In this document: positions 1 to 64,000 of the stretch, one piece after another
Layout of the letters: every line of letters begins with the position of its first letter
Numbering within the stretch: position 1 is the first letter of the stretch
DNA from: a bacterium
GTDB taxonomy: Bacteria; Patescibacteriota; Minisyncoccia; Phycocordibacterales; UBA918
Assembly: GCA_002710785.1 (NCBI GenBank)
Contig: PAMC01000018.1
Coordinates: 10,515-74,514 of the forward strand
Length of the DNA: 64,000 bases
Direction: 5' to 3'
Translations under genes and position numbers: made by a program
Notes under the pieces: model-generated
The model's database searches: none
Seen by the model: only the letters and a program-made list of their open reading frames with translations
Told to the model about the DNA's origin: nothing

Positions 1-519
1 TACCCAACGCAACCAGTGGCGCGCGAGTACGATGAGTACACAGCCCGTGGCGGCAGCTCTCTTCTAACTGGCTCCGGTGGTGAGGATCGTCTAGAGAGGG
101 AAGCATTCTTTGCTAATCAAGGCGTATGCTCAGAAGATTTTTTGCAAGAATATTTTGGCCCTGAAGCCGCCACTGCTGCCTGTGTCGCTCGCGGTGAGAG
201 TGCCTGTGGAGCCCAATTCTACAGCACCACCGACCGAGACCAGAATAACGATTCGTTTTCATTAAGCTTCATGCAACTCAACGTTTCTGTACATGAGGTA
301 CAAAATTGCGCGCAATATGGCGCAGCCAGTGATTTTATCGATTGCCCGGCAGCGTATGAAGGTCGAAACTATGGTGGTCGAATTATTAACCGCTCACTCT
401 ATGCGCAGTGTGAAGAAGCTCTGGTAGACAGTAGATGCGCAGCCGAGAATGCTGCACGTTTACAGCAGCGTGATGGCTGGGGAATTTGGTCCGCGTATAG
501 CGCTAATAATTGCGGCTAA
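1..519 (+). CDS. Cys-rich secreted protein, C-terminal fragment. The frame is open from window position 1, so the 5' end lies outside the window.
   Basis: ORF in frame with position 1; 8 Cys in 167 aa; no recognisable domain. Confidence 0.4.
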   Translation, partial: YPTQPVAREYDEYTARGGSSLLTGSGGEDRLEREAFFANQGVCSEDFLQEYFGPEAATAACVARGESACGAQFYSTTDRDQNNDSFSLSFMQLNVSVHEVQNCAQYGAASDFIDCPAAYEGRNYGGRIINRSLYAQCEEALVDSRCAAENAARLQQRDGWGIWSAYSANNCG

Positions 520-535
520 ATGATATAGTTGAAGT

Positions 536-1042
536 ATGAACAAGATCGTCTTACTAGTAACACTTCTGCTCGCGCTAGGTATTGCAATTGGGTACACGGT
601 GTACACCAAACCACCCAGTACAGCACCTGGTGTGACAGATTTGCCTGATACTTCCCGCACTGCTCCTGGTGAAAGAAATGGCACCATCTCAGTTTCTACA
701 GACGCAGGCACGATAGAGATCAACGATGTTCGCTCCCAACCAGAAACGGTTCCAGCTGGCACGTTTATGTACGCCATGAATGGTTTGAACAAAGACGGTA
801 CGGCACCTTTCACTATGACCTTTGATGAGCGGGATATGAGTGTGGCCGTCGCACTATTGCGAGAGCCGCTTGGAGAAACTCGTCAGCAAGCCGAGCAGCA
901 TCTGCTCGGTCGTTTAGGTATAAGCGAAGACGAGCTCTGTTCGCTATTTGTGTATGTTGGCGTGCCAGCTGAGATTAACAGTTTTTACTCGAATGAGAAT
1001 CTTGGCCTGAGTTTTTGTCCAGGTGCAGTCCAGTTGCCGTAG
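536..1042 (+). CDS. Membrane-anchored or secreted hypothetical protein
   Basis: N-terminal hydrophobic signal/anchor (MNKIVLLVTLLLALGIAIGYTVY); 14 nt after the previous ORF. Confidence 0.45.
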   Translation: MNKIVLLVTLLLALGIAIGYTVYTKPPSTAPGVTDLPDTSRTAPGERNGTISVSTDAGTIEINDVRSQPETVPAGTFMYAMNGLNKDGTAPFTMTFDERDMSVAVALLREPLGETRQQAEQHLLGRLGISEDELCSLFVYVGVPAEINSFYSNENLGLSFCPGAVQLP

Positions 1043-1045
1043 TGT

Positions 1046-1993
1046 ATGAGTAATATTACAGCAATAATCAATTTTTTTATTTGCATCGCTTTACTGGTGC
1101 CAAACCTGGCCTTGGCGCAGCAGGGGAGCATTATGAGCGTATATGGCGAGGCACTCAGCAACCAAGCAGCACAGGTGAGCGACTACGACCGGGGCGCAGG
1201 CGGGCTGGTTACCTGTACTGGTTTCTCGGACTGCAATTTCTGCAGTTTTGGTGCCATGGTCAATAAAATCATTAATTGGCTGTTTGGTTTTCTAACGGTA
1301 GCCGCCGTGCTTATTTTGGCTTGGGCTGGCTTTCGGTTGGTGACGTCAGGTGGTGACACTACGGTAATGCAGTGGGCCAAAGAACGCATTGTGTACGTCA
1401 TTATCGGGTTTGTTCTCATGCTCGCGTCGTGGCTCATTGTCGACACCATTTTGCGTGGCTTAACCGGCAGTGAGCAGGGTATGAACTTCTGGGGCAGTTT
1501 TGATGTCGAGAATTGCGGGTTTATGCGAGAGCCTCAGTCGCGGACGTACGACGAGTACGAGGTAACCGTTACCCTGGAGGAAATGTTAAATGAACAAACT
1601 GCCGGCCCGATAAACAATCCAAATGGAACTAGTGTCACACCCGACATCGAAGGCATGGTCAGTCTAAACGAAATGGGGTTAGTGGTAGCAAATGGATTCG
1701 AGGGCATTAGCGGTCCGGGACGCACTGATTTAGCGCACCCTGAGGTAGCTGCAGCTGCACTGCGTATGCAAGAGCTCGCTGTACAAAGATATGGACAACC
1801 GGTCTTTCAAGTTACCGCAGCGTACACAGACGGTGTCGGGCACAGTGCCAACAGTAGACACTATCAGGGTATCGCAATTGATTTTGATCCAGTTAATGGC
1901 GCATCAACACAACAGGTCGCTAATTTAGCCCGAGAAGTCGGATTTACCTTCGTGCTCGATGAGGGGTCGCATGTGCATGGAGATATGCGATAA
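1046..1993 (+). CDS. Fusion protein: signal peptide plus two-TM VirB2/TrbC-pilin-like N-terminus, with a C-terminal peptidase M15 (LAS/VanY-like) domain
   Basis: Signal peptide, then two TM helices separated by a short loop (…LILAWAGFRLVTSGGD… / …VIIGFVLMLASWLIV…). C-terminal motifs SRHYQGIAIDF and HVHGD are typical of the zinc-binding H-x-D…H triad of M15 peptidases. Confidence 0.55.
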   Translation: MSNITAIINFFICIALLVPNLALAQQGSIMSVYGEALSNQAAQVSDYDRGAGGLVTCTGFSDCNFCSFGAMVNKIINWLFGFLTVAAVLILAWAGFRLVTSGGDTTVMQWAKERIVYVIIGFVLMLASWLIVDTILRGLTGSEQGMNFWGSFDVENCGFMREPQSRTYDEYEVTVTLEEMLNEQTAGPINNPNGTSVTPDIEGMVSLNEMGLVVANGFEGISGPGRTDLAHPEVAAAALRMQELAVQRYGQPVFQVTAAYTDGVGHSANSRHYQGIAIDFDPVNGASTQQVANLAREVGFTFVLDEGSHVHGDMR

Positions 1994-2169
1994 AAGAAAA
2001 TACCTAATAAACGTTGGATATTTTCTATTGCTGTTACAAATCACTAACTATCATTGTTCGCTACACTTCAATTCTAGTAAGTGCTCGCGACCCCGACTCA
2101 ACTGTTGCTGAAGCAACATGTTTCCGTCTCCCGCTCAAGCACGAAAGCAAAGTAGTTTGCTTTCTAAAG

Positions 2170-2210
2170 AAATGAGCCGATGCTAAAGCATCGGCTCATT
2201 TCTTTACTCG
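2170..2210 (+). terminator. Intrinsic-terminator-like hairpin after the 1046..1993 gene
   Basis: Perfect 15-bp stem AAATGAGCCGATGCT-aa-AGCATCGGCTCATTT followed by a T-rich tract (tctttac). A second smaller hairpin lies at 2144-2165. Confidence 0.5.
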
Positions 2211-2323
2211 AGCGGGCAAAAAACGTGGCTTTCAGAACTGTATAAGGAGAGGGAGTATATCAAGTCGAGTATTCAAACGCTTCAAGAGCTGCTCGCCTGA
2301 GTCATTTTTGATACAATTCACTG

Positions 2324-2956
2324 ATGATTATCATCACTTCATCAGTCGCTACCGTTGCCGACCACATCTACCAGAATTACCTATCAGACAAGGGATACAA
2401 AACCGTATTGTTTATTGATACTGCAGCTGAACCAGAGGTTGGTAAAGAAAAGGGCGATGACTGGTGGCTACAGGCTGACCTAAAAGGTTTGCAAAACCAA
2501 GGCTACCAAGTAGACCGCTGGAGTATCACTGGCAAGACCAAAGAAGAAATTGAAGCCAAGCTAGAGGAGTACGACATCATCTACATGTGTGGTGGTAATA
2601 CTATTTACCTCCTGCAACAACTTCAGCAGGCTGGCAGCTTTGAATTGATTAAATCAAAGGTGCTGGCCGGAAAGCCGTACATTGGCACTAGTGCTGGTTC
2701 TATTGTGGCCTGTACTAAAATCCCTGCCTACCTTGAAGATGCAGAGGGTATTGAACTAGATGATTACACTGGCTTTGAGTTCTGTGACCTTATTTTTGTA
2801 CCACACTGGGGTCAAGACGGGTTTAAGGACGCATACCTCAATGGTCGTATTCAGACTGCTTATGATGAAAATGAGCCACCGTTCCTGCTGATGAGTGACT
2901 ACCACTACGCTCTAGTTGAAGATGGAGCGGTGACGGTAATAAATACCAAGAAGTAA
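2324..2956 (+). CDS. Peptidase S51 family (dipeptidase E/PepE-like)
   Basis: GGNTIYLL and GTSAGS motifs match the S51 GGNTF…SAG signature. Confidence 0.7.
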   Translation: MIIITSSVATVADHIYQNYLSDKGYKTVLFIDTAAEPEVGKEKGDDWWLQADLKGLQNQGYQVDRWSITGKTKEEIEAKLEEYDIIYMCGGNTIYLLQQLQQAGSFELIKSKVLAGKPYIGTSAGSIVACTKIPAYLEDAEGIELDDYTGFEFCDLIFVPHWGQDGFKDAYLNGRIQTAYDENEPPFLLMSDYHYALVEDGAVTVINTKK

Positions 2957-2958
2957 TT

Positions 2959-3741
2959 ATGGAGAAATTCACACTGCAAAACCGCAAAGGGCAGAATATT
3001 GTCGGCATTCTCGCTAAGCCAGTAGGAGATATTAAAGGCACCTGCGTTTTGCAGCACGGGTGGTCAGGAAAGAAAGAACAAGACCATGTTGTTGCTATCC
3101 AGGAAGCCTTCACCGATAACGGCTGGCAAGTATTTAATTTCGACGCCACCAACTCCTTTAATGAAAGTGATGGGGAGTTTGCAGACTCAAGGCTCGGACT
3201 CCACTACGAAGATATGGAAGATGTGTGTCAGTGGGTACAGCAACAAGATTGGTCCGTTGGTCCATTAGCAGTCTCTGGTCACTCAATGGGTGGCTATGCT
3301 ACCGCTAGATATGCAGAGGACCACCCAGAAGATGTGGCACTCATTGCATCAATCGCACCGGTGGTATCTGGGAAGTTAACGACAGAATCGAAAGAACGGC
3401 GGGAACCGGGAATCATAGCCAAATGGAAAGAAGAGGGTGTACTGGTAAGTGAAAGCTCTACCACACCAGGACTCATCAAGCGAGCACCCTACTCTATCCA
3501 CCAAGAGTGGCTAAATCATGACCTACTACCAAATGCAGACAAGCTCACCATGCCCGTATTTCTGCTGACCGGGACCGATGATGGTTCTTGTCCACCAGAC
3601 CATGTGCAGCAGCTATTTGACGTTATCCCACACGACAATAAGGTATATGAAATTATCGAGGGGGCACCACACACGTACCGCACAGAGGAGGATTTGAAGG
3701 AGGTAAGGGAGCGTTTGAGTAAGTGGCTTAGCGTACAATAG
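2959..3741 (+). CDS. Alpha/beta-fold serine hydrolase
   Basis: GHSMGG nucleophile-elbow motif; 2-nt gap from the upstream gene, so probably operonic. Confidence 0.65.
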   Translation: MEKFTLQNRKGQNIVGILAKPVGDIKGTCVLQHGWSGKKEQDHVVAIQEAFTDNGWQVFNFDATNSFNESDGEFADSRLGLHYEDMEDVCQWVQQQDWSVGPLAVSGHSMGGYATARYAEDHPEDVALIASIAPVVSGKLTTESKERREPGIIAKWKEEGVLVSESSTTPGLIKRAPYSIHQEWLNHDLLPNADKLTMPVFLLTGTDDGSCPPDHVQQLFDVIPHDNKVYEIIEGAPHTYRTEEDLKEVRERLSKWLSVQ

Positions 3742-3745
3742 GAGT

Positions 3746-4219
3746 ATGGATAAACAAGAGGTCACATTCGCTCGCAACTTAGTCAAAGGCAAGATAGCAG
3801 AAACGGTATTTGCCCAGATGCTTCGCTCTACTGGTGAATTTACTGTCTTAGAGTTTGGCTATGAGAAAATCATCCCGGAGTTAGTGAGTCGTGGCAGTCA
3901 CCAGAATGACGACATGGTGGAAGCGCTACGGACCGCCCCTGACTTTGCGGTGATTAATAACAAAACCAAAGAAGTGCATCTAATTGAAGTGAAGTATCGG
4001 CGAGAATTTACTGCTAGTGATGTGCTTCGTATAGCAGAGAGGATGAGTGAGAGCTGGAATCCGTCATACTTATTCTTAGCTACTGAGGATGGCTTCTACT
4101 TTGGGGAGGTGAAGGAAATTATTGCCAACCAGGGTGACATACAGCGACTGGACCATCCACAAATACCCGTAGAAACGCAACAAGAATTTTTACAGATACT
4201 TAACGACTTTGAAGGATAG
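3746..4219 (+). CDS. Hjc-like PD-(D/E)xK nuclease-fold protein
   Basis: Motifs E…PDFAVIN…LIEVKY give E / PD / ExK spacing like archaeal Hjc resolvases and restriction-endonuclease-like folds; 157 aa. Confidence 0.5.
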   Translation: MDKQEVTFARNLVKGKIAETVFAQMLRSTGEFTVLEFGYEKIIPELVSRGSHQNDDMVEALRTAPDFAVINNKTKEVHLIEVKYRREFTASDVLRIAERMSESWNPSYLFLATEDGFYFGEVKEIIANQGDIQRLDHPQIPVETQQEFLQILNDFEG

Positions 4220-4360
4220 GTCGGTCCTGATTTCCACGGATTACTGTTGACTTTGGGTTAGATTTGACTATATTAGGAGGTAACAAGGTCGGCCCCGCTG
4301 CATTCGTGCATGGGCCGGCTTTCTGTTTATATACTGTATTTTTGCTACAATGCGGTGCAA

Positions 4361-5323
4361 ATGGAATCCTACACCAAACCGTTTCTAACAATTGACCAGC
4401 AATTAGATTTGATTGCTTCACGAGGAATGGATATTGGTGACCGTGCGTACGCTGCGGATTGCCTCAAGAACATCGGGTACTATCGCCTCAGCGGCTACTG
4501 GTACCCACTACGAGAATCATCGGTAGTTGAAGACGATGAGGGTAAAAAGACACGGGTGGTCGGAGATTCCTACCGTGACGGCTCCACTTTTAAGCAAGTC
4601 ATAGATATCTACACATACGATAAACACCTCCGGCTCCTGATGCTGGATGTGCTGGAACGAATTGAGATTGCACTGCGTACTGATATTACTCTGCAGATGG
4701 GTCAGTACAGTCCTTGGGCATACAGGGATGGTGACGTTTTGGACCAACGGTTTGTAACTGATGTTACTCCTGGTTTTACTGAATCACGTTTTGCCACATT
4801 CGTGAATCGTTTTGATGATATGGTTGCTCGGTCAAAAAGTGACTTTGTAGACCACTTCAAGAAGAAGTATGAAGACCCGCTACCAATCTGGGCAGCGGTA
4901 GAGTTATGGGATTTTGGAATGTTGTCTGTGTTTCTCTCTGGTATGAAATATCGAGATAAGCGAGCTATTGCAGAGAGGTATGGGGTAAAGCCGGAAATAC
5001 TACCATCTTGGGTTCGTACATTGGCTGACGTACGAAATATCTGTGCGCATCACGGAAGGCTCTGGAACCGCACATTGGTATCCATGCCAAAAACGGCTGG
5101 TATAGAGGTGGATGACTTGAAGCATCTAGACGAAGGGTTTGCTCGGGAGAAGATATACAGTGCGGTAGCCATAGCCCGACACATGCAACGTATCCTCAAC
5201 CCATCTTCTACTTGGGCCGATAGCATCATTAGTCTCAATGAGTCGTTTCCAGCAGCACCCGGTATTGCTTTTAAGCAGATGGGCTACCCAGAGAATTGGC
5301 TAGAGCTGGGTCTGTGGAAGTAG
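4361..5323 (+). CDS. Abortive infection protein, Abi_2 family (AbiD/AbiF-like)
   Basis: N-terminus KPFLTIDQQLDLIASRGMDI…NIGYYRLSGYWYP matches the Abi_2 family signature; start chosen at the internal ATG (MESYTKPF). Confidence 0.7.
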   Translation: MESYTKPFLTIDQQLDLIASRGMDIGDRAYAADCLKNIGYYRLSGYWYPLRESSVVEDDEGKKTRVVGDSYRDGSTFKQVIDIYTYDKHLRLLMLDVLERIEIALRTDITLQMGQYSPWAYRDGDVLDQRFVTDVTPGFTESRFATFVNRFDDMVARSKSDFVDHFKKKYEDPLPIWAAVELWDFGMLSVFLSGMKYRDKRAIAERYGVKPEILPSWVRTLADVRNICAHHGRLWNRTLVSMPKTAGIEVDDLKHLDEGFAREKIYSAVAIARHMQRILNPSSTWADSIISLNESFPAAPGIAFKQMGYPENWLELGLWK

Positions 5324-5390
5324 GTCAGGATTATCTTTGCTTAAACACACCAAGACTACCCAACCAAAATTTCATGGGGTGAGTATAGCA

Positions 5391-5425
5391 AAAAGAAAAG
5401 CCCGCCCCGGTGTGTTGGGGCGAGC
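5391..5425 (-). terminator. Intrinsic terminator for the minus-strand 4-gene operon
   Basis: Stem GCCCGCCCC / GGGGCGAGC with an 8-nt loop. On the minus strand it is followed by a U-tract (the plus strand reads aaaagaaaa). Confidence 0.45.
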
Positions 5426-5448
5426 CAGTAATTCGGTTGTAGGACCGA

Positions 5449-5709
5449 CTAGTTCTGCCGTCGTTCTTCAAGGAGTACGATAGCCGCCGGTTGACCATGG
5501 ACAGCCGGGTCGTAACGCTCAACCAGGGTTAGCTCATCGAAACGAGCCCTCATACCAATCCCGTCGACAAACCCGAACGCATTGGATGCCTTTTCGGGTA
5601 GGTCGGGCGGTTGGTTGAACAGGGTCAATGTCTCCTTAACGTAGAAGCGACCCCGCCTGGCGACAAAGTAGTCACCCTCTGCGAGACTGCCGAATGTGAC
5701 GAAGGGCAT
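5449..5709 (-). CDS. Hypothetical protein (86 aa), last gene of the GC-rich operon
   Basis: ORF 9 nt downstream of the previous gene. The N-terminus MPFVTFGSL weakly recalls the AIG2/GGCT FVYGSL motif; this is unverified. Confidence 0.45.
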   Translation of the reverse strand: MPFVTFGSLAEGDYFVARRGRFYVKETLTLFNQPPDLPEKASNAFGFVDGIGMRARFDELTLVERYDPAVHGQPAAIVLLEERRQN

Positions 5710-5718
5710 TTCGACCCC

Positions 5719-6069
5719 CTACGTCAGAACCAGTTGAGCCGATGAGGGTTTCTCGACCGGCATGAATCCGTTTGTTTCCGTGATAAGCCGAGAGATACGA
5801 CCACCCAGTACCACCATCCGAAAGATAGGTATCCTGACTTTCACGACATACTCCGGCACCCCAGCATCGAACACCGTGGTGGAGTTGATGATGGGCATCC
5901 GAAGCGTTCGCCCGGCATGAGCGAGGGTCACCGAGCGGGTACTCATCATGGCCGTGAAGTCAGCCAGCTCCATGTACTTGGACAGAGACCCGACCTCCTT
6001 GCCGATATACGGCAATACGATGGACGGGATGTACCAGTTGAGAGTCACTTTAACTTGTTTGGGTTGCAT
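5719..6069 (-). CDS. Hypothetical protein (116 aa)
   Basis: ORF 5 nt downstream of the previous gene; no recognisable domain. Confidence 0.5.
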   Translation of the reverse strand: MQPKQVKVTLNWYIPSIVLPYIGKEVGSLSKYMELADFTAMMSTRSVTLAHAGRTLRMPIINSTTVFDAGVPEYVVKVRIPIFRMVVLGGRISRLITETNGFMPVEKPSSAQLVLT

Positions 6070-6074
6070 GTCGT

Positions 6075-6383
6075 TTACTTTCTGATGATTTCAAACTCGC
6101 CGAGGATGACCAGTTTGGGTTCAGCATGAAGCGAAGCCGTTCCGTTTACTGACGGAACAATCCGCTTGATGTCGTGTCCGTGGAATTTCGGGCAACTCAC
6201 CCGAAAGCTGACACCCTCCTCCGGCCCGTAGCCGATGGAGGTGATGGTTCCGCAGATGATGTGGTCTGCCGAGTCACTGAAAATCAGCGTTTGACCCAGC
6301 ACGGCACCGATGAGGTCACCCAAGCCGAGTTTGTTGAGTTCAACCCGGAGTAGTTCAGCTCCAGCCATATTCTTCTCCTTCAT
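6075..6383 (-). CDS. Hypothetical protein (102 aa) with a C-x3-HGH motif
   Basis: The start overlaps the methyltransferase stop by 4 nt (ATGA). CPKFHGHD could be a metal-binding motif; family not recognised. Confidence 0.5.
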   Translation of the reverse strand: MKEKNMAGAELLRVELNKLGLGDLIGAVLGQTLIFSDSADHIICGTITSIGYGPEEGVSFRVSCPKFHGHDIKRIVPSVNGTASLHAEPKLVILGEFEIIRK

Positions 6384-7003
6384 TTCTGGACCAGGACAGA
6401 CATTGCGCCGTCAGCCCAATGATGTGTGGTTGCAAGGACTGTGAAGCCAGATTGCTCCAGCATCGCAGCGAGTTCATCAAGGTCGTAGTGAGCGTGATGC
6501 AGATGGGGTGTGCCATCAGGGTGTTTTTCAAGCTCCTCATGGCTTTCATAAACAGCTGGCATAACCACCATCATGACTCCACCGGTAACCAGTATACGCT
6601 TCAGTCCAGCAAGGACTGTCGGCATATTGTGCTTGGGTTCACCACTGAACGTGCAGCAGCACCACAATCCATCAAACGATGCCTCTGGAAACTCGAGCTT
6701 CCGATAGGACATGAGCTCGAACTGCTGGTCTGGATAGGCGTCTTGAGCCAACCTCACCATCTCGGGCGAGTGGTCGATACCGATGTATTGCAAGCCCTGG
6801 TCGAGAAAGCGGTAGACATAGCGAGCCCAACCACATCCGACATCGAGCATTCGGTCTCCCGGAAGGGCGTCGAAGAAGGCTTGTAGGTCGGCATCTGGTT
6901 CTTCACCCTTCCACTGTGTCCAAGTTGGACTCTTGGCAAAGTCATCGGCATATGCAACGCCGAGACGTTCCGCCAGGTCTGGGTCAACGTTTGTATCGTT
7001 CAA
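6380..7003 (-). CDS. Class I SAM-dependent methyltransferase
   Basis: Motif I MLDVGCGWARY. Start reassigned to TTG at 7003 (MNDTNVDPDLAERLG…), preceded by AAGGGAGAG, which resembles a ribosome-binding site. The longer annotated N-terminus looks like non-coding read-through. Confidence 0.6.
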   Translation of the reverse strand: MNDTNVDPDLAERLGVAYADDFAKSPTWTQWKGEEPDADLQAFFDALPGDRMLDVGCGWARYVYRFLDQGLQYIGIDHSPEMVRLAQDAYPDQQFELMSYRKLEFPEASFDGLWCCCTFSGEPKHNMPTVLAGLKRILVTGGVMMVVMPAVYESHEELEKHPDGTPHLHHAHYDLDELAAMLEQSGFTVLATTHHWADGAMSVLVQK

Positions 7004-7123
7004 GTTTCTCTCCCTTGTAAAGGTGCAATTGTGTACTTGTGTTCGAGTCGAACAATGCCACAAATCCTTTTGTTTTTCAATAAAAATCTCCCTCACGCTG
7101 AACGATTGTTGTCTCCCAGAACA

Positions 7124-7129
7124 TTGACA
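7124..7129 (+). promoter_or_regulatory. TTGACA -35-like hexamer upstream of 7178..7732
   Basis: Exact TTGACA about 48 nt before the start codon; no convincing -10 at canonical spacing. Confidence 0.2.
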
Positions 7130-7177
7130 GAACAAAGTTTTATTATACAGTATTTATAGCAAAAAGGAGCTCCTATC

Positions 7178-7732
7178 ATGATTAAGTTCTTCAATCCCAG
7201 CGACCTCGGACACAAGGCGGTCTACGCCGTCTATTTGCTGGCCTGCGCTCTGTTTCCGGCATACCCGATGCAGCGGTATCTCAAAGAGAAAACTGGTCGC
7301 GGTTTCCTCGGACCGGCAGAATGGTCCATACTGGCGTTGTCCAGTATCGGGACAGTCTCAATCTATGGGACGCTGTTCTACTACTTGGGTTGGCCTTCAA
7401 TTTCGGTCATCCTTCCGTTCCAGGTCTTTGTGGCAGCATACGCATCAGTCAGTGCTTGCTGGATTACCGGACTCTACGTCTTCATCGTACTGAGTTCGAA
7501 TTGGCTGCCGTGGTTCAGCTTCAGAAAAATCGCTGTCGCAGAAAGGTTCACAGGTGGCAAGACCGAATACATCCTCGCTCGTGGCCTGTACTGGCGGCGT
7601 AGCCCTCCCGGCAAGTACTACACAGAGCGGCAGCCGTGGGGAGGTATCCCCAAAGGCTGGCGGGTAGCAGAGCCATCAACAGCCGAAGGAGAAAGGATAA
7701 GTGCTGCATTAAAAGCTGCACTGAAGGCCTAA
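7178..7732 (+). CDS. Integral membrane hypothetical protein
   Basis: Multiple hydrophobic helices; an intrinsic terminator follows immediately. Confidence 0.5.
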   Translation: MIKFFNPSDLGHKAVYAVYLLACALFPAYPMQRYLKEKTGRGFLGPAEWSILALSSIGTVSIYGTLFYYLGWPSISVILPFQVFVAAYASVSACWITGLYVFIVLSSNWLPWFSFRKIAVAERFTGGKTEYILARGLYWRRSPPGKYYTERQPWGGIPKGWRVAEPSTAEGERISAALKAALKA

Positions 7733-7758
7733 TACTCTCAGGCACCCTCACGTTATTG

Positions 7759-7787
7759 GCTGGTCCTCCATAGGGCCAGCTTTTTTC
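7759..7787 (+). terminator. Intrinsic terminator
   Basis: GCTGGTCC-tccata-GGGCCAGC followed by TTTTTT. Confidence 0.55.
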
Positions 7788-7790
7788 TAT

Positions 7791-7821
7791 ACAAACGCCC
7801 CAGTTACCGGAAACTGGGGCG
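7791..7821 (-). terminator. Hairpin downstream of the minus-strand M23-like gene
   Basis: 10-bp stem CGCCCCAGTT / AACTGGGGCG; only a weak U-tract on the minus strand. Confidence 0.4.
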
Positions 7822-7842
7822 GACGCGTATTGTTGTATCGGG

Positions 7843-8451
7843 TTAGACCCACAGAGGAACAAGGCTCTTGAAGCCAAAAGGGCTAGGGTTGCGGTCAAGT
7901 CGAAACACGATGAAGTGAAGGTGGTCACGGTCAGTCAGTCCGGTTTTCCCGACAACACCGATGACCTGCCCTGCTCGCACTGCAGCTCCCTGATGTACTC
8001 CAGCATCACGGACCGAATTCTTCGCCAAATGGCAGTATTGAGTGAATTCAGTCGGGGTATGTTGGATGGTGATGTAGTTCAGCTTATCTCGGAAACTGAT
8101 ATCATCACCCCACTCGTCAGAGTGCTCTTGCACCTCAACCACCATTCCGCCTGAAGCGGCCAGGACTGGAGTTCCATCAAGGACCAAGAAATCAATGGCA
8201 TTCTTGAAAGCAGCTCGGTGTGTCAGTGGACTTTTGGCACACAGGTAATGCGCCGTGTGATACAGCTCATCAGCTGGTATGCCGTCCTTCAATGCTTCTG
8301 CGTGACGCACAGCCTCGTCAGGTGTCACATTGAGCGGAAGACGGTATGTCTCTTTGCTCACTTCATCATCCCACATCGGGTCGTCAGCCCAACGGTCAAT
8401 ATCGTCCATTTCGATACTCCTAAATTGTCCACGTTCGGTTTTCATTTCCAA
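7843..8451 (-). CDS. Peptidase M23 (LytM)-like protein, no signal peptide
   Basis: YITIQH…YCHL…GQVIGVVGKTGLTDRDHLHF fits the M23 HxxxD / HxH motifs. Confidence 0.6.
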   Translation of the reverse strand: MEMKTERGQFRSIEMDDIDRWADDPMWDDEVSKETYRLPLNVTPDEAVRHAEALKDGIPADELYHTAHYLCAKSPLTHRAAFKNAIDFLVLDGTPVLAASGGMVVEVQEHSDEWGDDISFRDKLNYITIQHTPTEFTQYCHLAKNSVRDAGVHQGAAVRAGQVIGVVGKTGLTDRDHLHFIVFRLDRNPSPFGFKSLVPLWV

Positions 8452-8490
8452 GTACGAAAACTAACACAAATACTATAAAGTTACTATTTA

Positions 8491-9063
8491 TCAATGTTTT
8501 CTTCGTATAAGCAAAAGTGCCACAAACAAACCATTGGCAATGCCCCAAGCAGCCGGAAACAAGCTGGTTAGGATTGAATAGTGAGATAAAGCGGCAACAC
8601 TGAGTAAGTGCCTAAATGAGTTAATAGCGTAAGTAGATATAGTCTCAGTGTGAGGTCTATTCCAAGATTTACGAATGGTCGGTATAAAACCAAGCATGCC
8701 AACTGTTACAAGTAGAATCATTGCGGTAACTGGTTGTTTTGCCAACAGCCACAATCCTAGAGCGACCAACGCTGCTAAAAAGAAAAGGGTGTCAGACCGG
8801 GTAATATCTTTATCGCCTTGGCGCATCCCCAGTACAAAAATACATAGTGATATAGAACCTGCTACTAGGGTTACCCATGCACCTGGACCTGCATCATCAC
8901 TAAGCTGAAGGGCAAAGATGATTATCGTAATGAGACCCCATACAAATCAAGTATATACATGTGGCTTTGTTTTTCCTTTTAGCACGTCACGCAAGTATGG
9001 AATGTAACCAACAACTCCAAGAATGACAGTTATGACCCCTATTATTTCCTTAATTTCAAGCAT
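8491..9063 (-). pseudogene. Small multi-TM membrane protein whose frame is interrupted by a single in-frame TGA (plus 8947-8949). It may instead be two separate small ORFs.
   Basis: The 38-aa ORF MLEIKEIIGVITVILGVVGYIPYLRDVLKGKTKPHVYT ends in a TGA that is in frame with the downstream 111-aa membrane ORF (annotated 8491..8826). The second ORF has no ATG for ~50 codons after the TGA. Confidence 0.35.
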
Positions 9064-9127
9064 AATATTTGTAACAATGCTAACACAACAAAAGCCACAC
9101 ACCCGCGGGGTGTATGGCTTTAATAAT

Positions 9128-9682
9128 TTAGCTTTTAAGTTGTTGTATTAACTCACTCGCATCCTCCTTAGACATCGTATCCAAGTTGCCGAGCATCTGG
9201 TTCTTCTCATCTTCATCGGTAACCTTGGTGTCGATTAACTGGGTTAGGTAGCGTTTCTGAGCATCTGAAGCTTGGTAGGTAGCAGCGGAGTAACTGTCAC
9301 TTTGTAGCCCAAAGCTCGGTACGGGACCAGCTTCCTCGGCAGCAAAGGCGTTGGGGAATTTACCAGCCCGAACACACGCATCTGTTAGTGCACTCGAAAA
9401 AGCAAATTTAACCGAGTTACTAATATACCGATTGGACTGTGACAGGACCGACATGCCCCGACCTTGCCCAATTACCCGACCACCAATCTTTAAGGTACAA
9501 AGGTAGGCAATGAGTCCAGGGTGATTAAACACGGTACTGGTCTGCATATCCTCTTCAAAGGTGGCGGTAATATCGTAGACTCCTAAGTGTTTCTCTATCT
9601 CCTCACGGATTGGATGCTTCGCTGGCTGTTGTGGTTGCACTGTTGCATAACTCCTTGGTTTAGTAGTTGTTGCATTATTCAT
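9128..9682 (-). CDS. Hypothetical protein (184 aa), third gene of the ArdC-like operon
   Basis: Its ATG overlaps the stop of the upstream small ORF (tTAA/ATG arrangement); no recognisable domain. Confidence 0.5.
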   Translation of the reverse strand: MNNATTTKPRSYATVQPQQPAKHPIREEIEKHLGVYDITATFEEDMQTSTVFNHPGLIAYLCTLKIGGRVIGQGRGMSVLSQSNRYISNSVKFAFSSALTDACVRAGKFPNAFAAEEAGPVPSFGLQSDSYSAATYQASDAQKRYLTQLIDTKVTDEDEKNQMLGNLDTMSKEDASELIQQLKS

Positions 9683-9851
9683 GATTATTTAGTTTGTTTA
9701 GTCTCTTGATAATTACGGTTTTGGGTTTAATGGTGACGGAAATAATGTCGCCTAACGAAAAACCAGCGGTAGCCAGTCGACTATCACTGATTCGTATACA
9801 TGGCTCATCCTTGGCTCTACGCTCGGACACCACGGTCATTTGGCGAGTCAT
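9675..9851 (-). CDS. Small AbrB/MazE/SpoVT-like DNA-binding protein (58 aa); absent from the supplied ORF track
   Basis: Hand translation gives MTRQMTVVSERRAKDEPCIRISDSRLATAGFSLGDIISVTIKPKTVIIKRLNKLNNHE, which has the swapped-hairpin pattern (R-I/V…LG…GD-I…V…K…IIK). ATGA overlap with the upstream stop; TAA overlaps the downstream ATG. Confidence 0.45.
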   Translation of the reverse strand: MTRQMTVVSERRAKDEPCIRISDSRLATAGFSLGDIISVTIKPKTVIIKRLNKLNNHE

Positions 9852-10180
9852 GCTGGTTTGTGGTTAGCAATAGGTTCCGTCTGACTGATGTGGAAGAGGT
9901 TGATACTTCTTCGCCTTGTTTGCTTCTCTCCGGTCTCTGGGTCTTCTGATTCGATTAGAGTGTAGCTTTGGATAGCCTTGGCTCCTTTCTTTACGCTGTA
10001 CCCGTTACGTCGCCAAGCTGCAAAACTCATACAGCTATGGTACGGGTCGTAGGTGGCAGCGTACTCTGGCCCTAGCTCTGGGTGTTCGGCTATTGCTTGC
10101 CTCACGGCTTCAGCGGTCTTCTCAGAACCCAGATATGGTGACACTGGGCGGTCTGATAATACTTCTTGTACCTTTTTCAT
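9848..10180 (-). CDS. ArdC N-terminal-like ssDNA-binding domain protein (110 aa)
   Basis: FAAWRRNGYSVKKGAKAIQ resembles the ArdC-N (DUF1738) F-x-x-W…G…V-[KR]-KG-[EA]-K-[GA] signature common on conjugative elements. Confidence 0.45.
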   Translation of the reverse strand: MKKVQEVLSDRPVSPYLGSEKTAEAVRQAIAEHPELGPEYAATYDPYHSCMSFAAWRRNGYSVKKGAKAIQSYTLIESEDPETGEKQTRRRSINLFHISQTEPIANHKPA

Positions 10181-10533
10181 AGTGTTTATGTGTGCCGCAC
10201 TGGATGCATCTGCAGTGCAGGTAGGAGTGGCTTATGTTTAATTCCTAGCCTAACCCCCTAGTAATAAGACCCAGGCTACATAGGTGGGTACCCGGGCAGT
10301 GGTTCGGTTAGGGAAGTTACAGAGTAAGGAACTATGTAATACGGGGTACTAACGCAGTTTTGTGTATTTTTTGGTCTTACCCAAGAGACGAAAAAGTTGT
10401 TGACGGGTCTTTTACCAAGGGGGTATAAAAATGCATCAAATACGTTGCTAAATATAGCTTTTTGCTTGGTAGGTAGATTTTTCTTTACTTTACCTAGTAC
10501 ACACAGAAGGGTAGCTGGTATCTGCCTGGTAAT

Positions 10534-10557
10534 TCTCCCCCTCCTTATAGGGGGAGA
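10534..10557. repeat. Inverted repeat TCTCCCCC-tccttata-GGGGGAGA in the intergenic region upstream of the replication module
   Basis: 8-bp perfect arms seen directly. Confidence 0.5.
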
Positions 10558-10714
10558 TTACCAAGGAGCCAACCCCCACCACCGTGTTCATAAATATTCT
10601 GTAGCCAGGGTAATTCACCAGAACCATCAGCCGAGCGTGAGATTTTTTAGTTGAGCATTTTGGTACTCTGCTAAATTAGTACGTACCACATGAAGTGGTA
10701 ATAGCTTGCGTACT

Positions 10715-10840
10715 ATGAACACAACGACTATATTAGTGACACGGGAGTGCTCGGTCTGCGGCTACAAATGGCTGCCTCGAGTACCAAACCCAAAAAAATG
10801 CCCTTGTTGCCAAGCACGCCTTGAAGACGAGTTGGCATAG
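10715..10840 (+). CDS. Small zinc-ribbon protein (41 aa); absent from the ORF track
   Basis: MNTTTILVTRECSVCGYKWLPRVPNPKKCPCCQARLEDELA has CxxC…CxxC; it sits just upstream of the primase, as is common in phage/plasmid replication modules. Confidence 0.4.
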   Translation: MNTTTILVTRECSVCGYKWLPRVPNPKKCPCCQARLEDELA

Positions 10841-10936
10841 TTGAGGAACGGGACAATCAAAAGTTAATTATTATTTGGGACAAAAAGAATACCCGCAGCA
10901 ACGGGCATTCGGCTCTTAAATATTGAATTGACTTGT

Positions 10937-12967
10937 ATGAATAGTAACACAGTCCCAAACGGCAGTCCTCTGACTGACCAAGAAATTATTACAAACGCAG
11001 TAGAAACACTCACTGGTGACCGAGCCCAATGGGTAATTTGGCAATATCAGGAACGTGAAGACGGAGGTAAGCCAGGCAAAATTCCGATTGGTATTTATGG
11101 TGAAGCAGCTAAAGTTTCAGACAATTCCACCTGGCTACACTACGATGATGCAAAACGCCTCTGTGATGAGCATGATTTAGATGGTGTAGGCATTATGTTT
11201 GACGGCAGCTTCCTGGGCGTAGACCTAGATAATTGCGTTGAGGATGGAGATATCACAGACCCAGTTGTGGCAGCATTTGTAGCCATCGCAGATACATATA
11301 CAGAGATTTCGCCGAGCGGCACTGGACTCCACCTATTCTTCAAACTAGCAGGACCTTACAAGGCTAAGAAAAATCGACACGGTAGTTACGAAGTGTATAC
11401 CAACGACCGGTACTTCACATTTACCGGCCACCTATTCAATCAAAACCTCGTACGGACAGTAACTCCCAAAGAAGTGGAACGCTTACTAGAGGCTATTGGC
11501 TACCCCTGGAATCCCGTTGAATCAGCAGTCGACAGTGTGGTCCTTGGTAATACTACAAACCTAGACCAAGAGATTGCCAAGGAGAAGATGTTTAGCTCAA
11601 AGCACGGGGCCGAAATCGAAGCCCTCTATAACGGTGACACGTCAGCCTACGGTGGGGATGTCTCAAAAGCCGAGGCTGCCTTAGTGAAACACGCAGCACA
11701 CTGGTTTAGTGACCGTGAAGCGGTGCAGGAGTTTTGGTTGCAATCACCGCTAGCCCAACGAGATAAGACGCAAGGACGAGTAGATTACCAAGAACGTACC
11801 CTTGATTTTGCGTTGCAGGACTCCTCTGGGTCACCAACACCAGAATTCACCATTAATGACACAGACAACAGTAAATTGGGTCCACGGGAAATCTTCGCCC
11901 AAGCTGAAACCGACCTCGAAGACTTTTTGAAACTCGATGGTGAAACGGACTGGTTAGTGGACCGACTGGTTACCAAGGGGTCACTTAATATGATTGCTTC
12001 ACCGCCAGCCCAAGGGAAGACGTTTATGGCTCTTAATATTGCTTTGGCAGTGGCGTTTGGTGAGCCTCTATTCGGTAAATTCAATGTACCTGACGCCGCT
12101 AACGTACTGGTTGTGAACGAGGAAGATACTGAGAATGAGCTATCTGGTCGTTTGCAGAGTATGGTGTCAAAGGGTGCGGTACGGGGTAAAATCAAGCTCT
12201 ACTGCAACACTGGACTCAAAGTGAACAAGGATTGGTCAGACGGGCTTTTAGAGCGTGCTAAGGCCAATAATGCGGGTCTGGTAATTCTCGATAACCTAGC
12301 TGTGCTGAGTTTGGCTAACGAAAATGACGCCCAAGCGGTACAGGAAGTAATGGAGCAGTTTCGGCGGTTCACTCGTGCTGGTATTACAGTTATCTTCATT
12401 CACCACGACCGCAAGGGGCAGCCAGGAGAATCAGGTGGTAATCAATCACTTGATAGTGCTCGTGGGTCTGGAGTGATTCCAGCAGCAGTTCATGGCTATC
12501 TCAGTGTCCGAACTGCCAAGAACAACACCTTTGTAGTATCGCAACGGAAGCTAAAAGCCAACAGTCCAAAAGTGAAGGACTTCGTGATTCAGATGCACAC
12601 TGATATCACAAAGGGTAAGCAATTTCGTTTTCGGTTTGAGTATATCGGTGAGTACGACCCAGACCTCAACGCTGCCGAGAACCTAGAGACTAGGATTGTA
12701 TCCCTCAGTCAAGAGTACGGCACAAAATACTACTTCACCAAGAAGACGTTGGTTGGTCGTGGTTTCGCTACTCGACCAGATGACAAGAGTCTTGTGAGTG
12801 CACTAAAGAGTTTGGTGGCCAAAGGTTTGCTACAGGTGAATCAGTATAAGGACCTAGGCGAACCAGAAAAGGAACTCGTTGACGATACAGTGAAAGTGGG
12901 TAATGCCGCAGTGTATTGGTTTGCGTCAGACAGCTTAGTAGAGGATGTGGCTAATATTCCTTTCTAG
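10937..12967 (+). CDS. Bifunctional DNA primase/polymerase (PrimPol) fused to a P-loop helicase-type (AAA_25/RepA-like) domain
   Basis: PrimPol N-terminal motifs (GIMFDGSFLGVDLDNC, SPSGTGLHLFF); Walker A ASPPAQGKTFMALNIA; Walker B VILDNLAV. ATG at 10937 is preferred over TTG at 10928. Confidence 0.8.
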   Translation: MNSNTVPNGSPLTDQEIITNAVETLTGDRAQWVIWQYQEREDGGKPGKIPIGIYGEAAKVSDNSTWLHYDDAKRLCDEHDLDGVGIMFDGSFLGVDLDNCVEDGDITDPVVAAFVAIADTYTEISPSGTGLHLFFKLAGPYKAKKNRHGSYEVYTNDRYFTFTGHLFNQNLVRTVTPKEVERLLEAIGYPWNPVESAVDSVVLGNTTNLDQEIAKEKMFSSKHGAEIEALYNGDTSAYGGDVSKAEAALVKHAAHWFSDREAVQEFWLQSPLAQRDKTQGRVDYQERTLDFALQDSSGSPTPEFTINDTDNSKLGPREIFAQAETDLEDFLKLDGETDWLVDRLVTKGSLNMIASPPAQGKTFMALNIALAVAFGEPLFGKFNVPDAANVLVVNEEDTENELSGRLQSMVSKGAVRGKIKLYCNTGLKVNKDWSDGLLERAKANNAGLVILDNLAVLSLANENDAQAVQEVMEQFRRFTRAGITVIFIHHDRKGQPGESGGNQSLDSARGSGVIPAAVHGYLSVRTAKNNTFVVSQRKLKANSPKVKDFVIQMHTDITKGKQFRFRFEYIGEYDPDLNAAENLETRIVSLSQEYGTKYYFTKKTLVGRGFATRPDDKSLVSALKSLVAKGLLQVNQYKDLGEPEKELVDDTVKVGNAAVYWFASDSLVEDVANIPF

Positions 12968-12968
12968 T

Positions 12969-13163
12969 ATGTCTAACACTACTCTGGCACATAAAATTTG
13001 CATTGCGTATCGCCATTTATTCAATGTACGTGAGTCACAACCACTAAACGCTGGCACCATTAGTGCTATGGAAGAGCTTGGATTAATCCTGAAACCAATC
13101 TACCAGCGAATGCGAAAAGAAGGCTGGGTATTACAAAATGGTAAACTAACAAAACATGAGTAA
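12969..13163 (+). CDS. Small hypothetical ORF between primase and recombinase
   Basis: Fills the gap; 64 aa; no domain; could be Xis/RDF-like but there is no evidence. Confidence 0.25.
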   Translation: MSNTTLAHKICIAYRHLFNVRESQPLNAGTISAMEELGLILKPIYQRMRKEGWVLQNGKLTKHE

Positions 13164-14892
13164 ATCACCGAAGAAGGACGCAGTCGAACGAGAAACATTT
13201 GCAGCTATTGAGCGTGGTGATTTTAAGGAGTGTTACCTGATTTATAACCGCAAAAGTAGCGATGAAGCGGATAGTCAAAAGAATTCGATTGAGTTTCAGA
13301 ATGCAGAAAGTATGCGCTTTGCTGCACGAGAATCGCTTCCAGTAGCTGGAATTACTATCACAGGGCTGTGTAATAACGGCTCCATCTCTGAACGACATTC
13401 TGGTTTTAAGGAAGATGAAAACTTTGTGATTTCTTCTGATGGTAAGGTAACGTACCAGATTGACCGACCAAAGTTTCAGCGGTTATTGCAGTTGGTTAAT
13501 CAGGGTTACATCAAAGGTGTCATTTGTCTTTGTTGGGACCGTATCAGCCGAAACAAATCTGATGATGCTATCGTTCGTAAGCTAATGAAGAAAGGGGTGG
13601 ATATTCGCTTCGTACATGCTCACTACGACGACAGCAGTGCCGGAGAGCTCCATATGGATATCGACGGTATGTTTGCGCAACATCACTCCCGGGTGACTAG
13701 TGAAAAGGTCCGTTTGAGTAAGGTAAACAGTCGCAGTCAGGGTAAGTGCACATACCGTGCTCCAATCGGCTATCTCAATGAAGGTAATATGGACTGGAAG
13801 CCATTCGACCCTGAACGAGCACCGATGGTGAAGGAGATGTTTGAACTATATGCTACAGGTGATTGGAGTCTGTCTGATTTAACACGACACGCTCGTAAAA
13901 TTGGTTTAACTGCACCACCAATGCGACGACGTCGTACCAAAGAGGAGATGCTGGCAGACGAGGAAGTACGACTGGAGAAAGTCACCAGTCCGATTCAGCA
14001 AGGATACATGGCCCAGATTCTCAAGAACAAGTTTTACATTGGCTACATCATTGGTAACAACGGTAAAGCTGGTGAGTGGGTGAAGAGTGAAAGCCATGAG
14101 CCACTTGTTGATGAGAAATTGTTTAACAAGGTTCAGGCTCTATTGGGTAAGAAGAACGTCAGCACACACTACACGGAGAAGTTGGACTATCCATTGCGTG
14201 GGATTATGCGGTGTTCCTGCTGTGGGCGAATCTATACTCCGTACGTGAAGAAGGGAAACCAGTACTACTACAGTCGCTGCAAAGATGGGTGCACTAATAA
14301 AATGAAGAATTTGCATTACACTTATGTAGTAGAAAAAGTACGGAAGTTGGTTTCCGGTCTGCACTTTACCGATGACGAGCTGGAAGAATTTGAAAGCCGA
14401 GCTGGGACGGATATCGCTCTTTTGGAGAACAAGCGTGACCGTGAAATGGAGGTTATCGAACGCAAGAAAAAGAAAGTGCGTGATGAATTAGCATATTTAC
14501 GCTCTGAGCGGGTACAGTTGCTAAAAACAGGTGTATTCACTCCTGAAGGGTACGTAGAGGAGACAAATAGGCTGGAGGGTGAGATTGATGATTTGCAGAC
14601 TGAGGAGCAGGTATCTGAGGAAGCAATGCGAGAGCTAATGAAGGAAGTGGTACATCTTTCAGAACTACTAAAAAACGTTGTGCCTATTTACGATTACGCC
14701 AATCCGCAAGAAAAAGAGAAAATTATCCGAGCTATCTTTTCAGAACTCTCGTTTTCTCACGATACGTTGCAATATAAGGTTAAAAAAGGGTTTGAAACCT
14801 TTGATAAGCGTATTTCTGCTTTTTGCGGGCCCACGTGGACTCGAACCACGGCCGCTGGTTTTGGAGACCAGAATTCTACCACTAAACTATAG
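13156..14892 (+). CDS. Large serine recombinase (integrase); 3' end overlaps tRNA-Trp on the opposite strand
   Basis: Catalytic YNRKSSDEADSQ (compare YxRVSTDEQ), DRISR motif, recombinase-domain APIGYLNEGN, zinc ribbon CSCCGR…C…C, C-terminal coiled coil. Confidence 0.8.
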   Translation: MSKSPKKDAVERETFAAIERGDFKECYLIYNRKSSDEADSQKNSIEFQNAESMRFAARESLPVAGITITGLCNNGSISERHSGFKEDENFVISSDGKVTYQIDRPKFQRLLQLVNQGYIKGVICLCWDRISRNKSDDAIVRKLMKKGVDIRFVHAHYDDSSAGELHMDIDGMFAQHHSRVTSEKVRLSKVNSRSQGKCTYRAPIGYLNEGNMDWKPFDPERAPMVKEMFELYATGDWSLSDLTRHARKIGLTAPPMRRRRTKEEMLADEEVRLEKVTSPIQQGYMAQILKNKFYIGYIIGNNGKAGEWVKSESHEPLVDEKLFNKVQALLGKKNVSTHYTEKLDYPLRGIMRCSCCGRIYTPYVKKGNQYYYSRCKDGCTNKMKNLHYTYVVEKVRKLVSGLHFTDDELEEFESRAGTDIALLENKRDREMEVIERKKKKVRDELAYLRSERVQLLKTGVFTPEGYVEETNRLEGEIDDLQTEEQVSEEAMRELMKEVVHLSELLKNVVPIYDYANPQEKEKIIRAIFSELSFSHDTLQYKVKKGFETFDKRISAFCGPTWTRTTAAGFGDQNSTTKL

Positions 14893-14896
14893 GCCC
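14826..14896 (-). tRNA. tRNA-Trp (anticodon CCA)
   Basis: Hand-folded. Acceptor GGGCCTA/TGGGCCC (one G-U pair), D-arm GTTT-AGTGGTA-GAAT, anticodon stem CTGGT/ACCAG with loop CTCCAAA, T-arm CGTGG-TTCGAGT-CCACG, discriminator G. The CCA end is not encoded. Confidence 0.75.
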
Positions 14897-14936
14897 ATCT
14901 ATAAATATAAATCTACTACACAGGCCCAGTTGTGGC

Positions 14937-14952
14937 GAGACCAGAATTCTAC
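14937..14952. repeat. 16-nt copy of the tRNA-Trp anticodon-arm segment (gagaccagaattctac)
   Basis: Exact repeat of 14864-14879. Confidence 0.5.
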
Positions 14953-15031
14953 TTGAGCAAACGAGGAAGGAATGAGAGCTTGCTCGCATTCATCTTCCGA
15001 GTGCAGGTCAAGCAAGAAATCTATAATTTCT

Positions 15032-15051
15032 TACCACTAAACTATAGGCCC
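15032..15051. repeat. 20-nt exact copy of the tRNA-Trp 5' end (taccactaaactataggccc)
   Basis: Exact repeat of 14877-14896; lies ~135 nt beyond the intact tRNA 5' end. Confidence 0.55.
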
Positions 15052-15163
15052 GGAAATTGCCCGGGAGGCAATTTCAGTTCTGTTACTCAGAATCTGAAAT
15101 AAGTTCTCCCAGCTACATTACTCACGTAAGTGCGCTACATAGTAGGCGATAGGCCAGAGAAAA

Positions 15164-16060
15164 TCAATCCTCAAGCCAGTTGGTAACTAATTTTTGTGCA
15201 GCGCCCACAGTGTCTGGTTGTAGCCAATTGACCTCGTCATTCTTCTGTAGCCAGGTGAGTTGGCGCTTCGCGTACTGCCAGTTTTTGGCGAGAAATTGCT
15301 CCACAAACTGCTCGTTGGTGAGCTCGCCTTGGACCCACGCGGCACCAATGGTGTACTCAAAGCCAAATTCAGCCAGTCGCTCTGGCGTGCAGTCTTGAGC
15401 TAGTAGCCACGCCACTTCATCTTTAAAGCCACCATGGAGCCATGAGTTAGCTCGCTTCGTGATTCGCTCACGCAAGTCGTCTTTGCTGCGTTCAGTGCCG
15501 AGCCAGAGGGTGTCGTACAGTTCTTCGGTAGGGATAGCTGGTACGTGACCAATTGCGGCTACAATCTCCAGCGCTCTAATAAGTCGCCGTTTATTGTTTG
15601 GGTCGATGGTGGCTGCGCGAGCGCTATCGCGCTCGCGCAGCTCAGCGTGGAGGTCCTCAGTAGACATCTTCTCGAGCTTCCCTCGCAATGTTGGGTTGGG
15701 TGCCACCTCGGGCATACTCAAGCGACCAAGCAGGAGGTCGACGTAGAAAAACGTACCACCCGCAATAATTGGCAGCTTGCCGCGAGCGGTAATGTCGGCA
15801 ATGGCCGCACGGCCGTCGCGCACGAAATCAGCTGCGGTGTACACGTCGCTGATATCGACCACGTCAATGAAGTGGTGGGGTACACCCTGCATCTCCTCTT
15901 TGGTTACCTTAGCGGTACCAATATTAAGCTTCCGATACACCTGCCGACTGTCAGCCGAAATGACCTCCCCGTCAAACTGCTTGGCCAGCTCAACCGCCAA
16001 GCCAGTTTTACCCGAAGCAGTAGCCCCGACAATCACCAATACTTTTTGCTTGTCACTCAT
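15164..16060 (-). CDS. miaA: tRNA dimethylallyltransferase
   Basis: P-loop GATASGKT, DSRQVYR motif, full-length similarity to the MiaA pattern. Confidence 0.85.
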   Translation of the reverse strand: MSDKQKVLVIVGATASGKTGLAVELAKQFDGEVISADSRQVYRKLNIGTAKVTKEEMQGVPHHFIDVVDISDVYTAADFVRDGRAAIADITARGKLPIIAGGTFFYVDLLLGRLSMPEVAPNPTLRGKLEKMSTEDLHAELRERDSARAATIDPNNKRRLIRALEIVAAIGHVPAIPTEELYDTLWLGTERSKDDLRERITKRANSWLHGGFKDEVAWLLAQDCTPERLAEFGFEYTIGAAWVQGELTNEQFVEQFLAKNWQYAKRQLTWLQKNDEVNWLQPDTVGAAQKLVTNWLED

Positions 16061-16061
16061 T

Positions 16062-16146
16062 TGGTGCCTCGGGAGGGAGTCGAACCCTCATGGCTTGCGC
16101 CATGCGATTTTGAGTCGCACGTGTATACCAATTCCACCACCGAGGC
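16062..16146 (-). tRNA. tRNA-Leu (anticodon CAA), CCA encoded
   Basis: Hand-folded. Acceptor GCCTCGG/CCGAGGC, anticodon stem TGCGA/TCGCA with loop CTCAAAA, long variable arm, T-arm GAGGG-TTCGACT-CCCTC, A-CCA end. Confidence 0.8.
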
Positions 16147-16302
16147 AATTGTTGTGGCTGTGAGTTTAGCAAAAAAAGGCTATTTTAACTAGCTAGGTAG
16201 TTATAAACAGGGCGTTATTGTGGCTCGTGGTACTATGAAGGAACGAACAGCAGGGCCTAACGGTGGGTACCAAAAACGTTCGCTTTACAACGTATTTTTG
16301 TT

Positions 16303-17586
16303 ATGGCAGCCTTTAAAGGAGACTCGATCTTTTGGATTGAAACGCACAAGATTGTGGCCAACCCGTACCAGCCGCGGCGGGAGTTTGATGAGCAAAAACT
16401 CAAAGAGCTCTCAGAGTCGATTCGCATGTACGGCGTGTTGCAGCCGCTGACGGTGAGTCGCAAAGAAGTGACAGCTGAAGACGGCGCGTTTAAAACCGAG
16501 TACGAACTGATTGCCGGCGAGCGACGTCTGCGCGCGAGTAAGCTCGCGGGCCTCGAGCAGGTGCCGGTTATTATTCGCGAAGGGGAGGATAGTGAGCAAG
16601 AGAAACTCGAGCTCGCGATTATCGAAAACCTGCAACGCGAGGATCTTAACGCAGTTGACCGGGCGCTGGCGTTTAAGCAACTAGCTGATGTGTTTGAGCT
16701 CTCGCACAGCCAGGTCGCCAAGAAGGTGGGCCGCAGTCGGGAGTACGTCTCGAACTCCATTCGTCTCCTTAACCTACCCGACTACATGCTCGAGTCGGTG
16801 AAGACCGCCGACATCAGCGAAGGGCACGCGCGCACGCTCTTGATGCTCAATGACCGACCAGAAGAACAAGACACACTGTACCGAGAGATTCTGCTTAAGA
16901 AACTGACTGTACGTGAGGTTGAGCGCATTGCGCGCAAGATCGCAACCGACAAGGTCCGCAAGCAGCAGTGGAAGGGCACTGACCCGGAGCTCATCGAGAA
17001 AGAGAAGCAATTTACCGAGACGCTTGGCACTCGCGTGCAGCTCACGCGCACCGACTACGGTGGCAAGATTACCATCGACTACTTCTCAGACGAGGACCTC
17101 GACGTACTGCTCGAGACCTTGGCGGCACAAAAAGCGGGCCGCAGCGCACCAGCTGTATCGGCGGTGACCAGCGCTGCGACTGCGGTAGAAACCCAACCAA
17201 CCGACGAGCCGCTGGAGCAGCTCACTGAGAGCACTCCGCTCGAACCAATTGCAGCCGATGTAACGAGTGTGCCTGAGCAAGCTACTCCAGAGCCTAAACC
17301 TAACGCCACCGAACCAACTACGGAACTCGCCTCACCAGTGGAGCCAGCAGCAGGTGGCTCGTCGCTGCGCAGCAAACTCGCGAGTTTATTTAGTGATGTG
17401 CCAGCCGCCTCACAAGCCCCGACTGTCGCTCCCGAAGTGCCCGCCCCTGAACCTGATCCGCAACCAGAACCAGCTCCAGCGCCCGAGGCTAGAGATGCCG
17501 TAGCGCCTGCAGCAACGGCTAGCGAGGAGGCTAAAACAACCGACGAAGATGATGACCTTTACGGAGTAAAAAACTTTAGTGTATAG
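16303..17586 (+). CDS. parB: ParB/Spo0J-like partition protein with a long Pro/Ala/Glu-rich C-terminal tail
   Basis: N-terminal IVANPYQPRREFD, ParB box II LIAGERRLRASKLAGL, HTH region; C-terminal low-complexity PEPxP repeats. Confidence 0.75.
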   Translation: MAAFKGDSIFWIETHKIVANPYQPRREFDEQKLKELSESIRMYGVLQPLTVSRKEVTAEDGAFKTEYELIAGERRLRASKLAGLEQVPVIIREGEDSEQEKLELAIIENLQREDLNAVDRALAFKQLADVFELSHSQVAKKVGRSREYVSNSIRLLNLPDYMLESVKTADISEGHARTLLMLNDRPEEQDTLYREILLKKLTVREVERIARKIATDKVRKQQWKGTDPELIEKEKQFTETLGTRVQLTRTDYGGKITIDYFSDEDLDVLLETLAAQKAGRSAPAVSAVTSAATAVETQPTDEPLEQLTESTPLEPIAADVTSVPEQATPEPKPNATEPTTELASPVEPAAGGSSLRSKLASLFSDVPAASQAPTVAPEVPAPEPDPQPEPAPAPEARDAVAPAATASEEAKTTDEDDDLYGVKNFSV

Positions 17587-17588
17587 CG

Positions 17589-19148
17589 CTACGCCTCGGC
17601 TGCTCGCTCAAGCGCACTACGAATGCGTCGCTTAGCGAGCGAAGTTTTAGCGCCATCGAGCCACTTCTGTGTTGGTTTGGCTCCTTTGCGGGTCTCAATT
17701 TCTACAATATCACCGTTATGCAGTTCGCTATCGAGACTTACCAATTTTTGGTTTACCTTGGCACCTGACATTTTGTCGCCAATCTCGGAGTGAATCGCGT
17801 AAGCAAAATCGATCGGAGAGGCACCGCGGGGCAGGTCGACTACGTCGCCGTTGGGGGTAAAGACAAAGATCCGGTCGTGGAAGAAGTCGGTCCGCATATC
17901 GTCGACAAACTCTTGGCTGGAGCTCTTTTCGTGTGTATACATCTCGCCAATCTGGCTAATCCAGGCCGGAATCTTTTCGCGGTGTGGGGTATCTTTAGAA
18001 ATTTCTGTCTCTTGGCGCTTTTGCTCACGCCAGATAAACGGCCGAAAGAGCGACGGCGCCATTTTGCTAAACCACGAACCACCAGCCAGGTCGGTGTCCT
18101 TAGATTTGTAGATGAGGTGTGAGGCTACACCGTACTCAGCTTCGTGGTGCATGGTCTGGGTACGAATTTGGACCTCGAGAATATTCTCCGCCGGCGTGGT
18201 GACAGTGGTGTGGATCGACTGGTAGCCGTTGGGCTTCGGGAAGGCAATGTAGTCTTTCATGCGGCCCGGCAGTGGTCGCCAAATTTTGTGAATGATACCC
18301 AATGCGCGGTAACACTCCTCAACGTTAGGTACCACAACGCGCAGCGCTAAGAGGTCGTAGATAAGATCAAGGTTCCACTCTTTACGCTTGAGCTTGTGGT
18401 AGAGGCTGTACATCCCCTTAACGCGGTATGATGTTTGAAAATCGCGTAGACCAGCGTCAGCGAGCTCTTTCTGAAGACTCTTTCGCTCTTTCTCCAAGAC
18501 CTCGTCAGCTTTGCCGACCACCCGCCTGATGGTCTCTTGTACGCGCTCGTACTCCTCGGGGTAGACGTAGGGGAAGGCAAGGTCCTCGAGCTCTTTGCGA
18601 ATACGGCCCATACCGAGCCGGTGCGCGACTGGCACGTAAATTTCGAGTGTCTCGCGCGCAATACGCAGCTGCTTTTCTTCAGACACGTACTGGAGCGTCT
18701 GCATGTTGTGCAAACGGTCCACTAATTTAATGATGAGCACGCGAATGTCTTGGCTGGTCGCAACAAACAGCTTGCGCAGCGACTCGTTGTGACGGTCGGT
18801 ACCGTAGTAGCGCACTGAGGAGAGCTTGGTGACGCCCTCAACCAAAAAGAGAATTTCGTCGCCAAACTCCTCGCGGATCTGCTCGTCCGTTACCTCGGTA
18901 TCTTCGATGGTGTCGTGCAGGAGGCCAGCGGTAATGGTGCGCGGACCCATTCCCATATCAGCCAAGCGCAGCGCAACTGAGGCAACATGGCTCATGTACG
19001 GGTCACCCGAGTAGCGCTTGTGCCCCTCATGCGCGCGCTCAGCCATCTGGTAGGCCTTCTCGATAATCTTTTTGTCAGCCTCGGTTGGGTTGTTGAGGTG
19101 ACCGATGATTTCGGTTGCGGTAACCATAAATGCATTATGGTACTGCAA
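17589..19148 (-). CDS. rel: RelA/SpoT homolog (bifunctional (p)ppGpp synthetase/hydrolase), lacking the C-terminal ACT region
   Basis: HD motif HDTIEDT, synthetase domain, TGS domain (…GDVVDLPRGASPIDFAYAIHSEIG…). Confidence 0.8.
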   Translation of the reverse strand: MQYHNAFMVTATEIIGHLNNPTEADKKIIEKAYQMAERAHEGHKRYSGDPYMSHVASVALRLADMGMGPRTITAGLLHDTIEDTEVTDEQIREEFGDEILFLVEGVTKLSSVRYYGTDRHNESLRKLFVATSQDIRVLIIKLVDRLHNMQTLQYVSEEKQLRIARETLEIYVPVAHRLGMGRIRKELEDLAFPYVYPEEYERVQETIRRVVGKADEVLEKERKSLQKELADAGLRDFQTSYRVKGMYSLYHKLKRKEWNLDLIYDLLALRVVVPNVEECYRALGIIHKIWRPLPGRMKDYIAFPKPNGYQSIHTTVTTPAENILEVQIRTQTMHHEAEYGVASHLIYKSKDTDLAGGSWFSKMAPSLFRPFIWREQKRQETEISKDTPHREKIPAWISQIGEMYTHEKSSSQEFVDDMRTDFFHDRIFVFTPNGDVVDLPRGASPIDFAYAIHSEIGDKMSGAKVNQKLVSLDSELHNGDIVEIETRKGAKPTQKWLDGAKTSLAKRRIRSALERAAEA

Positions 19149-19169
19149 ATGCAGTTTGGCAAGCCCGAG

Positions 19170-21542
19170 CTACTGCTTCAACCACTCGACCGCATCTTCC
19201 ACGGTGAATTTATCGATATCTAAATCGTCAGGCAAGTTAATTCGCTTAAAGCCCTTGCGCAGGTAGCGACCCGACTTACTCCCGTACACATTGATGAGTT
19301 TGCGGGTTTTTGGGTGAATACCCACTTCTTTAACCAGCTTCTCACCCTTTCGCAGCTGCTTTGGCTCGCTGAGAATTTCCATCGCGCGCTCAAAGGTGAT
19401 GGAGTACGGATCGTCCTCTCCCTTAAGTGAGCGGAAGTCGCCGGCATGCCCGATGTACGGTCCGTACTGGCCGGTGTTAGCAATGACGGGCTCGCCGGTC
19501 TTAGGGTGTTCGCCGAGCTCACGGGGCAGCAACAAGAGCTTAACCGCCAGCTCGATCGTGACGTCCTCAGGCGATACATCTTTGGGTAGTCCGGCACGAC
19601 GTGGCTTCTCGGCTTTTTCCTTACTACCTTTCTTGCCTTTCTCTGGCGTGGCACCAAGCTGCACGTATGGTCCGTAGCGGCCGTTTAAGACAAAAATCGG
19701 CTGCCCGGTCTCAGGATGGTTTCCGATTGGCTCGTCGTCTTTGATCTCGCTACCGTCAACGAGGCGAGCGCCATCGCAGTCGGGGAATCGCTCACACGAG
19801 AGGAAGGTGCCGTTCTTGCCAAGCTTGCGCACCATGGCAGCGCCACACTCTGGGCACGGAAATTCCTTCGGGCCGGGGCCAAGGTTGGTGAGTTTCTCGA
19901 TGTCCTCCTTGGCAGCGACCGCTTTGTGGAAAGGTTTGTAGAAGTCGCTGAGCGTCTTCTGGTATTTGCGCTCACCGGTGGCGATATCGTCGAGCTGATC
20001 TTCCATCTCACTGGTAAAATCGTCGTCGATGTAGTCGGCAAAGTGCTCTTCGAGGAAGCTCGACACAACGTCGCCGGTGTCGGTTGGAATGAGCGTACGC
20101 CCGTCTTTCTCGACGTAGCCACGGTCGATGATGGTCTTCATGATCGAGGCATACGTTGATGGGCGGCCAATACCACGCTTCTCGAGCTCTTTAATGAGAC
20201 CAGCTTCCGTGTAGCGATTGGGCGGCTGCGTTTCTTTAGCTTCAATGTCGACATCAGAAACTGCCAGCGCCTCACCTGCTGTCACCTTCGGTACTTCCGT
20301 GTCCTCACCGCGCGCAGCTGGGTCCACCTTAAGCCAGCCATCAAATACCACGCGCGAGCCGTTCACCGCAAAGTCAGGAATCGACTCTGTTGCTCCCGTA
20401 ACGTTCGCGAGTACTTTCGTGCGCTCTAGTTTAGCGTCGGTCATCTGCGAGGCAACGGCCCGGGCCCAGATAAGCTCGTAGAGTGCTTTTTGGTCAGCTG
20501 TGGCACCGGCTTGCTGCTTGGCAAAGTTGGTCGGCCGAATTGCCTCGTGCGCTTCCTGCGCTGCTTTGCTTTTGGTGCTGTACGTACGTGGGGCGACGTA
20601 CTCCTTGCCGTACTCATTGTGCACGAGAGCAATAATTTGCTTCTGCGCGATATCACTCATGTTAGTGCTGTCGGTACGCATGTAGGTGATGTGCCCAGCC
20701 TCGTACAGTTTCTGTGCCGCGCCCATGGTACGGCTTGGGGTAAAACCAAGACGGGTTGAGGCTGTTTGCTGCATGGTTGAGGTGGTAAACGGTGCACGAG
20801 GACTACGCTTAGCCTCACTCTCCTTAACCCCAACAATCTGCCAGTCGTGTGACTCACCGACTGCTTTAATACGCTCGGCCTCTTTGGCTTCACCAGGCTC
20901 TTCAACACAAGTGAACGGTACGGCCTTTTTGTCGATCGTGCAGTTGGCTGTGAGTACGAAGTAGTCATCTGGTTTAAAGGCACGGATTTCTCGCTCGCGC
21001 TCCATCACAATGCGCAGTGCTGGCGACTGCACGCGCCCGGCTGAGAGCCCGTAGCGAACCTTCTTCCAAATCAGCCCAGAGAGATCGTATCCGACCAAAC
21101 GGTCGAGGACGCGACGGGCCTCTTGAGCCTCTCGCAAGTGGGTATCAATTTTGCGGGGGTGCTTAATCGCCTCGGTCACCGCTGGTTCGGTAATTTCGTG
21201 AAAGACCACGCGTTTGAGGTTTTTGTTGGTGTCTTTTAGTAGCTCAGCGACGTGCCAGGCGATGGCCTCACCCTCGCGGTCGGGGTCAGAGGCCAGCAGG
21301 ACCTCGTCGACTTTTTTGGCTGCTTTCTGTAGCTCTTCAATCACTTTTTCTTTGCCGGGCGAGATGATGTAGCGCGGCACGAACCCGCCATCGATATCGA
21401 CCGCGTCCTTATTGCTCTTGGGGAGGTCGCGTACGTGCCCAATCGAGGACTTTACGGTGTATCCATCACCCAAATATTTTTCGATAGTCTTGGCTTTGGC
21501 AGGTGACTCAACGATCACCAACGTGCCTTTTTTGCTATTCAT
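19170..21542 (-). CDS. topA: DNA topoisomerase I
   Basis: TOPRIM LVIVESPAKAKTIEKYLG, topoisomerase IA core, C-terminal zinc ribbon CPECG…C..C. Start reassigned to MNSKKGT. Confidence 0.9.
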   Translation of the reverse strand: MNSKKGTLVIVESPAKAKTIEKYLGDGYTVKSSIGHVRDLPKSNKDAVDIDGGFVPRYIISPGKEKVIEELQKAAKKVDEVLLASDPDREGEAIAWHVAELLKDTNKNLKRVVFHEITEPAVTEAIKHPRKIDTHLREAQEARRVLDRLVGYDLSGLIWKKVRYGLSAGRVQSPALRIVMEREREIRAFKPDDYFVLTANCTIDKKAVPFTCVEEPGEAKEAERIKAVGESHDWQIVGVKESEAKRSPRAPFTTSTMQQTASTRLGFTPSRTMGAAQKLYEAGHITYMRTDSTNMSDIAQKQIIALVHNEYGKEYVAPRTYSTKSKAAQEAHEAIRPTNFAKQQAGATADQKALYELIWARAVASQMTDAKLERTKVLANVTGATESIPDFAVNGSRVVFDGWLKVDPAARGEDTEVPKVTAGEALAVSDVDIEAKETQPPNRYTEAGLIKELEKRGIGRPSTYASIMKTIIDRGYVEKDGRTLIPTDTGDVVSSFLEEHFADYIDDDFTSEMEDQLDDIATGERKYQKTLSDFYKPFHKAVAAKEDIEKLTNLGPGPKEFPCPECGAAMVRKLGKNGTFLSCERFPDCDGARLVDGSEIKDDEPIGNHPETGQPIFVLNGRYGPYVQLGATPEKGKKGSKEKAEKPRRAGLPKDVSPEDVTIELAVKLLLLPRELGEHPKTGEPVIANTGQYGPYIGHAGDFRSLKGEDDPYSITFERAMEILSEPKQLRKGEKLVKEVGIHPKTRKLINVYGSKSGRYLRKGFKRINLPDDLDIDKFTVEDAVEWLKQ

Positions 21543-21850
21543 CCCGCTAGAGATTAGAAAGTTAGACTCTGCTTGAAATAAATATTTCCCAAACAGGTAT
21601 ATCAAACAGCTAATAATTTGAACCCGTACTGAAACCAAAGGTTTTGATCTCTAACGGTACTCATGTCCGCTAACAAATACTACCGATACATATATATGTC
21701 AAACCCAACCCTTACTTTTGTGAAGTGGAACGTTACTGTTTTATGTGTACTCATCAAAGAATCTATCAACCTTCTACCCACTATTTTATTAGACAAATCT
21801 TTTCCACAGGCTACATCACAAAAGTAAGAGTGGGTTCAAACCATAACCAC

Positions 21851-22717
21851 TCACAACCGCCGATAGACGCCGTCAGTTTCGGCTACGTGGCCAGTAAGCT
21901 CAAGCTCCATCAAGAGTACGTTTGCCTGTTCAGTCGGCAGGCTACTGCGGCGGATGAGCTCATCTTTTTCGAGTGGCTCGCTGAGTAAACTAAGTAGCGC
22001 TTGGGCGGCGGGCGCGACAGCGCCCGCCGCCGGATCTGCTGCCAGGTGCGCAGCCGGCGTGGGTGTCAGGCGCAGCGCATCAATAACATCATTTGCTTCG
22101 GTCAAGGGTGCTGCGCCGAGCTTGAGAAACTGGTTCGTCCCGCGGCTCATGGGCGAAAAGATGTCACCGGGTACGACAAACAACTCGCGGTTGTAGTCGG
22201 TTGCCATTCGCGCCGTAATCAGCGAGCCAGACTGCTCAGCTGCTTCGATAATGATGGTGGCGTCACACAGCCCACAGACAATCCGGTTGCGCTGCGGGAA
22301 GGTCCAGCGTGCGACGCGTTGAGTAGCTGGAAACTCAGACAGGAGCGCACCACCCGCTTCGAGTATGCGGTAGGCCAAGCGTTTATGTCGGGCGGGGTAG
22401 AGGACACTGTCGTCTAAGCCGCCACCCGGCACCGCTAGAGTGTAGAGCTGGTGGCGTAGCGCTGCTTCGTGCGCGAGCCCGTCGATACCAATCGCAAGCC
22501 CCGAGACAATACCAACCTGGTAGCCAGCCAGGCCGGCAATAATGTGCTCGACGACGGCCTTGCCGTAGCTGGTGTACTGCCGCGAGCCAACGACCGCGAT
22601 GAGCGGCACGTCGGTGGGTGGCAGGGTGCCACGGTAGTTAAGCTCTTTTGGCGGTTGCGGAATTTCTTTGAGCAGCGCCGGGACAGTGTTTAAGGTCTCT
22701 ATCGGATACGTCTCCAT
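21851..22717 (-). CDS. dprA: DNA processing protein DprA/Smf
   Basis: VGSRQYTSYGK…GLAIGIDGLAHEAAL Rossmann-like DprA signature. Confidence 0.8.
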   Translation of the reverse strand: METYPIETLNTVPALLKEIPQPPKELNYRGTLPPTDVPLIAVVGSRQYTSYGKAVVEHIIAGLAGYQVGIVSGLAIGIDGLAHEAALRHQLYTLAVPGGGLDDSVLYPARHKRLAYRILEAGGALLSEFPATQRVARWTFPQRNRIVCGLCDATIIIEAAEQSGSLITARMATDYNRELFVVPGDIFSPMSRGTNQFLKLGAAPLTEANDVIDALRLTPTPAAHLAADPAAGAVAPAAQALLSLLSEPLEKDELIRRSSLPTEQANVLLMELELTGHVAETDGVYRRL

Positions 22718-22779
22718 ACACTAAATAGTAGCGCAGATCATCTTTGTTTTAGAGGTGGATGCGGTATAATCGAGCCACT

Positions 22780-24051
22780 ATGTTGGATATTAAGTTTATT
22801 CGGGAAAACCTCGAGCTAGTGGAAATGGCCGCTGCTAAGAAGCATATAGCGGTGGACCTCAAACGGCTTATTAAGCTCGATGATGAGCGGCGTGAGATTA
22901 CGCAGCGTCTGGAAGAGAAGCGTGCGGAGCAGAACAAAGTCTCAGAGCAAATTCCGAGCGCGAGCGCAGAAGAGAAGCAGTCGCTCATTGCGAGCATGCA
23001 AGAGGTAAAGACGGCCGTACAGGCCGACGAGGAGGCGCTCAGGCCAGTTATGGAAGAGTGGCGCACGCTCATGTTGCAGGTGCCACAAATTCCCGATATG
23101 ACGGTCCCGGAGGGTGAGAGCGACGAGGATAATGAGGAGGTGCGCACCTGGGGTGAGCAAACGACTTTCGACTTCGAGCCCAAAGATCACATCGAGCTCA
23201 TGACCGCACTTAAGATGGTTGACTTCGAGCGCGGTACCAAAGTGCACGGCTTTCGGGGTTACTACCTCTTGGGCGACGGTGCTCGTCTCACCTGGGCTAT
23301 CTGGAACTACGCCAACCAGTTTTTTATGGAGAAAGGATTTACTCCGATGATTCCACCGACCATCGTCCGCAAAGAGAACTTCTACGGCACCGGCCACTTG
23401 CCAAACGAAGCAGAAGACCTCTACGAAACCCAAGACGGCGACAGCTTAACCGGCACGAGCGAGGTCTCTGCCATGGGGTACTACCGAGACGAGATACTCG
23501 ACAAAGCCCAGCTGCCAACGACGTTTCTAGCATTCTCTCCATGTTACCGGCGCGAGGCGGGGAGTCATGGTAAAGACACAAAAGGTCTCATCCGCGTACA
23601 TGAGTTTTACAAGCTCGAGCAGGTGGTACTCTGCGAAGCCTCACACGAAGAGAGTGTGCGCTGGCACGAGCAGATTACCGCTAACTCAGAAGAGTTTATG
23701 CAGTCGCTTGGTATTCCGTACCACGTTGTCGTTAATTGTGGTGGCGACTTAGGGCAAGGACAGGTCAAGAAATACGACATCGAAGCCTGGGTCCCGAAGG
23801 AAGGTAAGTATCGTGAGACCCATTCATCTTCGTACTTCCACGATTTTCAAACCCGACGCTTTAACATCCGCTACAAAGACGAAGATGGTACTGTGCGCTA
23901 CGCTCACTCGCTCAACAACACCGCCATCGCAGCACCGCGCATCCTCGTTTCTTTGCTAGAAAACTTCCAGCAAGCCGACGGAAGCATCGCCATTCCCGCA
24001 CCGTTAGTACCGTTTTTCGGGAAAGATCGGATCGAGCTGCCGACTCGCTGA
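22780..24051 (+). CDS. serS: Seryl-tRNA synthetase
   Basis: N-terminal coiled coil MLDIKFIREN, class II aaRS motifs, full length; ends with TGA. Confidence 0.9.
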   Translation: MLDIKFIRENLELVEMAAAKKHIAVDLKRLIKLDDERREITQRLEEKRAEQNKVSEQIPSASAEEKQSLIASMQEVKTAVQADEEALRPVMEEWRTLMLQVPQIPDMTVPEGESDEDNEEVRTWGEQTTFDFEPKDHIELMTALKMVDFERGTKVHGFRGYYLLGDGARLTWAIWNYANQFFMEKGFTPMIPPTIVRKENFYGTGHLPNEAEDLYETQDGDSLTGTSEVSAMGYYRDEILDKAQLPTTFLAFSPCYRREAGSHGKDTKGLIRVHEFYKLEQVVLCEASHEESVRWHEQITANSEEFMQSLGIPYHVVVNCGGDLGQGQVKKYDIEAWVPKEGKYRETHSSSYFHDFQTRRFNIRYKDEDGTVRYAHSLNNTAIAAPRILVSLLENFQQADGSIAIPAPLVPFFGKDRIELPTR

Positions 24052-24070
24052 CGTGCTACCATAGGCCCGT

Positions 24071-24937
24071 ATGAGCAGATGGGCCAAAACCAAACGAACA
24101 CAGCGTACCAGCGACCCAGCCAAGCGTATGATCGTGCGGCAGGTCATCATCGGTGTCTTGCTGCTGGCACTTTTAGCACTCGCTGTAACTGGTGTGTGGC
24201 ATCTAACCCGCGCGCCTGCGCTCACGATAAGCGAGGTCACCGCCGCAGGCGGCCTCACTATAGCTCCAGCTACGGTGGTTGAGACTGTCGAAGCGGAGCT
24301 GGTTGGTACCTACTACCGCCTGATCCCCAAGCGCTTTAGCTACCTCTACCCCAAAGGTCGTATGCTCGAGCGCCTAGAGCAGATTCCGCGCATTAAAGAT
24401 TTTGCTATCAAGCGCACGGAGCGCACGAAGCTCCACATTACGTTTACCGAGTACGAACCGTACGCACTGTGGTGTGATGGTGAGGAACGCAACTGCGTAT
24501 TTATAGACGACACCGGCTACGGATTTGCAGACGCCCCAGAGCTCTCGGGCGGAACGTTTATCCGCTACCAAAATGCGTCGCAGGCGCCGGCTGTTGGGCA
24601 GGCGGGTGTTCCTTCTACCGTCTTACTCACTGCGTCGAGTTTTGTCGATACTGCCAGTGCAGCGTTTGGCTTCCGTCCACAGACCGTTTGGTTTGACGAT
24701 CGCGACGTTGTCTACCGACTCGGCGGCGGTGGCGAAATTCGCACCAGTCGCGCCGATACACTCGGCACCACCCTCGCCAATTTGGAAACCATTCTCGCCA
24801 GCGAGCAGTTTGCTCATCTAGCGCCAGGCAATTTTGAGTACATCGACCTCCGCTACGGCAACAAGGTGTTTGTGCAAGAAGCGGTACTAGAAGTGGCAAC
24901 CAGCACCTCTAGTTCGACACAACCAGTAGGCGAGTGA
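24071..24937 (+). CDS. ftsQ: FtsQ/DivIB-like cell-division protein (POTRA domain)
   Basis: Short cytoplasmic N-terminus, one TM, POTRA-like region, and the C-terminal …IDLRYGNKVFVQ typical of FtsQ. Confidence 0.55.
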   Translation: MSRWAKTKRTQRTSDPAKRMIVRQVIIGVLLLALLALAVTGVWHLTRAPALTISEVTAAGGLTIAPATVVETVEAELVGTYYRLIPKRFSYLYPKGRMLERLEQIPRIKDFAIKRTERTKLHITFTEYEPYALWCDGEERNCVFIDDTGYGFADAPELSGGTFIRYQNASQAPAVGQAGVPSTVLLTASSFVDTASAAFGFRPQTVWFDDRDVVYRLGGGGEIRTSRADTLGTTLANLETILASEQFAHLAPGNFEYIDLRYGNKVFVQEAVLEVATSTSSSTQPVGE

Positions 24938-24940
24938 CGG

Positions 24941-24978
24941 CTCACAAAATACCTCAGTTAACTGAGGTATTTTGTGAG
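24941..24978. repeat. Perfect 19+19 bp palindrome CTCACAAAATACCTCAGTT|AACTGAGGTATTTTGTGAG, 4 nt after the ftsQ-like stop
   Basis: Seen directly; no loop; GTTAAC at the centre; no flanking U-tract. Confidence 0.6.
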
Positions 24979-25269
24979 CAACAAAAAAGCCGCGGTCAGA
25001 AACCGCAGCATCCAAGTGACTTACCCCTCCGCGCTCTTTTTTCGAACCCCTTCTAGATGTTGGACGATTTGAGTTGTTGCCCAAATCAGAGTGCCAAACA
25101 GAGCAAGTGGAAAGGACAAAGAAGCTTTCGGATTCGAGCTGCTTACTCGTCCATTCAGGGAATACCTTGTAGAAAAAAGGAATCGTCACAAATCCAGTCA
25201 GGTATAGCCAAAGGTGTGACATTGCTGAGCCCTTGCATTGTTGTGTCTGGTTTGTACAATGCCACGACT

Positions 25270-26352
25270 ATGAACTTCTGGCAACAGCTCGAAAAACCGT
25301 TTTTAGCGGTAGCGCCGATGGCGGACGTGACCGACGCGGCTTTTCGCCGTCTAATTGCAAAATACTCAGAGTTTCCTGGCCGGAGCGACGTTGTCATGTG
25401 GACGGAATTTGTCGCGGCTGACGGCCTGGTGCGCGCCACCCCCGAAGGCAAGGAGAAGCTGATGGCTGATCTTATATATACCGACGAGGAGCGACCAATC
25501 GTGGCGCAGCTTTTCTCCAGCACACCGGAGCATATGGAGTACGCTGCGAAGCTATGTCTTGAGTTAGGGTTTGACGGCATCGACATTAACATGGGTTGCC
25601 CCGACCGCTCGATTGAGAAACAGGGTTGTGGCTCAGCCATGATCAAGACGCCCGACGTGGCCCTTGAGGTTATCGCGGCGGCAAAGCGAGGCGCCAAGAG
25701 CGAGAAAGGTGGTATTCCGGTGAGCGTAAAGACTCGCTTGGGGTACCTCGAAGACGAGGTTGAGACTTGGATACCAACGCTCTTACGGGCAGCGCCGGCG
25801 GCCCTTACCATCCATGCGCGTACGCGCAAAGACATGAGCAAAGTACCAGCCCGCTGGGAACGTATTGCGCGCGTCGTGGAGCTGCGCGATGCGCTCAGCC
25901 CCGACACGAAAATAATTGGCAATGGCGATGTCTTGAGCCAGGCTGATGCAGCGCAAAAGCTTGCTGCGTGCGGCGCCGACGGCGCTATGGTCGGCCGCGC
26001 GCTGTTTGGTAACCCATGGTTTTTTCACCCCACGAAGCGTGTGCCGCTCAAGCTCTTGGCCTTGCCAACGCATGGCGTTAACCGCGATGAGATTATTGTG
26101 GCTGATAAGAGTGAAGTAGGTGTGAAGTACGTCTCCATGGAGGAGCGCTTGCGAGTGATGGTCGAGCACAGCTACCTCTTTGCTGAGCTCCTGCCATTTA
26201 AAAGTTTTGCCACCATGAAAAAGCACTACAAAGCCTACGTGCACGGCTTTCCGGGCGCAGCGCAGCTGCGGGCTCGGTTGATGGAGGAGGGCAACTCGCC
26301 AGACAAAGTTGAAGTAGTTGTTTTAGATTTCATTGCAGAAATTAATAATTGA
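25270..26352 (+). CDS. dus: tRNA-dihydrouridine synthase
   Basis: FLAVAPMADVTD, TIM-barrel Dus motifs; start at the internal ATG (MNFWQQLEKPF). Confidence 0.8.
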   Translation: MNFWQQLEKPFLAVAPMADVTDAAFRRLIAKYSEFPGRSDVVMWTEFVAADGLVRATPEGKEKLMADLIYTDEERPIVAQLFSSTPEHMEYAAKLCLELGFDGIDINMGCPDRSIEKQGCGSAMIKTPDVALEVIAAAKRGAKSEKGGIPVSVKTRLGYLEDEVETWIPTLLRAAPAALTIHARTRKDMSKVPARWERIARVVELRDALSPDTKIIGNGDVLSQADAAQKLAACGADGAMVGRALFGNPWFFHPTKRVPLKLLALPTHGVNRDEIIVADKSEVGVKYVSMEERLRVMVEHSYLFAELLPFKSFATMKKHYKAYVHGFPGAAQLRARLMEEGNSPDKVEVVVLDFIAEINN

Positions 26353-26388
26353 CGTAATCTAGTCTCAGCACAAAAAGGAGATAGAAGG

Positions 26389-26949
26389 TTGATCTCTAAA
26401 TCGTTAAAGCACCACCGCCTAGTGATCGAGAGTAACGCTCTTGAAGGCATAAGCGCGGTCAAGGGTCTGTACTATGAGGCACATATGCGTGCGGCCTGCC
26501 AGGTCGAAGTTTCGCCACACTACTACCTGAGTAAACCACTGGAGCTCCATAAACTCTTTAGAGGTGTTCTTGAGATCGGTGTTGTGGCCGGCCAGTACCG
26601 AAGCAGTGAAGCATTCGTGACCAACCAGCCATTGCCGAGCCCGACCGCTGTTCCGATTTTGATGGAAGAATGGCTAGCGCAAGTAAGTCGGTCGCTAGAT
26701 GTCTGCAAATCAGGTTCGGCGGATGCTTTGCAGTCTGCTCATATTGTTCATTACGAGTTCCTGTGCATACATCCTTTCGGCGACGGTAACGGACGATGTG
26801 CCCGATTACTAATGAACGCATTCTTGGGTGCTCTGGATCTGCCTTGGTATATCGTCGACCAAGACGGTAAGTCAGAGTACCTAAGCACTTTGCGTAGATA
26901 TGAAAATCGAGACTTCCGCCCAAAACACTTGCAACACTATGCGGCCTAG
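26389..26949 (+). CDS. Fic-domain protein (class II, with an N-terminal SxxxEG inhibitory motif)
   Basis: Fic motif HPFGDGNGRCARLL; N-terminal SNALEG matches the [ST]xxxE[GN] inhibitory helix; TTG start. Confidence 0.7.
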   Translation: MISKSLKHHRLVIESNALEGISAVKGLYYEAHMRAACQVEVSPHYYLSKPLELHKLFRGVLEIGVVAGQYRSSEAFVTNQPLPSPTAVPILMEEWLAQVSRSLDVCKSGSADALQSAHIVHYEFLCIHPFGDGNGRCARLLMNAFLGALDLPWYIVDQDGKSEYLSTLRRYENRDFRPKHLQHYAA

Positions 26950-26963
26950 GCCGCATTTTTTTA
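26939..26963 (+). terminator. Intrinsic terminator overlapping the Fic stop codon
   Basis: ATGCGGCC-ta-GGCCGCAT followed by TTTTTTT. Confidence 0.6.
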
Positions 26964-27007
26964 TATACAGAACGTTGATTCGTTGAAAGATGCGATATAC
27001 TTAACTA

Positions 27008-27262
27008 ATGGAAATGACAGAAGTGTTGCACGCGAATATCTTTTTCATCATCGCGTCGGTAGGAGTGGTGTTGTTTATAATTATTACCAGCCTTATTCTT
27101 TACCACGTGCTTAAGGTAGTGCGGGCGGTTCGACGTATTGTCGAACGGGTGGAGCGGGGTAGCGAGGTGCTGGCTGAAGACATCGAAGACATTCGCCACA
27201 ACCTCAACCCAACTCGACTGATTGGCTTTATCATGAGTATTATCCCCGGGATTAAGCGATAG
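27008..27262 (+). CDS. Small membrane protein (84 aa)
   Basis: One strong TM (IFFIIASVGVVLFIIITSLILY) plus a charged C-terminus. Confidence 0.4.
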   Translation: MEMTEVLHANIFFIIASVGVVLFIIITSLILYHVLKVVRAVRRIVERVERGSEVLAEDIEDIRHNLNPTRLIGFIMSIIPGIKR

Positions 27263-27303
27263 TGCGTGGGCACCCGGTAAATTACTCTGTATACTGCTGA
27301 CAT

Positions 27304-27783
27304 ATGGCAAAGAAAGCAACAAAGAAGACTGCAAAAAAAGCGAAAAGCTTGAGTACGCAACAGAAGGTTGGAATTGGTGTTGGACTCACCACCGCGGCAG
27401 TGGCCGCAGCCGGTGCGTACTTCCTCTACGGGAGTGCCGACGCTAAGAAGAATCGCCAAAAGGTAAAGAGTTGGACGCTCAAGGCCAAAGCTGAAGTGCT
27501 CGAGACGCTCGAGAAAGCACATGAGATGACCGAGGAGGAGTACGACAAGCTCATCGACACTGTGAGTGGTGCGTACAGCCGCCTTAAGGATGCGAGCAAA
27601 GCTGACATCGCTACCTTTAAGCGCGAGATGAAGCATCATTGGAAGGGGATTGAGAAAGTGGCCAAGCCAGCTAAAAAGAAAGCAGCCAAGAAAGCGAAAA
27701 AGGCTACAAAGAAAGCGAAAAAGGCAACCAAAAAAACCACTAAGAAGACTGCCAAGAAGAAGACCACCAGAAAGAAATCATAA
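27304..27783 (+). CDS. Lys-rich (histone H1-like tails) membrane-anchored hypothetical protein
   Basis: N- and C-terminal AKKAxKKA repeats, central TM (VGIGVGLTTAAVAAAGAYFLY); a terminator follows. Confidence 0.5.
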   Translation: MAKKATKKTAKKAKSLSTQQKVGIGVGLTTAAVAAAGAYFLYGSADAKKNRQKVKSWTLKAKAEVLETLEKAHEMTEEEYDKLIDTVSGAYSRLKDASKADIATFKREMKHHWKGIEKVAKPAKKKAAKKAKKATKKAKKATKKTTKKTAKKKTTRKKS

Positions 27784-27785
27784 AC

Positions 27786-27825
27786 AAAAAGCCCGCGACC
27801 TCTGGCCGCGGGCTTTTTGTTTTGT
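27786..27825 (+). terminator. Intrinsic terminator
   Basis: GCCCGCG-acctctggc-CGCGGGC followed by TTTTTGTTTTGTTT. Confidence 0.65.
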
Positions 27826-27859
27826 TTCAGTAGTTTGGGCAGGGTATACTACTCTCACT

Positions 27860-28894
27860 ATGACCGAACAACTCGCCCTCTACCGTAAGTACCGCCCCGA
27901 GAGCTTCAAAGAAGTCCGCGATCAAGACCACATTGTATCGGTGCTCGAAGGGGCGATCAAAAAGCGTGCGGTCCCACACGCCATGATCTTCTCGGGCACG
28001 CGTGGCACCGGCAAGACCACTATGGCGCGAATTGTCGCTCGTGAGCTTGGTGTGGCTGACGTCGACCTCTACGAAATCGACGCGGCGAGCAACCGTGGCA
28101 TAGACGATGTGCGCGAACTCAAAGAGGCGGTGCATACACTGCCGTACCAGTCGGAGAAGAAGGTCTACATCATCGACGAGGTGCACATGCTCACCAAAGA
28201 AGCCTTTAACGCGCTTTTAAAAACTATCGAGGAGCCACCTGAGCACGTGGTGTTTATGATGGCCACCACCGAAATCGACAAAGTGCTCGACACGATTCTC
28301 TCGCGTTGTCAGGTCTTCACGTTACACTCACCAAGTCGCTCAGTGTTAGCAAAGACGGTGACCGACGTAGCCAAGAAAGAAGGCTTTACCCTTAAGCCTG
28401 ACGCAGCCGACATGATTGCAATTGCCGCCGATGGCTCGTTTCGAGATGCCCTCGGAGTACTGCAAAAAGTCATTCTGGCTTCGGGTGATAAAATCGGCGA
28501 CGGCGATGAGGTGGCCGCCATCATTGGCGCCCCAAAAACCGCTGCACTTGAGTCGCTCGTACAGGCCTTGCACGAGAAGGATGCTGCCACTGCGCTTAAG
28601 GCCATTGCCGACGCTGCTGAGAGCCAGACCGACATGGTGCTCTTCACTCGTTTGCTCTTGGAGCGCCTGCGGGCGGTTATGCTGCTTAGAAATGCGCCTA
28701 ACGATGCGGAGCGGATTCTCGCGCAGCTACCCCCGAGCGGAGCCGAGCAGGTAGAGAAGCTTGCCGCCGACGCTGCATCGCCACTTAACTCGCACCTCTT
28801 ACTACGAGCGCTCGAGATTTCCCAGCTGGTCCGCCGCGCCAGCGTCCCCCATCTGCCCCTGGAGGTGTTAGTAGTGGAGGTATGTACTAAGTAA
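27860..28894 (+). CDS. dnaX: DNA polymerase III subunit gamma/tau (short, gamma-like)
   Basis: Walker A GTRGTGKTT, DEVHML box, sensor motifs. Start at MTEQLALYRKYRP downstream of the terminator. The annotated N-terminal extension is rejected. Confidence 0.8.
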   Translation: MTEQLALYRKYRPESFKEVRDQDHIVSVLEGAIKKRAVPHAMIFSGTRGTGKTTMARIVARELGVADVDLYEIDAASNRGIDDVRELKEAVHTLPYQSEKKVYIIDEVHMLTKEAFNALLKTIEEPPEHVVFMMATTEIDKVLDTILSRCQVFTLHSPSRSVLAKTVTDVAKKEGFTLKPDAADMIAIAADGSFRDALGVLQKVILASGDKIGDGDEVAAIIGAPKTAALESLVQALHEKDAATALKAIADAAESQTDMVLFTRLLLERLRAVMLLRNAPNDAERILAQLPPSGAEQVEKLAADAASPLNSHLLLRALEISQLVRRASVPHLPLEVLVVEVCTK

Positions 28895-28902
28895 CACTAT
28901 GT

Positions 28903-29541
28903 ATGAAAAATATTTATTTGGTTCGACACGGTGAGACGTTTTCAAATATCGAGAATAAATGGCAAGGAGAAGACGAGGTTCTTAGTCCGCACGGTGAAAT
29001 ACAGGCAGAAAATTTAGGTCTGCGCTTAGCAAATCTTGATATTGACGTTCTTTTTTCCAGTACGATGAAACGCGCACTTCAAACGAGTAGTTTTATTTCG
29101 AAACATACAGGACTTAAAGTTCTTGAGACTGATTTACTCAGAGAGGAAAAAATCCCCTCATCTCTGATTGGCGTCTCGTACGCAAATGAACCAGACAATG
29201 GAATCAGGGAGTATTTACTTCAAATGCGCGCCAATGCTGACGATAAGAGCTGGCGATATGAAGATGAAGAGAATCCCACAGAGAGGATTGCTAGAGCCCA
29301 AGACGCCTTGCACTTTTTGCAACAACGACCAGAACAAAATGTTCTCGCGGTCTCACACGGTAACTTTCTAAAGTTTATGATTTTGTCGCTTTTGACTCAC
29401 AACCTCGATTTGTTACCGTCACAAGTGTTCTCTATGGCTAGGTGTATCAAATCGGCAAACACAGGCATTACGGTAATTCGCGAAAGGGATGGTGAGTGGC
29501 AGTTGCTTACCTGGAACGACCACGCACACTTTGCAGAGTAG
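28903..29541 (+). CDS. Histidine phosphatase family protein (phosphoglycerate-mutase-like)
   Basis: LVRHGETFSN (RHG catalytic motif) and a C-terminal SHGNF motif. Confidence 0.7.
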   Translation: MKNIYLVRHGETFSNIENKWQGEDEVLSPHGEIQAENLGLRLANLDIDVLFSSTMKRALQTSSFISKHTGLKVLETDLLREEKIPSSLIGVSYANEPDNGIREYLLQMRANADDKSWRYEDEENPTERIARAQDALHFLQQRPEQNVLAVSHGNFLKFMILSLLTHNLDLLPSQVFSMARCIKSANTGITVIRERDGEWQLLTWNDHAHFAE

Positions 29542-29610
29542 TTGGCTTGAAACTTTTGGCAATTCTGGCAGTATGTAGGCCACTTTGCTTTGGCAGGGTA
29601 ACAATTTAAT

Positions 29611-29625
29611 TGGCGGATCGTCTAA
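29611..29625 (+). repeat. 15-nt exact copy of the tRNA-Gln 5' end (tggcggatcgtctaa), 19 nt upstream of the intact tRNA
   Basis: Exact repeat of 29644-29658. Confidence 0.55.
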
Positions 29626-29643
29626 TAGTTTTGTTTGCTAAGC

Positions 29644-29714
29644 TGGCGGATCGTCTAACGGTAGGACGTTGGTTTCTGGCACCAAAAATCGGGGTTCGAT
29701 TCCCTGTCCGCCAG
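29644..29714 (+). tRNA. tRNA-Gln (anticodon CUG), U1-A72; CCA not encoded
   Basis: Hand-folded. Acceptor TGGCGGA/TCCGCCA, D-arm GTCT-AACGGTA-GGAC, anticodon stem TTGGT/ACCAA with loop TTCTGGC, T-arm CGGGG-TTCGATT-CCCTG. U1-A72 is typical of bacterial tRNA-Gln. The leader and trailer extend the acceptor helix by ~9 further complementary bp. Confidence 0.75.
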
Positions 29715-29770
29715 CTTAGCAAAGAAGTAGTAAGACGTTCGTAAAAAGTCCTTCCAGGGCTTTTTGCCTA

Positions 29771-29786
29771 GCACCAAAAAACGGGG
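29771..29786 (+). repeat. Near-copy (15/16) of the tRNA-Gln anticodon-3'-stem to T-stem segment (gcaccaaaaaacgggg)
   Basis: Compare 29679-29694, gcaccaaaaatcgggg. Confidence 0.45.
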
Positions 29787-29878
29787 CTAAAACAGTCCGA
29801 GGGACTGTTTTAGAAGCAGTTTGAGATATTTTGAGTTTGCGAGAAATATCCAAACGCTGCACCGTTCATGTAATGAAA

Positions 29879-29896
29879 GATTCCCTGTCCGCCAGC
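29879..29896 (+). repeat. 18-nt exact copy of the tRNA-Gln 3' end (gattccctgtccgccagc), 164 nt downstream of the tRNA
   Basis: Exact repeat of 29698-29715; this arrangement resembles an attL/attR-type duplication. Confidence 0.55.
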
Positions 29897-29941
29897 ACGT
29901 GAGAAATAAGCGCTTTCGAGCGCTTTTTCTCGTGCTGGCGG
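29889..29941. other. Large hairpin (11-bp outer stem CCGCCAGCACG / CGTGCTGGCGG with an internal AGCGCT-palindromic core) whose 5' arm is part of the tRNA 3'-end copy
   Basis: Seen directly. Confidence 0.5.
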
Positions 29942-30048
29942 ACAAGGAAAGTGCCTACGCACTTTGCGCGGGAATCGAACCCACACCCCGCAACCAAACC
30001 ACACATCAGGCGAAAGAAAAGATTTGCGATGTGCGTCATAATAGCTAT

Positions 30049-31023
30049 ATGCACAAATGTACAACGTTCTTGCTTCTGGTGGCTTTGTTAGTGCCACCGC
30101 TCGGCAGTGAGGCACGCAGCCGCAGTATCGACGCTGATCGGCTGGATGACGACCCGGTTGATGAGATTCCGATTCCTGTTTTATTTGGTGTCGAGTACGA
30201 TGACATCAACCCCGACTTTGGTGATCCGCGTGGTGGCGGCACTCGTTTGCACGAAGGTGAAGACTTTCTGGCTCCCCAAGGAACGCCAATCGTGTCACCC
30301 ACCGAGGCGATCGTGCTCTCGACCGGCACTGGACCAAGTGCGGGCAAGTACGTGTACACCCTAAACCCCGGCGGCGAACGCTTCCGTTACATGCACCTCG
30401 ATTACATTGCCGATCTCGATCGCGGTGACGTACTCGATGCGGGCGACTTTATTGGCACCGTAGGGGACACCGGTAACGCACCAGACGGGGTGTACCACCT
30501 CCACTTTGAGACGAGAGACGACAACAACGACCCGCAAGACCCGTACGACCGACTGGTGGATGGTTTTACGCGGAAAGAGAAAATGTCATTTCTGAGAGAC
30601 ATCTTTCGCGACATTCGTGATGACGAGGAGTACGCGGAGTTTTTAGTGACGACCTTCCCCAATGAATTTCGGGCGGCACTGCAGGCTGACTACGACTTGC
30701 CTCGTGCAGTTGAGCGTGCACTGAAGGAAGAAGGGCTGGTGGATCAGGCGGCAGCACTCGCTCAACTGCAAACGTTGTTGTCGCTTGTACCAGCCAGACT
30801 CACCAGCGAGTTAGGGAACGGTGATAGTGGCAAAGAGGTCATACTCTTACAGTTGTTTTTGATATTCAATACCACTGGTGCTGAGCGCGACCGCTTGGCC
30901 GCAGCGGGCCCCACTGGCTACTACGGGCCAATTACTGCAGCTGCGGTGGCCGCCTATCAGTTAGAGAACGATTTGGCTCAGACTGGGCGCTACGACCGCG
31001 CAACCCGCGGTGCGATGCTCTAG
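30049..31023 (+). CDS. Secreted peptidase M23 with a C-terminal peptidoglycan-binding (PGBD-like) domain
   Basis: Signal peptide MHKCTTFLLLVALLVPPLG; M23 motifs HEGEDF…YMHL…GDTGNAPDGVYHLHFE; C-terminal GYYGPITAAAVAAYQ PG-binding repeat. Confidence 0.75.
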   Translation: MHKCTTFLLLVALLVPPLGSEARSRSIDADRLDDDPVDEIPIPVLFGVEYDDINPDFGDPRGGGTRLHEGEDFLAPQGTPIVSPTEAIVLSTGTGPSAGKYVYTLNPGGERFRYMHLDYIADLDRGDVLDAGDFIGTVGDTGNAPDGVYHLHFETRDDNNDPQDPYDRLVDGFTRKEKMSFLRDIFRDIRDDEEYAEFLVTTFPNEFRAALQADYDLPRAVERALKEEGLVDQAAALAQLQTLLSLVPARLTSELGNGDSGKEVILLQLFLIFNTTGAERDRLAAAGPTGYYGPITAAAVAAYQLENDLAQTGRYDRATRGAML

Positions 31024-31043
31024 CGTTTGCTATACTCAGCGAC

Positions 31044-31382
31044 ATGATTACCATCGAGGATTTTGAGAAAGTTGATATCCGAGTAGGGAAAGTGTTGGCG
31101 GCGGAGGATTTTCCGGAGGCGCAGAAGCCGGCGTATAAGCTGACAATCGATTTAGGTCCAGAGATTGGGATCAAGAAATCGAGCGCACAACTGGTTGGCG
31201 CTCACAGTAAAGAAGAACTTGAGGGCATGCTCGTGATGTGTGTGGTGAATTTTCCGCCCCGACAGGTCGGACCGTTTCGTTCACAAGTGCTGACGCTGGG
31301 CTTTAAAAACGCAGCTGGTGACGGCTGGCTAGTTGCAACACCGAGCAAGCCAGACGTTGAGCTCGGCAGTCGCCTACAGTAA
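31044..31382 (+). CDS. tRNA-binding domain protein (CsaA/Myf-like)
   Basis: VDIRVGKVLAAEDFPEAQKPAYKLTIDLG… pattern of the tRNA_bind OB-fold. Confidence 0.65.
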   Translation: MITIEDFEKVDIRVGKVLAAEDFPEAQKPAYKLTIDLGPEIGIKKSSAQLVGAHSKEELEGMLVMCVVNFPPRQVGPFRSQVLTLGFKNAAGDGWLVATPSKPDVELGSRLQ

Positions 31383-31384
31383 CC

Positions 31385-32026
31385 ATGAGTGCGTACGGGG
31401 TCGATGTGGCGGCTACTCGGGCCGATGATCTAGATAAGAAGGTGCTGGCGGCGGTGGCCGCGCGTGTAGCGCGCGGCCAGCAACCTACGGTGCTCGATGC
31501 TGGTTGTGGAAGCGGCGGGTTAACTGCTCGACTGGCCGTAGCTGGTGCAGATGTGACGGCCGTTGATGTGGCCGACTATGCTACAACCATCGCGAACTTG
31601 CCGATGGCCTCGGGCGGCGTAACATTTACCCAAGCTGATGTACGCGAATTTGTACGTAACACGCAACAGCAGTTCGATTTTGCTGTGCTGCAACGAGTAC
31701 TGCACTACGTGCCATACCTGCAAGCTAAAGAGCTACTCACGCAGCTGGCCACCAAGACCAACACAACGCTATTTGTGTCGGTGACCGGCACCTTGAGTGA
31801 TATTGGTAAAATGTACCCAGCCACTCATCAACCCCTGCCAGAACGCTGGGCAACGCTGCCGCCAGAAGCACAAAAAACGTTCTCGATTTTCGAGCCAATC
31901 TGCCTGTACACAGCCGAAGAGCTTTCTCAGTTACTGCGAGAATGCGGGTGGGAGCTTGATGAGCTCTGGACCTCTGCTTTTGGCAACCATAAAGCGGTCG
32001 CGCGGCCAGCTAATAAGCCAGATTAG
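31385..32026 (+). CDS. Class I SAM-dependent methyltransferase
   Basis: Motif I VLDAGCGSGGLTARLA. Confidence 0.6.
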   Translation: MSAYGVDVAATRADDLDKKVLAAVAARVARGQQPTVLDAGCGSGGLTARLAVAGADVTAVDVADYATTIANLPMASGGVTFTQADVREFVRNTQQQFDFAVLQRVLHYVPYLQAKELLTQLATKTNTTLFVSVTGTLSDIGKMYPATHQPLPERWATLPPEAQKTFSIFEPICLYTAEELSQLLRECGWELDELWTSAFGNHKAVARPANKPD

Positions 32027-32072
32027 CCAGCGGCAGTAACCTGCCGTACAATAGAGGAGTAATAAAAACAGT

Positions 32073-32963
32073 ATGAAAAATCTCATCATTGCAATTCTTG
32101 TTGTTATCTTACTCGTCGCCGGGTGGTACTTCTTTATTCGTCCGAGTACCACTGACGTCATTAATCAGGTTCCCGCAGGTGTAACACCTACTGACCAGCC
32201 AGCCGACGTAACTGACGACACACCAACGCCAGTTGAACCCGATGGCGGCATTGGGGACGGCGCTGGCCCTGTCCCAGTTGTAACGATTGGCCAGTCGGTA
32301 GGCGGCCGCGATATTAAGGCGTATCGATTTGGTAATGGCAGCGTAGACATTTTGGTAGTGGGAGGCATCCACGGCGCGTACGCGCCGAACACCAGCGAAC
32401 TTGCGACCCGTCTCATTGCGCACGCAGAAGAGAACGCCAGCTTTGTGCCCGAGGGAGTGACCTTGCATGTGATTCCAAACCTCAACCCTGACGGCCTCGC
32501 TACCGGTGCCAGCCCAGCTGGTCGCTTTAACGCTAACAACGTCGACCTAAACCGCAACTTTGATTGTGAGTGGCAAGCCGAGGGTGTCTGGCGCAGTCAG
32601 CCAGTATCTGGCGGTGACGCACCATTCTCTGAGCCTGAAGCTGCCGCCCTGCGCGACTACGTGGCAGAGATTACCCCAGCTGCAGCAGTGGTGTACTACG
32701 CAGCAGACGGTGGCGTCTACGCCTCAAGCTGTCGCAACGGTGTCTCAGCTGAGACCCTCGACCTCACCAACACCTACGCTGATGCTGCAGATTACACGGC
32801 GAACGAAGAATTTGATTTCTACGCCATTACCGGCGATGCTGTGAACTGGATGGCAAGCGAAGGTGTGCCAGCTATTAGCGTACTCCTCACCAACTACTCA
32901 GCAACTGAGTGGGAGCAAAACCGCGCTGGTTTGGCTGCGGTGATGGATGTATTTGCTGAGTAG
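32073..32963 (+). CDS. Zinc carboxypeptidase, M14 family (membrane-anchored/secreted)
   Basis: N-terminal TM; motifs VVGGIHGAY…, RFNANNVDLNRNFDCEW. Confidence 0.7.
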   Translation: MKNLIIAILVVILLVAGWYFFIRPSTTDVINQVPAGVTPTDQPADVTDDTPTPVEPDGGIGDGAGPVPVVTIGQSVGGRDIKAYRFGNGSVDILVVGGIHGAYAPNTSELATRLIAHAEENASFVPEGVTLHVIPNLNPDGLATGASPAGRFNANNVDLNRNFDCEWQAEGVWRSQPVSGGDAPFSEPEAAALRDYVAEITPAAAVVYYAADGGVYASSCRNGVSAETLDLTNTYADAADYTANEEFDFYAITGDAVNWMASEGVPAISVLLTNYSATEWEQNRAGLAAVMDVFAE

Positions 32964-32968
32964 ACACT

Positions 32969-33880
32969 ATGCAGGGTAACGTAAAGTTTTACGCGGTAAT
33001 TGGGATCCTGCTCGTGGCGGTTGGTGCTACTAGTTTTGCCCTCTACCAAGCACTCACGCCAGCACCTCAAGTTGCTGAGCAACCAACCACCGAGGTCGAA
33101 CCAGAGCCAACTCCTACTGTTACGCAAGTAGAGATCGGCCGCTCTGTAGAAAACCGCCCGATCGAAGTCTACCGTTTTGGCACTGGCCCCACCAACCTCT
33201 TATTTGTTGGCGGCATACACGGTGGCTACGAGTGGAACAGCAGCCTCCTGGCCTGGGAAGTGATTGACTACCTAACGATCAATCCAAGTGAAGTGCCCGC
33301 CGGTCTGACGGTGCACGTGATACCAGCACTCAATCCTGATGGGCTGGCGCTGGTTACTGGTACCGGCGGACGATTTACCACAGCTGATGTGCCGACCCCG
33401 AGCGAACGTGTGGCAACCGGTCGCTTTAACGCCAACAACGTCGATCTCAACCGCAACTTTGACTGCAACTGGGCACCTGAGAGCACTTGGCGCGGCGCGA
33501 CGGTGAGCGCTGGGAGCGCACCTTTCTCTGAGCCCGAGGCAGTGGCGCTGCGCGACTACGTCGCAACCACCAACCCGGCGGCTGTAGCGTTTTGGCACAG
33601 CCAGGCTGATAATGTTTATGGTTCTGCCTGTAATGGCGGTGTGCTGCCAGCCACTACCGCGCTCGGTACCGCCTACGCCGCTGCCGCCAACTATGGGTAC
33701 GTGAACCTCTTCGATGCCTACCCGATTACCGGCGATGCCGAGGGTTGGCTTGCCAGCTTGAACATCCCGGCCATCACCATCGAAATGGAGTCCTACATCG
33801 ACACCGAGTGGGAACAAAACTGGGCGGGTGTCCAAAGCTGGTTTGATTATTTTGCTGACACGGCGCTTCAGGTCATTTAA
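32969..33880 (+). CDS. Zinc carboxypeptidase, M14 family (tandem paralog)
   Basis: Same motif set (FVGGIHGGYEWN, RFNANNVDLNRNFDCNW); about 45% identical to the upstream copy by eye. Confidence 0.7.
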   Translation: MQGNVKFYAVIGILLVAVGATSFALYQALTPAPQVAEQPTTEVEPEPTPTVTQVEIGRSVENRPIEVYRFGTGPTNLLFVGGIHGGYEWNSSLLAWEVIDYLTINPSEVPAGLTVHVIPALNPDGLALVTGTGGRFTTADVPTPSERVATGRFNANNVDLNRNFDCNWAPESTWRGATVSAGSAPFSEPEAVALRDYVATTNPAAVAFWHSQADNVYGSACNGGVLPATTALGTAYAAAANYGYVNLFDAYPITGDAEGWLASLNIPAITIEMESYIDTEWEQNWAGVQSWFDYFADTALQVI

Positions 33881-33912
33881 GCTTTTGGGTAGACAACCTG
33901 TGCGTATCGGCA

Positions 33913-33940
33913 CCCCGATCAGTCTGATCGGGGTGTATGA
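33913..33940 (+). terminator. Hairpin terminator after the second M14 gene
   Basis: CCCCGATCAG-t-CTGATCGGGG followed by a T-rich TGTATGATT. Confidence 0.5.
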
Positions 33941-33943
33941 TTA

Positions 33944-34960
33944 TTGGTGATGCACCTACTATACCTACGACCCTACACCGGCGAAGCCGACATTGTTAGA
34001 GAATTATTACCAGCCGACATCACGCTAAGCGTGGCCACTGACGTTGAGGAGCTATCGTCCGAAGCACGGGCAGAGGTCACAGCCATCTCAGTCTTTGTAG
34101 ACTTTGAGATCACGGCTGAAATATTAGAGCAGTTTCCCAACCTAACCTTTATTGCTACTCGCTCGGCTGGGTTTGACCATATTGATATTGCTGCAGCTAC
34201 CGCTCGCAACATCGTTGTCTCACGTGTACCGCACTACGGCACGCGCACGGTGGCTGAGTTTGCGATTGCGCTTATGTTTGCCCTCTCGCGCAACGCCTTT
34301 CGCGCCTACACCGACATGCTTCAGCGCAGTGCGATCTCAGAACTCGAGTGCTACGAAGGCTTTGACCTAGCTGGCAAGACCTTAGGAGTGGTTGGCACCG
34401 GCGCCATCGGCCGGAACGTCTGTCAAATCGCTCGTGGCATTGGTATGGAGGTGATGGCGTACGACATTAACCCCGACCAGGAGTTTGCTACTGCTGCGGG
34501 CGTCACCTACGATACGCTCGAGGCCGTCCTGGCTAGCAGTGACATCGTAACGTTACACGTCCCAGCAATGCCGCAGACACACCACCTCATTAATGCTGAG
34601 CGATTGAGTCAGATGAAACCCGGTGCGTACTTGGTTAATACTGCGCGTGGTGAGGTGGTCGACACTCAAGCGTTACTCTCAGCCCTGGAGTCTGATCACC
34701 TAGCTGGCGCCGGACTCGATGTCTTGGAGGGTGAGCATGCGCTACGCGAGGAGGTCGACCTACTGCGTAGCGGGCAGACCGACCCCGAGCTGTGGCAGAC
34801 GCTCGTTGCCGACCACTCACTGATTGATATGCCAAACGTAATCGTGACCCCACACATTGCGTTTAATACTAAAGAGGCCAAACGCGAGATCACCGAAATT
34901 ACCATCGACAATGTTAAAGCCTTTATCGCTGGTTCACCGCAGCGAGTTGTTGAAGCGTAG
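33944..34960 (+). CDS. D-isomer-specific 2-hydroxyacid dehydrogenase (D-lactate dehydrogenase-like)
   Basis: NAD-binding GVVGTGAIGRNV; catalytic R/E/H positions characteristic of the family. Confidence 0.75.
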   Translation: MVMHLLYLRPYTGEADIVRELLPADITLSVATDVEELSSEARAEVTAISVFVDFEITAEILEQFPNLTFIATRSAGFDHIDIAAATARNIVVSRVPHYGTRTVAEFAIALMFALSRNAFRAYTDMLQRSAISELECYEGFDLAGKTLGVVGTGAIGRNVCQIARGIGMEVMAYDINPDQEFATAAGVTYDTLEAVLASSDIVTLHVPAMPQTHHLINAERLSQMKPGAYLVNTARGEVVDTQALLSALESDHLAGAGLDVLEGEHALREEVDLLRSGQTDPELWQTLVADHSLIDMPNVIVTPHIAFNTKEAKREITEITIDNVKAFIAGSPQRVVEA

Positions 34961-34963
34961 TGT

Positions 34964-36193
34964 ATGTTCAATTTTTTTCGTACCCAGCCCGTATCGCCAA
35001 CCGCCATCACAGACATTACTGCGCGCGTGGTGCAAGATTCTAGGCGCAAACCAACTGTATCGGTAACCGTACACGTAGGCGCACACTCCGGCACGTTTAG
35101 TGTGCCAAGCGGTGCTAGTACCGGCGAGCGCGAGGTGGTGGCGCTGCCAGCTAAAGAGGCGGTCCGCGCCATTAAGCGAATTATCGCCCCCGCACTCATT
35201 GGCTGCTCTGTGCTCGATCAGGCCGCAATCGACGACCAGCTGCACGAGCTTGATGGTACCGCTAACTTTGCATCGCTTGGCGGTAACGCAGCTTTGGGGG
35301 TTAGTGTAGCCGCTACTAAAGCAGCCGCGTCTGTTAAAGAGTTAGAAACCTGGGAGTACATTGAGACGCTCTTTGCTACCCCAGCCCAAGCCAAAGCTCC
35401 GCGCTTGTTTGTAAACCTTATTAACGGCGGCGCACATGCCGACCGGGGGAGCCAGATTCAAGAGCATCAAGTCATCCCCGAAACCGACAACGTTCACGAA
35501 GCTTTTCGGGTGGCCAGCGCAGTGCAGCGTACGTTGCGAGATGTGTTGCACGAAGAATTTAGCGATGCTGACATTGGCATTGGTGACGAGGGTGGGTTTA
35601 TGGTGCCTACCCAGACACTCGAAGCGCCGTTTCGGTACCTCGCCCGAGCCGCAGCAGAAACCGAGGCAGGATGCGCGGTTTCCCTTGGCTCTGATGTCGC
35701 GGCGTGTTCGTTTTGGCAAGGAGCACACTACGAGCTAGCTGGTCAGTCGCTCGATAGCGCCGGGCTCACTACGCGCTTAAATGCGCTGCTGGCACAATTT
35801 CCGACCCTGACATACGTCGAGGATCCAGCTGGTGAGCACGACACCGAAGGTTTTTCTCGCTTCTTGGCAGACAATCCAGCTTGCACGGTGATTGGCGACG
35901 ATTTAACTACTACCAATCCTAAGATTTTAGAGCAAGCAATTGCTGCTCGGGCGATTTCAGGGATTATTATTAAACCAAACCAAATTGGCACGGTCAGTGA
36001 CACGCTGGCAACCATGCGCCTGGCGTACCAGCACGATGTCCGGTGTGTGGTCTCGCATCGTAGCGGAGAGACCATGGACGATTTTATTGCCGATCTCGCG
36101 TACGGAACAAAGTGTTTTGGACTAAAAGCGGGTGCGCCTACAGCGAAAGAGCGTCTCGCAAAATACCAGCGGTTACTCACTATTGCTCAGTAG
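34964..36193 (+). CDS. eno: Enolase (phosphopyruvate hydratase)
   Basis: N-terminal …ARVVQDSRRKPTVSV…, SGASTGEREV, full-length match to the enolase pattern. Confidence 0.85.
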   Translation: MFNFFRTQPVSPTAITDITARVVQDSRRKPTVSVTVHVGAHSGTFSVPSGASTGEREVVALPAKEAVRAIKRIIAPALIGCSVLDQAAIDDQLHELDGTANFASLGGNAALGVSVAATKAAASVKELETWEYIETLFATPAQAKAPRLFVNLINGGAHADRGSQIQEHQVIPETDNVHEAFRVASAVQRTLRDVLHEEFSDADIGIGDEGGFMVPTQTLEAPFRYLARAAAETEAGCAVSLGSDVAACSFWQGAHYELAGQSLDSAGLTTRLNALLAQFPTLTYVEDPAGEHDTEGFSRFLADNPACTVIGDDLTTTNPKILEQAIAARAISGIIIKPNQIGTVSDTLATMRLAYQHDVRCVVSHRSGETMDDFIADLAYGTKCFGLKAGAPTAKERLAKYQRLLTIAQ

Positions 36194-36195
36194 GT

Positions 36196-37002
36196 ATGAG
36201 TACGTACGAGCCAATCCAAATTGCCGCTACGCTTGGTCCGTCCTCGAGTGACGAGGCGACGCTCGAAGCGATGCTTCGGGCTGGGGTACAGGTGGCTCGG
36301 CTCAACTTCTCGTGGGGGACACATGAAGACCACCAGCGGTTTGTGCACCAAGTTCGTTTGGCGGCCGGCCGACTCGGGAGGCGCATTATCATCATGCAAG
36401 ACCTCTCTGGTCCGCGAGTACAGGAAGGAGTGTGCCACACCTTTGACCCAGAAGCTGATGTTGTAACCGACAAAGATCTGGCAGATATTGATGCGCTCGT
36501 CGATTTAGAAATTAACTACGTAGCGCAGTCTTTTGCGCGCGACGCGGCTGATATCGAAGCTGTGCGTAGTGCACTGGCGGCGCAGGGGAGCGCGGCTAAA
36601 GTCATCGCCAAAGTTGAGCGACTCGAGGCACTTGAGAATCTCGATGAGATACTGACCGCAGCCGACGGAGTACTGGTTGGCTGTGGCGACCTAAGCTGCG
36701 TTGTCCCGACTGAGCGCCTACCTTTTGTTATTAAAGACATCGTCCGGCGCGCCAGACACGCACACGTACCGTGTATGGTGCTTGCCCGCTCAGAAGCCTC
36801 GGTTGTTCCAGATACACCCGTGTTATTTTCGGACGCTATTGCCGCAGCCCAATTGGTACTCGATGGGGCTAGTGCACTGTTGCTCTCACACGAAACAGCT
36901 ACTGGCGACCGCCCAGTAGACTCGATCGCGAATTTGCGCAGCGTAGTAGACACCGCGCTTAAACACGCTAGTAAGGGCTCAATTGCGCGCTTTACGGTAT
37001 AG
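36196..37002 (+). CDS. Pyruvate kinase-like protein, short form (268 aa, barrel region only)
   Basis: IQIAATLGPSS, ARLNFSWG, MQDLSGPR motifs of the PK N-terminal/barrel domain; no C-terminal regulatory domain before the stop codon. Confidence 0.55.
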   Translation: MSTYEPIQIAATLGPSSSDEATLEAMLRAGVQVARLNFSWGTHEDHQRFVHQVRLAAGRLGRRIIIMQDLSGPRVQEGVCHTFDPEADVVTDKDLADIDALVDLEINYVAQSFARDAADIEAVRSALAAQGSAAKVIAKVERLEALENLDEILTAADGVLVGCGDLSCVVPTERLPFVIKDIVRRARHAHVPCMVLARSEASVVPDTPVLFSDAIAAAQLVLDGASALLLSHETATGDRPVDSIANLRSVVDTALKHASKGSIARFTV

Positions 37003-37004
37003 TT

Positions 37005-38243
37005 GTGGCGATTATGCGATACGGACTCATCACCCTCTGGATACTGCTCGGCGTAGCCGCTGTCGGCTGGCAGTTTATCGCTACCCCCGCGCACGCCCAG
37101 ACGGCCGATGAAGCGGCTGTGGTGTACATGTTTGGTCGCGACGACTGTGGTTTTTGTAAAAAGCAATTTGTTTGGCTCGAAACCGAGGGTATAACGTACC
37201 AGTACCTCAATATCGCTGAAGATGCTGAGGCACGCGTGCTCTATGACGCAATAACCGAAAAGCACGCCGCTCCAAAAGTGACACCGGTGACGGTCGTTGG
37301 CGAGCGGGTAATCGTTGGCTTTAACGGACCAGAGACTACGGGCGCCAGCATCAAAGCGGCCATCAGTGCAGCCGCCACCAGCGGCATCGTGACACTCGAA
37401 GACCACATTGCACGCGCACCACAGCAAGAGATAATTGTCGGTGGCGGCTGCACCGGCGTCGCTTGTGATGCTGGCGCCAGCCAGCAGTACGTCTTTGATT
37501 TGCCGCTACTGGGACTAGTTGATTTGCAGACTTTTTCGCTCACTACGCTCTCAGTGGTGCTCGGCGTCATTGACGGCTTCAACCCGTGCGCGATGTGGGT
37601 GCTCGTCACTTTTTTGGTCCTCCTCTCACAAGCTGGCAGCCGACAACGGATGATTTTCTTGGCTGGTCTCTTTATTCTCGCTCAGGGCATTATGTACAAC
37701 CTGATTCTCAACGTCTGGTACCAGACCTGGGACTTCATTGCGCTCGATGAGTACGTAACGCCACTGGTTGGCGCGGTCGCGCTCGGTGGCGGCCTCTTCT
37801 TCCTCTACCGCTGGTGGAAGAATCGTAACAGTGCGCTTGTGTGTGACATTAGCGACATCGAGTCGCAGGCTAAGACCACCACTCGCTTCCAGGAGATTGC
37901 CAGCAAGCCGATCACTATCGCGTCTGTATTCGCCATTCTGGTGATTGCTTTTTCGGTAAATATTATTGAGTTCGCCTGTTCGATTGGTATTCCGCAGGCG
38001 TACACGAAAATTCTCGAGCTCAACCTCCTCAGCTTTGTTGAGCGGCAGTGGTACATCTTTATTTTCACGCTCGGCTACATGCTCGACGACGTGGTGGTCT
38101 TCGCTTTGGCGATTTGGGGCTTTGGTAAGTTGCAGGCGCACGGACAAAAGTACGCCCAGCTGTCGCTCCTGATTGGTGGCGCACTTATGCTTGCGCTTGG
38201 AGTATTGCTCATGCTTGCGCCTGAGCTTCTCGTGCTGGCGTAG
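37005..38243 (+). CDS. Thiol-disulfide membrane protein: glutaredoxin/NrdH-like CxxC domain fused to a CcdA/DsbD-like transmembrane domain
   Basis: Signal peptide; CGFC in a thioredoxin-fold context (VVYMFGRDDCGFCKK); TM region with GFNPCAMWVL, which is CcdA/DsbD-like. Confidence 0.6.
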   Translation: MAIMRYGLITLWILLGVAAVGWQFIATPAHAQTADEAAVVYMFGRDDCGFCKKQFVWLETEGITYQYLNIAEDAEARVLYDAITEKHAAPKVTPVTVVGERVIVGFNGPETTGASIKAAISAAATSGIVTLEDHIARAPQQEIIVGGGCTGVACDAGASQQYVFDLPLLGLVDLQTFSLTTLSVVLGVIDGFNPCAMWVLVTFLVLLSQAGSRQRMIFLAGLFILAQGIMYNLILNVWYQTWDFIALDEYVTPLVGAVALGGGLFFLYRWWKNRNSALVCDISDIESQAKTTTRFQEIASKPITIASVFAILVIAFSVNIIEFACSIGIPQAYTKILELNLLSFVERQWYIFIFTLGYMLDDVVVFALAIWGFGKLQAHGQKYAQLSLLIGGALMLALGVLLMLAPELLVLA

Positions 38244-38252
38244 TTGCTGTAA

Positions 38253-38630
38253 CTACGCAGTAGCGAAAATAATTTCGCGAACTTTTTTGGCGAGCTCTTC
38301 GAGGCTCGACTCACCTTTAATAATGTACTCGGTGATACCACTCTCGTACGCGCCGCCGATATTTTTTACATCGTCCATTGCGCTCATAATTACTACCTTA
38401 GCGTTCATGCCCCAGCGGTCCTCGCGCAGTTTCTTGAGCATCTCGTGACCATCCATAATTGGCATCATGAGGTCAAGGAGAATAACGTCGGGGTGTTCAG
38501 AGAGAGAAAACTGCAGACCCTGCTGTCCATCCTCGGCCTCGATTACGTGGTAGCCAACATTACGTAGGTAGTCGGCCATCGCTTCGCGAATATCTTGTTC
38601 GTCTTCTACAATTAGGACTTTCTTCTTCAT
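38253..38630 (-). CDS. Single-domain response regulator (CheY-like receiver)
   Basis: KKKVLIVEDEQDIRE…DVILLDLMMPIMDG…K receiver signature; start at MKKK. Confidence 0.75.
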   Translation of the reverse strand: MKKKVLIVEDEQDIREAMADYLRNVGYHVIEAEDGQQGLQFSLSEHPDVILLDLMMPIMDGHEMLKKLREDRWGMNAKVVIMSAMDDVKNIGGAYESGITEYIIKGESSLEELAKKVREIIFATA

Positions 38631-38698
38631 ACCGAGATAGTAGCACAGATTTGTGTGCAAATGAGGATGCCGCTGTTGCTGGCTGTTATCATGGTGCT

Positions 38699-39988
38699 AT
38701 GCAGCTCTCGTTTTCGCAGCGCATCGTCTCCGGTCTACGCACATTGTGGCTAGTAGTTTTTACGCCAGTGCTCGTCGCGTTAGTGGCGTACGTCTTACTC
38801 TCAGTGCTGACGATTCCCGGGTGGATGATTTTAATTCCACTCTTTCTACTTAGTACCATCTACGTGTATCGCCGCAGCCGCAGCCGTCGTAATCAAGCTG
38901 TCTCCTACACGCCGCAAACCACAGAGCTAGCCTTTGCAAAAGCGCAACTCCAGCACCTCTTTGAGCACAGTCCGGTGCCATACCTGCGTATCGACCAGGC
39001 AGGCAACGTGCTGATGGCTAACTTAGCGGCCGTGCGACTCTTTGGTGCGACGACTGAAACCGTTACTACCATTCGGCTCTTTGAGCGCATACAGACGGAT
39101 CCAAACGCCGAACTTTCGGTGCTCCTTGGTAAATTAGAGTCTGGGGTCTCAATCGACGACCTCGAGTTTATTATCAGCACACTTGGTGGGGAAGAGCGAT
39201 GGGTACGCATGTCTATCTACGTTGCCGGTATCAATGCGCCCGAGCGACTAGTAACGCTAGTCGACATTACGCAGCAGAAGCGCATCGACCAAGCCAAGTC
39301 GGAGTTTGTGGCGTTGGCAGCGCACCAACTCCGTACGCCGATCGCGGCGATTCGCTGGAACGTAGAGCTCTTGGAGAGCACCGACCTCTCGTCATTTGTC
39401 GAGAAGCAGCGCAGCTACCTCGGTAAAGTGGCGCGCAACGCCGCGCGTATGATGACGCTCATTAACGACTTCTTGAGTGTCTCGAAGCTCGAAACAGGCA
39501 CCTTCGAAGCCGACCCAGAGACGGTTGATTTTACTGCCTACCTAGGCGAAATCATTGACGAGTTTGCTGCTCTCGTCAGCCAGAAGCAACTCGAGGTAAC
39601 ACTCCATCCACCCGCCATCCCAGCTACAGCGACAGCTGACATGCGGCTCTTACACATTGTCACCAGCAACTTAATTTCCAATGCCTGCAAGTACACGCCG
39701 GCACAGGGTCGCGTCACGGTTACGTACACTACCGACGGAACCACCATTACGTTTACTGTGAAGGATACCGGTATCGGCGTGCCGCAGAGTGAGCAGGGGC
39801 GGCTGTTTAGCAAATTCTTCCGCGCCACGAACGCACGCAAGCACCGCCAAGAGGGAACTGGCTTAGGTCTCTACATCGTAAAGCAATCGGCAGAGATGAT
39901 GGGTGGTACTATTGCGATGCAGTCGACCGAAGGGCAGGGCAGTACGTTTATCGTGACGTTTCCGATGCAGCCAGCCCCTCAGGCATAA
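38699..39988 (+). CDS. Sensor histidine kinase (2 TM, PAS-like, HisKA, HATPase_c)
   Basis: H-box LAAHQLRTPIAAI, N/G boxes (NLISNACKYT, GTGLGLYIV). Confidence 0.75.
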   Translation: MQLSFSQRIVSGLRTLWLVVFTPVLVALVAYVLLSVLTIPGWMILIPLFLLSTIYVYRRSRSRRNQAVSYTPQTTELAFAKAQLQHLFEHSPVPYLRIDQAGNVLMANLAAVRLFGATTETVTTIRLFERIQTDPNAELSVLLGKLESGVSIDDLEFIISTLGGEERWVRMSIYVAGINAPERLVTLVDITQQKRIDQAKSEFVALAAHQLRTPIAAIRWNVELLESTDLSSFVEKQRSYLGKVARNAARMMTLINDFLSVSKLETGTFEADPETVDFTAYLGEIIDEFAALVSQKQLEVTLHPPAIPATATADMRLLHIVTSNLISNACKYTPAQGRVTVTYTTDGTTITFTVKDTGIGVPQSEQGRLFSKFFRATNARKHRQEGTGLGLYIVKQSAEMMGGTIAMQSTEGQGSTFIVTFPMQPAPQA

Positions 39989-40723
39989 CTACCACTCTGG
40001 TTTCTGTGCGTAGAGCGTAATCGTGCGTCGCTTACGTGCCCTACCTCGGCTCACGTGCTTGTGTGAGCGGTAGATTTTTTTGATGGTAAATTCGGGCTCA
40101 AGAAAGTCACGCAGGTCCGCCTCAAAGTAGACGTGCTCGGGCACGCCCATAACGGGGTGGATGTACGTGTTTGCTTCTTTAGCCGGCACTTCCTCAAGTA
40201 GACGTTTGGTGTGCAGGTCGCCGTCTGCTAGGTGCGTTTTCATAAATAGGTATCCGCCGGGCTTGAGCACTCGCAGCATCTCACTACGAAGCTGATCGCG
40301 TTCTTTGGCGCTGAGAAAATGCGAGGTCATCATGTCAAGCACTATGTCGCATGAAGCATCGGGCAGATTGGGGAACGTACCGGCTATACTTCGTGCCTCG
40401 TAGGTGAGCTTAAAGTCTTTTGAAGCGGTGCGGGCAATTTTAATGGCGGCACTCGAGACATCGTAGCCAACACCAGCAACGCCAAACTGCTCAGCCAAGT
40501 AGATAAGGTTGCGCCCATTGCCACAGCCAAAATCAGCGACAAAGGCACCGGGGTGTAAGTGCTCCGTACCGTGTTCTCGGGCCAGCCAGCGACAGAATTT
40601 TTTCAGGTCCTCTGCTGCTTCGTCTGAGAGCTTTAGGTGTCCACCCTCAGTGTACTCATGGTCCCAAAAACTAGCGCCGTGCCGTTTGCGCTTAATTTTT
40701 CGTTTAAATGGACGCTTTGCCAT
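39989..40723 (-). CDS. Class I SAM-dependent methyltransferase
   Basis: DFGCGNGRNLIYLA motif I. Confidence 0.6.
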   Translation of the reverse strand: MAKRPFKRKIKRKRHGASFWDHEYTEGGHLKLSDEAAEDLKKFCRWLAREHGTEHLHPGAFVADFGCGNGRNLIYLAEQFGVAGVGYDVSSAAIKIARTASKDFKLTYEARSIAGTFPNLPDASCDIVLDMMTSHFLSAKERDQLRSEMLRVLKPGGYLFMKTHLADGDLHTKRLLEEVPAKEANTYIHPVMGVPEHVYFEADLRDFLEPEFTIKKIYRSHKHVSRGRARKRRTITLYAQKPEW

Positions 40724-40819
40724 GGGCGCATTAGATCACAGCTGCAGCGTTAAAACAACCACATTGGTTAGAGCAGGGTCTGCTACAATGGTGGGCGTTA
40801 CACACTGAAAATCTTTTCT

Positions 40820-41527
40820 ATGTTTAAAAAGCACGGAGTCAAACTTACCATTCTCGCCGTCGTACTACTGTTTGCTGGCGCCATTTACTACGCCAATTTA
40901 GCTGCCTCACAAGCCAACGTCGGCGTAGTAATCGAACCGAATATCAAAGGTAACCCTGACGGGGCCGTGACGCTCGTTGAGTACAGCGATTTTCAGTGCC
41001 CAGCTTGTGCGGCCGCCGTACCTGTAGTGAACGATTTGCTTGAGGAGTACGGTGAGGATGTGCGCTTTGAGTACCGCCATTTCCCGCTCGTGACCATTAA
41101 CCCATTAGCTATCCCGGCTGCGCGAGCTGTTGAAGCAGCTGGTCAACAGGGTCAGTTTTGGCCAATGCACGACCTCTTGTTCGAGAATCAGCAGACGTGG
41201 TCGACTGCCGCGAACCCAACGACTTTCTTCATCGCGTACGCTGAGGAGCTCGAGCTCGATGTAGCCACATTCCGCCGCCACCTCGATGCGTCCGTCATCG
41301 AAGAGCACATTCAAGATCAGTTTGGCGAAGCGCGCCAGCAAGGTTTTACAGGCACCCCAACCTTTACGCTCAACGGAGAGCGTATGCAGTTTAGTACCTA
41401 CGATGATTTTGTCGCGCAGGTTGGTGCTGCAGTTGCAACCGCCAACGGCGAAACTCCCGAGAGCGCTGAGCAAAGCGCAGCAGAACCAAGCTCAGCCTCA
41501 GACCTTGGCCTCGAGTTTGGTATCTAG
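40820..41527 (+). CDS. DsbA-like thiol:disulfide oxidoreductase, membrane-anchored
   Basis: N-terminal TM; VTLVEYSDFQCPACAA (CxxC in a DsbA-fold context). Confidence 0.7.
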   Translation: MFKKHGVKLTILAVVLLFAGAIYYANLAASQANVGVVIEPNIKGNPDGAVTLVEYSDFQCPACAAAVPVVNDLLEEYGEDVRFEYRHFPLVTINPLAIPAARAVEAAGQQGQFWPMHDLLFENQQTWSTAANPTTFFIAYAEELELDVATFRRHLDASVIEEHIQDQFGEARQQGFTGTPTFTLNGERMQFSTYDDFVAQVGAAVATANGETPESAEQSAAEPSSASDLGLEFGI

Positions 41528-42426
41528 AAAAGAGATCTAAGTAGTCTCAGATAGAAAGGCTTACTCAGGTGAGCCTTTTTTAGTGCGTATTGAATAGTCT
41601 CGTACGGAAAATTAACTCCGTTGAGCTCTTGCACTTGTCGCCAGCCTGGCTGCCAGTTTAGTTCCAAAAATAAGCAAGCATTATCGTGTGTGAGTATGTC
41701 AATGCCGGCAATCTCAGCTCCAAACGCTGCCGATACTTTCTCAGCAAATGGATAAAGCAGCTTGGTCATCTCCGGCTCTGTTTTTCTGATTTCGCCGCCA
41801 ACGTGCAAATTGGCCCTAAAATCATTGTTCCCGGGTTGTTTTTTGTAACTAGCCAGCGCTTTTCCATTGACCGTGTACACCCGATACTCAGTGGCGTGTT
41901 CAATATATTTCTGGCAGATAAAATTTTTATGGTGATACTGCGTTAGATGGTCATGTAACTGTTTTTCAGATTCGATCAGTGCAACAGCATTTCCTTTAGA
42001 ACCTTCATCAGGCTTAACCACAAACGGTACTCCCAACTGATCGGCCACCTCATTAAATTGTATCGTTTGTGCCCAGATGGTTTGTGGTTGCGGGATATTA
42101 AAACGGCTAGCTATTAACGCCTGGCGGATTTTTTTATGGAGGGCGTGATGTCGGGCACCATCATTGAGGACCGGAATCCCAGCTTTTCGCATATGGTACG
42201 CCACCTCCTCTAGCGCACTGTTGCGCAGGCCAGTGCGGTAGTAGATTACGTCAAACTGCTTGAGTCGATGTAGAAAATCGCTGTCGGCGAACGACGAAAG
42301 AGTAACGTGAGCGGGAGATATCTTTTCTAACCGTACACCATATTCCCATGCAGTATCCTTGAGCTCTTGAAATGGTGGGGTGTCAAGGTTTGTTATGACA
42401 CCAATTGAGTATTGAGTGTGTTGCAT
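41524..42426 (-). CDS. ATP-grasp family ligase (RimK/glutathione-synthetase-like)
   Basis: ATP-grasp fold motifs (…FVVKPDEGSKGNAV…, …EYRVYTV…, …AGIDIL…ELN…). Confidence 0.65.
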   Translation of the reverse strand: MQHTQYSIGVITNLDTPPFQELKDTAWEYGVRLEKISPAHVTLSSFADSDFLHRLKQFDVIYYRTGLRNSALEEVAYHMRKAGIPVLNDGARHHALHKKIRQALIASRFNIPQPQTIWAQTIQFNEVADQLGVPFVVKPDEGSKGNAVALIESEKQLHDHLTQYHHKNFICQKYIEHATEYRVYTVNGKALASYKKQPGNNDFRANLHVGGEIRKTEPEMTKLLYPFAEKVSAAFGAEIAGIDILTHDNACLFLELNWQPGWRQVQELNGVNFPYETIQYALKKAHLSKPFYLRLLRSLF

Positions 42427-42575
42427 ATTGAGCTCCAGTATTCTTCAGAACTGTTAGGATTTTGTCAATGATTTGCATTTGACAAGATGTGTGTTTTGGT
42501 GCGTAAAAACACAAAAATTGTACTATGATTGTGTTTCTGCCAATTGAATACTGAATGTAATACCCCAGGCGGATC

Positions 42576-43970
42576 ATGAAGAAAGACAAAAACATACTAC
42601 TGTTTGTTGGTACGTTTGCCGATCGCTACGCAAACTATATCGCGCAATATGAGGCGAAATATGAAAAACACTTTCGCACGATGTTGCTTCGGGACTCAAA
42701 GCTGAGAAAGCTGGAAAAAGAACCGACTTGTGACATTTTTGTGGAGTGTGATTTTAGTAAACCACACAAAATTGCTGAGGTGCTCTTACCTTACCAGGAT
42801 GAGCTGCTGGCGGTGACATGCCGCACGGAGCAGCAGATAGCCCGGTTTGCACAGGTGATTCCGCATGTGCCTTACCTGCGCACACCGACTACCGAATCGC
42901 TAGCCTGGGCTGCTGATAAGTACGAGATGCGCAAACGGTTTAATTTGGGTGCCAAGAAATACAATCCTCGGTTTACCTGGGTTAAGAACGCGACTGCCAG
43001 TGAACGCCGACGGGTAATTGAAAAAGTCGGTTTTCCGCTTGTCATCAAACCGACAAGCTTGGCCGGCAGCTTGTTTGTCAGCATTTGCTACCACGAAGAT
43101 GAGCTGCACAAAACGCTCCAGTCGTCGTTTCGTAGAGTGCGCGCTGCCTACAAAAAGGATAGTCGTCTAGAAGAGCCGAAAATTATTGCCGAGGAGTACA
43201 TCGAGGGTGAGCTGTACTCGATAGATTCGTACGTTAACAGTCGAGGCGCGGTCTACCACTGCCCGCTCGTTCGTCAGCGAACTGCCCGTGAGCGCGGCGG
43301 AGACGACCTGTATAACTACCTGCAAATCACACCTACCGCGCTTAAATCAACCACGATAGCTAAAGCTGAAGAAGTAGCAGAAGCGGCGATTCATGCCCTG
43401 GGCTTACGAAGTGTAACTGCTCATACTGAGCTCATTAAACACGACGATGAGTGGAAGATCGTTGAGGTAGGTCCACGCCCGGGCGGACAGCGCGATCTTT
43501 TGCACAGCCTGAGTTGCGACATCAACCACACCATGAATGACCTCTTAGTTCGCATACCGCGCAAACCGGTTATACCAAAAAAATGCCAAGGCTTCGCTGC
43601 GTACCTTAAATATTATGCTCAGAGAGAAGGGGAGATCACTGAAACGAAGGGTATTAAAAAGATCGAAGAACTCGACTCATTTAATTCGATTGTCGTTAAC
43701 AAAAGAGTTGGCGACCGAGCAATTTTTGCACGCAACGGCGGTCGGTCAATTTTTAATGTTGTACTGTATAACAACGATCGAGCCAAACTACTGGCCGATA
43801 TTCGACGAATTGAGCAGATGGTAAGCGTTAGGGTCCTGACGCGCGGCAAAAAGGCGCACGCCACAAAAAAGGCCGGCGTGACGACTAACCAGAAAAAAGC
43901 GACGATCAAGACAACCGTAAAGAAGGTGGCAAAGAAAACTGTCAAAAGAAAATCTGCTAAGAAAAAGTGA
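42576..43970 (+). CDS. ATP-grasp family protein with an N-terminal extension and a Lys-rich C-terminal tail
   Basis: ATP-grasp core (…VIKPTSLAGS…, …HTELIKHDDEWKIVEVGPRPGG…); C-terminal KKAxKK repeats; divergent from the upstream ATP-grasp gene. Confidence 0.65.
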   Translation: MKKDKNILLFVGTFADRYANYIAQYEAKYEKHFRTMLLRDSKLRKLEKEPTCDIFVECDFSKPHKIAEVLLPYQDELLAVTCRTEQQIARFAQVIPHVPYLRTPTTESLAWAADKYEMRKRFNLGAKKYNPRFTWVKNATASERRRVIEKVGFPLVIKPTSLAGSLFVSICYHEDELHKTLQSSFRRVRAAYKKDSRLEEPKIIAEEYIEGELYSIDSYVNSRGAVYHCPLVRQRTARERGGDDLYNYLQITPTALKSTTIAKAEEVAEAAIHALGLRSVTAHTELIKHDDEWKIVEVGPRPGGQRDLLHSLSCDINHTMNDLLVRIPRKPVIPKKCQGFAAYLKYYAQREGEITETKGIKKIEELDSFNSIVVNKRVGDRAIFARNGGRSIFNVVLYNNDRAKLLADIRRIEQMVSVRVLTRGKKAHATKKAGVTTNQKKATIKTTVKKVAKKTVKRKSAKKK

Positions 43971-43978
43971 TATGCAAA

Positions 43979-44008
43979 CCACCGCCCGTAGACCGGGCGG
44001 TGGTTTGG
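43979..44008 (+). terminator. Intrinsic terminator
   Basis: CCACCGCCCG-taga-CGGGCGGTGG followed by TTTGGTAT. Confidence 0.55.
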
Positions 44009-44020
44009 TATGATTGGTGC

Positions 44021-44821
44021 ATGATACGGACGCGCGATTTCATTCTCTACCTCACCGTGCTTGGGTTTGTGCTCTTGGGTGCGACGTACACGGGTTTTTC
44101 GGAGCGGGCTGCGTCCACGGCGGCGGTCATTATGCTACCCGAAGTTGCTGAGGCGCCAACCGTGTCTGCGTTTGCCTATGAGCGTCCAAATACGCTAGCC
44201 CAGCGCTGGCAAGAGCTCCGTCAGCGTCTAGCTGGAGGCGAAGGATATCGCAGAGATGCGCCAGCAGTATTTACCTCGGTCGATCAGACTGCCGCTCAAG
44301 AAGCAGCTGAGGCGACGAGCAGTGCCGGATTTAGCGGCGTACGTAGCGTGCAGTGGTGTGGTGCACCTGTACCCGCAGCTATGGTGGCCAGTTGGCCGGC
44401 GGGCGGAACCCTACGGGTAGTTGAAGGACAGCGCACACTGGTGGTTGAGACTACCGAAGAGATCAATAACGGCTCGACTACCGAGATGGTTCTCACCGAA
44501 GAGATTGCGCTAGCGCTACCGATACGCACCGTGCGGTCTACCTTCGACAGCTGTGTGCCCGATACCCTCGTTGGTGTAACCACTGCCGGACAACCGCTAC
44601 TTAATGATGCCGCCAGCACCTACCAGAACTTCTTAGAAACTCAGGTGGTAGGCTACACTCGCGACGGGTTTGCCGTGTACGGTCCGGTTGCCGATGCGGC
44701 GCAACTCGATGCTTGTGGTGGTCGCTACAGTCTGAACGGGCAGTATCAGTACCACGTTCGCACCAACGAGCCGTTTATTTTAGGTTGTTACGCTGGGGTT
44801 CCAATAAATATTGACATCTAA
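44021..44821 (+). CDS. Secreted/anchored hypothetical protein
   Basis: Start at MIRTRDFILYLTVLGFVLLG (signal-anchor) downstream of the terminator; no domain. Confidence 0.45.
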   Translation: MIRTRDFILYLTVLGFVLLGATYTGFSERAASTAAVIMLPEVAEAPTVSAFAYERPNTLAQRWQELRQRLAGGEGYRRDAPAVFTSVDQTAAQEAAEATSSAGFSGVRSVQWCGAPVPAAMVASWPAGGTLRVVEGQRTLVVETTEEINNGSTTEMVLTEEIALALPIRTVRSTFDSCVPDTLVGVTTAGQPLLNDAASTYQNFLETQVVGYTRDGFAVYGPVADAAQLDACGGRYSLNGQYQYHVRTNEPFILGCYAGVPINIDI

Positions 44822-44874
44822 ACAAAACCGTACTTAAATAAACTCGAACGTTCCAAACACATGAGGTGCTCGTA

Positions 44875-45339
44875 ATGGTACGAGAGTCTGTGGCCAATGC
44901 GTTAATTCGAACAGGGTGCTGGCTAGGTGAGGATGATTTTTTTCAGCGTCGATGGGGGTTTGTTCGGTTTTTTCCAAATCGAGATCCCAAAAAGAGCACA
45001 CAGATCACTGGTGATCCAGAACAACAATCAAAATCCAATGATCCGGCTTGGCGAATCCGTTGGCACTGGCAACTGCTGTACTGCAATAGCGAAACGCCAT
45101 TCCGACCTATGACGTATGTCGGTGGCAGCATGTGGTCTGGCCCATTGCTGCCCGTTAAAACAAAGCTCTTTGCGGTTCGGGTCGGGCCGCTCAGCTCCCA
45201 ATGGATCTGTCGTCTGACAAATCGAGATGTGCTGGTTCCAAGCAAGTACACACTGGATTCAAGTCCAGTGGGTCTTGGTGAAAGGGAAGATTTGTCTGAG
45301 CGCCAGTCTGGCGCCGAAGTCGAGATAACATTTGTGTGA
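44875..45339 (+). CDS. Hypothetical protein (Trp/Arg-rich, atypical composition); this stretch could alternatively be non-coding
   Basis: GAGG 8 nt upstream of ATG 44875; an intrinsic terminator follows the TGA stop immediately; no homology recognised. Confidence 0.3.
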   Translation: MVRESVANALIRTGCWLGEDDFFQRRWGFVRFFPNRDPKKSTQITGDPEQQSKSNDPAWRIRWHWQLLYCNSETPFRPMTYVGGSMWSGPLLPVKTKLFAVRVGPLSSQWICRLTNRDVLVPSKYTLDSSPVGLGEREDLSERQSGAEVEITFV

Positions 45340-45344
45340 ATCCG

Positions 45345-45373
45345 CCCACGATCTGCTGATCGTGGGTGTTTTA
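45345..45373 (+). terminator. Intrinsic terminator
   Basis: CCCACGATC-tgct-GATCGTGGG followed by TGTTTTAT. Confidence 0.6.
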
Positions 45374-45458
45374 TAATATTCAACATATGAAATACGTGCT
45401 ATTTATGTTGCGTGTACAGCTACAGCGCTGATGTTGATTGGTTGATATACTGACTAGC

Positions 45459-45492
45459 ATGAAAAAATTTCCTGAAGGTTTTTACTGGGGTG
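45459..45492 (+). repeat. Decayed duplicate of the GH1 gene 5' end (atgaaaaaatttcctgaaggtttttactggggtg), ~130 nt upstream of the real start
   Basis: Compare 45590-45623 (atgaaaactttccccaaaaatttttactggggtg); 13/13 identical at the 3' end; would encode MKKFPEGFYWG…. Confidence 0.45.
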
Positions 45493-45589
45493 AGAAGTGC
45501 TGGGAGCACTTCGCAAGACCTTGCCTGGTATTTTCGGAGAAAATACTGACAAGGTATACAGCCTCTGTAAGAGCCAGTAAAATTAATGT

Positions 45590-46816
45590 ATGAAAACTTT
45601 CCCCAAAAATTTTTACTGGGGTGCCGCCACCGCCTCGTACCAAGTCGAGGGGTGGAATGAGAACACCGACTGGGCAAAAGCGGCTAAGGAGGAAAGGGTT
45701 CCTTCGGCTGGCCGCCTAGCTGACCACTATCACCGCTACGAAGAGGATTTTGATATCGCGAAAGAGCTTGGCCACAACGCGCACCGGTTTTCTATTGAGT
45801 GGGCACGCATCGAGCCCGAAGAAGGGAAGTTTGATTTTGCTGAGATCGAGCACTACCGCGATGTCCTAAAAGCGTTGCGAGCACGTAACATTGAGCCATT
45901 CATTACCCTTTGGCATTTCACCTTGCCACTATGGTTTTCCGAACGAGGTGGTTTTGAGCGTAAAGACGCGCCGCAGGTTTTTGCCCGCTATTGTGCGTTT
46001 GTAGTTAAAGAGCTCGGTGATCTGTGTCACTTCTTTTCTACTATGAACGAACCCAACGTGTTTGGAAGCAATGGGTGGCTGCGAGGAAGCTGGCCACCGT
46101 TTAAACGTTTTGCGGCGACCGATCTTGTGTCGATCACCAATTCTGGGCGTACCTTCGAGTCACGTGCGCAAAGAGGACTCCGTCCAGTCTTCTTGTATCG
46201 TCGTGTCATGCGTAATTTGGCACAAGCGCATAATCAAGCGTATACAGCGATTAAAGCCGAGCGGCCGGATGTGAACGTAAGTGTGGTGAAACACGTTATC
46301 TATTTTCATGCCAATTGGAACCCTTTAAACATAATTAAAGCCTGGGTGGCCAACCAGTTATGGACTCACGTCTATATGCGACGAACCCGACATCATCTCG
46401 ATTCAGTTGGCCTTAACTACTACTTTCACAAAAAGTTTGGCGATCGTACCCACTACGAAAAGACAGACATGGACTGGGACATTTACCCACAGGGTATCTA
46501 CGGATCACTTCGAATGTTGTGGAAGTATAAAAAGCCAATCTTTATTTCCGAAGCTGGTTTGGCTGATAAGGCTGACAAGTATCGCGCAGCGTACATTACC
46601 GAGCAGGTTCGGGCGGCACAGCGAGCTCTCGAAGCCGGAGTTGATCTACGCGGCCACATGTACTGGAGCTTAATGGACAACTACGAGTGGGCTCTGGGTG
46701 TTGAGAAATGTTTTGGGCTAGTAGCAATAAATTACCAAACCCTCGAGCGGACGATACGCCCGAGTGCGTGGGAGTACAAAAAAATTATCGAGGCGAATGG
46801 TGTTGAATTAGGTTAA
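45590..46816 (+). CDS. Glycoside hydrolase family 1 (beta-glucosidase-like)
   Basis: FYWGAATASYQVEGW N-terminal GH1 signature, NEP acid/base, a …ISEAG… nucleophile-region variant. Confidence 0.8.
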   Translation: MKTFPKNFYWGAATASYQVEGWNENTDWAKAAKEERVPSAGRLADHYHRYEEDFDIAKELGHNAHRFSIEWARIEPEEGKFDFAEIEHYRDVLKALRARNIEPFITLWHFTLPLWFSERGGFERKDAPQVFARYCAFVVKELGDLCHFFSTMNEPNVFGSNGWLRGSWPPFKRFAATDLVSITNSGRTFESRAQRGLRPVFLYRRVMRNLAQAHNQAYTAIKAERPDVNVSVVKHVIYFHANWNPLNIIKAWVANQLWTHVYMRRTRHHLDSVGLNYYFHKKFGDRTHYEKTDMDWDIYPQGIYGSLRMLWKYKKPIFISEAGLADKADKYRAAYITEQVRAAQRALEAGVDLRGHMYWSLMDNYEWALGVEKCFGLVAINYQTLERTIRPSAWEYKKIIEANGVELG

Positions 46817-47135
46817 ACATGCTATTGTGCAAACAGTAAAGGACCTCGATGGAGCAGAACATGTTAAAACACCTCCTCTTGCAGTTCTGGCAGTACTCGG
46901 GAAGAGTGGATGTGCCACGTCGAGCACTCTACACAACCACCGTCATCGGCCTGGTCGGACAACCCATCACCAATGCATTTGTGGGTTTCGTGGCCATGCT
47001 GGCAATATTGGTTGACATCTTTGATTTTACGTAGGATCTCAACCCACCAGACTGAAACCCGCCCGCGCGTTCGCACGGACATTTTGTATGGGGAAAGGAG
47101 AATAATCGCGCTTATAATAATGCCATAATTACTCT

Positions 47136-48068
47136 ATGGCATGGATACTACTGGCCACGACCGGGCAGTTTGTTAACGCCGTGGTCGCCATTCTAGATAA
47201 GTACATTGTCTCTGACGAGCAGGCTTTACCACGGCCGTTTGTGTACGCGTTTTACTCGTGTCTCATTACTGGCGGGTGGATTGGTATTTACGCCCTCGGC
47301 CTCTTGCCAGGCTTAGCAGGGCTTGGGGTGCCGCAGCTTGGGAACGTGCAGACCCCGAGCATTCAGGTGGTTGGTATGTCGTTTTTGGCTGGCTACACCT
47401 TCTTCATGGCGCTGGTGTCGATGTACACTAGTCTCAAACAGGCTGATGCGTCTGACGTGATGCCGGTTATTGGCGCCATCTCTGCTATTGCGACGTTTGG
47501 TATGTCGTACCTCTTTTTGGGCGGTAGCTTCACAACCAATTTTATCTGGGGCATCGTACTCCTCTCGATCGGTACTTTTTTGGTGTCTGAAATGCGGCTC
47601 AACCGCGGGGTGATCATGCACGCGCTCCATAGCGGCGTTTTCTTTGCGCTCCACTACATTACCCTCAAAGGCCTCTTCGAGGAAACCTCTTTTGATGACG
47701 GTTTCTTTTGGTCTCGCGTGGGGTTTGTCTTGTTTGCACTCTCATTGCTTTTGGTGCCGTCGTACTGGGACAAAATTAAGGAACAAACCAAACAGACATC
47801 CAAGCGTGGTGGCGTGCTTGTCTTGGGTGCCAAGGTGTTGGCAGGTATCGCGGCCTTTATGCTCCTTAAAGCCACTGACTGGGGTGATGTCGCAGTGGTG
47901 CAGGCGCTCGATGGCCTGAAGTTTGTATTCATTATTGCGCTCTCACTGCTCTTTGGTCGCTTTATTCCGTACACGGCCGGCGAGAACGACTTCAGTACCG
48001 TCACCATTGTGCGTAAGACATCGTACGTCATTATCATCAGCATCGGCTTCGCCTTCTTGTTTGTATGA
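47136..48068 (+). CDS. Polytopic membrane protein (DMT/EamA-like permease fold likely)
   Basis: About 10 hydrophobic helices; stop overlaps the next gene's start (ATGA). Confidence 0.5.
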   Translation: MAWILLATTGQFVNAVVAILDKYIVSDEQALPRPFVYAFYSCLITGGWIGIYALGLLPGLAGLGVPQLGNVQTPSIQVVGMSFLAGYTFFMALVSMYTSLKQADASDVMPVIGAISAIATFGMSYLFLGGSFTTNFIWGIVLLSIGTFLVSEMRLNRGVIMHALHSGVFFALHYITLKGLFEETSFDDGFFWSRVGFVLFALSLLLVPSYWDKIKEQTKQTSKRGGVLVLGAKVLAGIAAFMLLKATDWGDVAVVQALDGLKFVFIIALSLLFGRFIPYTAGENDFSTVTIVRKTSYVIIISIGFAFLFV

Positions 48069-49087
48069 TGTTTGCTAAACGCTGGACTTGGTGGAAAAAA
48101 CTAATCGCCGCGCTCCTTGGCGGCGGTGCGCTGCTGGCGGGGTTGGTAGCGTGGTTGGCCCACAAGCCAGCACCTACTGAGATTACCTACGGCATGTCGT
48201 TTAACACTCCATACGCTCGCGAGCTGGGGCTCGACTGGCAAGAAGTCTACGACGCCTTTTTAGATGACCTGGGTGTACGCCACCTGCGCTTGGCTGCACA
48301 TTGGCCGATGGTGGAACCGCGCGACGATATTTACAACTTTACCGAACTCGATTACCAAATTGCCCGTGCCGAAGAGGTGGGAGCTGAGGTGGTGTTTGCG
48401 GTTGGCCGCCGGCTGCCCCGGTGGCCGGAGTGTCACATTCCCGCTTGGGCAGCAGACTTGCGTTGGGAGGAGCAGCAAGCAGAAATTCTCGAGTACATCG
48501 AGGTTGTGATGCGACGCTACCAAGACAGCCCAGCCATTACCTACTGGCAAGCTGAGAACGAGCCATTCTTAGAAATTTTTGCCTTTGAGCACTGCGGCGA
48601 AACCGACGAGGCGTTCTTGAGAGAGGAAGTCGCCCTTATGCGCAGCCTCGACGACACACGTCCGATCTTAGTGACCGACAGTGGCAATCTCGGTACGTGG
48701 GCTGGCGCGTGGCGCAACGGTGACGCGTTTGGCACCAGCGTGTACGTCCATTTTTGGAACCCAGAGCTCGGGCAGTTTCGTACAATCTTGCCACCCTGGT
48801 TTTACCGGGTGAAGGAGCGGGTTATGGCACTGCGTTACGGCGAACAAGAGACTATGCTGATCGAGCTCTCGGCTGAGCCATGGCTCATTGCGCCAATCAC
48901 CGAAGTTGATGTCGAAACGCAGTTCTCGCGTATGAACCTGGAGAAATTTGAGGATATTCTTAACTACGCCAAGGCAACGCACTTTGAAAAGCAGTACCTC
49001 TGGGGTGCTGAGTGGTGGTACTGGCTCATTGATAAAGGCCACCCTGAATTATGGGAGCGCGGAAAGGAGCTCTTTGCGGTAGAATAG
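48065..49087 (+). CDS. Membrane-anchored glycoside hydrolase, GH5-like TIM barrel
   Basis: N-terminal TM; WQAENEP (NEP acid/base motif) in a (β/α)8 context. Confidence 0.55.
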   Translation: MMFAKRWTWWKKLIAALLGGGALLAGLVAWLAHKPAPTEITYGMSFNTPYARELGLDWQEVYDAFLDDLGVRHLRLAAHWPMVEPRDDIYNFTELDYQIARAEEVGAEVVFAVGRRLPRWPECHIPAWAADLRWEEQQAEILEYIEVVMRRYQDSPAITYWQAENEPFLEIFAFEHCGETDEAFLREEVALMRSLDDTRPILVTDSGNLGTWAGAWRNGDAFGTSVYVHFWNPELGQFRTILPPWFYRVKERVMALRYGEQETMLIELSAEPWLIAPITEVDVETQFSRMNLEKFEDILNYAKATHFEKQYLWGAEWWYWLIDKGHPELWERGKELFAVE

Positions 49088-49091
49088 TGAT

Positions 49092-49265
49092 ATGACCCGC
49101 TTCATTTTCAGTTGGTTTTTCATTCGTAACTGGCACACCGGCGAGCACGAGCTGTCGCGACCGCGTGTGGCGTTAGCTGCCGCTGCATTGTTTTTACTCC
49201 TCTTGGCATTTTTGATGATCGCCATTTTACAATCACCGATTGAATACGTTGCCATGGTTGGTTAG
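49092..49265 (+). CDS. Small membrane protein (57 aa); absent from the ORF track
   Basis: MTRFIFSWFFIRNWHTGEHELSRPRVALAAAALFLLLLAFLMIAILQSPIEYVAMVG with one TM; low confidence. Confidence 0.3.
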   Translation: MTRFIFSWFFIRNWHTGEHELSRPRVALAAAALFLLLLAFLMIAILQSPIEYVAMVG

Positions 49266-49275
49266 GAATATTGGT

Positions 49276-49713
49276 ATGAAAAAATTCATCATCGGCGGTT
49301 TGATTGGAATGCTCGTAGCGCTCGTAATGGTCGTGGTGGTGTGGCTCTTCCTACAAGACTTTTTCTTGGTCAAACAGTCAGCCCCGGTACTTGAGCCACC
49401 AGCGACAACCTCAACAGAAACCTCGGCACCGAGCAGCTCGCCCGCTCCGACCTCAGCTGCCGCTGACACCGCTACGCCAGCAGTCGAGCCTGACACTACG
49501 CCAGGAGTCCCCGCCGCAGACCTGCCACTTAGCGAAGGACAGCGAGCCTTGGCAGAATCACTCGGTCTCGATGTTGATCAGATTGTCATCAGCGAGGAAT
49601 TGGTGACGTGCGCGCGCGAGAAACTCGGCGAGAGCCGCTACCAGCAAATCTTGGCTGGCGACACACCAAATTTTCTTGAAACAGCAAAATTGTTGCCGTG
49701 TTTAGGTCAGTAA
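49276..49713 (+). CDS. Membrane-anchored protein with a Pro/Ala/Thr-rich linker
   Basis: Start MKKFIIGGLIGMLVALVMVVVV (TM) preceded by AGGAA; low-complexity linker. Confidence 0.5.
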   Translation: MKKFIIGGLIGMLVALVMVVVVWLFLQDFFLVKQSAPVLEPPATTSTETSAPSSSPAPTSAAADTATPAVEPDTTPGVPAADLPLSEGQRALAESLGLDVDQIVISEELVTCAREKLGESRYQQILAGDTPNFLETAKLLPCLGQ

Positions 49714-49747
49714 CCTGTGCTACTATGTACTCATAATTTAATCCTGT

Positions 49748-50503
49748 ATGTCAATTTTTGCCCGCTTTCAAAGTATTGAAGAGAATGACAAAGCCGCCGT
49801 GGTGCGCAAATTAATGGAAAACAGCACGCCCGACTTCGACTTCTTCTACATCACTGGCCTCGCCGTCTTAATGGCCACCTTCGGCCTCTTGGCAGATAGC
49901 CCGTCGATTGTTATCGGCAGCATGCTGATTGCGCCGGTCCTCTACCCGATTTTAGGCGTTGCGCTCGGCCTGGTTATGAGTAACCCGAGTGTGCTTGGAC
50001 GCTCAACTGTTACGCTCACGAAGTCGTTTGCGATTGGGGTTGGTTTGGCCACGATTGCGACGGTGCTGTTTAACGAGTCGAGTGTTGCTACGAGCGAGGT
50101 GTTGGCACGCACCGAACCGAGCTTGCTGTACTTCCTGGTAGCGATTGTAGCCGGGGCAGCGGTCTCGTTTACCCTCGGCCAGCCTGAGTGGAGCGAAACC
50201 CTGCCCGGCATTGCTATCTCGGTTGCACTCATCCCACCGCTCGCGGTAGTGGGTATCGGTCTGGCGACGCTCGACATCGAGATTGTGAGCGGCTCACTTG
50301 TGCTGCTAGGCCTTAACTTTGCTGGTATCGTCTTTTCAGCCATGGTGACTTTCTCTCTCATGAACCTCTACGAAAAGCAGCACATTGCTGAGTCGACCAT
50401 TAAGAAGGTCGACGAGCGGCTAGAGCGCGAAGAAGAAGCCATCGCTGCTGCTGAAGAAGCCCTTGAAGAGAAGGTAAACGGAACCGGCAAGCCGGTAGTG
50501 TAG
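49748..50503 (+). CDS. DUF389-family integral membrane protein
   Basis: …GSMLIAPVLYPILGVALGLV… and a repeated hydrophobic domain arrangement typical of TIGR00341/DUF389. Confidence 0.55.
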   Translation: MSIFARFQSIEENDKAAVVRKLMENSTPDFDFFYITGLAVLMATFGLLADSPSIVIGSMLIAPVLYPILGVALGLVMSNPSVLGRSTVTLTKSFAIGVGLATIATVLFNESSVATSEVLARTEPSLLYFLVAIVAGAAVSFTLGQPEWSETLPGIAISVALIPPLAVVGIGLATLDIEIVSGSLVLLGLNFAGIVFSAMVTFSLMNLYEKQHIAESTIKKVDERLEREEEAIAAAEEALEEKVNGTGKPVV

Positions 50504-50507
50504 CCCT

Positions 50508-51614
50508 ATGCGAGCACGCAGCTTCATTGTATTGGCACTGCTTTTGGCACCAATGGCGTCACAGGCAGAGACTGTCGTGCGGATAGCTGAGTCGGTGCTG
50601 GTGGCACCCGATCAGCAAGTGGAGAATGATTTCTATGCAGCGGCGTCCAATATTACGCAGACCGGCTCTGTAGCTGGTGATATGTACGCAGCGGCAGGCG
50701 AAGTAACGGTTAAAGGTCCCATCGAGACTGACCTCACCATTTTTGCCGGCCGAGCAGCTATTGATGCTGCCGTGGGTGATGATGTGCGTCTCGCAGTGGG
50801 CGAGGCAACAATTTCGGGAGATGTTGGTGGCGATGTATTTGTGTTGGGTGGCAGCCTTACTATTTTGCCCACAGCAAGCGTGTCTGGCGACGTGTACGTT
50901 TTTGGTGGCGAGGCAGAAATCGCTGGAGCCGTCGCGGGCTCGGTACGTGGTCGTGTTGAGCAGCTACGTATCGATACTACAGTTGGCGGGGGAGTTGACG
51001 TGGTGGCTCGTCAGCGCCTGACGCTTGGTAGCCGCACCGAAGTGGCTGGCGATGTGCAGTACCGCTCACAGCGTGAGCTCGTTCGCGCTCCCGAAGCAGT
51101 TATTAACGGTTCGGTACTGGCTAATGACTTACCCGCTGAGACCGACGAACCAAGCCTGGCTACGCAACTTCTGCCGAGCCTGATTATGCTCTTCGGCAGC
51201 CTCGTGTTGTACCTTCTGGCCCGCGACTTTATGACGGCCGTCGTCACACATTCACTCACACACCCGCTCCGCGTGAGCTTTATTGGGATTTTACTCAGTC
51301 TAGTCGCCCCTGCGCTCGCCATTCTGTTAATGGTCACCGTGCTTGGTTTAGTTGTTGGTATCGGTACGTTGGGAGCGTTTATCGTCGTACTCGCTCTAAG
51401 CTACAGCGTGGCGCCGATGGTGCTCGGCGTGTTGATGTGGCGCCTCTTTGGCGGCACACCGGTACTGCAACCATTTGCCATTCTGGTTGGTGTGTGTGCG
51501 TTGCAGCTTTTGCTGCTTATCCCGACACTCGGAACGCTTATCGCTTTGTCCTTGAGCCTCATCGCTGCTGGTTCCCTTGCTGAAATCACGGTTAAGCGTC
51601 TCATGGCTTGCTAA
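50508..51614 (+). CDS. Secreted beta-helix-repeat protein (bactofilin/DUF4097-like GDV repeats) with C-terminal TM helices
   Basis: Signal peptide; repeated …GDV…G…V… units; four C-terminal hydrophobic segments. Confidence 0.5.
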   Translation: MRARSFIVLALLLAPMASQAETVVRIAESVLVAPDQQVENDFYAAASNITQTGSVAGDMYAAAGEVTVKGPIETDLTIFAGRAAIDAAVGDDVRLAVGEATISGDVGGDVFVLGGSLTILPTASVSGDVYVFGGEAEIAGAVAGSVRGRVEQLRIDTTVGGGVDVVARQRLTLGSRTEVAGDVQYRSQRELVRAPEAVINGSVLANDLPAETDEPSLATQLLPSLIMLFGSLVLYLLARDFMTAVVTHSLTHPLRVSFIGILLSLVAPALAILLMVTVLGLVVGIGTLGAFIVVLALSYSVAPMVLGVLMWRLFGGTPVLQPFAILVGVCALQLLLLIPTLGTLIALSLSLIAAGSLAEITVKRLMAC

Positions 51615-51656
51615 GCCGAGACTGGAGCTTTTAGCAATCGATGGTACACTTAGGCG

Positions 51657-52343
51657 ATGCAGCAAAAGGTGGCTTTTTTAGATATTGATGGCACGGTCTT
51701 TCGCTCCAGCCTACTGATTGAGCTCGTTGAAGCACTAATCGAGAAAGAGCTGTTTCCAGAATCAGCTCGCAACGGTTACGAAAAGCAGTACCACGCCTGG
51801 CACAACCGCGAGGGTACGTACGAAGCCTACATCAACGCGATGGTGAAGGTGTTTATGCAAAATATTAAAGGCGTGCACTACGGCGATTTTGCCGACACGG
51901 GCCGTGCGGTTGTTGAGGCTAACCAAAAGCGAATTTACCGCTATACTCGAGACTTGATTGGCAAGCTCAAGAAGCAAAACTACTACGTGGTCGCTATCTC
52001 GCAGTCGCCAAAAACCATTCTCGATGAGTTCTGCAACGATTACGGTTTTGATAAGGTCTACGGTCGCATGTACGAAATTGGTCCGACCGATAAGTTTACC
52101 GGTGAGGTGAGTGACGAAGAGGTAATCGCCAATAAAGCCAATGTCATAAAGCGTGTTTTAGAAGATGAAGACTTCACCATCGATAACTCGGTGGCCGTGG
52201 GAGATACCGAGAGTGACATTCCCATGCTCGATATGGTTGCGATGCCAATTTGCTTTAACCCTAACAACACACTGTTTCAGCATGCGAAGCGGATGGGGTG
52301 GAAGGTGGTCGTCGAGCGCAAAGACGTCATTTATGAGCTTTAG
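51657..52343 (+). CDS. HAD-superfamily hydrolase (subfamily IB, phosphoserine-phosphatase-like)
   Basis: Motif I FLDIDGTVF; C-terminal GDTESD motif IV. Confidence 0.7.
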   Translation: MQQKVAFLDIDGTVFRSSLLIELVEALIEKELFPESARNGYEKQYHAWHNREGTYEAYINAMVKVFMQNIKGVHYGDFADTGRAVVEANQKRIYRYTRDLIGKLKKQNYYVVAISQSPKTILDEFCNDYGFDKVYGRMYEIGPTDKFTGEVSDEEVIANKANVIKRVLEDEDFTIDNSVAVGDTESDIPMLDMVAMPICFNPNNTLFQHAKRMGWKVVVERKDVIYEL

Positions 52344-52488
52344 CTATAACGAATCTGCTGCGTTGTGCTGCGGTAAAACCTCAGTCGCCGTATAAGAAAT
52401 ACGTCTTCTTCGGTTTTCCTGGCACGCCTTGCATCTCCGTCATCCTAAAGCTCATAAATTGCAGGAGTTGAAACCTAACGATTTTGGT

Positions 52489-52713
52489 ATGGACAAAAAA
52501 CTCACTCGAGACTTTGAAAACAAAATGATCGCCGGCGTGGTAGCTGGCTTGGCTAAGTACTTTGAGCACGATGTTACCTTGTGGCGGTTGGCGGTGGTGC
52601 TTGGGTTTGTCCTAACCGGTATTATGCCCGGCCTCCTGCTCTACATCATTGCCTGGATTATTATGCCCACTGACGACGGCGTTAGAGACGTAGAGTATGT
52701 CGTCAACGAGTAG
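52489..52713 (+). CDS. PspC-domain membrane protein
   Basis: LTRDFENKMIAGVVAGLAKYF…LWRLAVVL… PspC signature; start at MDKK, preceded by AGGAG. Confidence 0.6.
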   Translation: MDKKLTRDFENKMIAGVVAGLAKYFEHDVTLWRLAVVLGFVLTGIMPGLLLYIIAWIIMPTDDGVRDVEYVVNE

Positions 52714-54082
52714 TGTAGACGAGCGAAGAGTTAGGGTGCTTAACGATGCGCCAGCGGGAGCTGGACCAGTTGTCTACGTCATGGCGCGCGAGCAGCGTGT
52801 CTGCGACAACTGGGCGCTCCTCTACGCAGCCGAGCAAGCAAAGAAGCGGCAGGCGCCACTCTTGGTGCTATTTGCCCTCGGGCCAATGTTTAATGAGGGC
52901 AGCCGCCGCCACAACGACTGGATGGTTGTGTCACTTAAGGAGGTCGAGAAAAACCTGGCGGCAAAACATATTCCGTTTTACATTGAGCTGGGTGAGTGGA
53001 CAGACGTTATCCCGGCTTTTGCGGCTGCGCACCACGTAGGGGAGGTGGTGTTTGATTTTAATCCACTGCAGCCGGTACGTGCCTGGCGCAATGCTGCGAG
53101 CGCGGTCCTCGCTATGCGAACCGTGGAGGTTGATGCCCGTAACATTATCCCGTGCTGGCAGGCCAGCGATAAAGCTGAATTTGCCGCGTACACGTTTCGG
53201 CCCAAGGTGCATCGCCAGCTCAGCGAATTTCTTACCAACTTTCCGCCTCTTAGTGCGGCGTCGCCTCCGTACAACGGACCAACCTCTACGCACGATTGGA
53301 GTGTGGTCGCTGCATACCGCAACGTGAGTGTTGAGGCTCCGCTGCCTGCATGGATCGCGCCTGGAGAGGCTGCGGCTCAAGCGATGCTCACGCAGTTTCT
53401 AAACGAACGCTTGGCAGGCTACGCGGCGCGCCGCAACGACCCTAATGAGCAAGCGCTCTCAAATCTCTCGCCGTATTTACGCTGGGGCAACATTAGTGCA
53501 CAGCGAGTGGCGCTAGCCGTCGAGGCGGTGCGTGGTGTACCACGAGACGACAAAGAAGCCTTTTTTGAAGAGCTCATCGTGCGACGTGAGCTCTCCGATA
53601 ATTTTGTCTACTACACCAAAGCGTACGACACGCTCGAAGGCGCACACCAGTGGGCGCAGACCACGCTCAGCGAACACGATAAGGATGAGCGCGAATATAC
53701 GTACACACTTGAGCAATTTGAACAGGCCAAGACCCACGACGAGCTTTGGAATGCCATGCAGGTACAGATGGTACAAGAGGGGAAGATGCACGGCTGGTGC
53801 CGGATGTACTGGGCGAAGAAGATTTTGGAGTGGACAGCTTCACCGCAGGAAGCGATCACTATTGCGCTGACGTTAAACGACCGCTACCAACTCGACGGCC
53901 GCGACAGTAACGGGGTGGTTGGGGTTATGTGGTCAATCGCGGGCGTGCATGATCGAGCTTGGACGGAGCGACCAGTTTTTGGCAAAATCCGCTACATGAA
54001 TTTCAATGGCGCCAAACGCAAGTTTGATGTTGCTGCATACATCGAGCGGTACACTGATACCAACACGTTGTTTGATGCATAA
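52697..54082 (+). CDS. phr: Deoxyribodipyrimidine photolyase (class II CPD photolyase-like)
   Basis: N-terminal α/β domain; FAD-binding region with WCRMYWAKKILEW…GRDSNGVVGVMWSIAGVHDRAW, characteristic of class II photolyases. Confidence 0.8.
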   Translation: MSSTSSVDERRVRVLNDAPAGAGPVVYVMAREQRVCDNWALLYAAEQAKKRQAPLLVLFALGPMFNEGSRRHNDWMVVSLKEVEKNLAAKHIPFYIELGEWTDVIPAFAAAHHVGEVVFDFNPLQPVRAWRNAASAVLAMRTVEVDARNIIPCWQASDKAEFAAYTFRPKVHRQLSEFLTNFPPLSAASPPYNGPTSTHDWSVVAAYRNVSVEAPLPAWIAPGEAAAQAMLTQFLNERLAGYAARRNDPNEQALSNLSPYLRWGNISAQRVALAVEAVRGVPRDDKEAFFEELIVRRELSDNFVYYTKAYDTLEGAHQWAQTTLSEHDKDEREYTYTLEQFEQAKTHDELWNAMQVQMVQEGKMHGWCRMYWAKKILEWTASPQEAITIALTLNDRYQLDGRDSNGVVGVMWSIAGVHDRAWTERPVFGKIRYMNFNGAKRKFDVAAYIERYTDTNTLFDA

Positions 54083-54893
54083 GAAAGACCAGCAGTTCAT
54101 AACTACGGTACACAACTACTACTGCGAGCACGGGCGGCATAGTTTGCTGTGGCGGAGAACGAACAACCCGTACCGGATTGTGGTGTCGGAGATAATGTTG
54201 CAGCAAACCCAAGTCGACCGAGTGGTTCCTAAGTACCGAGCATTTTTGCGCCAGTTTCCCACCGCCAAAAAGCTCGCGACCGCGTCGTTAGCTGAGGTAA
54301 TAAAAGTGTGGCAGGGCCTGGGGTACAATCGCCGGGCTAAATTGCTCCAGCAGTGCGCGCAGGTGATTACTAATGAGTATGGTGGGCGCTGGCCTCAGAC
54401 GTACATCAAACTCACATCCCTGCCCGGCATCGGTCCGTACACGGCAGGAGCAGTCATGGCGTTTGCGTATAATCAGGCGGTACCACTCATTGAGACTAAT
54501 GTACGTACGGTCTACCTCCACCACTTCTTCCCAAACGACACCGACGTTACCGACAAATATATTCTTACCCTCGTGGAGCGGCACCTGCCGCACGTCGGCG
54601 ATGCGCGCGTCTGGTACGCAGCACTTATGGACTATGGCAGCTACCTTAAAAAGACACACGGCAACCCCAACAGTCGAGCTGCGGGCTACGTTAAACAATC
54701 AACGTTTAAAGGAAGTGACCGCGAAGTTCGCGGTGCGATCGTTCGTACACTTACACAAACGCCACAGAGTCGTACGCAGCTGCGGCAAGCGCTTAAGCAT
54801 CTCGATACAGTAAAAATTGACGCACAGCTCGAACGTCTCTTGGCCGAAGCCATGATTATCAAACAAGGGAGAGAGTACCAACTCTCCACCTAA
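54075..54893 (+). CDS. HhH-GPD base-excision DNA glycosylase (MutY/Nth family), no obvious C-terminal 4Fe-4S cysteine cluster
   Basis: …RIVVSEIMLQQTQVDRV…LPGIGPYTAGAVMAFAYN… HhH-GPD motif; start set at the MHKKD ATG overlapping the photolyase end. Confidence 0.65.
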   Translation: MHKKDQQFITTVHNYYCEHGRHSLLWRRTNNPYRIVVSEIMLQQTQVDRVVPKYRAFLRQFPTAKKLATASLAEVIKVWQGLGYNRRAKLLQQCAQVITNEYGGRWPQTYIKLTSLPGIGPYTAGAVMAFAYNQAVPLIETNVRTVYLHHFFPNDTDVTDKYILTLVERHLPHVGDARVWYAALMDYGSYLKKTHGNPNSRAAGYVKQSTFKGSDREVRGAIVRTLTQTPQSRTQLRQALKHLDTVKIDAQLERLLAEAMIIKQGREYQLST

Positions 54894-56098
54894 CGTGTGT
54901 CGTTGAGGGTGGTCGTTAAGAGCATGCCTGGTACGAGCGCAAAACCAAAGACTACAAAGATGAGGTTAAACGGCAGGTAGAGGAGCGCAGCGCTGCCAAC
55001 GAGCGAGCCGATCACCATCCCAAGCGGGCGCGTCAGTCGGAAGAAGCTAATTAAGTTAGCGTCGGTACCTTTGGTGTGTTTAAAGAAATAGCTTTCGGTA
55101 GTTACCTCTACCAGAGCAGCCCCCACACGGTTAATGAACATCAGCGCCACCCACGGCCAGATGGTGGTCGCACTGAGGAAGGTAATGCTGGCGGTGGTTA
55201 CAATCAGTAAGAGAAACCCGCTCGCCATTAGCTCTTTCTCTCCCCACGCACGGTCGGCGAGCCAGCCAATGGGCCACTCACATACCACGTACGCGAATAA
55301 CCCGAGACCAACGATGGTGCCAATTTTATCCCAGCTGAAGCCGATCTCGGTGGCCAGGTAAAGCGGTATGTAAATAATTGTCCACGCGAAGAACATTTGG
55401 AGTGAGAGGTGTGTCAAAAACGCGTTACGCATGTCACGGACGGCAAAAAATGTTTGCAACGTATGCATAATGCGCACCTCTTTGTACTTCGGATCCTTAA
55501 ACTGCCTGAAGTGCACCAACGTGAGTGTCATAAAGGCTACTCCTGCCACGCTCGCAGCGAGGTAGGTGCGGGTAAGGTTGGCGTCATTGTCACCCACCAA
55601 AAGCGCAACCAAAAGTGGTCCAGCCGCTCCGGCGAGACTCATGAGTGAGAGCGCTAAGCCGCGTCGGCTGCCGGTGCTGGCTTCGTTGTTACCGATCAGC
55701 GACTCCGAAAATACATCGAGCGACATGTAGAGTAGCGGGCTGGCAACCAAGAAAATCACAAAGAAGGTGATGATAAATGGTGTGAACGTGCTCGTACCCA
55801 TCACTAGTAGTGAGAAGAGTAGAATCGCCGCAATACTGAGGGTGAATTTGGTGTTGCCAACCTTCTTGAGAATGCGAGAGATAAACAGAAAAATCAGAAT
55901 CGAGAGACACGATCCGACGGTGTAGAGGAGACCAACCACCTCAGCGGTTGTAAACTGTTCGAGGTACGTAGAGTTACTGTAGGCAACCAAAAATGCCTGT
56001 AGGTTAATGAGAATCGACAGCACGTACACCAGGGCGTACCTGGGTGGCGCGTGGTGGCGTGAAAAGGGGTAGTGTCGCACAATCGACGGCATGAGCAC
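54890..56098 (-). CDS. MFS transporter
   Basis: 12 predicted TM helices; MFS-like loop motifs. Confidence 0.7.
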   Translation of the reverse strand: MLMPSIVRHYPFSRHHAPPRYALVYVLSILINLQAFLVAYSNSTYLEQFTTAEVVGLLYTVGSCLSILIFLFISRILKKVGNTKFTLSIAAILLFSLLVMGTSTFTPFIITFFVIFLVASPLLYMSLDVFSESLIGNNEASTGSRRGLALSLMSLAGAAGPLLVALLVGDNDANLTRTYLAASVAGVAFMTLTLVHFRQFKDPKYKEVRIMHTLQTFFAVRDMRNAFLTHLSLQMFFAWTIIYIPLYLATEIGFSWDKIGTIVGLGLFAYVVCEWPIGWLADRAWGEKELMASGFLLLIVTTASITFLSATTIWPWVALMFINRVGAALVEVTTESYFFKHTKGTDANLISFFRLTRPLGMVIGSLVGSAALLYLPFNLIFVVFGFALVPGMLLTTTLNDTR

Positions 56099-56141
56099 AT
56101 TGTAGCAGTCACGGTCAGGTGCTGTTTTTTAATACGTTAAC

Positions 56142-56171
56142 AAACCACCCCAGCGAAAGCTGGGGTGGTTT
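56142..56171. other. Perfect 13-bp-stem hairpin AAACCACCCCAGC-gaaa-GCTGGGGTGGTTT between rnj (3' end) and the MFS gene (5' end)
   Basis: Seen directly; a T-run precedes it on the plus strand; no clean U-tract follows on the minus strand. Confidence 0.45.
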
Positions 56172-56175
56172 GCGA

Positions 56176-58116
56176 TTAAATTCCGATTAGAACGGGTATC
56201 ACCATTGGGTTTTTGTGGGTCTTTTGGAGCAAGAAGCCGTTTAAGGTGTCAGCCACTTGGTCCTTAACGTAGTCAAGGTCGAGTGGGTGCATACCTTGGG
56301 TGTGCTTCTCGATGGTGCGTTTTACCAACACACGTGCCTCAGAGAGAAGTTGCTGGTTCTCGCGTAGATAGACAAATCCGCGCGAGATAATATCGGGCGA
56401 CTTGCGCAGCTTGCCGTTTTTAGTGCTGACGGTGGCAATTATCACAAACATACCGTCGTTGGCCAGCGTCTCGCGGTCGCGCAGCACAACCTCTTGCTTA
56501 GCGCCCACGGTAAAGCCATCGACCATGATGAGCTCGGTCGGAGCTTTTTGTTTGTGAAGAATGATCTCTTCGCCATTTTTGATGTCGATGAGTGAGCCAT
56601 TGTCGGGTACTACAATATTCTCTTTCGGAAAACCGGTGTCGATGGCGGCGTAACGGTGGCTCTTGAGGTGGAAATGGTGGCCGTGGACCGGCACCAAGAA
56701 CTTAGGGTTAACCTGCTGGCGCACCCAACAGAGCTCACCCGCGTTACCGTGGCCAGAGGAGTGCACAGAGTCACTCTTGTAGTTTACGACCCGCACGTCC
56801 TTACGATAAATGTTGTCCTTGAGCTTCTGAACGGCAATTTCGTTACCGGGGATCACCGAAGACGAGAGCACGAGCGTGTCGCGTTCGTTGAGCTTTACGT
56901 ACTTGTGCTTGTCAGTCGCCATACGCATAAGGGCAGCGAACTCTTCGCCCTGGGCGCCGGTGGCGAGGATGACAATCTTATCGGCCGGGTAGTCCTCCAT
57001 TTGCGGGCCAGTGATAAGAACACCAGGCTTAACCTCGAGCATCTTGGCTTTAAGCGCAATGTCGATGTGGGTCCTGATACTACGCCCTTCGGGCACTACG
57101 TACTTACCGTACTTCTCAGCCATCTTAATGATGTGAATGAGGCGCTCAAACTGTGAGGCAAAGGTACCAATAATCATACGGCCGTTGGTGTCACGAATCA
57201 GGCGCTCGAGCGCTTCAAACACCACGCTCTCAGGTGCCGAGAAACCATCGCGGTCAGCGTTGGTGGAGTCGGCTAGCATAACCAAGTTGTTGTTCTTACC
57301 GACGTTCTCCCAACTCTCGCGCTCTTCTTTAATCACTTCGCCGTCTTCGTGCGTCAAGCGAATGTCGCCCGTAATAACCACGTCGCCGTGCTTGGTTTCG
57401 ACCGAGACACCCATCGCATCGGGGATGGAGTGCGTAACAGGAAAGGTCTTCACTTTGGTGTTACCAACAGTAAAGCTCTCACCCTCTTTGACTACGTTCA
57501 TCTCCAGTGGGTCCATATGTGGAAACTCCTCCTGACGCTTGAGGATCATGAGCGAGGTTAGGTACTGTGTGTACACTGGCGGGTTACCAATGCGCTCCAT
57601 AATGAAGGGGATACCACCGATGTGGTCGAGGTGACCGTGGGTGACCACCAGTGCACGAATTTTATGCTTACGCTCCTCGAGGTACTGGGTATTAGGGAGA
57701 ATGTAGTTAATACCCGGTGCACCAGAACCTTCCGAGACAAACTGGAAACCAGCATCAAAGACGATAATGTCGTCTTTGCTCTCGAAGACGATCATGTTGC
57801 GACCGATCTCCTCTACTCCAGAGATTGGAATAACACGCACCGTGTCCTCGTCGGTAATCTCAGGTAGTGCAGGCGCTTTCTCGTCAGTGGTGGCGAGTCG
57901 GTGCTTTAGAGCTGGACTCGTCATGCTGCTGCGACGTGGGCCAAAGTTAGAGCGCCGGCGCGACGTTTTTTTGGTCGTCTTTTTGGCTGTCCCACCACGT
58001 TGTGGTCGGCCACCGGCTGTGCGCTTGCGAGTGTTACCATGTGCGGCGCGAGTGTTTGAACGAGCGCTATGCGAGCGACGACGATTGTTTCGGTTTGGTT
58101 GGGTTTTTTCGTTCAT
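56176..58116 (-). CDS. rnj: Ribonuclease J with a ~90-aa Arg/Lys-rich N-terminal extension
   Basis: Metallo-β-lactamase HGHLDHIGG, β-CASP region, RNase J C-terminal domain; the N-terminus is R/K/T-rich and disordered-looking. Confidence 0.85.
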   Translation of the reverse strand: MNEKTQPNRNNRRRSHSARSNTRAAHGNTRKRTAGGRPQRGGTAKKTTKKTSRRRSNFGPRRSSMTSPALKHRLATTDEKAPALPEITDEDTVRVIPISGVEEIGRNMIVFESKDDIIVFDAGFQFVSEGSGAPGINYILPNTQYLEERKHKIRALVVTHGHLDHIGGIPFIMERIGNPPVYTQYLTSLMILKRQEEFPHMDPLEMNVVKEGESFTVGNTKVKTFPVTHSIPDAMGVSVETKHGDVVITGDIRLTHEDGEVIKEERESWENVGKNNNLVMLADSTNADRDGFSAPESVVFEALERLIRDTNGRMIIGTFASQFERLIHIIKMAEKYGKYVVPEGRSIRTHIDIALKAKMLEVKPGVLITGPQMEDYPADKIVILATGAQGEEFAALMRMATDKHKYVKLNERDTLVLSSSVIPGNEIAVQKLKDNIYRKDVRVVNYKSDSVHSSGHGNAGELCWVRQQVNPKFLVPVHGHHFHLKSHRYAAIDTGFPKENIVVPDNGSLIDIKNGEEIILHKQKAPTELIMVDGFTVGAKQEVVLRDRETLANDGMFVIIATVSTKNGKLRKSPDIISRGFVYLRENQQLLSEARVLVKRTIEKHTQGMHPLDLDYVKDQVADTLNGFLLQKTHKNPMVIPVLIGI

Positions 58117-58148
58117 AGAATTGTTACTACGTTATACGTTACTAATGG

Positions 58149-59891
58149 TTACTCAATAAATATCGGCCATAGTGACTCGGACTCGATATGCCAGTCGTAA
58201 ATAGTGGCGAACCGTTCGCTCGGGCGATTGAGTCGGTCGGGAATGGTCAATGGGGTGTCACTGCGGGTGACGTATGAAAATTCTGGATTAAAGAGGAAGA
58301 TAGCGGGTGTCTCGCTCGTGAGTTCGGCCACAAACTGCACCAAGAGCTCTGTGCGAGCCGCCGCGTCTTCGGTTACCCGGTAATCCTCCAGGTAGTCGTC
58401 GGTGGTGATGCTCGTGTAGAGCGCGATATTAAGACCTGGGTCCTCGCGCTGGCTCGAGTGCCAGAAGGGGTAGTAGTCGAGCGCTCGCCCGACCTCAGTA
58501 CCAAAGAGCAGTAGTTGGTAATCGCGCGGGCGGATCACGGCTTGCACTAGATCGGCCTGCTCGTAGAGGGCGACGCTCACCTCAACACCGAGCGCGCCCC
58601 AAGCTTCGCTAATAAACTGGGCGGTAGCGTCAAACAGCTCGGTGTTGGCAGTGGTAATGGTAATAGCCAGCGGGACCGTCTCCTCATCGATCTCTTTCTC
58701 CCAGCCGCCAGCCTCGGTCTGCACCCAGCCGCCAGAGAGTAACGTCGTTACTGCCTGCTCCGCGCTACTGGTGCCGGTACTCGTTTCTGGCCCAAACCCG
58801 GCTGGCAGCGGACTCTCGGTGGCCTGGCCAAAACCCGCCAGCACCTCTGCAATGAGCGCTTCGCGGTCGATGGCTTGGCTGAGCGCCTTCCGTGCTGCGC
58901 TGTCGCGCATCACCGCGCTACGGTTTTGGTTTGGGTAGAGTGCGAACACGCGTGGCAGCGGCTTACGGTACACCTGATAGGCATCTGAGAGTGAAGCGAC
59001 ACTTTGGTTTCCAAGCGCCGCGGTGTGGGTAATGTCGCCACGCTCGAGCGCTGCTCGCGCGGCCGCCTCGTCGGCAAAGAAGTGCACCGTAACGGCTGCG
59101 ATATTTGGTATTGGCTCGTAGCGGTCAAACCGCTCGAGCTGGTACTGTTCGATGAGGCCAGCATCACTGCGAACGATGTTGGCGATTTGGTACGGGCCGC
59201 TACCCACCGGTTCGGTGTTGTACTGGCTAAACGGAAACTCGTCAGCACTCAAACCTTGCCAGAGGTGTCGCGGCAGTATACCCAAAGTAAGGTTTTCGCT
59301 AAATGGTACGTATGGCTCTTCGAGCACGATGTTAAGCTCGAACGTGTCTATTGGCTCAATGGTGACGTCGTTCCAGTTTCCACGCACCGGACTCTTAAGC
59401 TCCGGATCCTGCACAAGGCCAATGGTATACACAACGTCTTCGGCGGTAATAGCCACGCCATCGTGCCAGTACTGATCTTCCTTAAGGCGCACGTTGTAGG
59501 TGCGTCCGTCCTCAGAGACAGTTACTGATTCAGCTAGATCAGGCACCAGTTCGCCCGAACGGTCGATGGTGTAGAGGCCGCGGTAGAGGAGGCTGCTCAT
59601 ATCTTGGTCGGCACGGGTGATGGCCAAAACTGGGTTTACAAACCGGGGTGCGCCGACTATCCCTTCTTGGAGCGTGCCACCCGCTGTGGGGACTATCGCT
59701 TGGTGGGTCGCGTTATACTGCCACAGCCAGAGTAGGCCACCAATCACAAAGATGGCCAGCAACGCACCAAGCAACGTTCGGTCAAATGGCGAGCGGTGGT
59801 GTAGGTAGGTAAAGAGTCGGTCAAACAGACCTTTACGTAGAGTATCAGAGGCGCGTCGGCGCAACAGTTTCATACGGTTATTAGACAACAA
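58149..59891 (-). CDS. ABC transporter substrate-binding protein, family 5 (peptide/nickel type), membrane-anchored
   Basis: N-terminal TM anchor; SBP_bac_5-like length and motifs. Confidence 0.65.
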   Translation of the reverse strand: MLSNNRMKLLRRRASDTLRKGLFDRLFTYLHHRSPFDRTLLGALLAIFVIGGLLWLWQYNATHQAIVPTAGGTLQEGIVGAPRFVNPVLAITRADQDMSSLLYRGLYTIDRSGELVPDLAESVTVSEDGRTYNVRLKEDQYWHDGVAITAEDVVYTIGLVQDPELKSPVRGNWNDVTIEPIDTFELNIVLEEPYVPFSENLTLGILPRHLWQGLSADEFPFSQYNTEPVGSGPYQIANIVRSDAGLIEQYQLERFDRYEPIPNIAAVTVHFFADEAAARAALERGDITHTAALGNQSVASLSDAYQVYRKPLPRVFALYPNQNRSAVMRDSAARKALSQAIDREALIAEVLAGFGQATESPLPAGFGPETSTGTSSAEQAVTTLLSGGWVQTEAGGWEKEIDEETVPLAITITTANTELFDATAQFISEAWGALGVEVSVALYEQADLVQAVIRPRDYQLLLFGTEVGRALDYYPFWHSSQREDPGLNIALYTSITTDDYLEDYRVTEDAAARTELLVQFVAELTSETPAIFLFNPEFSYVTRSDTPLTIPDRLNRPSERFATIYDWHIESESLWPIFIE

Positions 59892-59955
59892 AAATAGCTA
59901 TCGGTAAGGAAATGGAGCAGGGGTCTGCTACACCAGCCACAGGCCAGGTGTGCTT

Positions 59956-60198
59956 CTATACGAACAGATTGATGAGCGCTGCGAGTGCAAAGAGTACTGC
60001 GACTACAACTGAGAAACGGAAGAGAAAGAGTTCGCCACCGCGTCGCTTGTTAAACGCTGCACTGAAGTTGTCGCCACCAAAGGCACCACCGAGACTCGAA
60101 CCGCGTTGTTGGAGGAGAATGGCTGCCACCAGGAGGACGGACAGGATAACTTGGATGTAGGGCAATAGCGGTGCTACTACCGTTCGTAAGAATTCCAT
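59956..60198 (-). CDS. secG: Preprotein translocase subunit SecG
   Basis: Two TM helices flanking the Gly-rich LLQQRGSSLGGAFGG loop. Confidence 0.65.
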   Translation of the reverse strand: MEFLRTVVAPLLPYIQVILSVLLVAAILLQQRGSSLGGAFGGDNFSAAFNKRRGGELFLFRFSVVVAVLFALAALINLFV

Positions 60199-60246
60199 GT
60201 GTTCGAGATAGTAGCAGATAGCTTAATGTGTGGCAAGGGACTATGT

Positions 60247-60278
60247 AAAAGAAAGTATCCGCCCAGGGAGGCGGATAC
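60247..60278 (-). terminator. Minus-strand intrinsic terminator located upstream of secG
   Basis: GTATCCGCC-caggga-GGCGGATAC; on the minus strand it is followed by UUUCUUUU. Confidence 0.45.
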
Positions 60279-60754
60279 AGTATGTCCTTGTTGTCCTAAT
60301 AGTTTTTTGGCTGAGGCGGTGACGGGTACCGCGTCTCGTACCATCGCTCTGGAGATTTGTTGCACAACATTTCGCGAAACGACAGCCAGGTACCGCGCCG
60401 CAATCGCTTAAACTGCCGCAAGGCAAGGACGTAGACCGTCCAGCTGACGTAGCATAGACTGACCAGTGTGTCGTTGGCCAGCCCAGAGACGTAAAACGTG
60501 ACAAAAAAACAATATCATACCAAGCGCCATTCCGCGCGAACCCAACATGGATTCCGTGCGGCGAATTCGGTCGCGCCGATCTCCTCGTCTTTTGCATGCC
60601 CGTTCGTACTAGGCAGCTTTTCCAAGAGCCGCTGCGCGCCGGAGCCTCTCGAAAATAAGGCTGGAAATTTCGCAGACTTTTTTCCAGACAGCAAGGTCGG
60701 GGTCGTGATGAAAATATACGCGCATTTTTTCCTCTCAACGCTAAGTTTTTTCTT
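60279..60754 (-). ncRNA. Candidate structured RNA or leader: GC-rich ~470-nt stretch with no convincing protein frame, ending at the minus-strand terminator
   Basis: The only long ORF here (60241..60738, minus) is Arg/Cys-rich junk-like and runs through the terminator hairpin. Identity not established; no RNase P, tmRNA or SRP motifs were recognised by eye. Confidence 0.25.
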
Positions 60755-60782
60755 TTGACACTCTAGCACGCTGCATTATAAT
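60755..60782 (+). promoter_or_regulatory. Sigma-70-type promoter upstream of groES
   Basis: Exact TTGACA, a 16-nt spacer, then exact TATAAT; located 88 nt upstream of the groES ATG. No clear CIRCE inverted repeat was seen. Confidence 0.6.
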
Positions 60783-60870
60783 GTCACGCGCAGAGCGGTG
60801 GCGAAGCTGCCGCTCGGGAATATCATTGAATTTTGAAACCAATTGTAAGTGTAAGTAGTTTTTGTTGACT

Positions 60871-61188
60871 ATGGCAGATAAAAGCCCAATTACTCCACTA
60901 GGAGATAAAGTGGTCATCCGGCCACTAACCGACGACGAGAGCAGTACCAAATCTGCCTCGGGTATTATCATTCCTGATTCAGTTGAGAGTAAAGATAAGA
61001 GCGACCAGGGTGTAGTGGTTGCAGTTGGTCCCGGTGCATGGAACGAAGATGGCGAAAAGCGTATTCCGCTTGATGTAGCCAAGGGCGACCGCGTGCTCTT
61101 TAGCAGTTGGCGCGAGAAGGTGAAGGTGGGAGAGTACGAGTACTTTGTGATCTCACAATCAGACATTCACGGCATTATTAACGCGTAA
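60871..61188 (+). CDS. groES: Co-chaperonin GroES
   Basis: MADKSPITPLGDKVVIRP… canonical GroES; start moved to the MADK ATG. Confidence 0.9.
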   Translation: MADKSPITPLGDKVVIRPLTDDESSTKSASGIIIPDSVESKDKSDQGVVVAVGPGAWNEDGEKRIPLDVAKGDRVLFSSWREKVKVGEYEYFVISQSDIHGIINA

Positions 61189-61199
61189 TCGTTACATAA

Positions 61200-62855
<1,656 letters not shown>

Positions 62856-62877
62856 GAAATTAAAGGCAAAAATCTAG

Positions 62878-62902
62878 AAAGCGCCATGGCGGCGCTTTTT
62901 TG
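62878..62902 (+). terminator. Intrinsic terminator after groEL
   Basis: AAAGCGCC-atggc-GGCGCTTT followed by TTTTTT. Confidence 0.6.
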
Positions 62903-62940
62903 GTATACTACACAGCGTTACAATAAAATCGATTTTATCT

Positions 62941-63525
62941 ATGCTTGGAATGTGGATTCTAATTGGGGCAGGGGTGCTCTTGGTGCTGTACCTCATTGCT
63001 ACTTATAATAAATTTGTTCGCCTTACCGTACGCTCAGAAGAAGCCTGGGCCGATATTGATGTGCAGCTAAAGCGACGCTACGACCTGATCCCAAACCTTA
63101 TTGAGACAGTGAAAGGGTACGCGGCGCACGAGCAGGGAGTGTTTCAGGCGGTAACTGAGGCGCGCAACCAAGCGACACAGGTACACGTCGACCCGAGCAA
63201 TATTACCCCTGAGCAAATTCAGACCATGGCAGGCGCTGAGCAAGCACTCTCTGGCGCGCTTGGCCGGTTGCTGGCGGTTGCAGAGGCGTACCCAGACCTC
63301 AAAGCCAGTCAAAACTTTAGTGAGCTGCAGGCTGAGCTCACCGACACCGAGAACAAGATCCAAGCGGCCCGACGTTTCTACAACACCAACGTGCGTGATT
63401 TGGCGATTGCGTTGCAGTCGTTTCCAAGTAATCTTATCGGCAGCATGTTTGGCTTTTCCGAGCGCGAGTACTTCGAGCTTGAGGAAGACTCAGCAGAGCG
63501 AGAGAACGTTAAAGTCGAATTTTAG
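62941..63525 (+). CDS. lemA: LemA family protein
   Basis: N-terminal TM followed by YNKFVRLTVRSEEAWADIDVQLKRRYDLIPNLIETVKGYAAHE, the LemA signature. Confidence 0.8.
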   Translation: MLGMWILIGAGVLLVLYLIATYNKFVRLTVRSEEAWADIDVQLKRRYDLIPNLIETVKGYAAHEQGVFQAVTEARNQATQVHVDPSNITPEQIQTMAGAEQALSGALGRLLAVAEAYPDLKASQNFSELQAELTDTENKIQAARRFYNTNVRDLAIALQSFPSNLIGSMFGFSEREYFELEEDSAERENVKVEF

Positions 63526-63528
63526 TCT

Positions 63529-63909
63529 ATGGCCATGGAAAAACGTGTATATTACAACAAGCTAGTCCGCGATCTCATCAAGGACCGTATTGAAGGTAAA
63601 GGGGAGACGTGCTCGGTCCGCACCATCGACGACGTGCAGGAGTTTCAGCAAGAGCTTCTCAAGAAGGTAATCGAAGAGGGTCACGCAGTAGCTAACTCAC
63701 GCAGTCGCGAGAAGTTTCTCGAAGAGTACTGCGACCTAATGGTCGTACTCGATGCGCTCACCGACCTCCTCGAGCTCTCGGAGGCTGAGGTTAAGGAGGC
63801 GATGGAGCACAACATTGCGCGCAAAGGTAAGTATACGTACCGCCACTTCCTCGAGTGGTCGGCTGACGTTACGTACGAGAGTAACGAGACCCCGCAAGGT
63901 GTGCGCTAG
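63529..63909 (+). CDS. All-alpha nucleotide pyrophosphohydrolase (MazG/HisE-like) family protein
   Basis: About 125 aa; the acidic E…E…E…D ladder (KLVRDLIKDRIE…EEYCDLMVVLDAL) is typical of MazG-like NTP-PPases; moderate confidence. Confidence 0.45.
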   Translation: MAMEKRVYYNKLVRDLIKDRIEGKGETCSVRTIDDVQEFQQELLKKVIEEGHAVANSRSREKFLEEYCDLMVVLDALTDLLELSEAEVKEAMEHNIARKGKYTYRHFLEWSADVTYESNETPQGVR

Positions 63910-64000
63910 CGCAATAAAGCTCACTAATTTTCGTAGCAGATACCAATGAGTCAGAGTAATTCGCTGTACACCCACCAAAGCAGTAATATCGCCAAGACGT

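Follow-up and report, generated by a model that had tools for sequence, protein, structure and literature searches.

A serine recombinase element at the 3' end of a tRNA-Trp gene in a marine patescibacterium, and the exchanged tail of its recombinase

Is the lower-GC stretch that ends at a tRNA-Trp gene in this genome a mobile element, and if so, where are its limits, how does it integrate and what kind of element is it? We analyzed a window of 64,000 nucleotides from a marine Patescibacteria (Paceibacterota-like) bacterium of a reduced-genome lineage; its SerRS shares 91% identity with a 'Candidatus Paceibacterota' protein and 74-76% with proteins from Nomurabacteria and Kaiserbacteria. A preliminary description of the same DNA had proposed a putative integrative element, either conjugative or mobilisable, that carries a large serine recombinase (LSR) and spans positions 1-15051. 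The integrative, LSR-driven element at tRNA-Trp in a reduced-genome lineage is supported by the analysis below, while its limits and its presumed mode of transfer are revised.

Element limits and distribution in the population

All sequences compared were metagenome assemblies. Window positions 2218-14830 (12,613 bp) are precisely missing from some contigs of the same population, and their removal in silico yields the empty site of contig L010 with one mismatch in 1591 nt. Empty sites were recovered in four independent assemblies (L010, L011, L014 and L016/L103), while occupied sites are covered across both junctions in L001/L008 and across a single junction in L002, L003, L007, L012, L013, L015, L019 and L020; contigs L004 and L104 stop exactly at 2217, and L009 exactly at 14825. 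The block at 14825-16104, tRNA included, is 99.8-99.9% identical to the empty-site contigs. These comparisons show that the element is carried by some members of one population and precisely missing in others. The empty tRNA-Trp site sought in the preliminary description thus exists and defines attL and attR, but it moves both boundaries inward: positions 1-2217 and 14831-15051 occur in contigs without the element, so the window does not start inside the island as had been thought, and a 155-nt unit (14897-15051) also lies outside.

Both GC windows and the tetranucleotide profile bear out the idea of a compositionally atypical, lower-GC island. The GC content of the element is 47.3% (0.4735) against 53.1%, with means in 1-kb windows of 0.476 against 0.531 (Mann-Whitney p 8e-5), and the lowest value of any 12.6-kb window to the right, 0.5126, lies above that of the element. 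Tetranucleotide correlation with the right flank is 0.15-0.53 at 1-16 kb and 0.75-0.92 elsewhere. The actual contrast is about 5-6 GC points, smaller than the 42-52% versus 55-67% first reported from spot counts, and the GC of the 5-8 kb region is 0.51-0.53.

Recombination at the tRNA-Trp 3' end and exchange of the recombinase tail

The right end of the element is formed by the LSR gene (13156..14892, plus strand), which in the integrated state encodes 578 aa with matches to Pfam Resolvase (1e-15), Recombinase (3e-12) and Zn_ribbon_recom, confirming the earlier reading of a large serine recombinase abutting a tRNA. The catalytic residues (R32, S34, D128 and R129) are invariant in the LSR alignment, and an AF2 model of a homolog matches serine-integrase complexes (Foldseek E 3e-14). 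The target, tRNA-Trp(CCA) (14825..14896, minus strand; ARAGORN, Rfam 65.5 bits), is intact with and without the element. A three-way alignment of attB (from L010), attL and attR, together with the deletion test, places the core GCGGGC at 2212..2217 in attL and 14825..14830 in attR (both plus strand); on the tRNA strand, numbered by eye, it comprises the last four positions of the 7-bp acceptor stem, the discriminator and the first trailer base. Insertion therefore occurs by site-specific recombination in this 6-bp core at the extreme 3' end of tRNA-Trp, with the crossover resolved to the core and not to the dinucleotide. On the outer side of attL, host DNA carries a perfect 20-bp hairpin (inverted repeat, 2165..2206) that adjoins tRNA-Trp directly in empty-site contigs L010 and L103; it is the native trailer or terminator-like hairpin of the tRNA, displaced 12.6 kb from it by the element.

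The final 20 residues of the 578-aa LSR are an antisense translation of tRNA-Trp. At the opposite end of the element, a detached LSR 3' end (2217..2300, plus strand) of 27 codons, QKTWLSELYKEREYIKSSIQTLQELLA, plus a stop was recognized with an HMM built from 22 intact homologs (E 8e-13). The attP site sits within the 3' end of the LSR gene, so that integration swaps the native 27-residue tail for the 20 antisense-tRNA residues; the native tail (...WLSEL...I...I..L) is lost and its coding piece remains at attL. In the excised attP form, the tail at 2217..2300 would be rejoined to the LSR gene, encoding 585 aa.

The geometry of the sites suggests how the tRNA is recognized. In attB the distance from the core to the T-loop GAAC is 12 nt, and in attP a GAAC mimic is found 17 nt from the core; dyad symmetry in the left halves of the two sites is only weak. 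The right half (B') of attB is thus probably the tRNA T-arm, and the right attP half a T-arm mimic, TGGCTTTCNGAAC. In the LSR structural literature the outer motif is, as a rule, shifted by 5 bp between attB and attP half-sites, and the 5-bp GAAC offset seen here would explain why a tRNA is targeted and why the 'WLSE' codons of the tail are fixed.

The attP junction of an excised circle was not found in JGI metagenome contigs or IMG/VR, nor was the 585-aa attP-form LSR in a collection of 15 billion proteins, so that the case for current activity rests on the presence/absence polymorphism and the intact tails. The missing circular form would be consistent with an island that is fixed, with 'empty' contigs arising by non-specific chance deletion and no recombinase-mediated insertion or excision. 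We regard this as extremely improbable, as the junctions fall exactly within the 6-bp core abutting the LSR gene, the empty site has both the tRNA end and its hairpin back in full, and identical geometry is found in at least 20 other species.

Related loci and the role of the tail

We compared 80 related species-level LSR loci, mostly from Patescibacteria. At 46 of these the LSR reading frame extends into a tRNA gene in antisense (Glu 38, Ala 3, Leu 3, Trp 1, Arg 1), with cores of 6-15 bp at the tRNA 3' end. Detached tails were seen in 22 of the 46, located 3-11.5 kb upstream of the LSR in the same orientation, and the tail HMM returned 41 matches on the LSR strand and none on the opposite strand over 81 sequences. 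All 21 mapped loci have GAA(C) at +17 in attL, and 18 of them have it at +12 in attR, the other three being two TCGGAC T-loop variants and one mis-anchored case. The tails have no consistent tag-like ending, and about a third, judged by eye, end in two hydrophobic residues.

A scarcely less than even chance must be given to the possibility that the overlap of attP with the LSR frame is incidental, with 'WLSE' reflecting a DNA requirement of the attP half-site, the tail functionless and both LSR forms alike. The sequence TGG CTT TCN GAA is nucleotide-fixed (CTT in 36/40 sequences, GAA in 40/40, with no alternative Leu or Glu codons in the 40) and is located where the motif for the LSR zinc-ribbon domain is expected; pS is 0.38 in the motif and 0.79 distally. 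Beyond the motif, however, and past the +/-25 bp that an att site normally spans, the helical pattern I11, I15 and L18 is kept in varied synonymous codons, with a distal-tail pN/pS of 0.56 for detached tails and 0.62 for tails of intact genes (about 0.6, a modest signal given that synonymous sites are near saturation). Tail length is also similar across phyla (about 22-32 aa), and AF2 predicts two tail helices (pLDDT ~82-84), both of which speak against an incidental overlap.

A second protein appears coupled to the recombinase. The 72-aa ORF at 12945..13163 (plus strand) overlaps the LSR start, and an HMM of 74 upstream ORFs matches it (E 5.7e-14) and no other of 1201 window ORF segments; 76 of 78 ORFs upstream of LSRs of this clade match the family HMM, while searches of Pfam and PDB found no relatives. 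Its position and conservation make it a candidate recombination directionality factor or accessory protein, and it may act in that capacity with the LSR.

Gene content and the kind of element

Upstream of the partner ORF lies a PrimPol-helicase (10937..12967, plus strand), with an archaeo-eukaryotic-type primase-polymerase N-terminus (PHROG DNA primase/helicase 9.5e-51, residues 31-300) and an AAA_25/DnaB-like helicase (Pfam AAA_25 6.9e-28, residues 328-498), preceded by a 44-aa zinc-ribbon ORF (CxxC...CxxC; 10706..10840, plus strand; translation and a faint Pfam match); both genes had been read correctly from the sequence. The excised circle would be replicated by this PrimPol-helicase.

The left half would constitute cargo, comprising AbiD, a nuclease-like protein, two hydrolases, a methyltransferase, an M23 peptidase and membrane proteins. 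On the plus strand, it begins with a Peptidase_S51 family protein (2324..2956; Pfam 5.8e-31) and an alpha/beta hydrolase (Hydrolase_4, 2959..3741; 3.2e-20), followed by a 157-aa protein (3746..4219) that adjoins the AbiD/Abi_2 abortive-infection gene (4310..5323; Pfam Abi_2 2.3e-53, PADLOC AbiD 2.4e-69), a defence gene already recognized as such. The 157-aa protein has no match in Pfam, PHROG, PADLOC or NCBIfam; Hjc resolvases are the best Foldseek matches (E 1e-3 to 4e-3, TM 0.4-0.5) of its single-sequence AF2 model, so that the Hjc-like nuclease first proposed is retained, from a low-confidence model (pLDDT 59), as possibly a PD-(D/E)XK nuclease with an Hjc/RecU-like fold. Three small ORFs without family matches (86, 116 and 102 aa; 5449..6383, minus strand) and a SAM-dependent methyltransferase (6380..7135, minus strand; Pfam Methyltransf_25/11 ~2e-15; 207 aa as called on public contigs) come next, and one related element (L105) holds a methyltransferase of the same Pfam families (Methyltransf_23/11/25). 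A 184-aa predicted membrane protein (7178..7732, plus strand), like the three small ORFs called on public contigs and without family matches, precedes a Peptidase_M23 cell-wall endopeptidase family gene (7843..8451, minus strand; Pfam 7.6e-17) and two small hydrophobic ORFs without family matches (111 and 51 aa; 8491..9102, minus strand). The leftward module at 9128..10180 (minus strand) comprises a 184-aa ORF to which family searches assigned no function, a 58-aa SymE/AbrB-like ORF (SymE_toxin E 4.8e-4) and a 110-aa ArdC-N-like ORF (ArdcN E 0.0018; PHROG anti-restriction E 0.0021); the SymE_toxin and ArdcN matches are under cut-off, leaving the ArdC-N-like gene of the preliminary description as a weak match.

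If the element were conjugative or mobilisable, as that description proposed, transfer would proceed through a type IV secretion system (T4SS) built from VirB2/TrbC-like pilins and genes further left, and ArdC-N would guard the incoming single strand. T4SS_pilin domains do occur in ORFs 16..519 and 1046..1993 (Pfam E ~8e-9), the latter with a weak M15 domain as in the proposed pilin-hydrolase fusion, and there is a weak NCBIfam match to an ICE pilin-like protein (2.9e-6, under cut-off). These genes (1-1993) are host DNA outside the element, however, and are retained near the tRNA at the empty site. To the left of the window lie tRNA-Tyr, ClpB, a cysteine desulfurase-like gene, IF-2 and RbfA. 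Searches for VirB4, VirD4 and relaxase genes were negative in the 9.5 kb left of the element and in the other window ORFs checked; Pfam, PHROGs and NCBIfam likewise returned no T4SS ATPase, coupling protein or relaxase in the element ORFs. A conjugative or mobilisable element is thus very unlikely.

A small prophage or phage satellite is somewhat less improbable but still unlikely; here the unassigned ORFs and the membrane proteins would serve to make virions or to hijack them, with a lytic M23 and the LSR as phage integrase. The PrimPol-helicase is 25-32% identical to phage primases, NrS-1 among them, phages typically use LSRs as integrases, many ORFs lack an annotation, and PICI-like tycheposons exist (10.1101/2020.12.28.424599). 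Neither Pfam nor PHROGs detected capsid, portal, terminase, tail or packaging genes in the element, no relatives of its LSR turned up when 2.9 million IMG/VR contigs were scanned by pattern, and the nearest phage LSRs are at most 25% identical, as are the phage and plasmid LSRs in reference collections; moreover, the related elements span 3-12 kb, with unrelated contents. About half of the element ORFs have no detectable family, and an unrecognised relaxase or virion protein is thus possible.

The phage LSRs of Bxb1, PhiC31, Listeria A118/LI and TP901-1 resemble the enzyme in domain architecture and fold (Foldseek E 3e-14 to 1e-9, at 14-17% identity to solved structures in these alignments) and in their short core, simple sites of ~40-50 bp and 5-bp attB/attP outer-motif offset, but their directionality factors are unrelated proteins. 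In these phages attP lies outside the int reading frame. Their targets, in contrast to that of the element, are protein-coding or intergenic and not tRNA genes (PMC9262239, PMC7192596). Type I (SSV1-type) archaeal tyrosine integrases also have attP within the integrase gene, which is split by integration at a tRNA gene (PMC6972569), but there much of the enzyme is lost in the split, which is considered near-suicidal, whereas here just the last 27 residues, past all catalytic and DNA-binding domains, are exchanged. In cluster G/N/P mycobacteriophages, described by Broussard et al. 2013 and reviewed in PMC9262239, attP likewise lies at a phage-gene 3' end over a tRNA-derived core, and integration alters the C-terminus of the protein and so its behaviour; that system swaps an ssrA-like degradation tag on a repressor by means of a tyrosine integrase, while here it is the serine recombinase itself that is altered, and its tails lack a consistent tag-like ending.

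For an LSR, a tRNA gene is an unusual location. No use of tRNA genes is made by Int-S mycobacteriophages (PMC9262239), and the TIGER survey, which also mapped serine-integrase islands to tRNA genes by comparative genomics, assigned 14 of 297 S-Int elements to t(m)RNA genes, a use termed previously unreported, and reported them without mechanism and as needing experimental proof (PMC7192596); the clade described here, by contrast, has 46 of 80 loci with a uniform tRNA 3'-end geometry. Tycheposons of Prochlorococcus are similarly cargo islands of streamlined marine genomes that insert at tRNA sites with an integrase and a primase/helicase module, lack conjugation genes and vary among cells of one population, but they have a cyanobacterial host, ~40-nt flanking partial-tRNA repeats and mostly tyrosine recombinases (910 of 937, with 27 large serine recombinases; Hackl et al., 10.1101/2020.12.28.424599). 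The element differs in its 6-bp repeat, its Patescibacterium host and an attP within the recombinase gene, and as far as tested shares no gene with them. Taken together, the locus is best explained, with good confidence, as an LSR integrative element at tRNA-Trp with a tail swap, PrimPol replication and cargo, but no transfer machinery of its own, so that it would depend on transformation, vesicles or a helper to pass from cell to cell. Its gene content suggests that in function, with no membership implied, it is a tycheposon-like, self-replicating cargo island.

Limits of the element at tRNA-Trp

When the exact MiaA protein (15164-16060) was looked up in public assemblies, two types of contig came back, both from one marine (Tara) population. 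L007, L008, L012, L013 and L015 carry tRNA-Trp and the large serine recombinase (LSR) gene after MiaA, as in the window, and in L010, L011, L014 and L016/L103 the tRNA-Trp directly adjoins a perfect hairpin and then a 315-aa pilin gene. Cutting positions 2218-14830 out of the window recreates L010 with 1 mismatch in 1591 nt. The element is 12,613 bp long, with 6-bp core copies at 2212-2217 and 14825-14830. In a three-way alignment the empty site, attB, reads ...TTTACTCGA GCGGGC CCACGTGGACTCGAACC..., the left junction, attL, ...TTTACTCGA GCGGGC AAAAAACGTGGCTTTCAGAAC..., and the right junction, attR, ...CTGCTTTTT GCGGGC CCACGTGGACTCGAACC...; attP, the site of the free element, was reconstructed as TTTCTGCTTTTTGCGGGCAAAAAACGTGGCTTTCAG. 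On the tRNA strand the core covers, in our own numbering, the last four acceptor-stem bases, the discriminator base and one trailer base, and the tRNA-Trp is intact with and without the element. All data are metagenome assemblies, and presence and absence are the only alleles observed. The empty junction is seen in four independent assemblies, and a 6-bp overlap cannot produce such a junction; further contigs (L004, L104, L009) stop exactly at the core, as expected where the assembly graph branches between two alleles.

The preliminary description had proposed a putative integrative (conjugative or mobilizable) island at 1-15051. The island is real, its empty site at tRNA-Trp being present in contigs of the same population, but it is smaller than claimed and, as discussed below, not conjugative. 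Positions 1-1993 (pilin genes and a 168-aa ORF) are kept in contigs without the element, and so is the 155-nt unit at 14897-15051 that had been taken as the island's end. A search for direct repeats turned up no fragment of the tRNA-Trp 3' end elsewhere, such as tyrosine integrases usually leave; this had first suggested the 155-nt unit as an att repeat, an idea dropped because the unit is at the empty site too. The unit lies directly 5' of tRNA-Trp (also in L008 3160-3470 and in L009); in it, a 78-nt insert separates the two parts (nucleotides 1-18 and 19-34) of a split tRNA copy, and a degenerate anticodon arm follows. It occurs once in the window and most contigs and twice in tandem in L008 and L009, and may be the scar of another element targeting the tRNA 5' half or a duplicated promoter/leader.

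The distinct composition of the first 15 kb was confirmed, with a milder contrast than originally described: GC in 1-kb windows is 0.44-0.53 on the left versus 0.49-0.58 on the right (Mann-Whitney p 8e-5), the GC of the element is 0.4735 compared with a minimum of 0.5126 among 12.6-kb windows to its right, and tetranucleotide correlation with the right-flank average is 0.15-0.53 at 1-16 kb and 0.75-0.92 elsewhere. Other GC dips in the window lie at 26389-26949 (a Fic/DOC protein at 26.4-26.9 kb, near tRNA-Gln at 29644) and at 41524-44821 (an ATP-grasp ligase pair and a YHYH-like protein at 41.5-44.8 kb); among the ORFs checked, no recombinase adjoins either.

At the occupied site tRNA-Trp is without its downstream hairpin, which now sits at 2165-2206, and a tRNA-Trp read-through transcript (minus strand, 14825-14700) would be antisense to the LSR gene at the 3' end of the latter. 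Contig L002 is the same as the window to about 7700, barring three mismatches near 200, and beyond that point (L002 17050-17331, window about 7700-7980) has roughly 80% identity to its end; since L007, which comes from that sample too, agrees with the window over this part, at least two element variants are present in one sample, differing from the M23 peptidase gene rightwards.

The leftward extension of the contig (L001) contains a second pilin gene, a 204-aa ORF, tRNA-Tyr, ClpB, a class V aminotransferase, IF-2, RbfA and four tRNAs; no type IV secretion (T4SS) or relaxase genes were found in it (the preliminary description had allowed that secretion or pilus genes may lie further left). Between tRNA-Tyr (L001 8292-8375, minus strand) and attL is a 3.3-kb low-GC stretch (0.41-0.50; L001 8000-11680, from left of the window to 2217) with a 204-aa HTH-like ORF, two T4SS_pilin proteins and a 168-aa ORF, and a degenerate copy of the tRNA-Tyr 3' end lies about 180 nt past that tRNA (L001 about 8100-8130). 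The stretch is kept in contigs without the 12.6-kb element and may be an older, fixed island.

The premise of a reduced-genome host holds by inference from the seryl-tRNA synthetase in the window, which is 91% identical to a 'Candidatus Paceibacterota' protein and 74-76% identical to proteins of Nomurabacteria, Kaiserbacteria and Parcubacteria. The host has dprA (21851-22717), which makes natural transformation conceivable as a route of uptake.

Gene content and element class

Most of the gene calls of the preliminary description hold, as does tRNA-Trp(CCA) at 14825-14896 on the minus strand. The backbone is the right third of the element (9.1-14.8 kb): a leftward trio of small ORFs (one without assignment, one weakly SymE/AbrB-like, one weakly ArdC-N-like), a Zn-ribbon ORF (44 aa, CxxC...CxxC, 10706-10840), a PrimPol-helicase (an AAA_25 helicase whose N-terminal 300 residues resemble phage primases, PHROG 1e-50), a small ORF termed the partner, and the LSR (Pfam Resolvase 1.1e-15, Recombinase 3.3e-12). 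The left two thirds are cargo. Element genes include a Peptidase_S51, an alpha/beta hydrolase, a SAM methyltransferase, an M23 peptidase and Abi_2 (Pfam 2e-53; AbiD in PADLOC, 2e-69). Two calls stand less firmly: the ArdC-N match is present but under threshold (E 0.0018), and the 'Hjc-like' nuclease at 3746-4219 has a low-confidence model (pLDDT 59), with Hjc resolvases as the top Foldseek matches at E about 1e-3.

A conjugative element is not supported: the pilin genes lie outside it (T4SS_pilin with a weak Peptidase_M15 domain, 1046-1993), no VirB4 ATPase or coupling protein was found among the element ORFs or flanks, and nothing in the element matches a T4SS component. For a mobilizable element, Pfam, NCBIfam and PHROGs gave no relaxase family match in the element, several of whose ORFs lack any family assignment. 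Neither PHROGs nor Pfam detected capsid, portal, terminase or packaging genes of a prophage or satellite in the element, no LSR relatives occur in 2.9 million IMG/VR contigs, and the LSR is at most 25% identical to the LSRs of reference phages and plasmids. Inoviruses of CPR bacteria have been reported (PMC6813254); an inovirus was rejected on the lack of any morphogenesis ATPase or rolling-circle replication-initiator match in the element ORFs (Pfam, PHROGs).

In function, the best match is with the tycheposons, cargo islands of streamlined marine genomes that combine a tRNA-targeting integrase with a primase/helicase. Like them, the element has an integrase at a tRNA gene, a primase/helicase module and variable cargo, with no transfer genes, although the flanking partial-tRNA repeats are about 40 nt in tycheposons and 6 bp here, the integrase class is unlike that of 97% of tycheposons (a minority use LSRs), and the Prochlorococcus hosts of tycheposons differ from the host here. 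Both LSR integration with short cores and tRNA-targeting replicative cargo islands of the tycheposon kind are already known.

The recombinase gene and its relatives

The LSR (13156-14892, plus strand) has an N-terminal resolvase catalytic domain and a C-terminal recombinase domain, zinc ribbon and coiled-coil, with a Zn_ribbon_recom match of 0.0012, under the cut-off. The catalytic residues R32, S34, D36, D128, R129 and R132 are invariant among 23 homologs, and the AF2 model of a homolog, P0018, has long helices (402-510) and beta strands (524-538) and matches full-length integrase-DNA complexes (E 3e-14). The frame stays open as far as the tRNA, and its final 20 codons, which specify PTWTRTTAAGFGDQNSTTKL, are tRNA-Trp read in antisense. 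Joining the left half of attR to the right half of attL gives attP and a 585-aa protein with the C-terminus QKTWLSELYKEREYIKSSIQTLQELLA; attP lies inside the LSR ORF, and integration partitions the gene. The crossover dinucleotide is not placeable within GCGGGC. Exact searches recovered neither the 36-nt attP junction from JGI metagenome contigs and IMG/VR nor the 585-aa free-form protein from the protein collection, so ongoing excision is something we infer rather than saw, and the excised circle is undocumented. An attP inside the integrase gene, partitioned on integration, is known for the archaeal type I (SSV-type) integrases (PMC6972569), which are tyrosine recombinases, whereas the enzyme here is a serine recombinase. 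In mycobacteriophage integration-dependent immunity, attP likewise lies inside a gene whose C-terminus thereby changes (PMC9262239).

Of at least 972 homologs, the 120 best (54-71% identity) have C-termini that split into classes after a conserved ...NRFxAxC(D/G)P. The majority class resembles antisense tRNA ('TGNRTP...CPNR'), and about twenty end in '(A)WLSEL...R..I...I..L', as in the reconstructed tail, by which we mean the native C-terminus of 27 residues. Judged from these sequences, an LSR frame that crosses its att site is a family trait and not peculiar to the window copy. A third class, from Patescibacteria, ends in '...EEILTLARTYFEQN' (L059 11640-11683, L061, L048; P0015, P0019, P0075, P0092) and, as the gene end has neither a tRNA nor an Rfam RNA, points to a different integration target for part of the clade. 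In L059, a complete Nomurabacteria chromosome, a LOOT RNA (RF03000, 80.9 bits; 5887-6012) is found some 4 kb upstream of the LSR gene, within what is presumed to be the related element.

A GTDB scan with one genome per species gave 181 confirmed loci, 80 of which were kept. Of these 80, 46 have an LSR ORF that overlaps a tRNA gene on the opposite strand (Glu 38, Ala 3, Leu 3, Trp 1, Arg 1), and almost all 46 come from Patescibacteria MAGs. Serine integrases are regarded as avoiding tRNA genes (PMC7192596, PMC9262239); islands with serine integrases at tRNA genes have been listed (14 of 297, unverified; PMC7192596). When a tail HMM made from 22 intact proteins was run against 37,839 ORF segments, it matched 41 times on the LSR strand and never on the other. 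Detached tails lie 3-11.5 kb upstream of integrated LSRs, always in the LSR orientation, from which related elements are about 3-12 kb long; the detached tail of the window is at 2214 (E 8e-13). LSRs with an intact tail occur mainly in Bacteroidota, Proteobacteria and other phyla with no tRNA nearby, and one of them, P0008, shares its contig, which resembles a plasmid or ICE, with Replic_Relax, RadC and DUF932.

Several loci hold more than one tail. In L026 (3364-6154), four detached remnants stand in a row upstream of one LSR at tRNA-Glu, the outer ones scoring lower, which looks like repeated integration at one tRNA and decay of older elements; L041 has two remnants. Bacteroidota loci that keep the native tail have extra tail-like coding copies a few kb downstream in the same orientation (L053 6683; L079 12913, 16996 and 21252; L080 9623; L087 14040).

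Attachment-site geometry, the exchanged tail and the partner ORF

Sites were mapped by anchoring the detached tail on its Trp codon, which replaced a noisy longest-common-substring mapping of the core. The six bases ending 8 nt before this codon reappear at the LSR/tRNA junction and read GTGACC at tRNA-Glu, GCGGGC at Trp and GTGGGC at Leu. All 21 mapped loci have GAA(C) beginning 17 nt past the core in attL; the GAAC of the tRNA T-loop begins 12 nt past it in the attR of 18 of them, the remaining three being two with a TCGGAC T-loop variant and one that is mis-anchored. An outer half-site motif that in attP lies 5 bp further from the core than it does in attB is the signature of serine integrases in LSR-DNA structures, and the att sites of the element show it, together with a very short common core. 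The tRNA T-arm would be the B' half-site and TGGCTTTCNGAAC its mimic in P'. Codon usage in the tail supports this mimicry: TGG (40/40), CTT (36/40) and GAA (40/40) are fixed, with no alternative Leu or Glu codons, and the synonymous difference is 0.38 at the motif versus 0.79 further along the tail. A half-site in the T-arm would also account for the use of tRNA genes by this clade, in contrast to other serine integrases, and for how it could switch from one tRNA to another. The codons of 'FEN(R)' and 'WLSE' were considered as the two arms of an attP dyad and rejected on their spacing, which differs between the window and the tRNA-Glu group.

A serious rival holds that the overlap of attP with the LSR frame is incidental, and the tail past the motif bears on it. 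There the Ile/Ile/Leu positions are kept while synonymous codons vary, pN/pS is 0.56 in detached remnants and 0.62 in intact genes, and AF2 predicts tail helices at 555-563 and 566-590 (pLDDT about 82-84) after the zinc-ribbon strands. On these grounds the tail looks like real protein, with a modest selection signal. The detached tails are not decaying, which fits elements still passing through the free form. An ssrA-like C-terminal degron in the native tail was unsupported, two hydrophobic final residues occurring, by eye, in only about one third of tails.

The ORF of the 72-aa partner (12945-13163) overlaps the genes on either side, the helicase gene at its end and the LSR gene at its start. 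In 76 of the 78 loci with extractable upstream ORFs, across phyla, the LSR is preceded by a small ORF that shares the partner's C-terminal motif, (F/L)SxETxxALxELGxVLxxIxxRMxxEGYxIxDGxIxK, and a partner HMM built without the window has 12945-13163 as its sole match among 1201 window ORF segments (E 5.7e-14). Among 19 ORFs tested between attL and the LSR, the partner is the only one common to more than one of 80 related loci; the other parts of the element lack conservation across these loci, and this applies to the PrimPol-helicase too. Neither PDB nor Pfam yielded a relative with a profile of 26 partners, and a homolog search with the 72-aa protein returned itself alone; phmmer against 1.84 billion representatives gave 10 matches at E ≤0.001, seven of them small proteins of 53-91 aa. 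From its position and conservation, the partner is a candidate directionality factor.

It is possible, although we think it unlikely, that all these features belong together: a clade of serine integrases, mostly in Patescibacteria, that reads the T-arm as an attB half-site and has its tail only when free, the tail swap and the partner acting as a sensor of integration state. The tail swap, with the partner co-translated in both states, would set the direction, activity or stability of the enzyme; for example, it would integrate with the tail present, and excise when the tail is absent and the partner is there. In the part of the literature covered, we found no account of a large serine-integrase clade devoted to tRNA 3' ends, of T-arm mimicry or a conserved partner, or of tail exchange by which a serine integrase changes its own gene on integration.

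The element is a mobile element of Patescibacteria delimited to the base with both alleles known, of which there are few in this lineage according to the literature searched. The whole clade appears to use tRNA genes, and the universal T-loop as a half-site would explain its moves among tRNA-Glu, Ala, Leu, Arg and Trp. Its att sites are predictable from sequence, from the tRNA end and the detached tail, and dozens of orthogonal LSR/attP/attB sets, wanted as genome-engineering tools, are on offer. Should the tail exchange change the enzyme, the question of how serine integrases choose direction would have a new answer that is open to direct test, and if the tail swap and partner do sense integration state, they would constitute a directionality mechanism not described for serine integrases.

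Follow-up and report, generated by a model that had tools for sequence, protein, structure and literature searches.

A compact unit of four minus-strand genes, encoding a methyltransferase and three small orphan proteins (here p97, p116 and p86), lies within the window, the whole stretch of 64,000 nucleotides that was analysed, and comparison with related loci indicates that it is quite probably a mosaic and not a unitary four-gene system. The unit lies among the cargo of an integrative element, and on balance we favour its interpretation as a mosaic cargo operon of exchangeable modules, an interpretation that includes a two-protein reading of p116 and p86. The sequence comparisons show that modules have been shuffled, the breakpoints falling at gene boundaries, and that the partnership between p116 and p86 is asymmetric. 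Three independently exchangeable modules would be involved, drawn from the flexible gene pool of the lineage: the methyltransferase, p97, and the p116–p86 pair, the last being the only part of the unit that holds together over evolutionary distance. Read in this way, the unit provides a clean example of module exchange at gene boundaries in the mobile elements of ultra-small bacteria.

Layout and setting of the four-gene unit

The sequence-only reading had described a methyltransferase gene followed by open reading frames of 102, 116 and 86 aa, and these frames were found on the minus strand at 6075–6383, 5719–6069 and 5449–5709, separated by gaps of 5 and 9 nt as it had reported. The ATGA overlap that it placed at the first junction exists for the longest open reading frame only, and disappears with the likely true start, ATG 6368. 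An AAGGAG lies 6 nt upstream of this codon, and homologues and gene calls all begin there (95–97 aa), so probably 11 nt separate the methyltransferase gene from p97, whose product is 97 aa in length. Spacing across the whole unit is 5–11 nt, with a ribosome-binding site ahead of every gene, and p116 and p86, which are co-directional, stand 9 nt apart.

An intrinsic terminator had been placed at the end of the operon, and the sequence there does contain a 10-pair stem, with eight G–C pairs, followed by a T-run; the same terminator is kept in three related loci (L018, L007 and L019). For the unit, a consensus scan of the minus strand yielded no complete promoter; on the plus strand it returned the site in Table 1, where a candidate −10 box seen by eye is listed as well. 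The block is probably one transcription unit: with a shared upstream region, a single terminator and short gaps, the four genes would be transcribed together.

Table 1. Positions in the window of the four-gene unit, its signals, its repeats and its immediate neighbours
Feature	Position	Strand	Remarks
Four-gene unit	6380–7003, 6075–6368, 5719–6069, 5449–5709	minus	methyltransferase, p97, p116 and p86, respectively
Class I SAM-dependent methyltransferase, 207 aa	6380–7003	minus	TTG start behind AAGGGAGAG; first gene of unit
p97, orphan small protein (formerly the 102-aa frame, start revised)	6075–6368	minus	ATG 6368
p116, orphan basic protein	5719–6069	minus	pI ~10
p86, orphan acidic protein	5449–5709	minus	pI ~5.2; last gene of unit
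Intrinsic terminator	5399–5426	minus	22 nt past p86 stop codon; closes unit
Candidate −10 box TATAAT, TG before it	7139–7144	minus	~136 nt upstream of methyltransferase start; found by eye
Promoter-like site	7124–7151	plus	consensus scan
12-nt direct repeat TATAGCAAAAAG, downstream copy	5384–5395		with the upstream copy, brackets the unit
12-nt direct repeat TATAGCAAAAAG, upstream copy	7155–7166		in intergenic region shared with divergent gene 7178–7732
AbiD/Abi_2 abortive-infection gene	4310–5323	plus	convergent with unit; Pfam Abi_2 2e-53, PADLOC AbiD 2e-69
Divergent hydrophobic 184-aa protein	7178–7732	plus	GC 0.541, GC3 0.616; in same GC-rich block

The host element, which is bounded by a tRNA gene, encodes a serine recombinase, a primase-helicase, T4SS pilins, AbiD and an M23 peptidase; an Rfam search of positions 3000–10000 and of the repeat-bearing loci described below returned tRNAs only. 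Judging by the taxonomy of the MAGs in which homologues occur, the bacterium is probably marine and of Paceibacterota/Parcubacteria type. AbiD also adjoins p86 in L018, in a copy that is 95% identical, and in L007 its place is taken by toxin-antitoxin genes of YafQ/PemK/Phd type. On the other side of the unit, the divergent 184-aa gene occurs only in copies of the window's island, and its product matched no family in Pfam, PHROGs, PADLOC or NCBIfam.

The operon had also been singled out as richer in GC than its flanks. This stands with respect to the AbiD side (0.52–0.57 versus 0.44–0.48), but the GC-rich block is not limited to the operon: it runs on through the divergent gene to about 8200, the sole break being a drop to AT-rich sequence in the promoter region that the two share. 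A composition distinct from the island flanks was borne out, as GC and GC3 both differ, and the codon usage of the unit, which it had been suggested should be compared with core genes, falls between that of core genes and that of island genes. In being self-contained (promoter region and terminator), atypical in composition, located beside AbiD, and made up of genes that are swapped between related elements, the unit resembles the cargo or 'moron'-like accessory operons known from integrative elements and defence islands; it differs from them in that the methyltransferase is the only cargo gene with a recognisable function, and in its poorly studied host lineage.

Distribution of the four genes and their breakpoints

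The four genes had been put forward as a single candidate system, and it is on this point that the comparison of related loci departs most clearly from the sequence-only reading, as the genes are not conserved as a set. The complete set was found only in near-identical copies of the window's island (L008–L016), all of which keep the four genes. In L018, nucleotide similarity to the window spans 4898–6379 and ends exactly at the stop codon of the methyltransferase (breakpoint 6379/6380), beyond which the methyltransferase is replaced by an unrelated gene for a 130-aa protein, at 9 nt from the start of p97, the other three genes being retained. The similarity of L007 begins at 5390, just past the terminator, and L019/20 share with the window only p86 and the terminator (5388–5710). 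Together, p97, p116 and p86 occur in three contexts, namely the window, L018 and L007 (86–97% identity), and since these contexts are close relatives the three genes may yet constitute a functional trio. Most of the relatives' contigs are short, and the absence of a partner is sometimes just the end of a contig.

These distributions bear directly on the proposal of a single undescribed four-gene system, in which the methyltransferase would tailor whatever the three small proteins make or bind in a small-molecule or peptide modification pathway. The tight packing of the genes, their single terminator and their joint retention in the island copies are consistent with such a system, as are p97 relatives elsewhere that follow another tailoring-type enzyme, a GNAT acetyltransferase. 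Nevertheless, the set is confined to near-identical islands and its methyltransferase has been swapped in L018; p116 and p86 occur without p97 or a methyltransferase (L004/5/28 and L031), and p97 often occurs alone; within the unit there is no biosynthetic enzyme, precursor-like open reading frame or transporter; and the putative metal-binding and GGCT motifs are not conserved. We therefore do not carry forward the claim of a four-gene modification system, which we hold to be very unlikely, the evidence instead indicating that accessory genes have been shuffled together here by chance.

The methyltransferase and p97

Identification of the first gene as a class I SAM methyltransferase was confirmed by Pfam, with scores in excess of the curated cutoffs for both Methyltransf_25 (1.1e-15; 58.5 bits versus 27) and Methyltransf_11 (2.3e-15; 57.5 bits versus 21.2), and the gene calls of L008 yield the same 207-aa protein. 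The translation of 6380–7003 contains MLDVGCGWA and YIGIDHS, in keeping with the glycine-rich motif I (LDVGCG) of the fold and with its acidic residue closing β2, the ligand of the SAM ribose. The closest relatives in the PDB are small-molecule O-methyltransferases (E 6e-8 or weaker). With enzymes of the Methyltransf_11/25 type, for example UbiG-like and sugar O-methyltransferases (PDB 6uv6 and 9rfr), the window protein shares the Rossmann SAM-binding core; at 207 aa, it lacks any additional substrate-binding domain. There was no equivalog-level family, the top NCBIfam match (DVU_1556) reaching 71 bits where the cutoff is 155, and the (D/N)PPY motif of DNA methyltransferases is absent from the 207-aa sequence. 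The enzyme is generic, of the Methyltransf_11/25 small-molecule type, and has no conserved partnership with the genes downstream; as a module, it would be one of those methyltransferases whose substrates are small molecules, proteins or RNA.

A match to PADLOC mad2 (1.7e-19) raised the question of membership in MADS, an eight-gene, DNA-methylating system that encodes a predicted N6-methyltransferase, and in which mad2 is a predicted methyltransferase (10.1101/2023.03.30.534895). The match is restricted to the methyltransferase core, spanning only positions 248–408 of the 492 in the profile, and in view of this partial coverage, the missing (D/N)PPY motif and the lack of further mad genes near by, membership was rejected. 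No other mad genes were detected among the nine neighbouring proteins scanned with PADLOC, which found AbiD alone as a system.

That the three small proteins belong to no named family has been upheld, with Pfam, PHROGs, PADLOC, NCBIfam and the PDB all returning empty. Pfam and PHROGs gave no match for 28 members of the p97 family and 13 of the p86 family, nor did PADLOC for selected members of these two families and their partner proteins, and sequence and profile searches of the PDB retrieved nothing for the p97, p116 or p86 families, which hhalign found to be mutually unrelated. All three are real coding genes, with dN/dS of 0.04–0.31 overall: values of 0.18–0.31 for p97, 0.04–0.07 for p116 and 0.10–0.19 for p86 denote purifying selection in each case. 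An exhaustive search of 1.84 billion representatives, in which a fused single-sequence query served for the three families, recovered about 23 clusters at 50% identity for p97, about 9 for p86 and a single 50% cluster for p116 (for which there are four homologue clusters), hence the three families differ in distribution. A profile search of genome contigs with a trimmed p97 alignment reached two species only. These are three very rare, lineage-restricted families under purifying selection, one of which has a confident structural model with no significant structural neighbour in the PDB or BFVD.

This model is that of p97, predicted by AF2 (pLDDT 84) to consist of a six-stranded β-barrel preceded, at the N-terminus, by a helix. 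Foldseek returned no significant match to it in either the PDB (best E 0.16) or BFVD (best E 0.023, TM ≤ 0.56), where only generic small barrels came up, and the labels Sm, Tudor and PNPOx-like were dropped as non-significant. The C-x3-HGH motif, previously suggested as a possible metal site, can be read in the window copy but does not characterise the family. Its cysteine is already serine in the nearest homologues, and among the relatives the cysteine is replaced by Ser, Thr or Ala and the two histidines by Arg, Met and other residues, and metal binding is thus not supported; across 28 members, the consensus at this site is S-P-R-F-x-G. The near-invariant positions in these members are G25, H36, G40, E51, G52, P60 and G64.

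A phage origin had been suggested for the unit, and a related possibility is that of a phage-derived or anti-defence module, for example a restriction-protecting methyltransferase accompanied by small anti-defence proteins. The setting has features that would suit this: small orphan genes on a mobile element, an ArdC-N-like open reading frame elsewhere in the island, an AcrVA2-like gene following the p116–p86 pair in L004, and the fact that the top BFVD structural matches of p97, although non-significant, are uncharacterised phage proteins. The searches of viral sequences do not bear it out, as no relatives of the p97, p116 or p86 families were found on 2.9 million IMG/VR contigs, none of 41 family members had a PHROG match, and DNA of the operon region matched nothing in the phage collection from GenBank or in the plasmid collection. 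As the methyltransferase is also of the Methyltransf_11/25 type and without (D/N)PPY, such a module seems highly improbable.

The neighbours of p97 relatives are varied. In L001 and L003 they are found alongside a GNAT acetyltransferase and a further protein family, designated pG (no PDB match by sequence or profile search); in L001 the GNAT gene lies directly upstream of the p97 relative, with a gap of ~10 nt, and in L003 it is one gene further off. The p97 relative in L033 also adjoins a pG gene, while those in L034–36 stand alone, beside Nudix or UPF0150 genes. One could envisage p97 as the dedicated partner of variable modifying enzymes (the methyltransferase here, GNAT in other Paceibacterota), be it their substrate, their specificity factor or their inhibitor, such that methyltransferase plus p97 and p116 plus p86 would be two modules. 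An enzyme gene directly upstream in both the window (methyltransferase, 11 nt) and L001, with another near by in L003, fits this arrangement; it is countered by the non-enzymatic-looking 130-aa protein upstream in L018, by the lack of an adjacent enzyme of such a kind in L033, L034–36 and the P0016 contig, and by the pG family, absent from the window, being the more recurrent neighbour. We judge a dedicated partnership to be improbable, and return to exchangeable modules, with p97 modelled as an autonomous small β-barrel protein that would be separately exchangeable.

The p116–p86 pair and the repeats around it

In contrast to the other parts of the mosaic, p116 and p86 keep together. The pair occurs in the window lineage and in L007, L018, L004/L005/L028, L024 and L031, p86 follows p116 in every case in which the contig extends downstream, and the pairing is kept at 49–62% identity (L004 and L031), as is the contrast between a basic and an acidic protein in L004. 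The reverse does not hold, as the gene upstream of p86 varies and can be p116, a gene for a 288-aa protein (L025/26) or a 115-aa protein (L027/30), or none that was called (L019–22). A fused AF2 model of p116 and p86 was too poor (pLDDT 48) for an interface to be judged. The earlier comparison of p86 with AIG2/GGCT proteins, made from its FGSL motif, was not sustained: none of the 13 family members matched PF06094, there was no Pfam match at E ≤ 1, and the glycine of FGSL is not conserved, being Glu in 4 of the 13 and Ala in one.

In several respects, the pair recalls type II toxin-antitoxin systems with a toxin-first order (higBA, mqsRA and hicAB). The genes are likewise small, adjacent and co-directional, with the basic protein preceding the acidic; p116 has not been seen without p86, whereas p86 is re-used with other upstream partners; and both are found in mobile or variable regions amid Abi and toxin-antitoxin genes. 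Unlike these systems, p116 and p86 have no similarity to known toxins or antitoxins and no recognisable DNA-binding domain: Pfam, NCBIfam, PADLOC, PHROG and PDB searches, profile searches included, assigned neither to a toxin or antitoxin family, and no known toxin fold was found for p116. Tentatively, the two proteins would make up a self-contained module, with p86 binding or neutralising the protein encoded upstream of it. A toxin-first toxin-antitoxin-like or defence-associated pair is possible but doubtful; it is consistent with the repeated siting of the pair among Abi and toxin-antitoxin genes, although this closeness may merely reflect a common residence in variable regions. As it stands, p116–p86 is a testable candidate for a toxin-antitoxin-like function.

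Repeats are associated with the unit and with its relatives. The 12-nt direct repeat TATAGCAAAAAG is present in two exact copies in the 64 kb, with 0.42 expected even with one mismatch allowed, and the similarity of both L007 (5390) and L019/20 (5388) breaks within the downstream copy. In related contigs (L004, L025, L019, L027 and L031), a 125-nt attC-like repeat was found in 15 distinct copies, all in gene orientation and most beginning within ~60 nt past a stop codon. These repeats separate toxin-antitoxin, GNAT, Nudix and orphan genes, one following p86 in related loci, and their predicted fold is a stem of two boxes, asymmetrically bulged, in which there are no compensatory changes. Four pattern matches to the repeat in IMG/VR were dismissed as chance by the covariance model.

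The repeats of the related contigs resemble attC sites of sedentary chromosomal integrons, such as the Vibrio cholerae repeats, in being ~120–125 nt in length, highly similar and in one orientation, in their two-part imperfect stem with bulged bases, and in separating accessory cassettes. They differ in their terminal boxes, which are CCTACCGACCC/GGGTCGGTAG and not RYYYAAC/GTTRRRY, and in that no IntI was seen, there being no integron integrase in 20 kb of L004 or the other loci examined. Furthermore, some of the 'cassettes' are multi-gene and include genes on the opposite strand, unlike integron cassettes, and the covariance model detects no such repeat in the window.

It could be proposed on these grounds that the block represents or derives from a cassette in an integron-like array, the 12-nt repeats being relics of such sites. 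The orientation of the 15 copies, their position soon after stop codons and their stem fold would accord with this, and the exact 12-nt repeat brackets the operon, with the L007 and L019 breakpoints inside it; the region's top-scoring match to the covariance model also sits at the syntenic spot, 5369–5399. This match is a weak one (6.3 bits, E 0.65), however, and the model identified no copy in the window, L007 or L018. With the canonical R boxes not at the ends of the elements, no integrase in the loci examined, no compensatory changes in the stem, and a 12-mer pair within 2 kb that is only mildly unlikely by chance, a cassette origin of the block appears distinctly unlikely. A broader scheme, in which p116–p86 is a new two-protein module for addiction or defence, confined to Patescibacteria, where p86 would be re-used to neutralise several unrelated effectors encoded upstream (p116, the 288-aa protein and the 115-aa protein), and circulates with the p97 family as cassettes of integron-like arrays marked by the 125-nt repeat, is unlikely also, if slightly less so. 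Nothing relevant to integrons in Patescibacteria/CPR was found in the literature searched, and the attC-like arrays, which lie outside the window, could, were they confirmed, widen the range of integron-type cassette systems to include the Patescibacteria.

Architecture and mobile setting of the unit

The block is one compact transcription unit, in which four consecutive minus-strand ORFs, encoding a methyltransferase and the small proteins p97, p116 and p86, are closed by an intrinsic terminator, much as the sequence-only reading had described. The last two intergenic gaps (5 and 9 nt) and the hairpin were both read in the sequence, and gene calls made independently on other copies of this contig return the same 207-aa methyltransferase. 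An ATGA overlap proposed between the methyltransferase and the second ORF holds only for the longest reading of that ORF, of 102 aa. As an AAGGAG lies 6 nt upstream of the ATG at 6368, and all p97 homologues and gene calls begin at the equivalent ATG (95–97 aa), the shorter p97 was taken as the gene, leaving an 11-nt gap. The three small ORFs are real genes under selection, with dN/dS of 0.04–0.31 against homologues at 86–97% identity and, for distant homologues, dN of 0.23–0.42 despite dS being saturated or about 1.

Coordinates of features in the window and in related contigs (L numbers)
Feature	Location	Strand	Details
Integrative element	window 1 to ~15,000		Carries T4SS pilins, peptidase S51, hydrolase, AbiD, M23 peptidase, ArdC-N-like ORF, AAA_25 primase-helicase, large serine recombinase
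315-aa protein	window 1046-1993	+
157-aa ORF	window 3746-4219	+
Hairpin terminator	window 5426-5399	-	10 pairs (8 G-C) and T-run; 22 nt past last stop codon
p86, 86-aa ORF	window 5449-5709	-
p116, 116-aa ORF	window 5719-6069	-
p97	window 6075-6368	-
102-aa ORF, longest reading	window 6075-6383	-
Methyltransferase	window 6380-7003	-	TTG start behind AAGGGAGAG
12-nt exact direct repeat TATAGCAAAAAG	window 5384-5395 and 7155-7166		Brackets four-gene unit
Large serine recombinase ORF, 578 aa, with overlapping tRNA-Trp gene	window 13156-14896		ORF ends 68 nt inside tRNA-Trp gene
tRNA-Trp gene	window 14825-14896		Strand opposite to recombinase ORF
tRNA-Leu gene	window 16062-16146
Similarity to L018	window 4898-6379		Part of AbiD, terminator, p86, p116, p97
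Similarity to L007	window 5390 to contig end inside p97		Starts just past terminator
Similarity to L019/L020	window 5388-5710		p86 and terminator only
156-aa protein	L004:9389-9859; L031:3009-3479	-
tRNA gene	L004:9165-9236
115-aa protein	L027:2193-2540; L030:1-84
pG	L001:903-1379; L003:4663-5166; L033:2934-3704
~125-nt element	L004:10662-20067		Six copies in 10 kb
~125-nt element	L025:2814-6817		Five copies in 4 kb
~125-nt element	L031:116-250 and 4295-4429
~125-nt element	L019:3878-4012
~125-nt element	L027:2863-2997

GC content is 0.52–0.57 over the block, against 0.44–0.48 on the side of the convergent AbiD gene. GC3 is 0.56–0.69 in the four genes and 0.38–0.53 in island genes; in chromosomal genes beyond 15 kb it is mostly 0.59–0.65 (range 0.53–0.65). 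The earlier claim that the operon is richer in GC than its flanks therefore stands, but not the limits drawn for the block, as the GC-rich stretch runs on through a divergent gene (7178-7732) to about 8200. In a codon-usage log-likelihood test, core genes score +0.06 to +0.21 bits per codon, island genes score -0.02 to -0.17, and the four operon genes lie in between at -0.05 to +0.09, so that the block differs from its flanks yet is not simply host-like, a composition that fits pieces acquired separately.

The first ~15,000 nt of the window are an integrative element, and the likely integration end of the operon-carrying island is the overlap of recombinase and tRNA-Trp gene. AbiD was assigned by matches to Abi_2 (2e-53) and PADLOC AbiD (2e-69). 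Directly upstream of it, 4 nt from the preceding hydrolase gene, lies a 157-aa ORF with weak matches (E 0.02–0.05) to N-terminal domains of TnsA-like and restriction-endonuclease-like type, which is kept with AbiD in every island copy. The element also encodes a 315-aa protein with an unusual pairing of a T4SS pilin (TrbC/VirB2-like) N-terminal part and a weak Peptidase_M15/hedgehog-type C-terminal match.

The methyltransferase and three orphan families

The first gene encodes a class I SAM-dependent methyltransferase, as had been proposed (Methyltransf_25, 1e-15; Methyltransf_11, 2e-15). Its closest solved structures are small-molecule O-methyltransferases, with E no better than 6e-8, and it belongs to no equivalog family (best NCBIfam score 71 bits, cutoff 155). 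PADLOC matched it to mad2 (1.7e-19). MADS is a DNA-methylating system of eight genes, predicted to encode an N6-methyltransferase, and mad2 is its predicted methyltransferase (10.1101/2023.03.30.534895). As the PADLOC match is limited to the methyltransferase core, the PADLOC scan of the neighbourhood found no other mad gene, and the sequence lacks a (D/N)PPY motif, MADS membership was rejected.

The three small proteins are genuinely uncharacterised, in agreement with the sequence-only reading: neither Pfam, PHROGs, PADLOC nor NCBIfam returned a match, nor did the PDB, by sequence or by family profile. Scanning 28 p97 and 13 p86 relatives one by one also gave nothing, and the three families show no relationship to one another. 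Two motif leads did not survive. The cysteine of a C-x3-HGH motif in p97, once thought a possible metal ligand, is serine in the nearest homologues; the family reads S/T-P-R-F-x-G at this segment, and its near-invariant residues (G25, H36, G40, E51, G52, P60, G64) lie elsewhere. Similarly, 5 of 13 p86 relatives have Glu or Ala in place of the glycine of MPFVTFGSL, a stretch weakly reminiscent of AIG2 proteins, and none of the family matches AIG2.

Word-indexed searches of 5.8 billion proteins gave only four to five clusters per family. An exhaustive phmmer search of 1.84 billion representatives, in which the three proteins were fused into a single query, yielded 33 hits: a single p116 cluster, about nine clusters of p86 and about 23 of p97. 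The p97 clusters are stand-alone proteins of ~95–112 aa, with a sole exception of 146 aa. Named sources were one Candidatus Paceibacterota MAG and one groundwater Parcubacteria MAG, with no further match in a set of 185,579 species genomes; copies of the window itself derive from Tara and other marine assemblies. The 146-aa p97-family protein (P0040; JGI 3300050821, 957-bp contig) has an N-terminal CxxC...CxxC zinc-ribbon extension, the only domain fusion observed across the three families. A phage or anti-defence module, the former suggested earlier, is highly unlikely: the three families are absent from IMG/VR viral contigs, and neither phage nor plasmid collections contained a DNA match to the block.

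Break-up of the gene set across related loci

All four genes occur together only in near-identical copies of the same island (L008-L016); outside these the set breaks up at gene boundaries. In L018, similarity ends exactly at the methyltransferase stop codon, and 9 nt upstream of p97 there is an unrelated gene of 130 aa. In L007, YafQ-, PemK- and Phd-type genes lie downstream in place of AbiD, and in L019/L020 everything beyond the shared segment differs. Adjacent p116 and p86, at 49–62% identity, occur in L004/5/28 and L031 with neither p97 nor methyltransferase, beside a divergently oriented 156-aa protein. In L025/26 and L027/30, p86 is preceded by a 288-aa and a 115-aa protein, respectively. 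Relatives of p97 are found with a GNAT acetyltransferase and the pG family (158–167 aa) in L001 and L003, with pG alone in L033, and stand alone beside Nudix or UPF0150 genes in L034-L036; that p97 partners tailoring enzymes is improbable. On this locus-by-locus break-up, and the varied neighbours of p97, the unit resolves into three modules, namely the methyltransferase, p97 and the pair of p116 and p86.

Modules are exchanged at gene boundaries, and the unit is best read as a mosaic operon of lineage-specific orphan genes, carried as cargo by a mobile element, which adds a new case to a familiar kind. The undescribed four-gene system proposed earlier, which should recur as a set in other genomes, gives way to what is probably a mosaic rather than a unitary system; a true four-gene pathway, for all the compactness of the unit, is very improbable.

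Within this mosaic, p116-p86 is the one conserved gene pair of note. The partnership is asymmetric: p116 is followed by p86 wherever downstream sequence exists, and p86 has several other upstream partners or none. A dependent upstream gene, a reusable downstream one and a setting among Abi and toxin-antitoxin genes recall toxin-first toxin-antitoxin pairs, in which case acidic p86 (pI ~5.2) might bind and neutralise its upstream partner, such as basic p116 (pI ~10; 9.4 in L004). Family and defence-model searches gave neither protein a toxin fold, DNA-binding domain or defence-model match, and a toxin-antitoxin-like pair is a tentative reading by analogy, of which we are doubtful.

Several neighbours were observed in passing. 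The 156-aa protein, 65% identical between L004 and L031 and with a tRNA gene just past it in L004, may count as a third conserved neighbour beside p116-p86. The C-terminal stretch of the 115-aa protein resembles, by eye, the alpha-CTD-type helix-hairpin-helix of RNA polymerase. The ~160-aa pG, which has no homologue in the window and no Pfam or PDB match, is 35–54% identical across three divergent loci and conserves WGSxVxDG...S.V.PY.DEM.

Repeats beside the modules

A side finding that bears on module shuffling is a conserved ~125-nt element that follows the p86 terminator in L004, L025, L019, L027 and L031 (15 distinct copies; 85% mean column identity). Every copy lies on the gene strand, most beginning within ~60 nt past a stop codon, and the genes so separated include RelB/ParE pairs, GNAT, Nudix, DUF7689 and orphans. 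Its ssDNA fold is a two-box stem, of 10 and 9 pairs, that has an asymmetric bulge around a large open centre; the better fold is that of the bottom strand (z -3.9 and -4.3). In repetition, gene orientation and bulged stem it resembles the attC repeats known from sedentary chromosomal integrons; however, canonical R boxes are missing from its ends, the stem shows no covariation, Rfam gave no match, and no integron integrase was seen in the related-locus DNA examined. A Patescibacteria-specific two-protein module combined with integron-like cassette arrays is given as a rather unlikely reading.

A covariance model of the element found no copy in the window, L007 or L018, its best match in the region being a non-significant 6.3 bits at the syntenic spot 5369-5399; that the unit is a relic integron-like cassette is unlikely. 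The window does carry the 12-nt direct repeat TATAGCAAAAAG, of which its 64 kb contain just the two exact copies, besides a one-mismatch inverted copy at 7780-7791. The pair may be the scar of a recombination event or a coincidence, a 12-mer pair in 2 kb being only mildly improbable. Its bracketing of the unit is suggestive, as is the position of the L007 and L019/20 similarity ends, which fall inside the first copy.

What the first reader, a model, noticed from the sequence alone, without database searches (positions are those of the whole stretch)
14826..15051. tRNA-Trp overlapped by the recombinase 3' end and trailed by a fragmented second tRNA-Trp copy
The serine recombinase reading frame runs antisense through 67 nt of tRNA-Trp before reaching a stop. 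Just beyond the tRNA 5' end lie two exact fragments of the same tRNA, a 16-nt anticodon-arm piece at 14937-14952 and a 20-nt 5' piece at 15032-15051. About 80 nt of unrelated sequence separates them. This looks like a disrupted or decayed tRNA copy. It could be a scar of integration and excision at this tRNA, or a displaced target-site fragment.
Basis: seen in the sequence. Interest (0 to 1): 0.55.

Follow-up and report, generated by a model that had tools for sequence, protein, structure and literature searches.

The report
Recombinase gene split by own integration
A 12.6-kb mobile element sits at the very end of a tRNA-Trp gene, and its recombination site lies inside its own recombinase gene, so insertion swaps the enzyme's last 27 amino acids for tRNA-antisense sequence; the nearby broken tRNA copy is an older chromosomal relic this element did not make.

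Summary
tRNA-Trp(CCA) lies at 14826-14896 (-). The large serine recombinase (LSR) ORF 13156-14892 (+) overlaps it by 67 nt. Exact copies of tRNA nt 18-33 (14937-14952) and nt 1-20 (15032-15051) flank a 79-nt insert.

Metagenome contigs of the same organism give both occupied and empty alleles. They define a 12.6-kb element (2218-14824) bounded by a 6-bp core, GCGGGC, at the last bases of the tRNA. The element's attP lies inside the LSR ORF. In the circular form the ORF would end in QKTWLSELYKEREYIKSSIQTLQELLA, which is now stranded at 2217-2300. Integration replaces this with 20 residues of tRNA antisense.

The layout recurs across the family. A second two-ended case targets tRNA-Glu, and about 79 of the best 120 homologues end in tRNA-antisense tails, against 23 with the conserved tail.

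The fragmented copy is present in empty alleles, so this element did not create it. Its 5' end sits exactly where a relative's intact tRNA-Trp begins. It is a 155-bp relic unit, present once or twice in the population, and its origin is unresolved.

Whether the tail swap regulates recombination is untested.

The parts
14826..14896 (-). Intact host tRNA-Trp(CCA), no encoded CCA. It is the attB target and is present unchanged in empty-site alleles.
13156..14892 (+). Large serine recombinase ORF in its integrated form (578 aa). Residues 1-558 are element-encoded. The last 20 residues (PTWTRTTAAGFGDQNSTTKL) are read from the antisense strand of the tRNA.
14825..14830 (.). attR core GCGGGC, covering tRNA acceptor positions 71-72, the discriminator and +1. 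The reconstructed attP reads TTTTTGC-GG-GCAAAAA, a palindrome around GG (14827-14828), the inferred crossover dinucleotide.
2212..2217 (.). attL core GCGGGC, the only tRNA-derived sequence at the far boundary of the element.
2217..2300 (+). Displaced native 3' end of the recombinase gene: 27 codons (QKTWLSELYKEREYIKSSIQTLQELLA) plus the stop. It is in frame with codon 558 across the reconstructed attP.
2218..14824 (.). Integrated element of about 12.6 kb, G+C mostly 0.43-0.48 (0.50-0.55 over about 5000-8000) against 0.53-0.59 in the flank to the right. It carries S51 peptidase, an alpha/beta hydrolase, Abi_2, a methyltransferase, M23 peptidase, an AAA_25 helicase with a weak, sub-threshold primase-polymerase-like match (NrS1-1_pol-like_HBD), a small conserved ORF and the LSR.
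12945..13163 (+). 72-aa ORF overlapping the LSR start. It is conserved upstream of the LSR in all relatives examined (motif LS..T..ALEELG.VLK.I..RM..EGY.I..G). It is a candidate accessory or directionality factor with no Pfam match.
2165..2206 (.). Perfect 20-bp hairpin that directly follows the tRNA in empty-site alleles. It is inferred to be the tRNA and pilin-gene terminator, and integration separates it from the tRNA.
15032..15051 (-). Fragment A, an exact copy of tRNA-Trp nt 1-20. It starts at the position where the intact tRNA-Trp starts in relative L109.
14953..15031 (-). 79-nt hairpin-forming insert between the two fragments, bounded by a 3-nt GTA duplication. It has no other copy, no terminal inverted repeats and no Rfam match.
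14937..14952 (-). Fragment B, an exact copy of tRNA-Trp nt 18-33. Identity ends after the first anticodon base.
14897..14936 (-). 40-nt spacer between fragment B and the intact tRNA. Its 3' part is AT-rich (TTTATATTTATAGAT) and is inferred to be the tRNA's promoter region.
14897..15051 (-). 155-bp unit (spacer, B, insert, A) bounded by the 20-bp direct repeat. It is present once in the window and in most contigs, and twice in tandem in L002/L006 and L007.
15053..15075 (.). Hairpin GAAATTGCC..GGCAATTTC downstream of miaA. It is conserved in L109, where the tRNA follows it directly.

Best explanation
Two separate things sit side by side.

(1) The overlap. A 12.6-kb integrative element of a Patescibacteria-type marine bacterium uses a large serine recombinase whose attP lies inside its own coding sequence, 27 codons before the stop. 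attB is the last bases of tRNA-Trp. Recombination within the shared GCGGGC keeps the tRNA intact. It also fuses recombinase codons 1-558 to the antisense strand of the tRNA, giving 20 foreign residues and then a stop. The native 27-codon tail is stranded 12.6 kb away at the other junction. Excision would rejoin the full 585-aa gene. All of this is shown by sequence.

Inferred: the conserved tail, predicted to be helical, makes the enzyme differ between the free and integrated states. I think the most likely role is to tune recombinase directionality, activity or stability. Integration also removes the tRNA's terminator hairpin, so tRNA read-through could run antisense into the recombinase gene.

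(2) The fragments. The broken tRNA copy is a chromosomal relic that predates this insertion. The ancestral tRNA-Trp began directly after the miaA hairpin. In this lineage a 155-bp segment bounded by a 20-bp repeat of tRNA nt 1-20 now separates that position from the working gene. The left-over 5' part (nt 1-33) is itself split by a 79-bp insertion with a GTA duplication. Unequal recombination between the 20-bp repeats gives alleles with one or two units.
For: Occupied and empty alleles with at least 99.9% identical flanks: attR in 6 distinct contigs, attB in 4.

The junction sequences give the 6-bp core and the reconstructed attP. The frame continues into a 27-aa tail.

That tail is homologous to the C-termini of 23 of the best 120 homologues (W[LIVM]SE motif followed by more conserved positions). 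About 79 homologues instead end in tRNA-antisense peptides.

Six of six tested tRNA-type genes end inside an antisense tRNA: Trp in the window, L096 and L097; Glu-CTC in L103/L104, L105 and L106/L107.

L106 is a second two-ended example. It has a 10-bp core GTGACCCCAC, and the tail DPTAWLSELVRSSDYIKSSINALELLVK is encoded at its far end just after a hairpin with a T-run, read as a terminator.

Native-tail genes carry the same core uninterrupted. L100 has TGCGGGCAAAAA, as in the window.

Between the window and L100, the distal tail shows synonymous changes with the residues conserved.

The AF2 model puts a low-confidence linker at the core-encoded residues, then helices 556-562 and 565-587 at pLDDT about 80. 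The fold matches SPbeta, phiC31, Bxb1 and LI integrases.

The extreme C-terminus of SprA and helices docked between DBD2 and the coiled coil are reported to affect LSR directionality (PMC11722253).

Fragments: they are present in empty alleles. L109 places its intact tRNA exactly at the start of fragment A. L097 and L108 have the tRNA directly after miaA with no fragments.
Against: No excised circle was found. The exact 585-aa protein is absent from the 15-billion-sequence collection, and the attP 28-mer is absent from viral contigs.

The native-tail homologues examined (L098, L100-L102) sit inside larger contigs rather than on demonstrably free circles. They show that the tail is ancestral, not that it marks the excised state.

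The invariant TGGCTTTCAGAACT may be conserved as an attP arm rather than for the protein (five sequences only).

Nothing tests whether either isoform is active.

For the fragments, no allele with zero units or with a larger insert was found, and neither the insert nor the spacer has a recognisable source. The event that made the unit is therefore inferred, not reconstructed.
Confidence: 0.78

Rival explanations
1. The fragments are a scar or displaced target-site piece left by integration or excision of this serine-recombinase element.
For: They lie within 160 nt of the recombinase's target tRNA. Partial tRNAs are common att remnants beside integrative elements (10.1101/2020.12.28.424599).
Against: The fragments are identical in four element-free contigs. 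The element's core is 6 bp at the tRNA 3' end, while the fragments are nt 1-33 on the opposite side of the tRNA. Relatives whose tRNA-Trp carries a homologous LSR element (L096, L097) have no fragments.
Confidence: 0.03
2. The 155-bp unit is the shrunken remnant of a different integrative element. That element would have recombined with the 5' part of tRNA-Trp (identity block nt 1-20 or 1-33), supplied a new promoter for the tRNA, and later lost its interior.
For: The unit is bounded by 20-bp direct repeats, as an att-flanked insert would be. Identity of fragment B stops in the anticodon loop, which I recall is a classic tyrosine-integrase crossover position (my own knowledge, not checked here; position read). 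The spacer next to the intact tRNA is AT-rich and promoter-like. Tandem two-unit alleles resemble tandem integrations.
Against: No integrase, and no larger version of the insert, was found in any allele. No other copy of the insert or spacer exists in the window, the fetched loci or the metagenome scan. From my own knowledge, replacement of a tRNA 5' end is rare among known elements. The 79-nt split still needs a second event.
Confidence: 0.3
3. The 155-bp unit is a functional structured RNA or regulatory module, such as a leader or processing hairpin or a promoter cassette for tRNA-Trp, rather than a relic.
For: The region folds into a long hairpin (-49 kcal/mol, z = -4.0, 0 of 200 shuffles as stable) in which both tRNA-derived pieces are paired. 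The tRNA-derived pieces are exact and the unit is identical in all contigs.
Against: There is no Rfam match and no promoter consensus. The unit is absent from every relative examined, so there is no conservation or covariation to support a structure. Copy number varies between one and two. All contigs are one near-clonal population, so identity among them says nothing about selection.
Confidence: 0.1
4. The tail swap has no regulatory meaning. attP merely overlaps the last codons because the element is compact, and both isoforms work the same or the tail is dispensable.
For: Catalytic, recombinase, zinc-ribbon and coiled-coil regions all lie upstream of the junction. The invariant WLSEL codons could be an attP arm read as DNA. 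The replacement peptides are simply whatever the tRNA antisense encodes.
Against: The tail is conserved for about 25 residues, beyond the roughly 25 bp that, from my own knowledge of serine-integrase attP sites, an attP arm would span. It changes at synonymous sites while keeping its residues. It is retained in relatives that are not next to a tRNA. It is predicted to be a confident helix. C-terminal elements are reported to affect LSR directionality.
Confidence: 0.4

Closest known systems
Large serine integrases of temperate phages and mobile elements (phiC31, Bxb1, SPbeta SprA, Listeria A118/LI)
   Same: The domain order is the same: resolvase catalytic domain, recombinase domain, zinc ribbon with an inserted coiled coil. 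The full-length fold matches their solved complexes. attP and attB share only a very short stretch (6-10 bp). A small conserved ORF lies upstream, as an RDF might.
   Different: There is no sequence-level match to any solved LSR and no close relative in phage or plasmid collections. attP lies inside the enzyme's own ORF. attB is the extreme 3' end of a tRNA. An extra conserved C-terminal helix is exchanged on integration.
SSV-type ('suicidal') tyrosine integrases of archaeal viruses and plasmids (PMC7253208, PMC8371274)
   Same: The recombination site lies within the integrase ORF and the target is a tRNA gene, so integration splits the integrase gene (abstract).
   Different: Those are tyrosine recombinases, and the gene is cut into two pseudogene halves. 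Here a serine recombinase loses only its last 27 codons and keeps every recognised domain.
Integration-dependent immunity of mycobacteriophages BPs, Brujita and Charlie (Broussard 2013, as reviewed in PMC9262239)
   Same: attP lies in the 3' part of a coding gene and attB overlaps a tRNA 3' end. Integration gives a protein with a different C-terminus, and that difference is the switch.
   Different: In those phages the gene is the repressor, the enzyme is a tyrosine integrase, the common core is about 35 bp, and the lost piece is an ssrA-like degradation tag. Here the gene is the recombinase itself and the tails share no consistent tag-like ending.
Partial tRNA repeats flanking tRNA-targeting islands such as tycheposons (10.1101/2020.12.28.424599)
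   Same: A partial tRNA copy lies beside an intact tRNA that serves as an integration hotspot.
   Different: The partial copy here is the 5' part, lies on the side of the tRNA away from the element, exists without the element, and is itself split by a 79-bp insert.

Membership tests
Large serine recombinase (serine integrase) | N-terminal resolvase-type catalytic domain with the serine nucleophile | tested here: met
   PF00239 E = 1.1e-15. The YNRKSS motif is read. R30 and S32 are invariant in 35 homologues.
Large serine recombinase (serine integrase) | Recombinase domain followed by a zinc-ribbon domain with four cysteines | tested here: met
   PF07508 E = 3.3e-12. PF13408 is weak (19.6 bits, below the cut-off of 25.3). 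C348, C351, C370 and C374 are invariant.
Large serine recombinase (serine integrase) | Long coiled-coil motif inserted in the zinc-ribbon domain | tested here: met
   AF2 predicts helices 401-445, 458-480 and 482-508, then the closing beta-hairpin 523-537. This is a prediction only.
Large serine recombinase (serine integrase) | Overall fold like solved LSR-DNA complexes | tested here: met
   Foldseek finds SPbeta 9y66/9dxh (E about 2e-14), phiC31 9rah, Bxb1 9iu2 and LI 4kis. There is no sequence-level PDB hit.
Large serine recombinase (serine integrase) | Short att sites that recombine at a 2-bp central dinucleotide without long attP/attB identity | tested here: inconclusive
   The shared cores are only 6 bp (window) and 10 bp (L106). 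GG at the centre of the attP palindrome is inferred. The cleavage position cannot be mapped from sequence.
Site-specific integrative element at a tRNA gene | Occupied and empty alleles that differ by exactly the element, with direct repeats at both junctions and the tRNA kept intact | tested here: met
SSV-type self-splitting integrase | att site inside the integrase ORF | tested here: met
SSV-type self-splitting integrase | Tyrosine recombinase whose gene is cut into two non-functional parts | tested here: not met
   This is a serine recombinase, and only the last 27 of 585 codons are displaced.
Integration-dependent immunity system | attP within the repressor gene, with loss of an ssrA-like tag on integration | tested here: not met
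   The split gene is the recombinase. Tail endings vary (..ELLA..LLVK..DRAA..DSVN) with no consistent tag.
att-remnant partial tRNA of the resident element | The fragment corresponds to the element's core and appears only when the element is or was inserted | tested here: not met
   The core is at the tRNA 3' end, the fragments are nt 1-33, and they are present in empty alleles.
MITE or insertion sequence (for the 79-nt insert) | Terminal inverted repeats and multiple copies | tested here: not met
   No terminal inverted repeats were seen on reading. There is no second copy in the window, in fetched loci or in the metagenome scan. Only the 3-bp GTA duplication fits.

The most novel reading that the evidence does not exclude
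This uncharacterised clade of large serine recombinases, found mainly in candidate-phyla-radiation bacteria, carries a built-in sensor of integration state. Because attP is inside the gene, the free element makes an enzyme with a conserved C-terminal helix, while the integrated element makes one without it. That helix would act in cis on the zinc-ribbon and coiled-coil switch to set direction (integration versus excision) or protein stability. Such a toggle would be partly or wholly independent of a separate directionality factor.
Probability: 0.3. Interest if true: 0.8.

Novelty: new variant of a known kind. Interest (0 to 1): 0.6.

Why it matters
Serine integrases are widely used genome-engineering tools, and how their direction is controlled is an active structural question. 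A natural family that makes two C-terminal isoforms, depending only on whether the element is integrated, offers a simple test of whether a cis-acting tail can set direction or stability. It also shows serine integrases targeting tRNA 3' ends while keeping the tRNA intact with only 6-10 bp of shared sequence. That behaviour is usually associated with tyrosine integrases.

There is a practical point for annotation. The roughly 20 C-terminal residues of many database entries for this family are tRNA antisense, not recombinase, and the true gene end lies at the other end of the element. That makes element boundaries easy to find.

The fragmented tRNA copy is of minor interest. It records an older rearrangement at an integration hotspot and varies in copy number within the population.

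Tried and rejected
- I searched the window for a further copy of the tRNA 3' half. None exists; only the 6-bp core is at the far boundary.
- I looked for the excised circle. The exact 585-aa protein is not in the protein collection. The attP 28-mer is not in viral contigs.
- I found no relatives of the recombinase in IMG/VR or phage records, and only 23-29% identical recombinases in plasmids.
- I tested whether the 79-nt insert is a repeated mobile element. A 25-mer from it occurs only at this locus in the metagenome scan. There is no other copy in the window or in 90 fetched loci, and no Rfam family matches.
- I tested whether the spacer or insert is a decayed continuation or inverted copy of the tRNA. 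Local alignments are no better than shuffles, with p about 0.1 or worse.
- One 17/18 match of the spacer at 11254-11271 (E = 0.006) lies inside the AAA_25 helicase ORF (10928-12967). I treat it as chance.
- The GTDB scan with miaA found only distant relatives, at most 57% identical. They keep the order tRNA-Leu, miaA, tRNA-Trp but have no fragments.
- The consensus promoter scan found nothing upstream of either tRNA copy.
- Native-tail homologues turned out to lie in larger islands, not on circles. They could not be used as proof of an excised form.
Full report
**1. The observation**

ARAGORN places tRNA-Trp(CCA) at 14825-14896 on the minus strand. Rfam's tRNA model scores 65.5 bits at 14826-14896. 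The ORF 13156-14892 (+) encodes 578 aa with Resolvase (E = 1.1e-15), Recombinase (E = 3.3e-12) and a weak zinc-ribbon match, so it is a large serine recombinase (LSR). It overlaps the tRNA by 67 nt.

The tRNA's first 20 nt recur exactly at 15032-15051, and nt 18-33 recur exactly at 14937-14952. Neither is expected by chance. The pieces are separated by 79 nt, and both carry GTA (nt 18-20).

**2. What surrounds it**

To the right lie core genes: miaA (15164-16060, -), tRNA-Leu, parB, relA/spoT and topA. To the left, G+C is lower over most of the stretch from about 2000 to 15000 (0.43-0.48, rising to 0.50-0.55 across about 5000-8000), against 0.53-0.59 to the right. That stretch holds an AAA_25 helicase with a weak, sub-threshold primase-polymerase-like match, an Abi_2 protein, a methyltransferase, peptidases and the LSR.

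The closest miaA genes in species-level genomes are at most 57% identical and belong to Paceibacteria and Saccharibacteria MAGs. The host is therefore a poorly sampled marine Patescibacteria-type bacterium.

**3. Element boundaries**

Exact-protein look-ups of the LSR and of miaA returned metagenome contigs of the same organism. BLAST against the window and direct reading show two alleles.
- Four distinct contigs (L008, L009, L012, L014) join window 16104..14825 directly to window 2217..1.
- Six distinct contigs carry the element, as the window does.

Both junctions carry GCGGGC (2212-2217 and 14825-14830). On the tRNA strand this is acceptor positions 71-72, the discriminator and the next base. 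The element is therefore 2218-14824, about 12.6 kb, and the tRNA is regenerated intact.

In the empty allele a perfect 20-bp hairpin (2165-2206) follows the tRNA. Integration moves it 12.6 kb away. No terminator-like site was found on the tRNA strand inside the LSR gene end. Antisense read-through into the LSR gene is therefore possible, but this is inferred.

**4. Why the ORF runs into the tRNA**

Joining the element's two ends gives the following attP:

...TTTCTGCTTTTTGC-GG-GCAAAAAACGTGGCTTTCAGAACTG...

It is palindromic around GG. This site lies inside the LSR frame. Across it, codon 558 continues into QKTWLSELYKEREYIKSSIQTLQELLA and a stop, encoded at 2217-2300. In the integrated state that tail is replaced by PTWTRTTAAGFGDQNSTTKL, read from the tRNA antisense.

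**5. The same layout recurs across the family**

The LSR has 972 homologues at E ≤ 1e-10, and among the best 120 a few are named, as Parcubacteria MAG proteins. After a conserved ..KKGFE.F..R...C(D/G) motif, the best 120 split as follows:
- 23 have a tail P(T/I)AWLSEL....R..I...I..L, like the one reconstructed here.
- About 79 have tRNA-antisense peptides, for example PTGNRTPINGLKSRRPNR.
- 18 are truncated or different.

All six tRNA-type genes whose DNA I examined end inside an antisense tRNA. The target is tRNA-Trp in the window, L096 and L097, and tRNA-Glu(CTC) in L103/L104, L105 and L106/L107.

L106 has both ends on one contig. It has a 10-bp core GTGACCCCAC at 11661 and at 2544, and the tail DPTAWLSELVRSSDYIKSSINALELLVK is encoded at the far end just after a hairpin with a T-run, which I read as a terminator.

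Native-tail genes (L098, L100-L102) carry the same cores uninterrupted. L100 shares TGCGGGCAAAAA with the window. They sit in larger islands with no adjacent tRNA. They show that the tail is an ancestral part of the protein, not that it marks free circles.

The codons TGG CTT TCA GAA CT are identical in all five sequences, including synonymous positions. That suggests they double as an attP arm. Further along the tail, synonymous changes occur while the residues stay conserved, which points to selection on the protein.

A conserved small ORF precedes the LSR in every relative examined.

**6. Structure**

An AF2 model of the native-tail homologue P0008 has mean pLDDT 76.8. It shows:
- the coiled coil at 401-508;
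- the closing beta-hairpin at 523-537;
- a low-confidence linker at 548-555, which are the residues encoded by the att core;
- helices 556-562 and 565-587 at pLDDT about 80.

Foldseek matches full-length SPbeta, phiC31, Bxb1 and LI integrase structures. Sequence searches of the PDB find nothing.

Published work reports that the extreme C-terminus of SprA, and helices docking between the second DNA-binding domain and the coiled-coil hinge, affect directionality (PMC11722253). On that basis I propose that the exchanged tail tunes direction, activity or stability. This is inference, and no data here test it.

**7. The fragmented copy**

It is present, base for base, in the empty alleles, so this element did not make it. 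The element's core is at the other end of the tRNA.

Relatives with homologous LSR elements in tRNA-Trp (L096, L097) have no fragments. The same is true of the relative L108.

The key comparison is L109. Its DNA downstream of miaA is 90% identical to the window over 99 nt, including the hairpin GAAATTGCCTCCC(A/G)GGCAATTTC. Its intact tRNA-Trp begins exactly where fragment A begins. Fragment A therefore marks the ancestral start of the gene.

Relative to that state, this lineage has gained 155 bp bounded by a 20-bp direct repeat. The gain consists of the 79-nt insert, tRNA nt 18-33 and a 40-nt AT-rich spacer. Two contigs (L002/L006 and L007) carry two tandem units, as expected from unequal recombination between the 20-bp repeats. 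No contig has zero units.

The region folds into a long hairpin (z = -4.0). However, it has no Rfam match and no other copy anywhere searched. It also has no significant similarity to the rest of the tRNA.

I read it as a relic, either of a local rearrangement or of an older element that recombined with the tRNA's 5' part. I cannot decide between these two.

**8. Comparison with what is known**

A recombination site inside the integrase gene is known for archaeal SSV-type tyrosine integrases, where it splits the gene in two (PMC7253208). A C-terminal change caused by an intragenic attP at a tRNA is the basis of integration-dependent immunity in mycobacteriophages. There it acts on the repressor and uses a tyrosine integrase (PMC9262239).

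I found no report of either feature for serine integrases in eight full-text searches. That is absence from one library, not proof of novelty. I classify the finding as a new variant of a known kind.

**9. Verdict**

The overlap is real, and an intragenic attP explains it (confidence about 0.9). The family-wide tail exchange is well supported. Its regulatory role is a hypothesis (about 0.3-0.6, depending on how strictly it is stated). The fragmented copy is an older chromosomal relic of uncertain origin (about 0.6 for a relic at the ancestral position).

Noticed in passing
L108 about 3430-3460: About 1.1 kb downstream of its tRNA-Trp, this relative carries, on the opposite strand, CTTTCAGAACTGTATGAGGAGCGGGAG. 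This matches the window's displaced recombinase tail DNA (2231-2257) at 25 of 27 positions. It looks like the scar of a decayed element of the same family.
   Followed up: partly
L106 4557-4629: A tRNA-Arg(TCT) gene lies inside the tRNA-Glu-targeting element (between the cores at 2544 and 11661), so that element carries its own tRNA.
   Followed up: no
proteins P0015, P0019, P0075, P0092: A third recurrent C-terminus, C(D/E)E(I/L)(I/L)T(F/L)(A/G)RT.F(E/Q), is neither the native tail nor an obvious tRNA antisense. It may mark a different, non-tRNA integration target.
   Followed up: no
L015, L018, L021, L029 versus L016, L017, L097, L108, L109 and the window: The order tRNA-Leu(CAA), miaA, tRNA-Trp(CCA) is conserved across distant relatives, but tRNA-Trp flips orientation relative to miaA in several of them. 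This suggests repeated inversions at this hotspot.
   Followed up: no
L108 2270-2343, L109 7030-7102: The two closest miaA relatives have a clearly different tRNA-Trp sequence (..TTTAATTGGTAAAACAGCGGACTCCAAA..) from the window, although L109 shares 90%-identical upstream DNA. The tRNA may have been replaced in one lineage.
   Followed up: partly
L109 5432-6004: A LAGLIDADG-type ORF sits between tRNA-Leu and miaA in this relative. In the window the two genes abut (16060/16062).
   Followed up: no
window 11254-11271: A 17/18 match to the first 18 nt of the 40-nt spacer (GCCACAACTGGGCCTGTG) lies inside the element's AAA_25 helicase ORF (E = 0.006). It is probably chance.
   Followed up: partly
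window 29631-29726: tRNA-Gln (29644-29715) is embedded in a 20-nt inverted repeat (29631-29650 / 29707-29726). The repeat extends the acceptor stem by more than 10 bp into the leader and trailer.
   Followed up: no
window 32515-33757: Three repeat families with the same 899-nt spacing at 73-78% identity indicate two tandem paralogous genes.
   Followed up: no
window 24940-24979: A perfect 40-bp palindrome (20-nt arms, no loop). It also appears in L007.
   Followed up: no
window 14973-15041 (+): The 79-nt insert contains GAGGAAGG followed by an ATG, opening a 22-codon ORF (MRACSHSSSECRSSKKSIISYH) that ends in fragment A. It is likely chance.
   Followed up: no
L011: This contig is 99.98% identical to the window over 12501-17164, but no recombinase gene was called on it. 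A single difference may disrupt the ORF in that sample.
   Followed up: no
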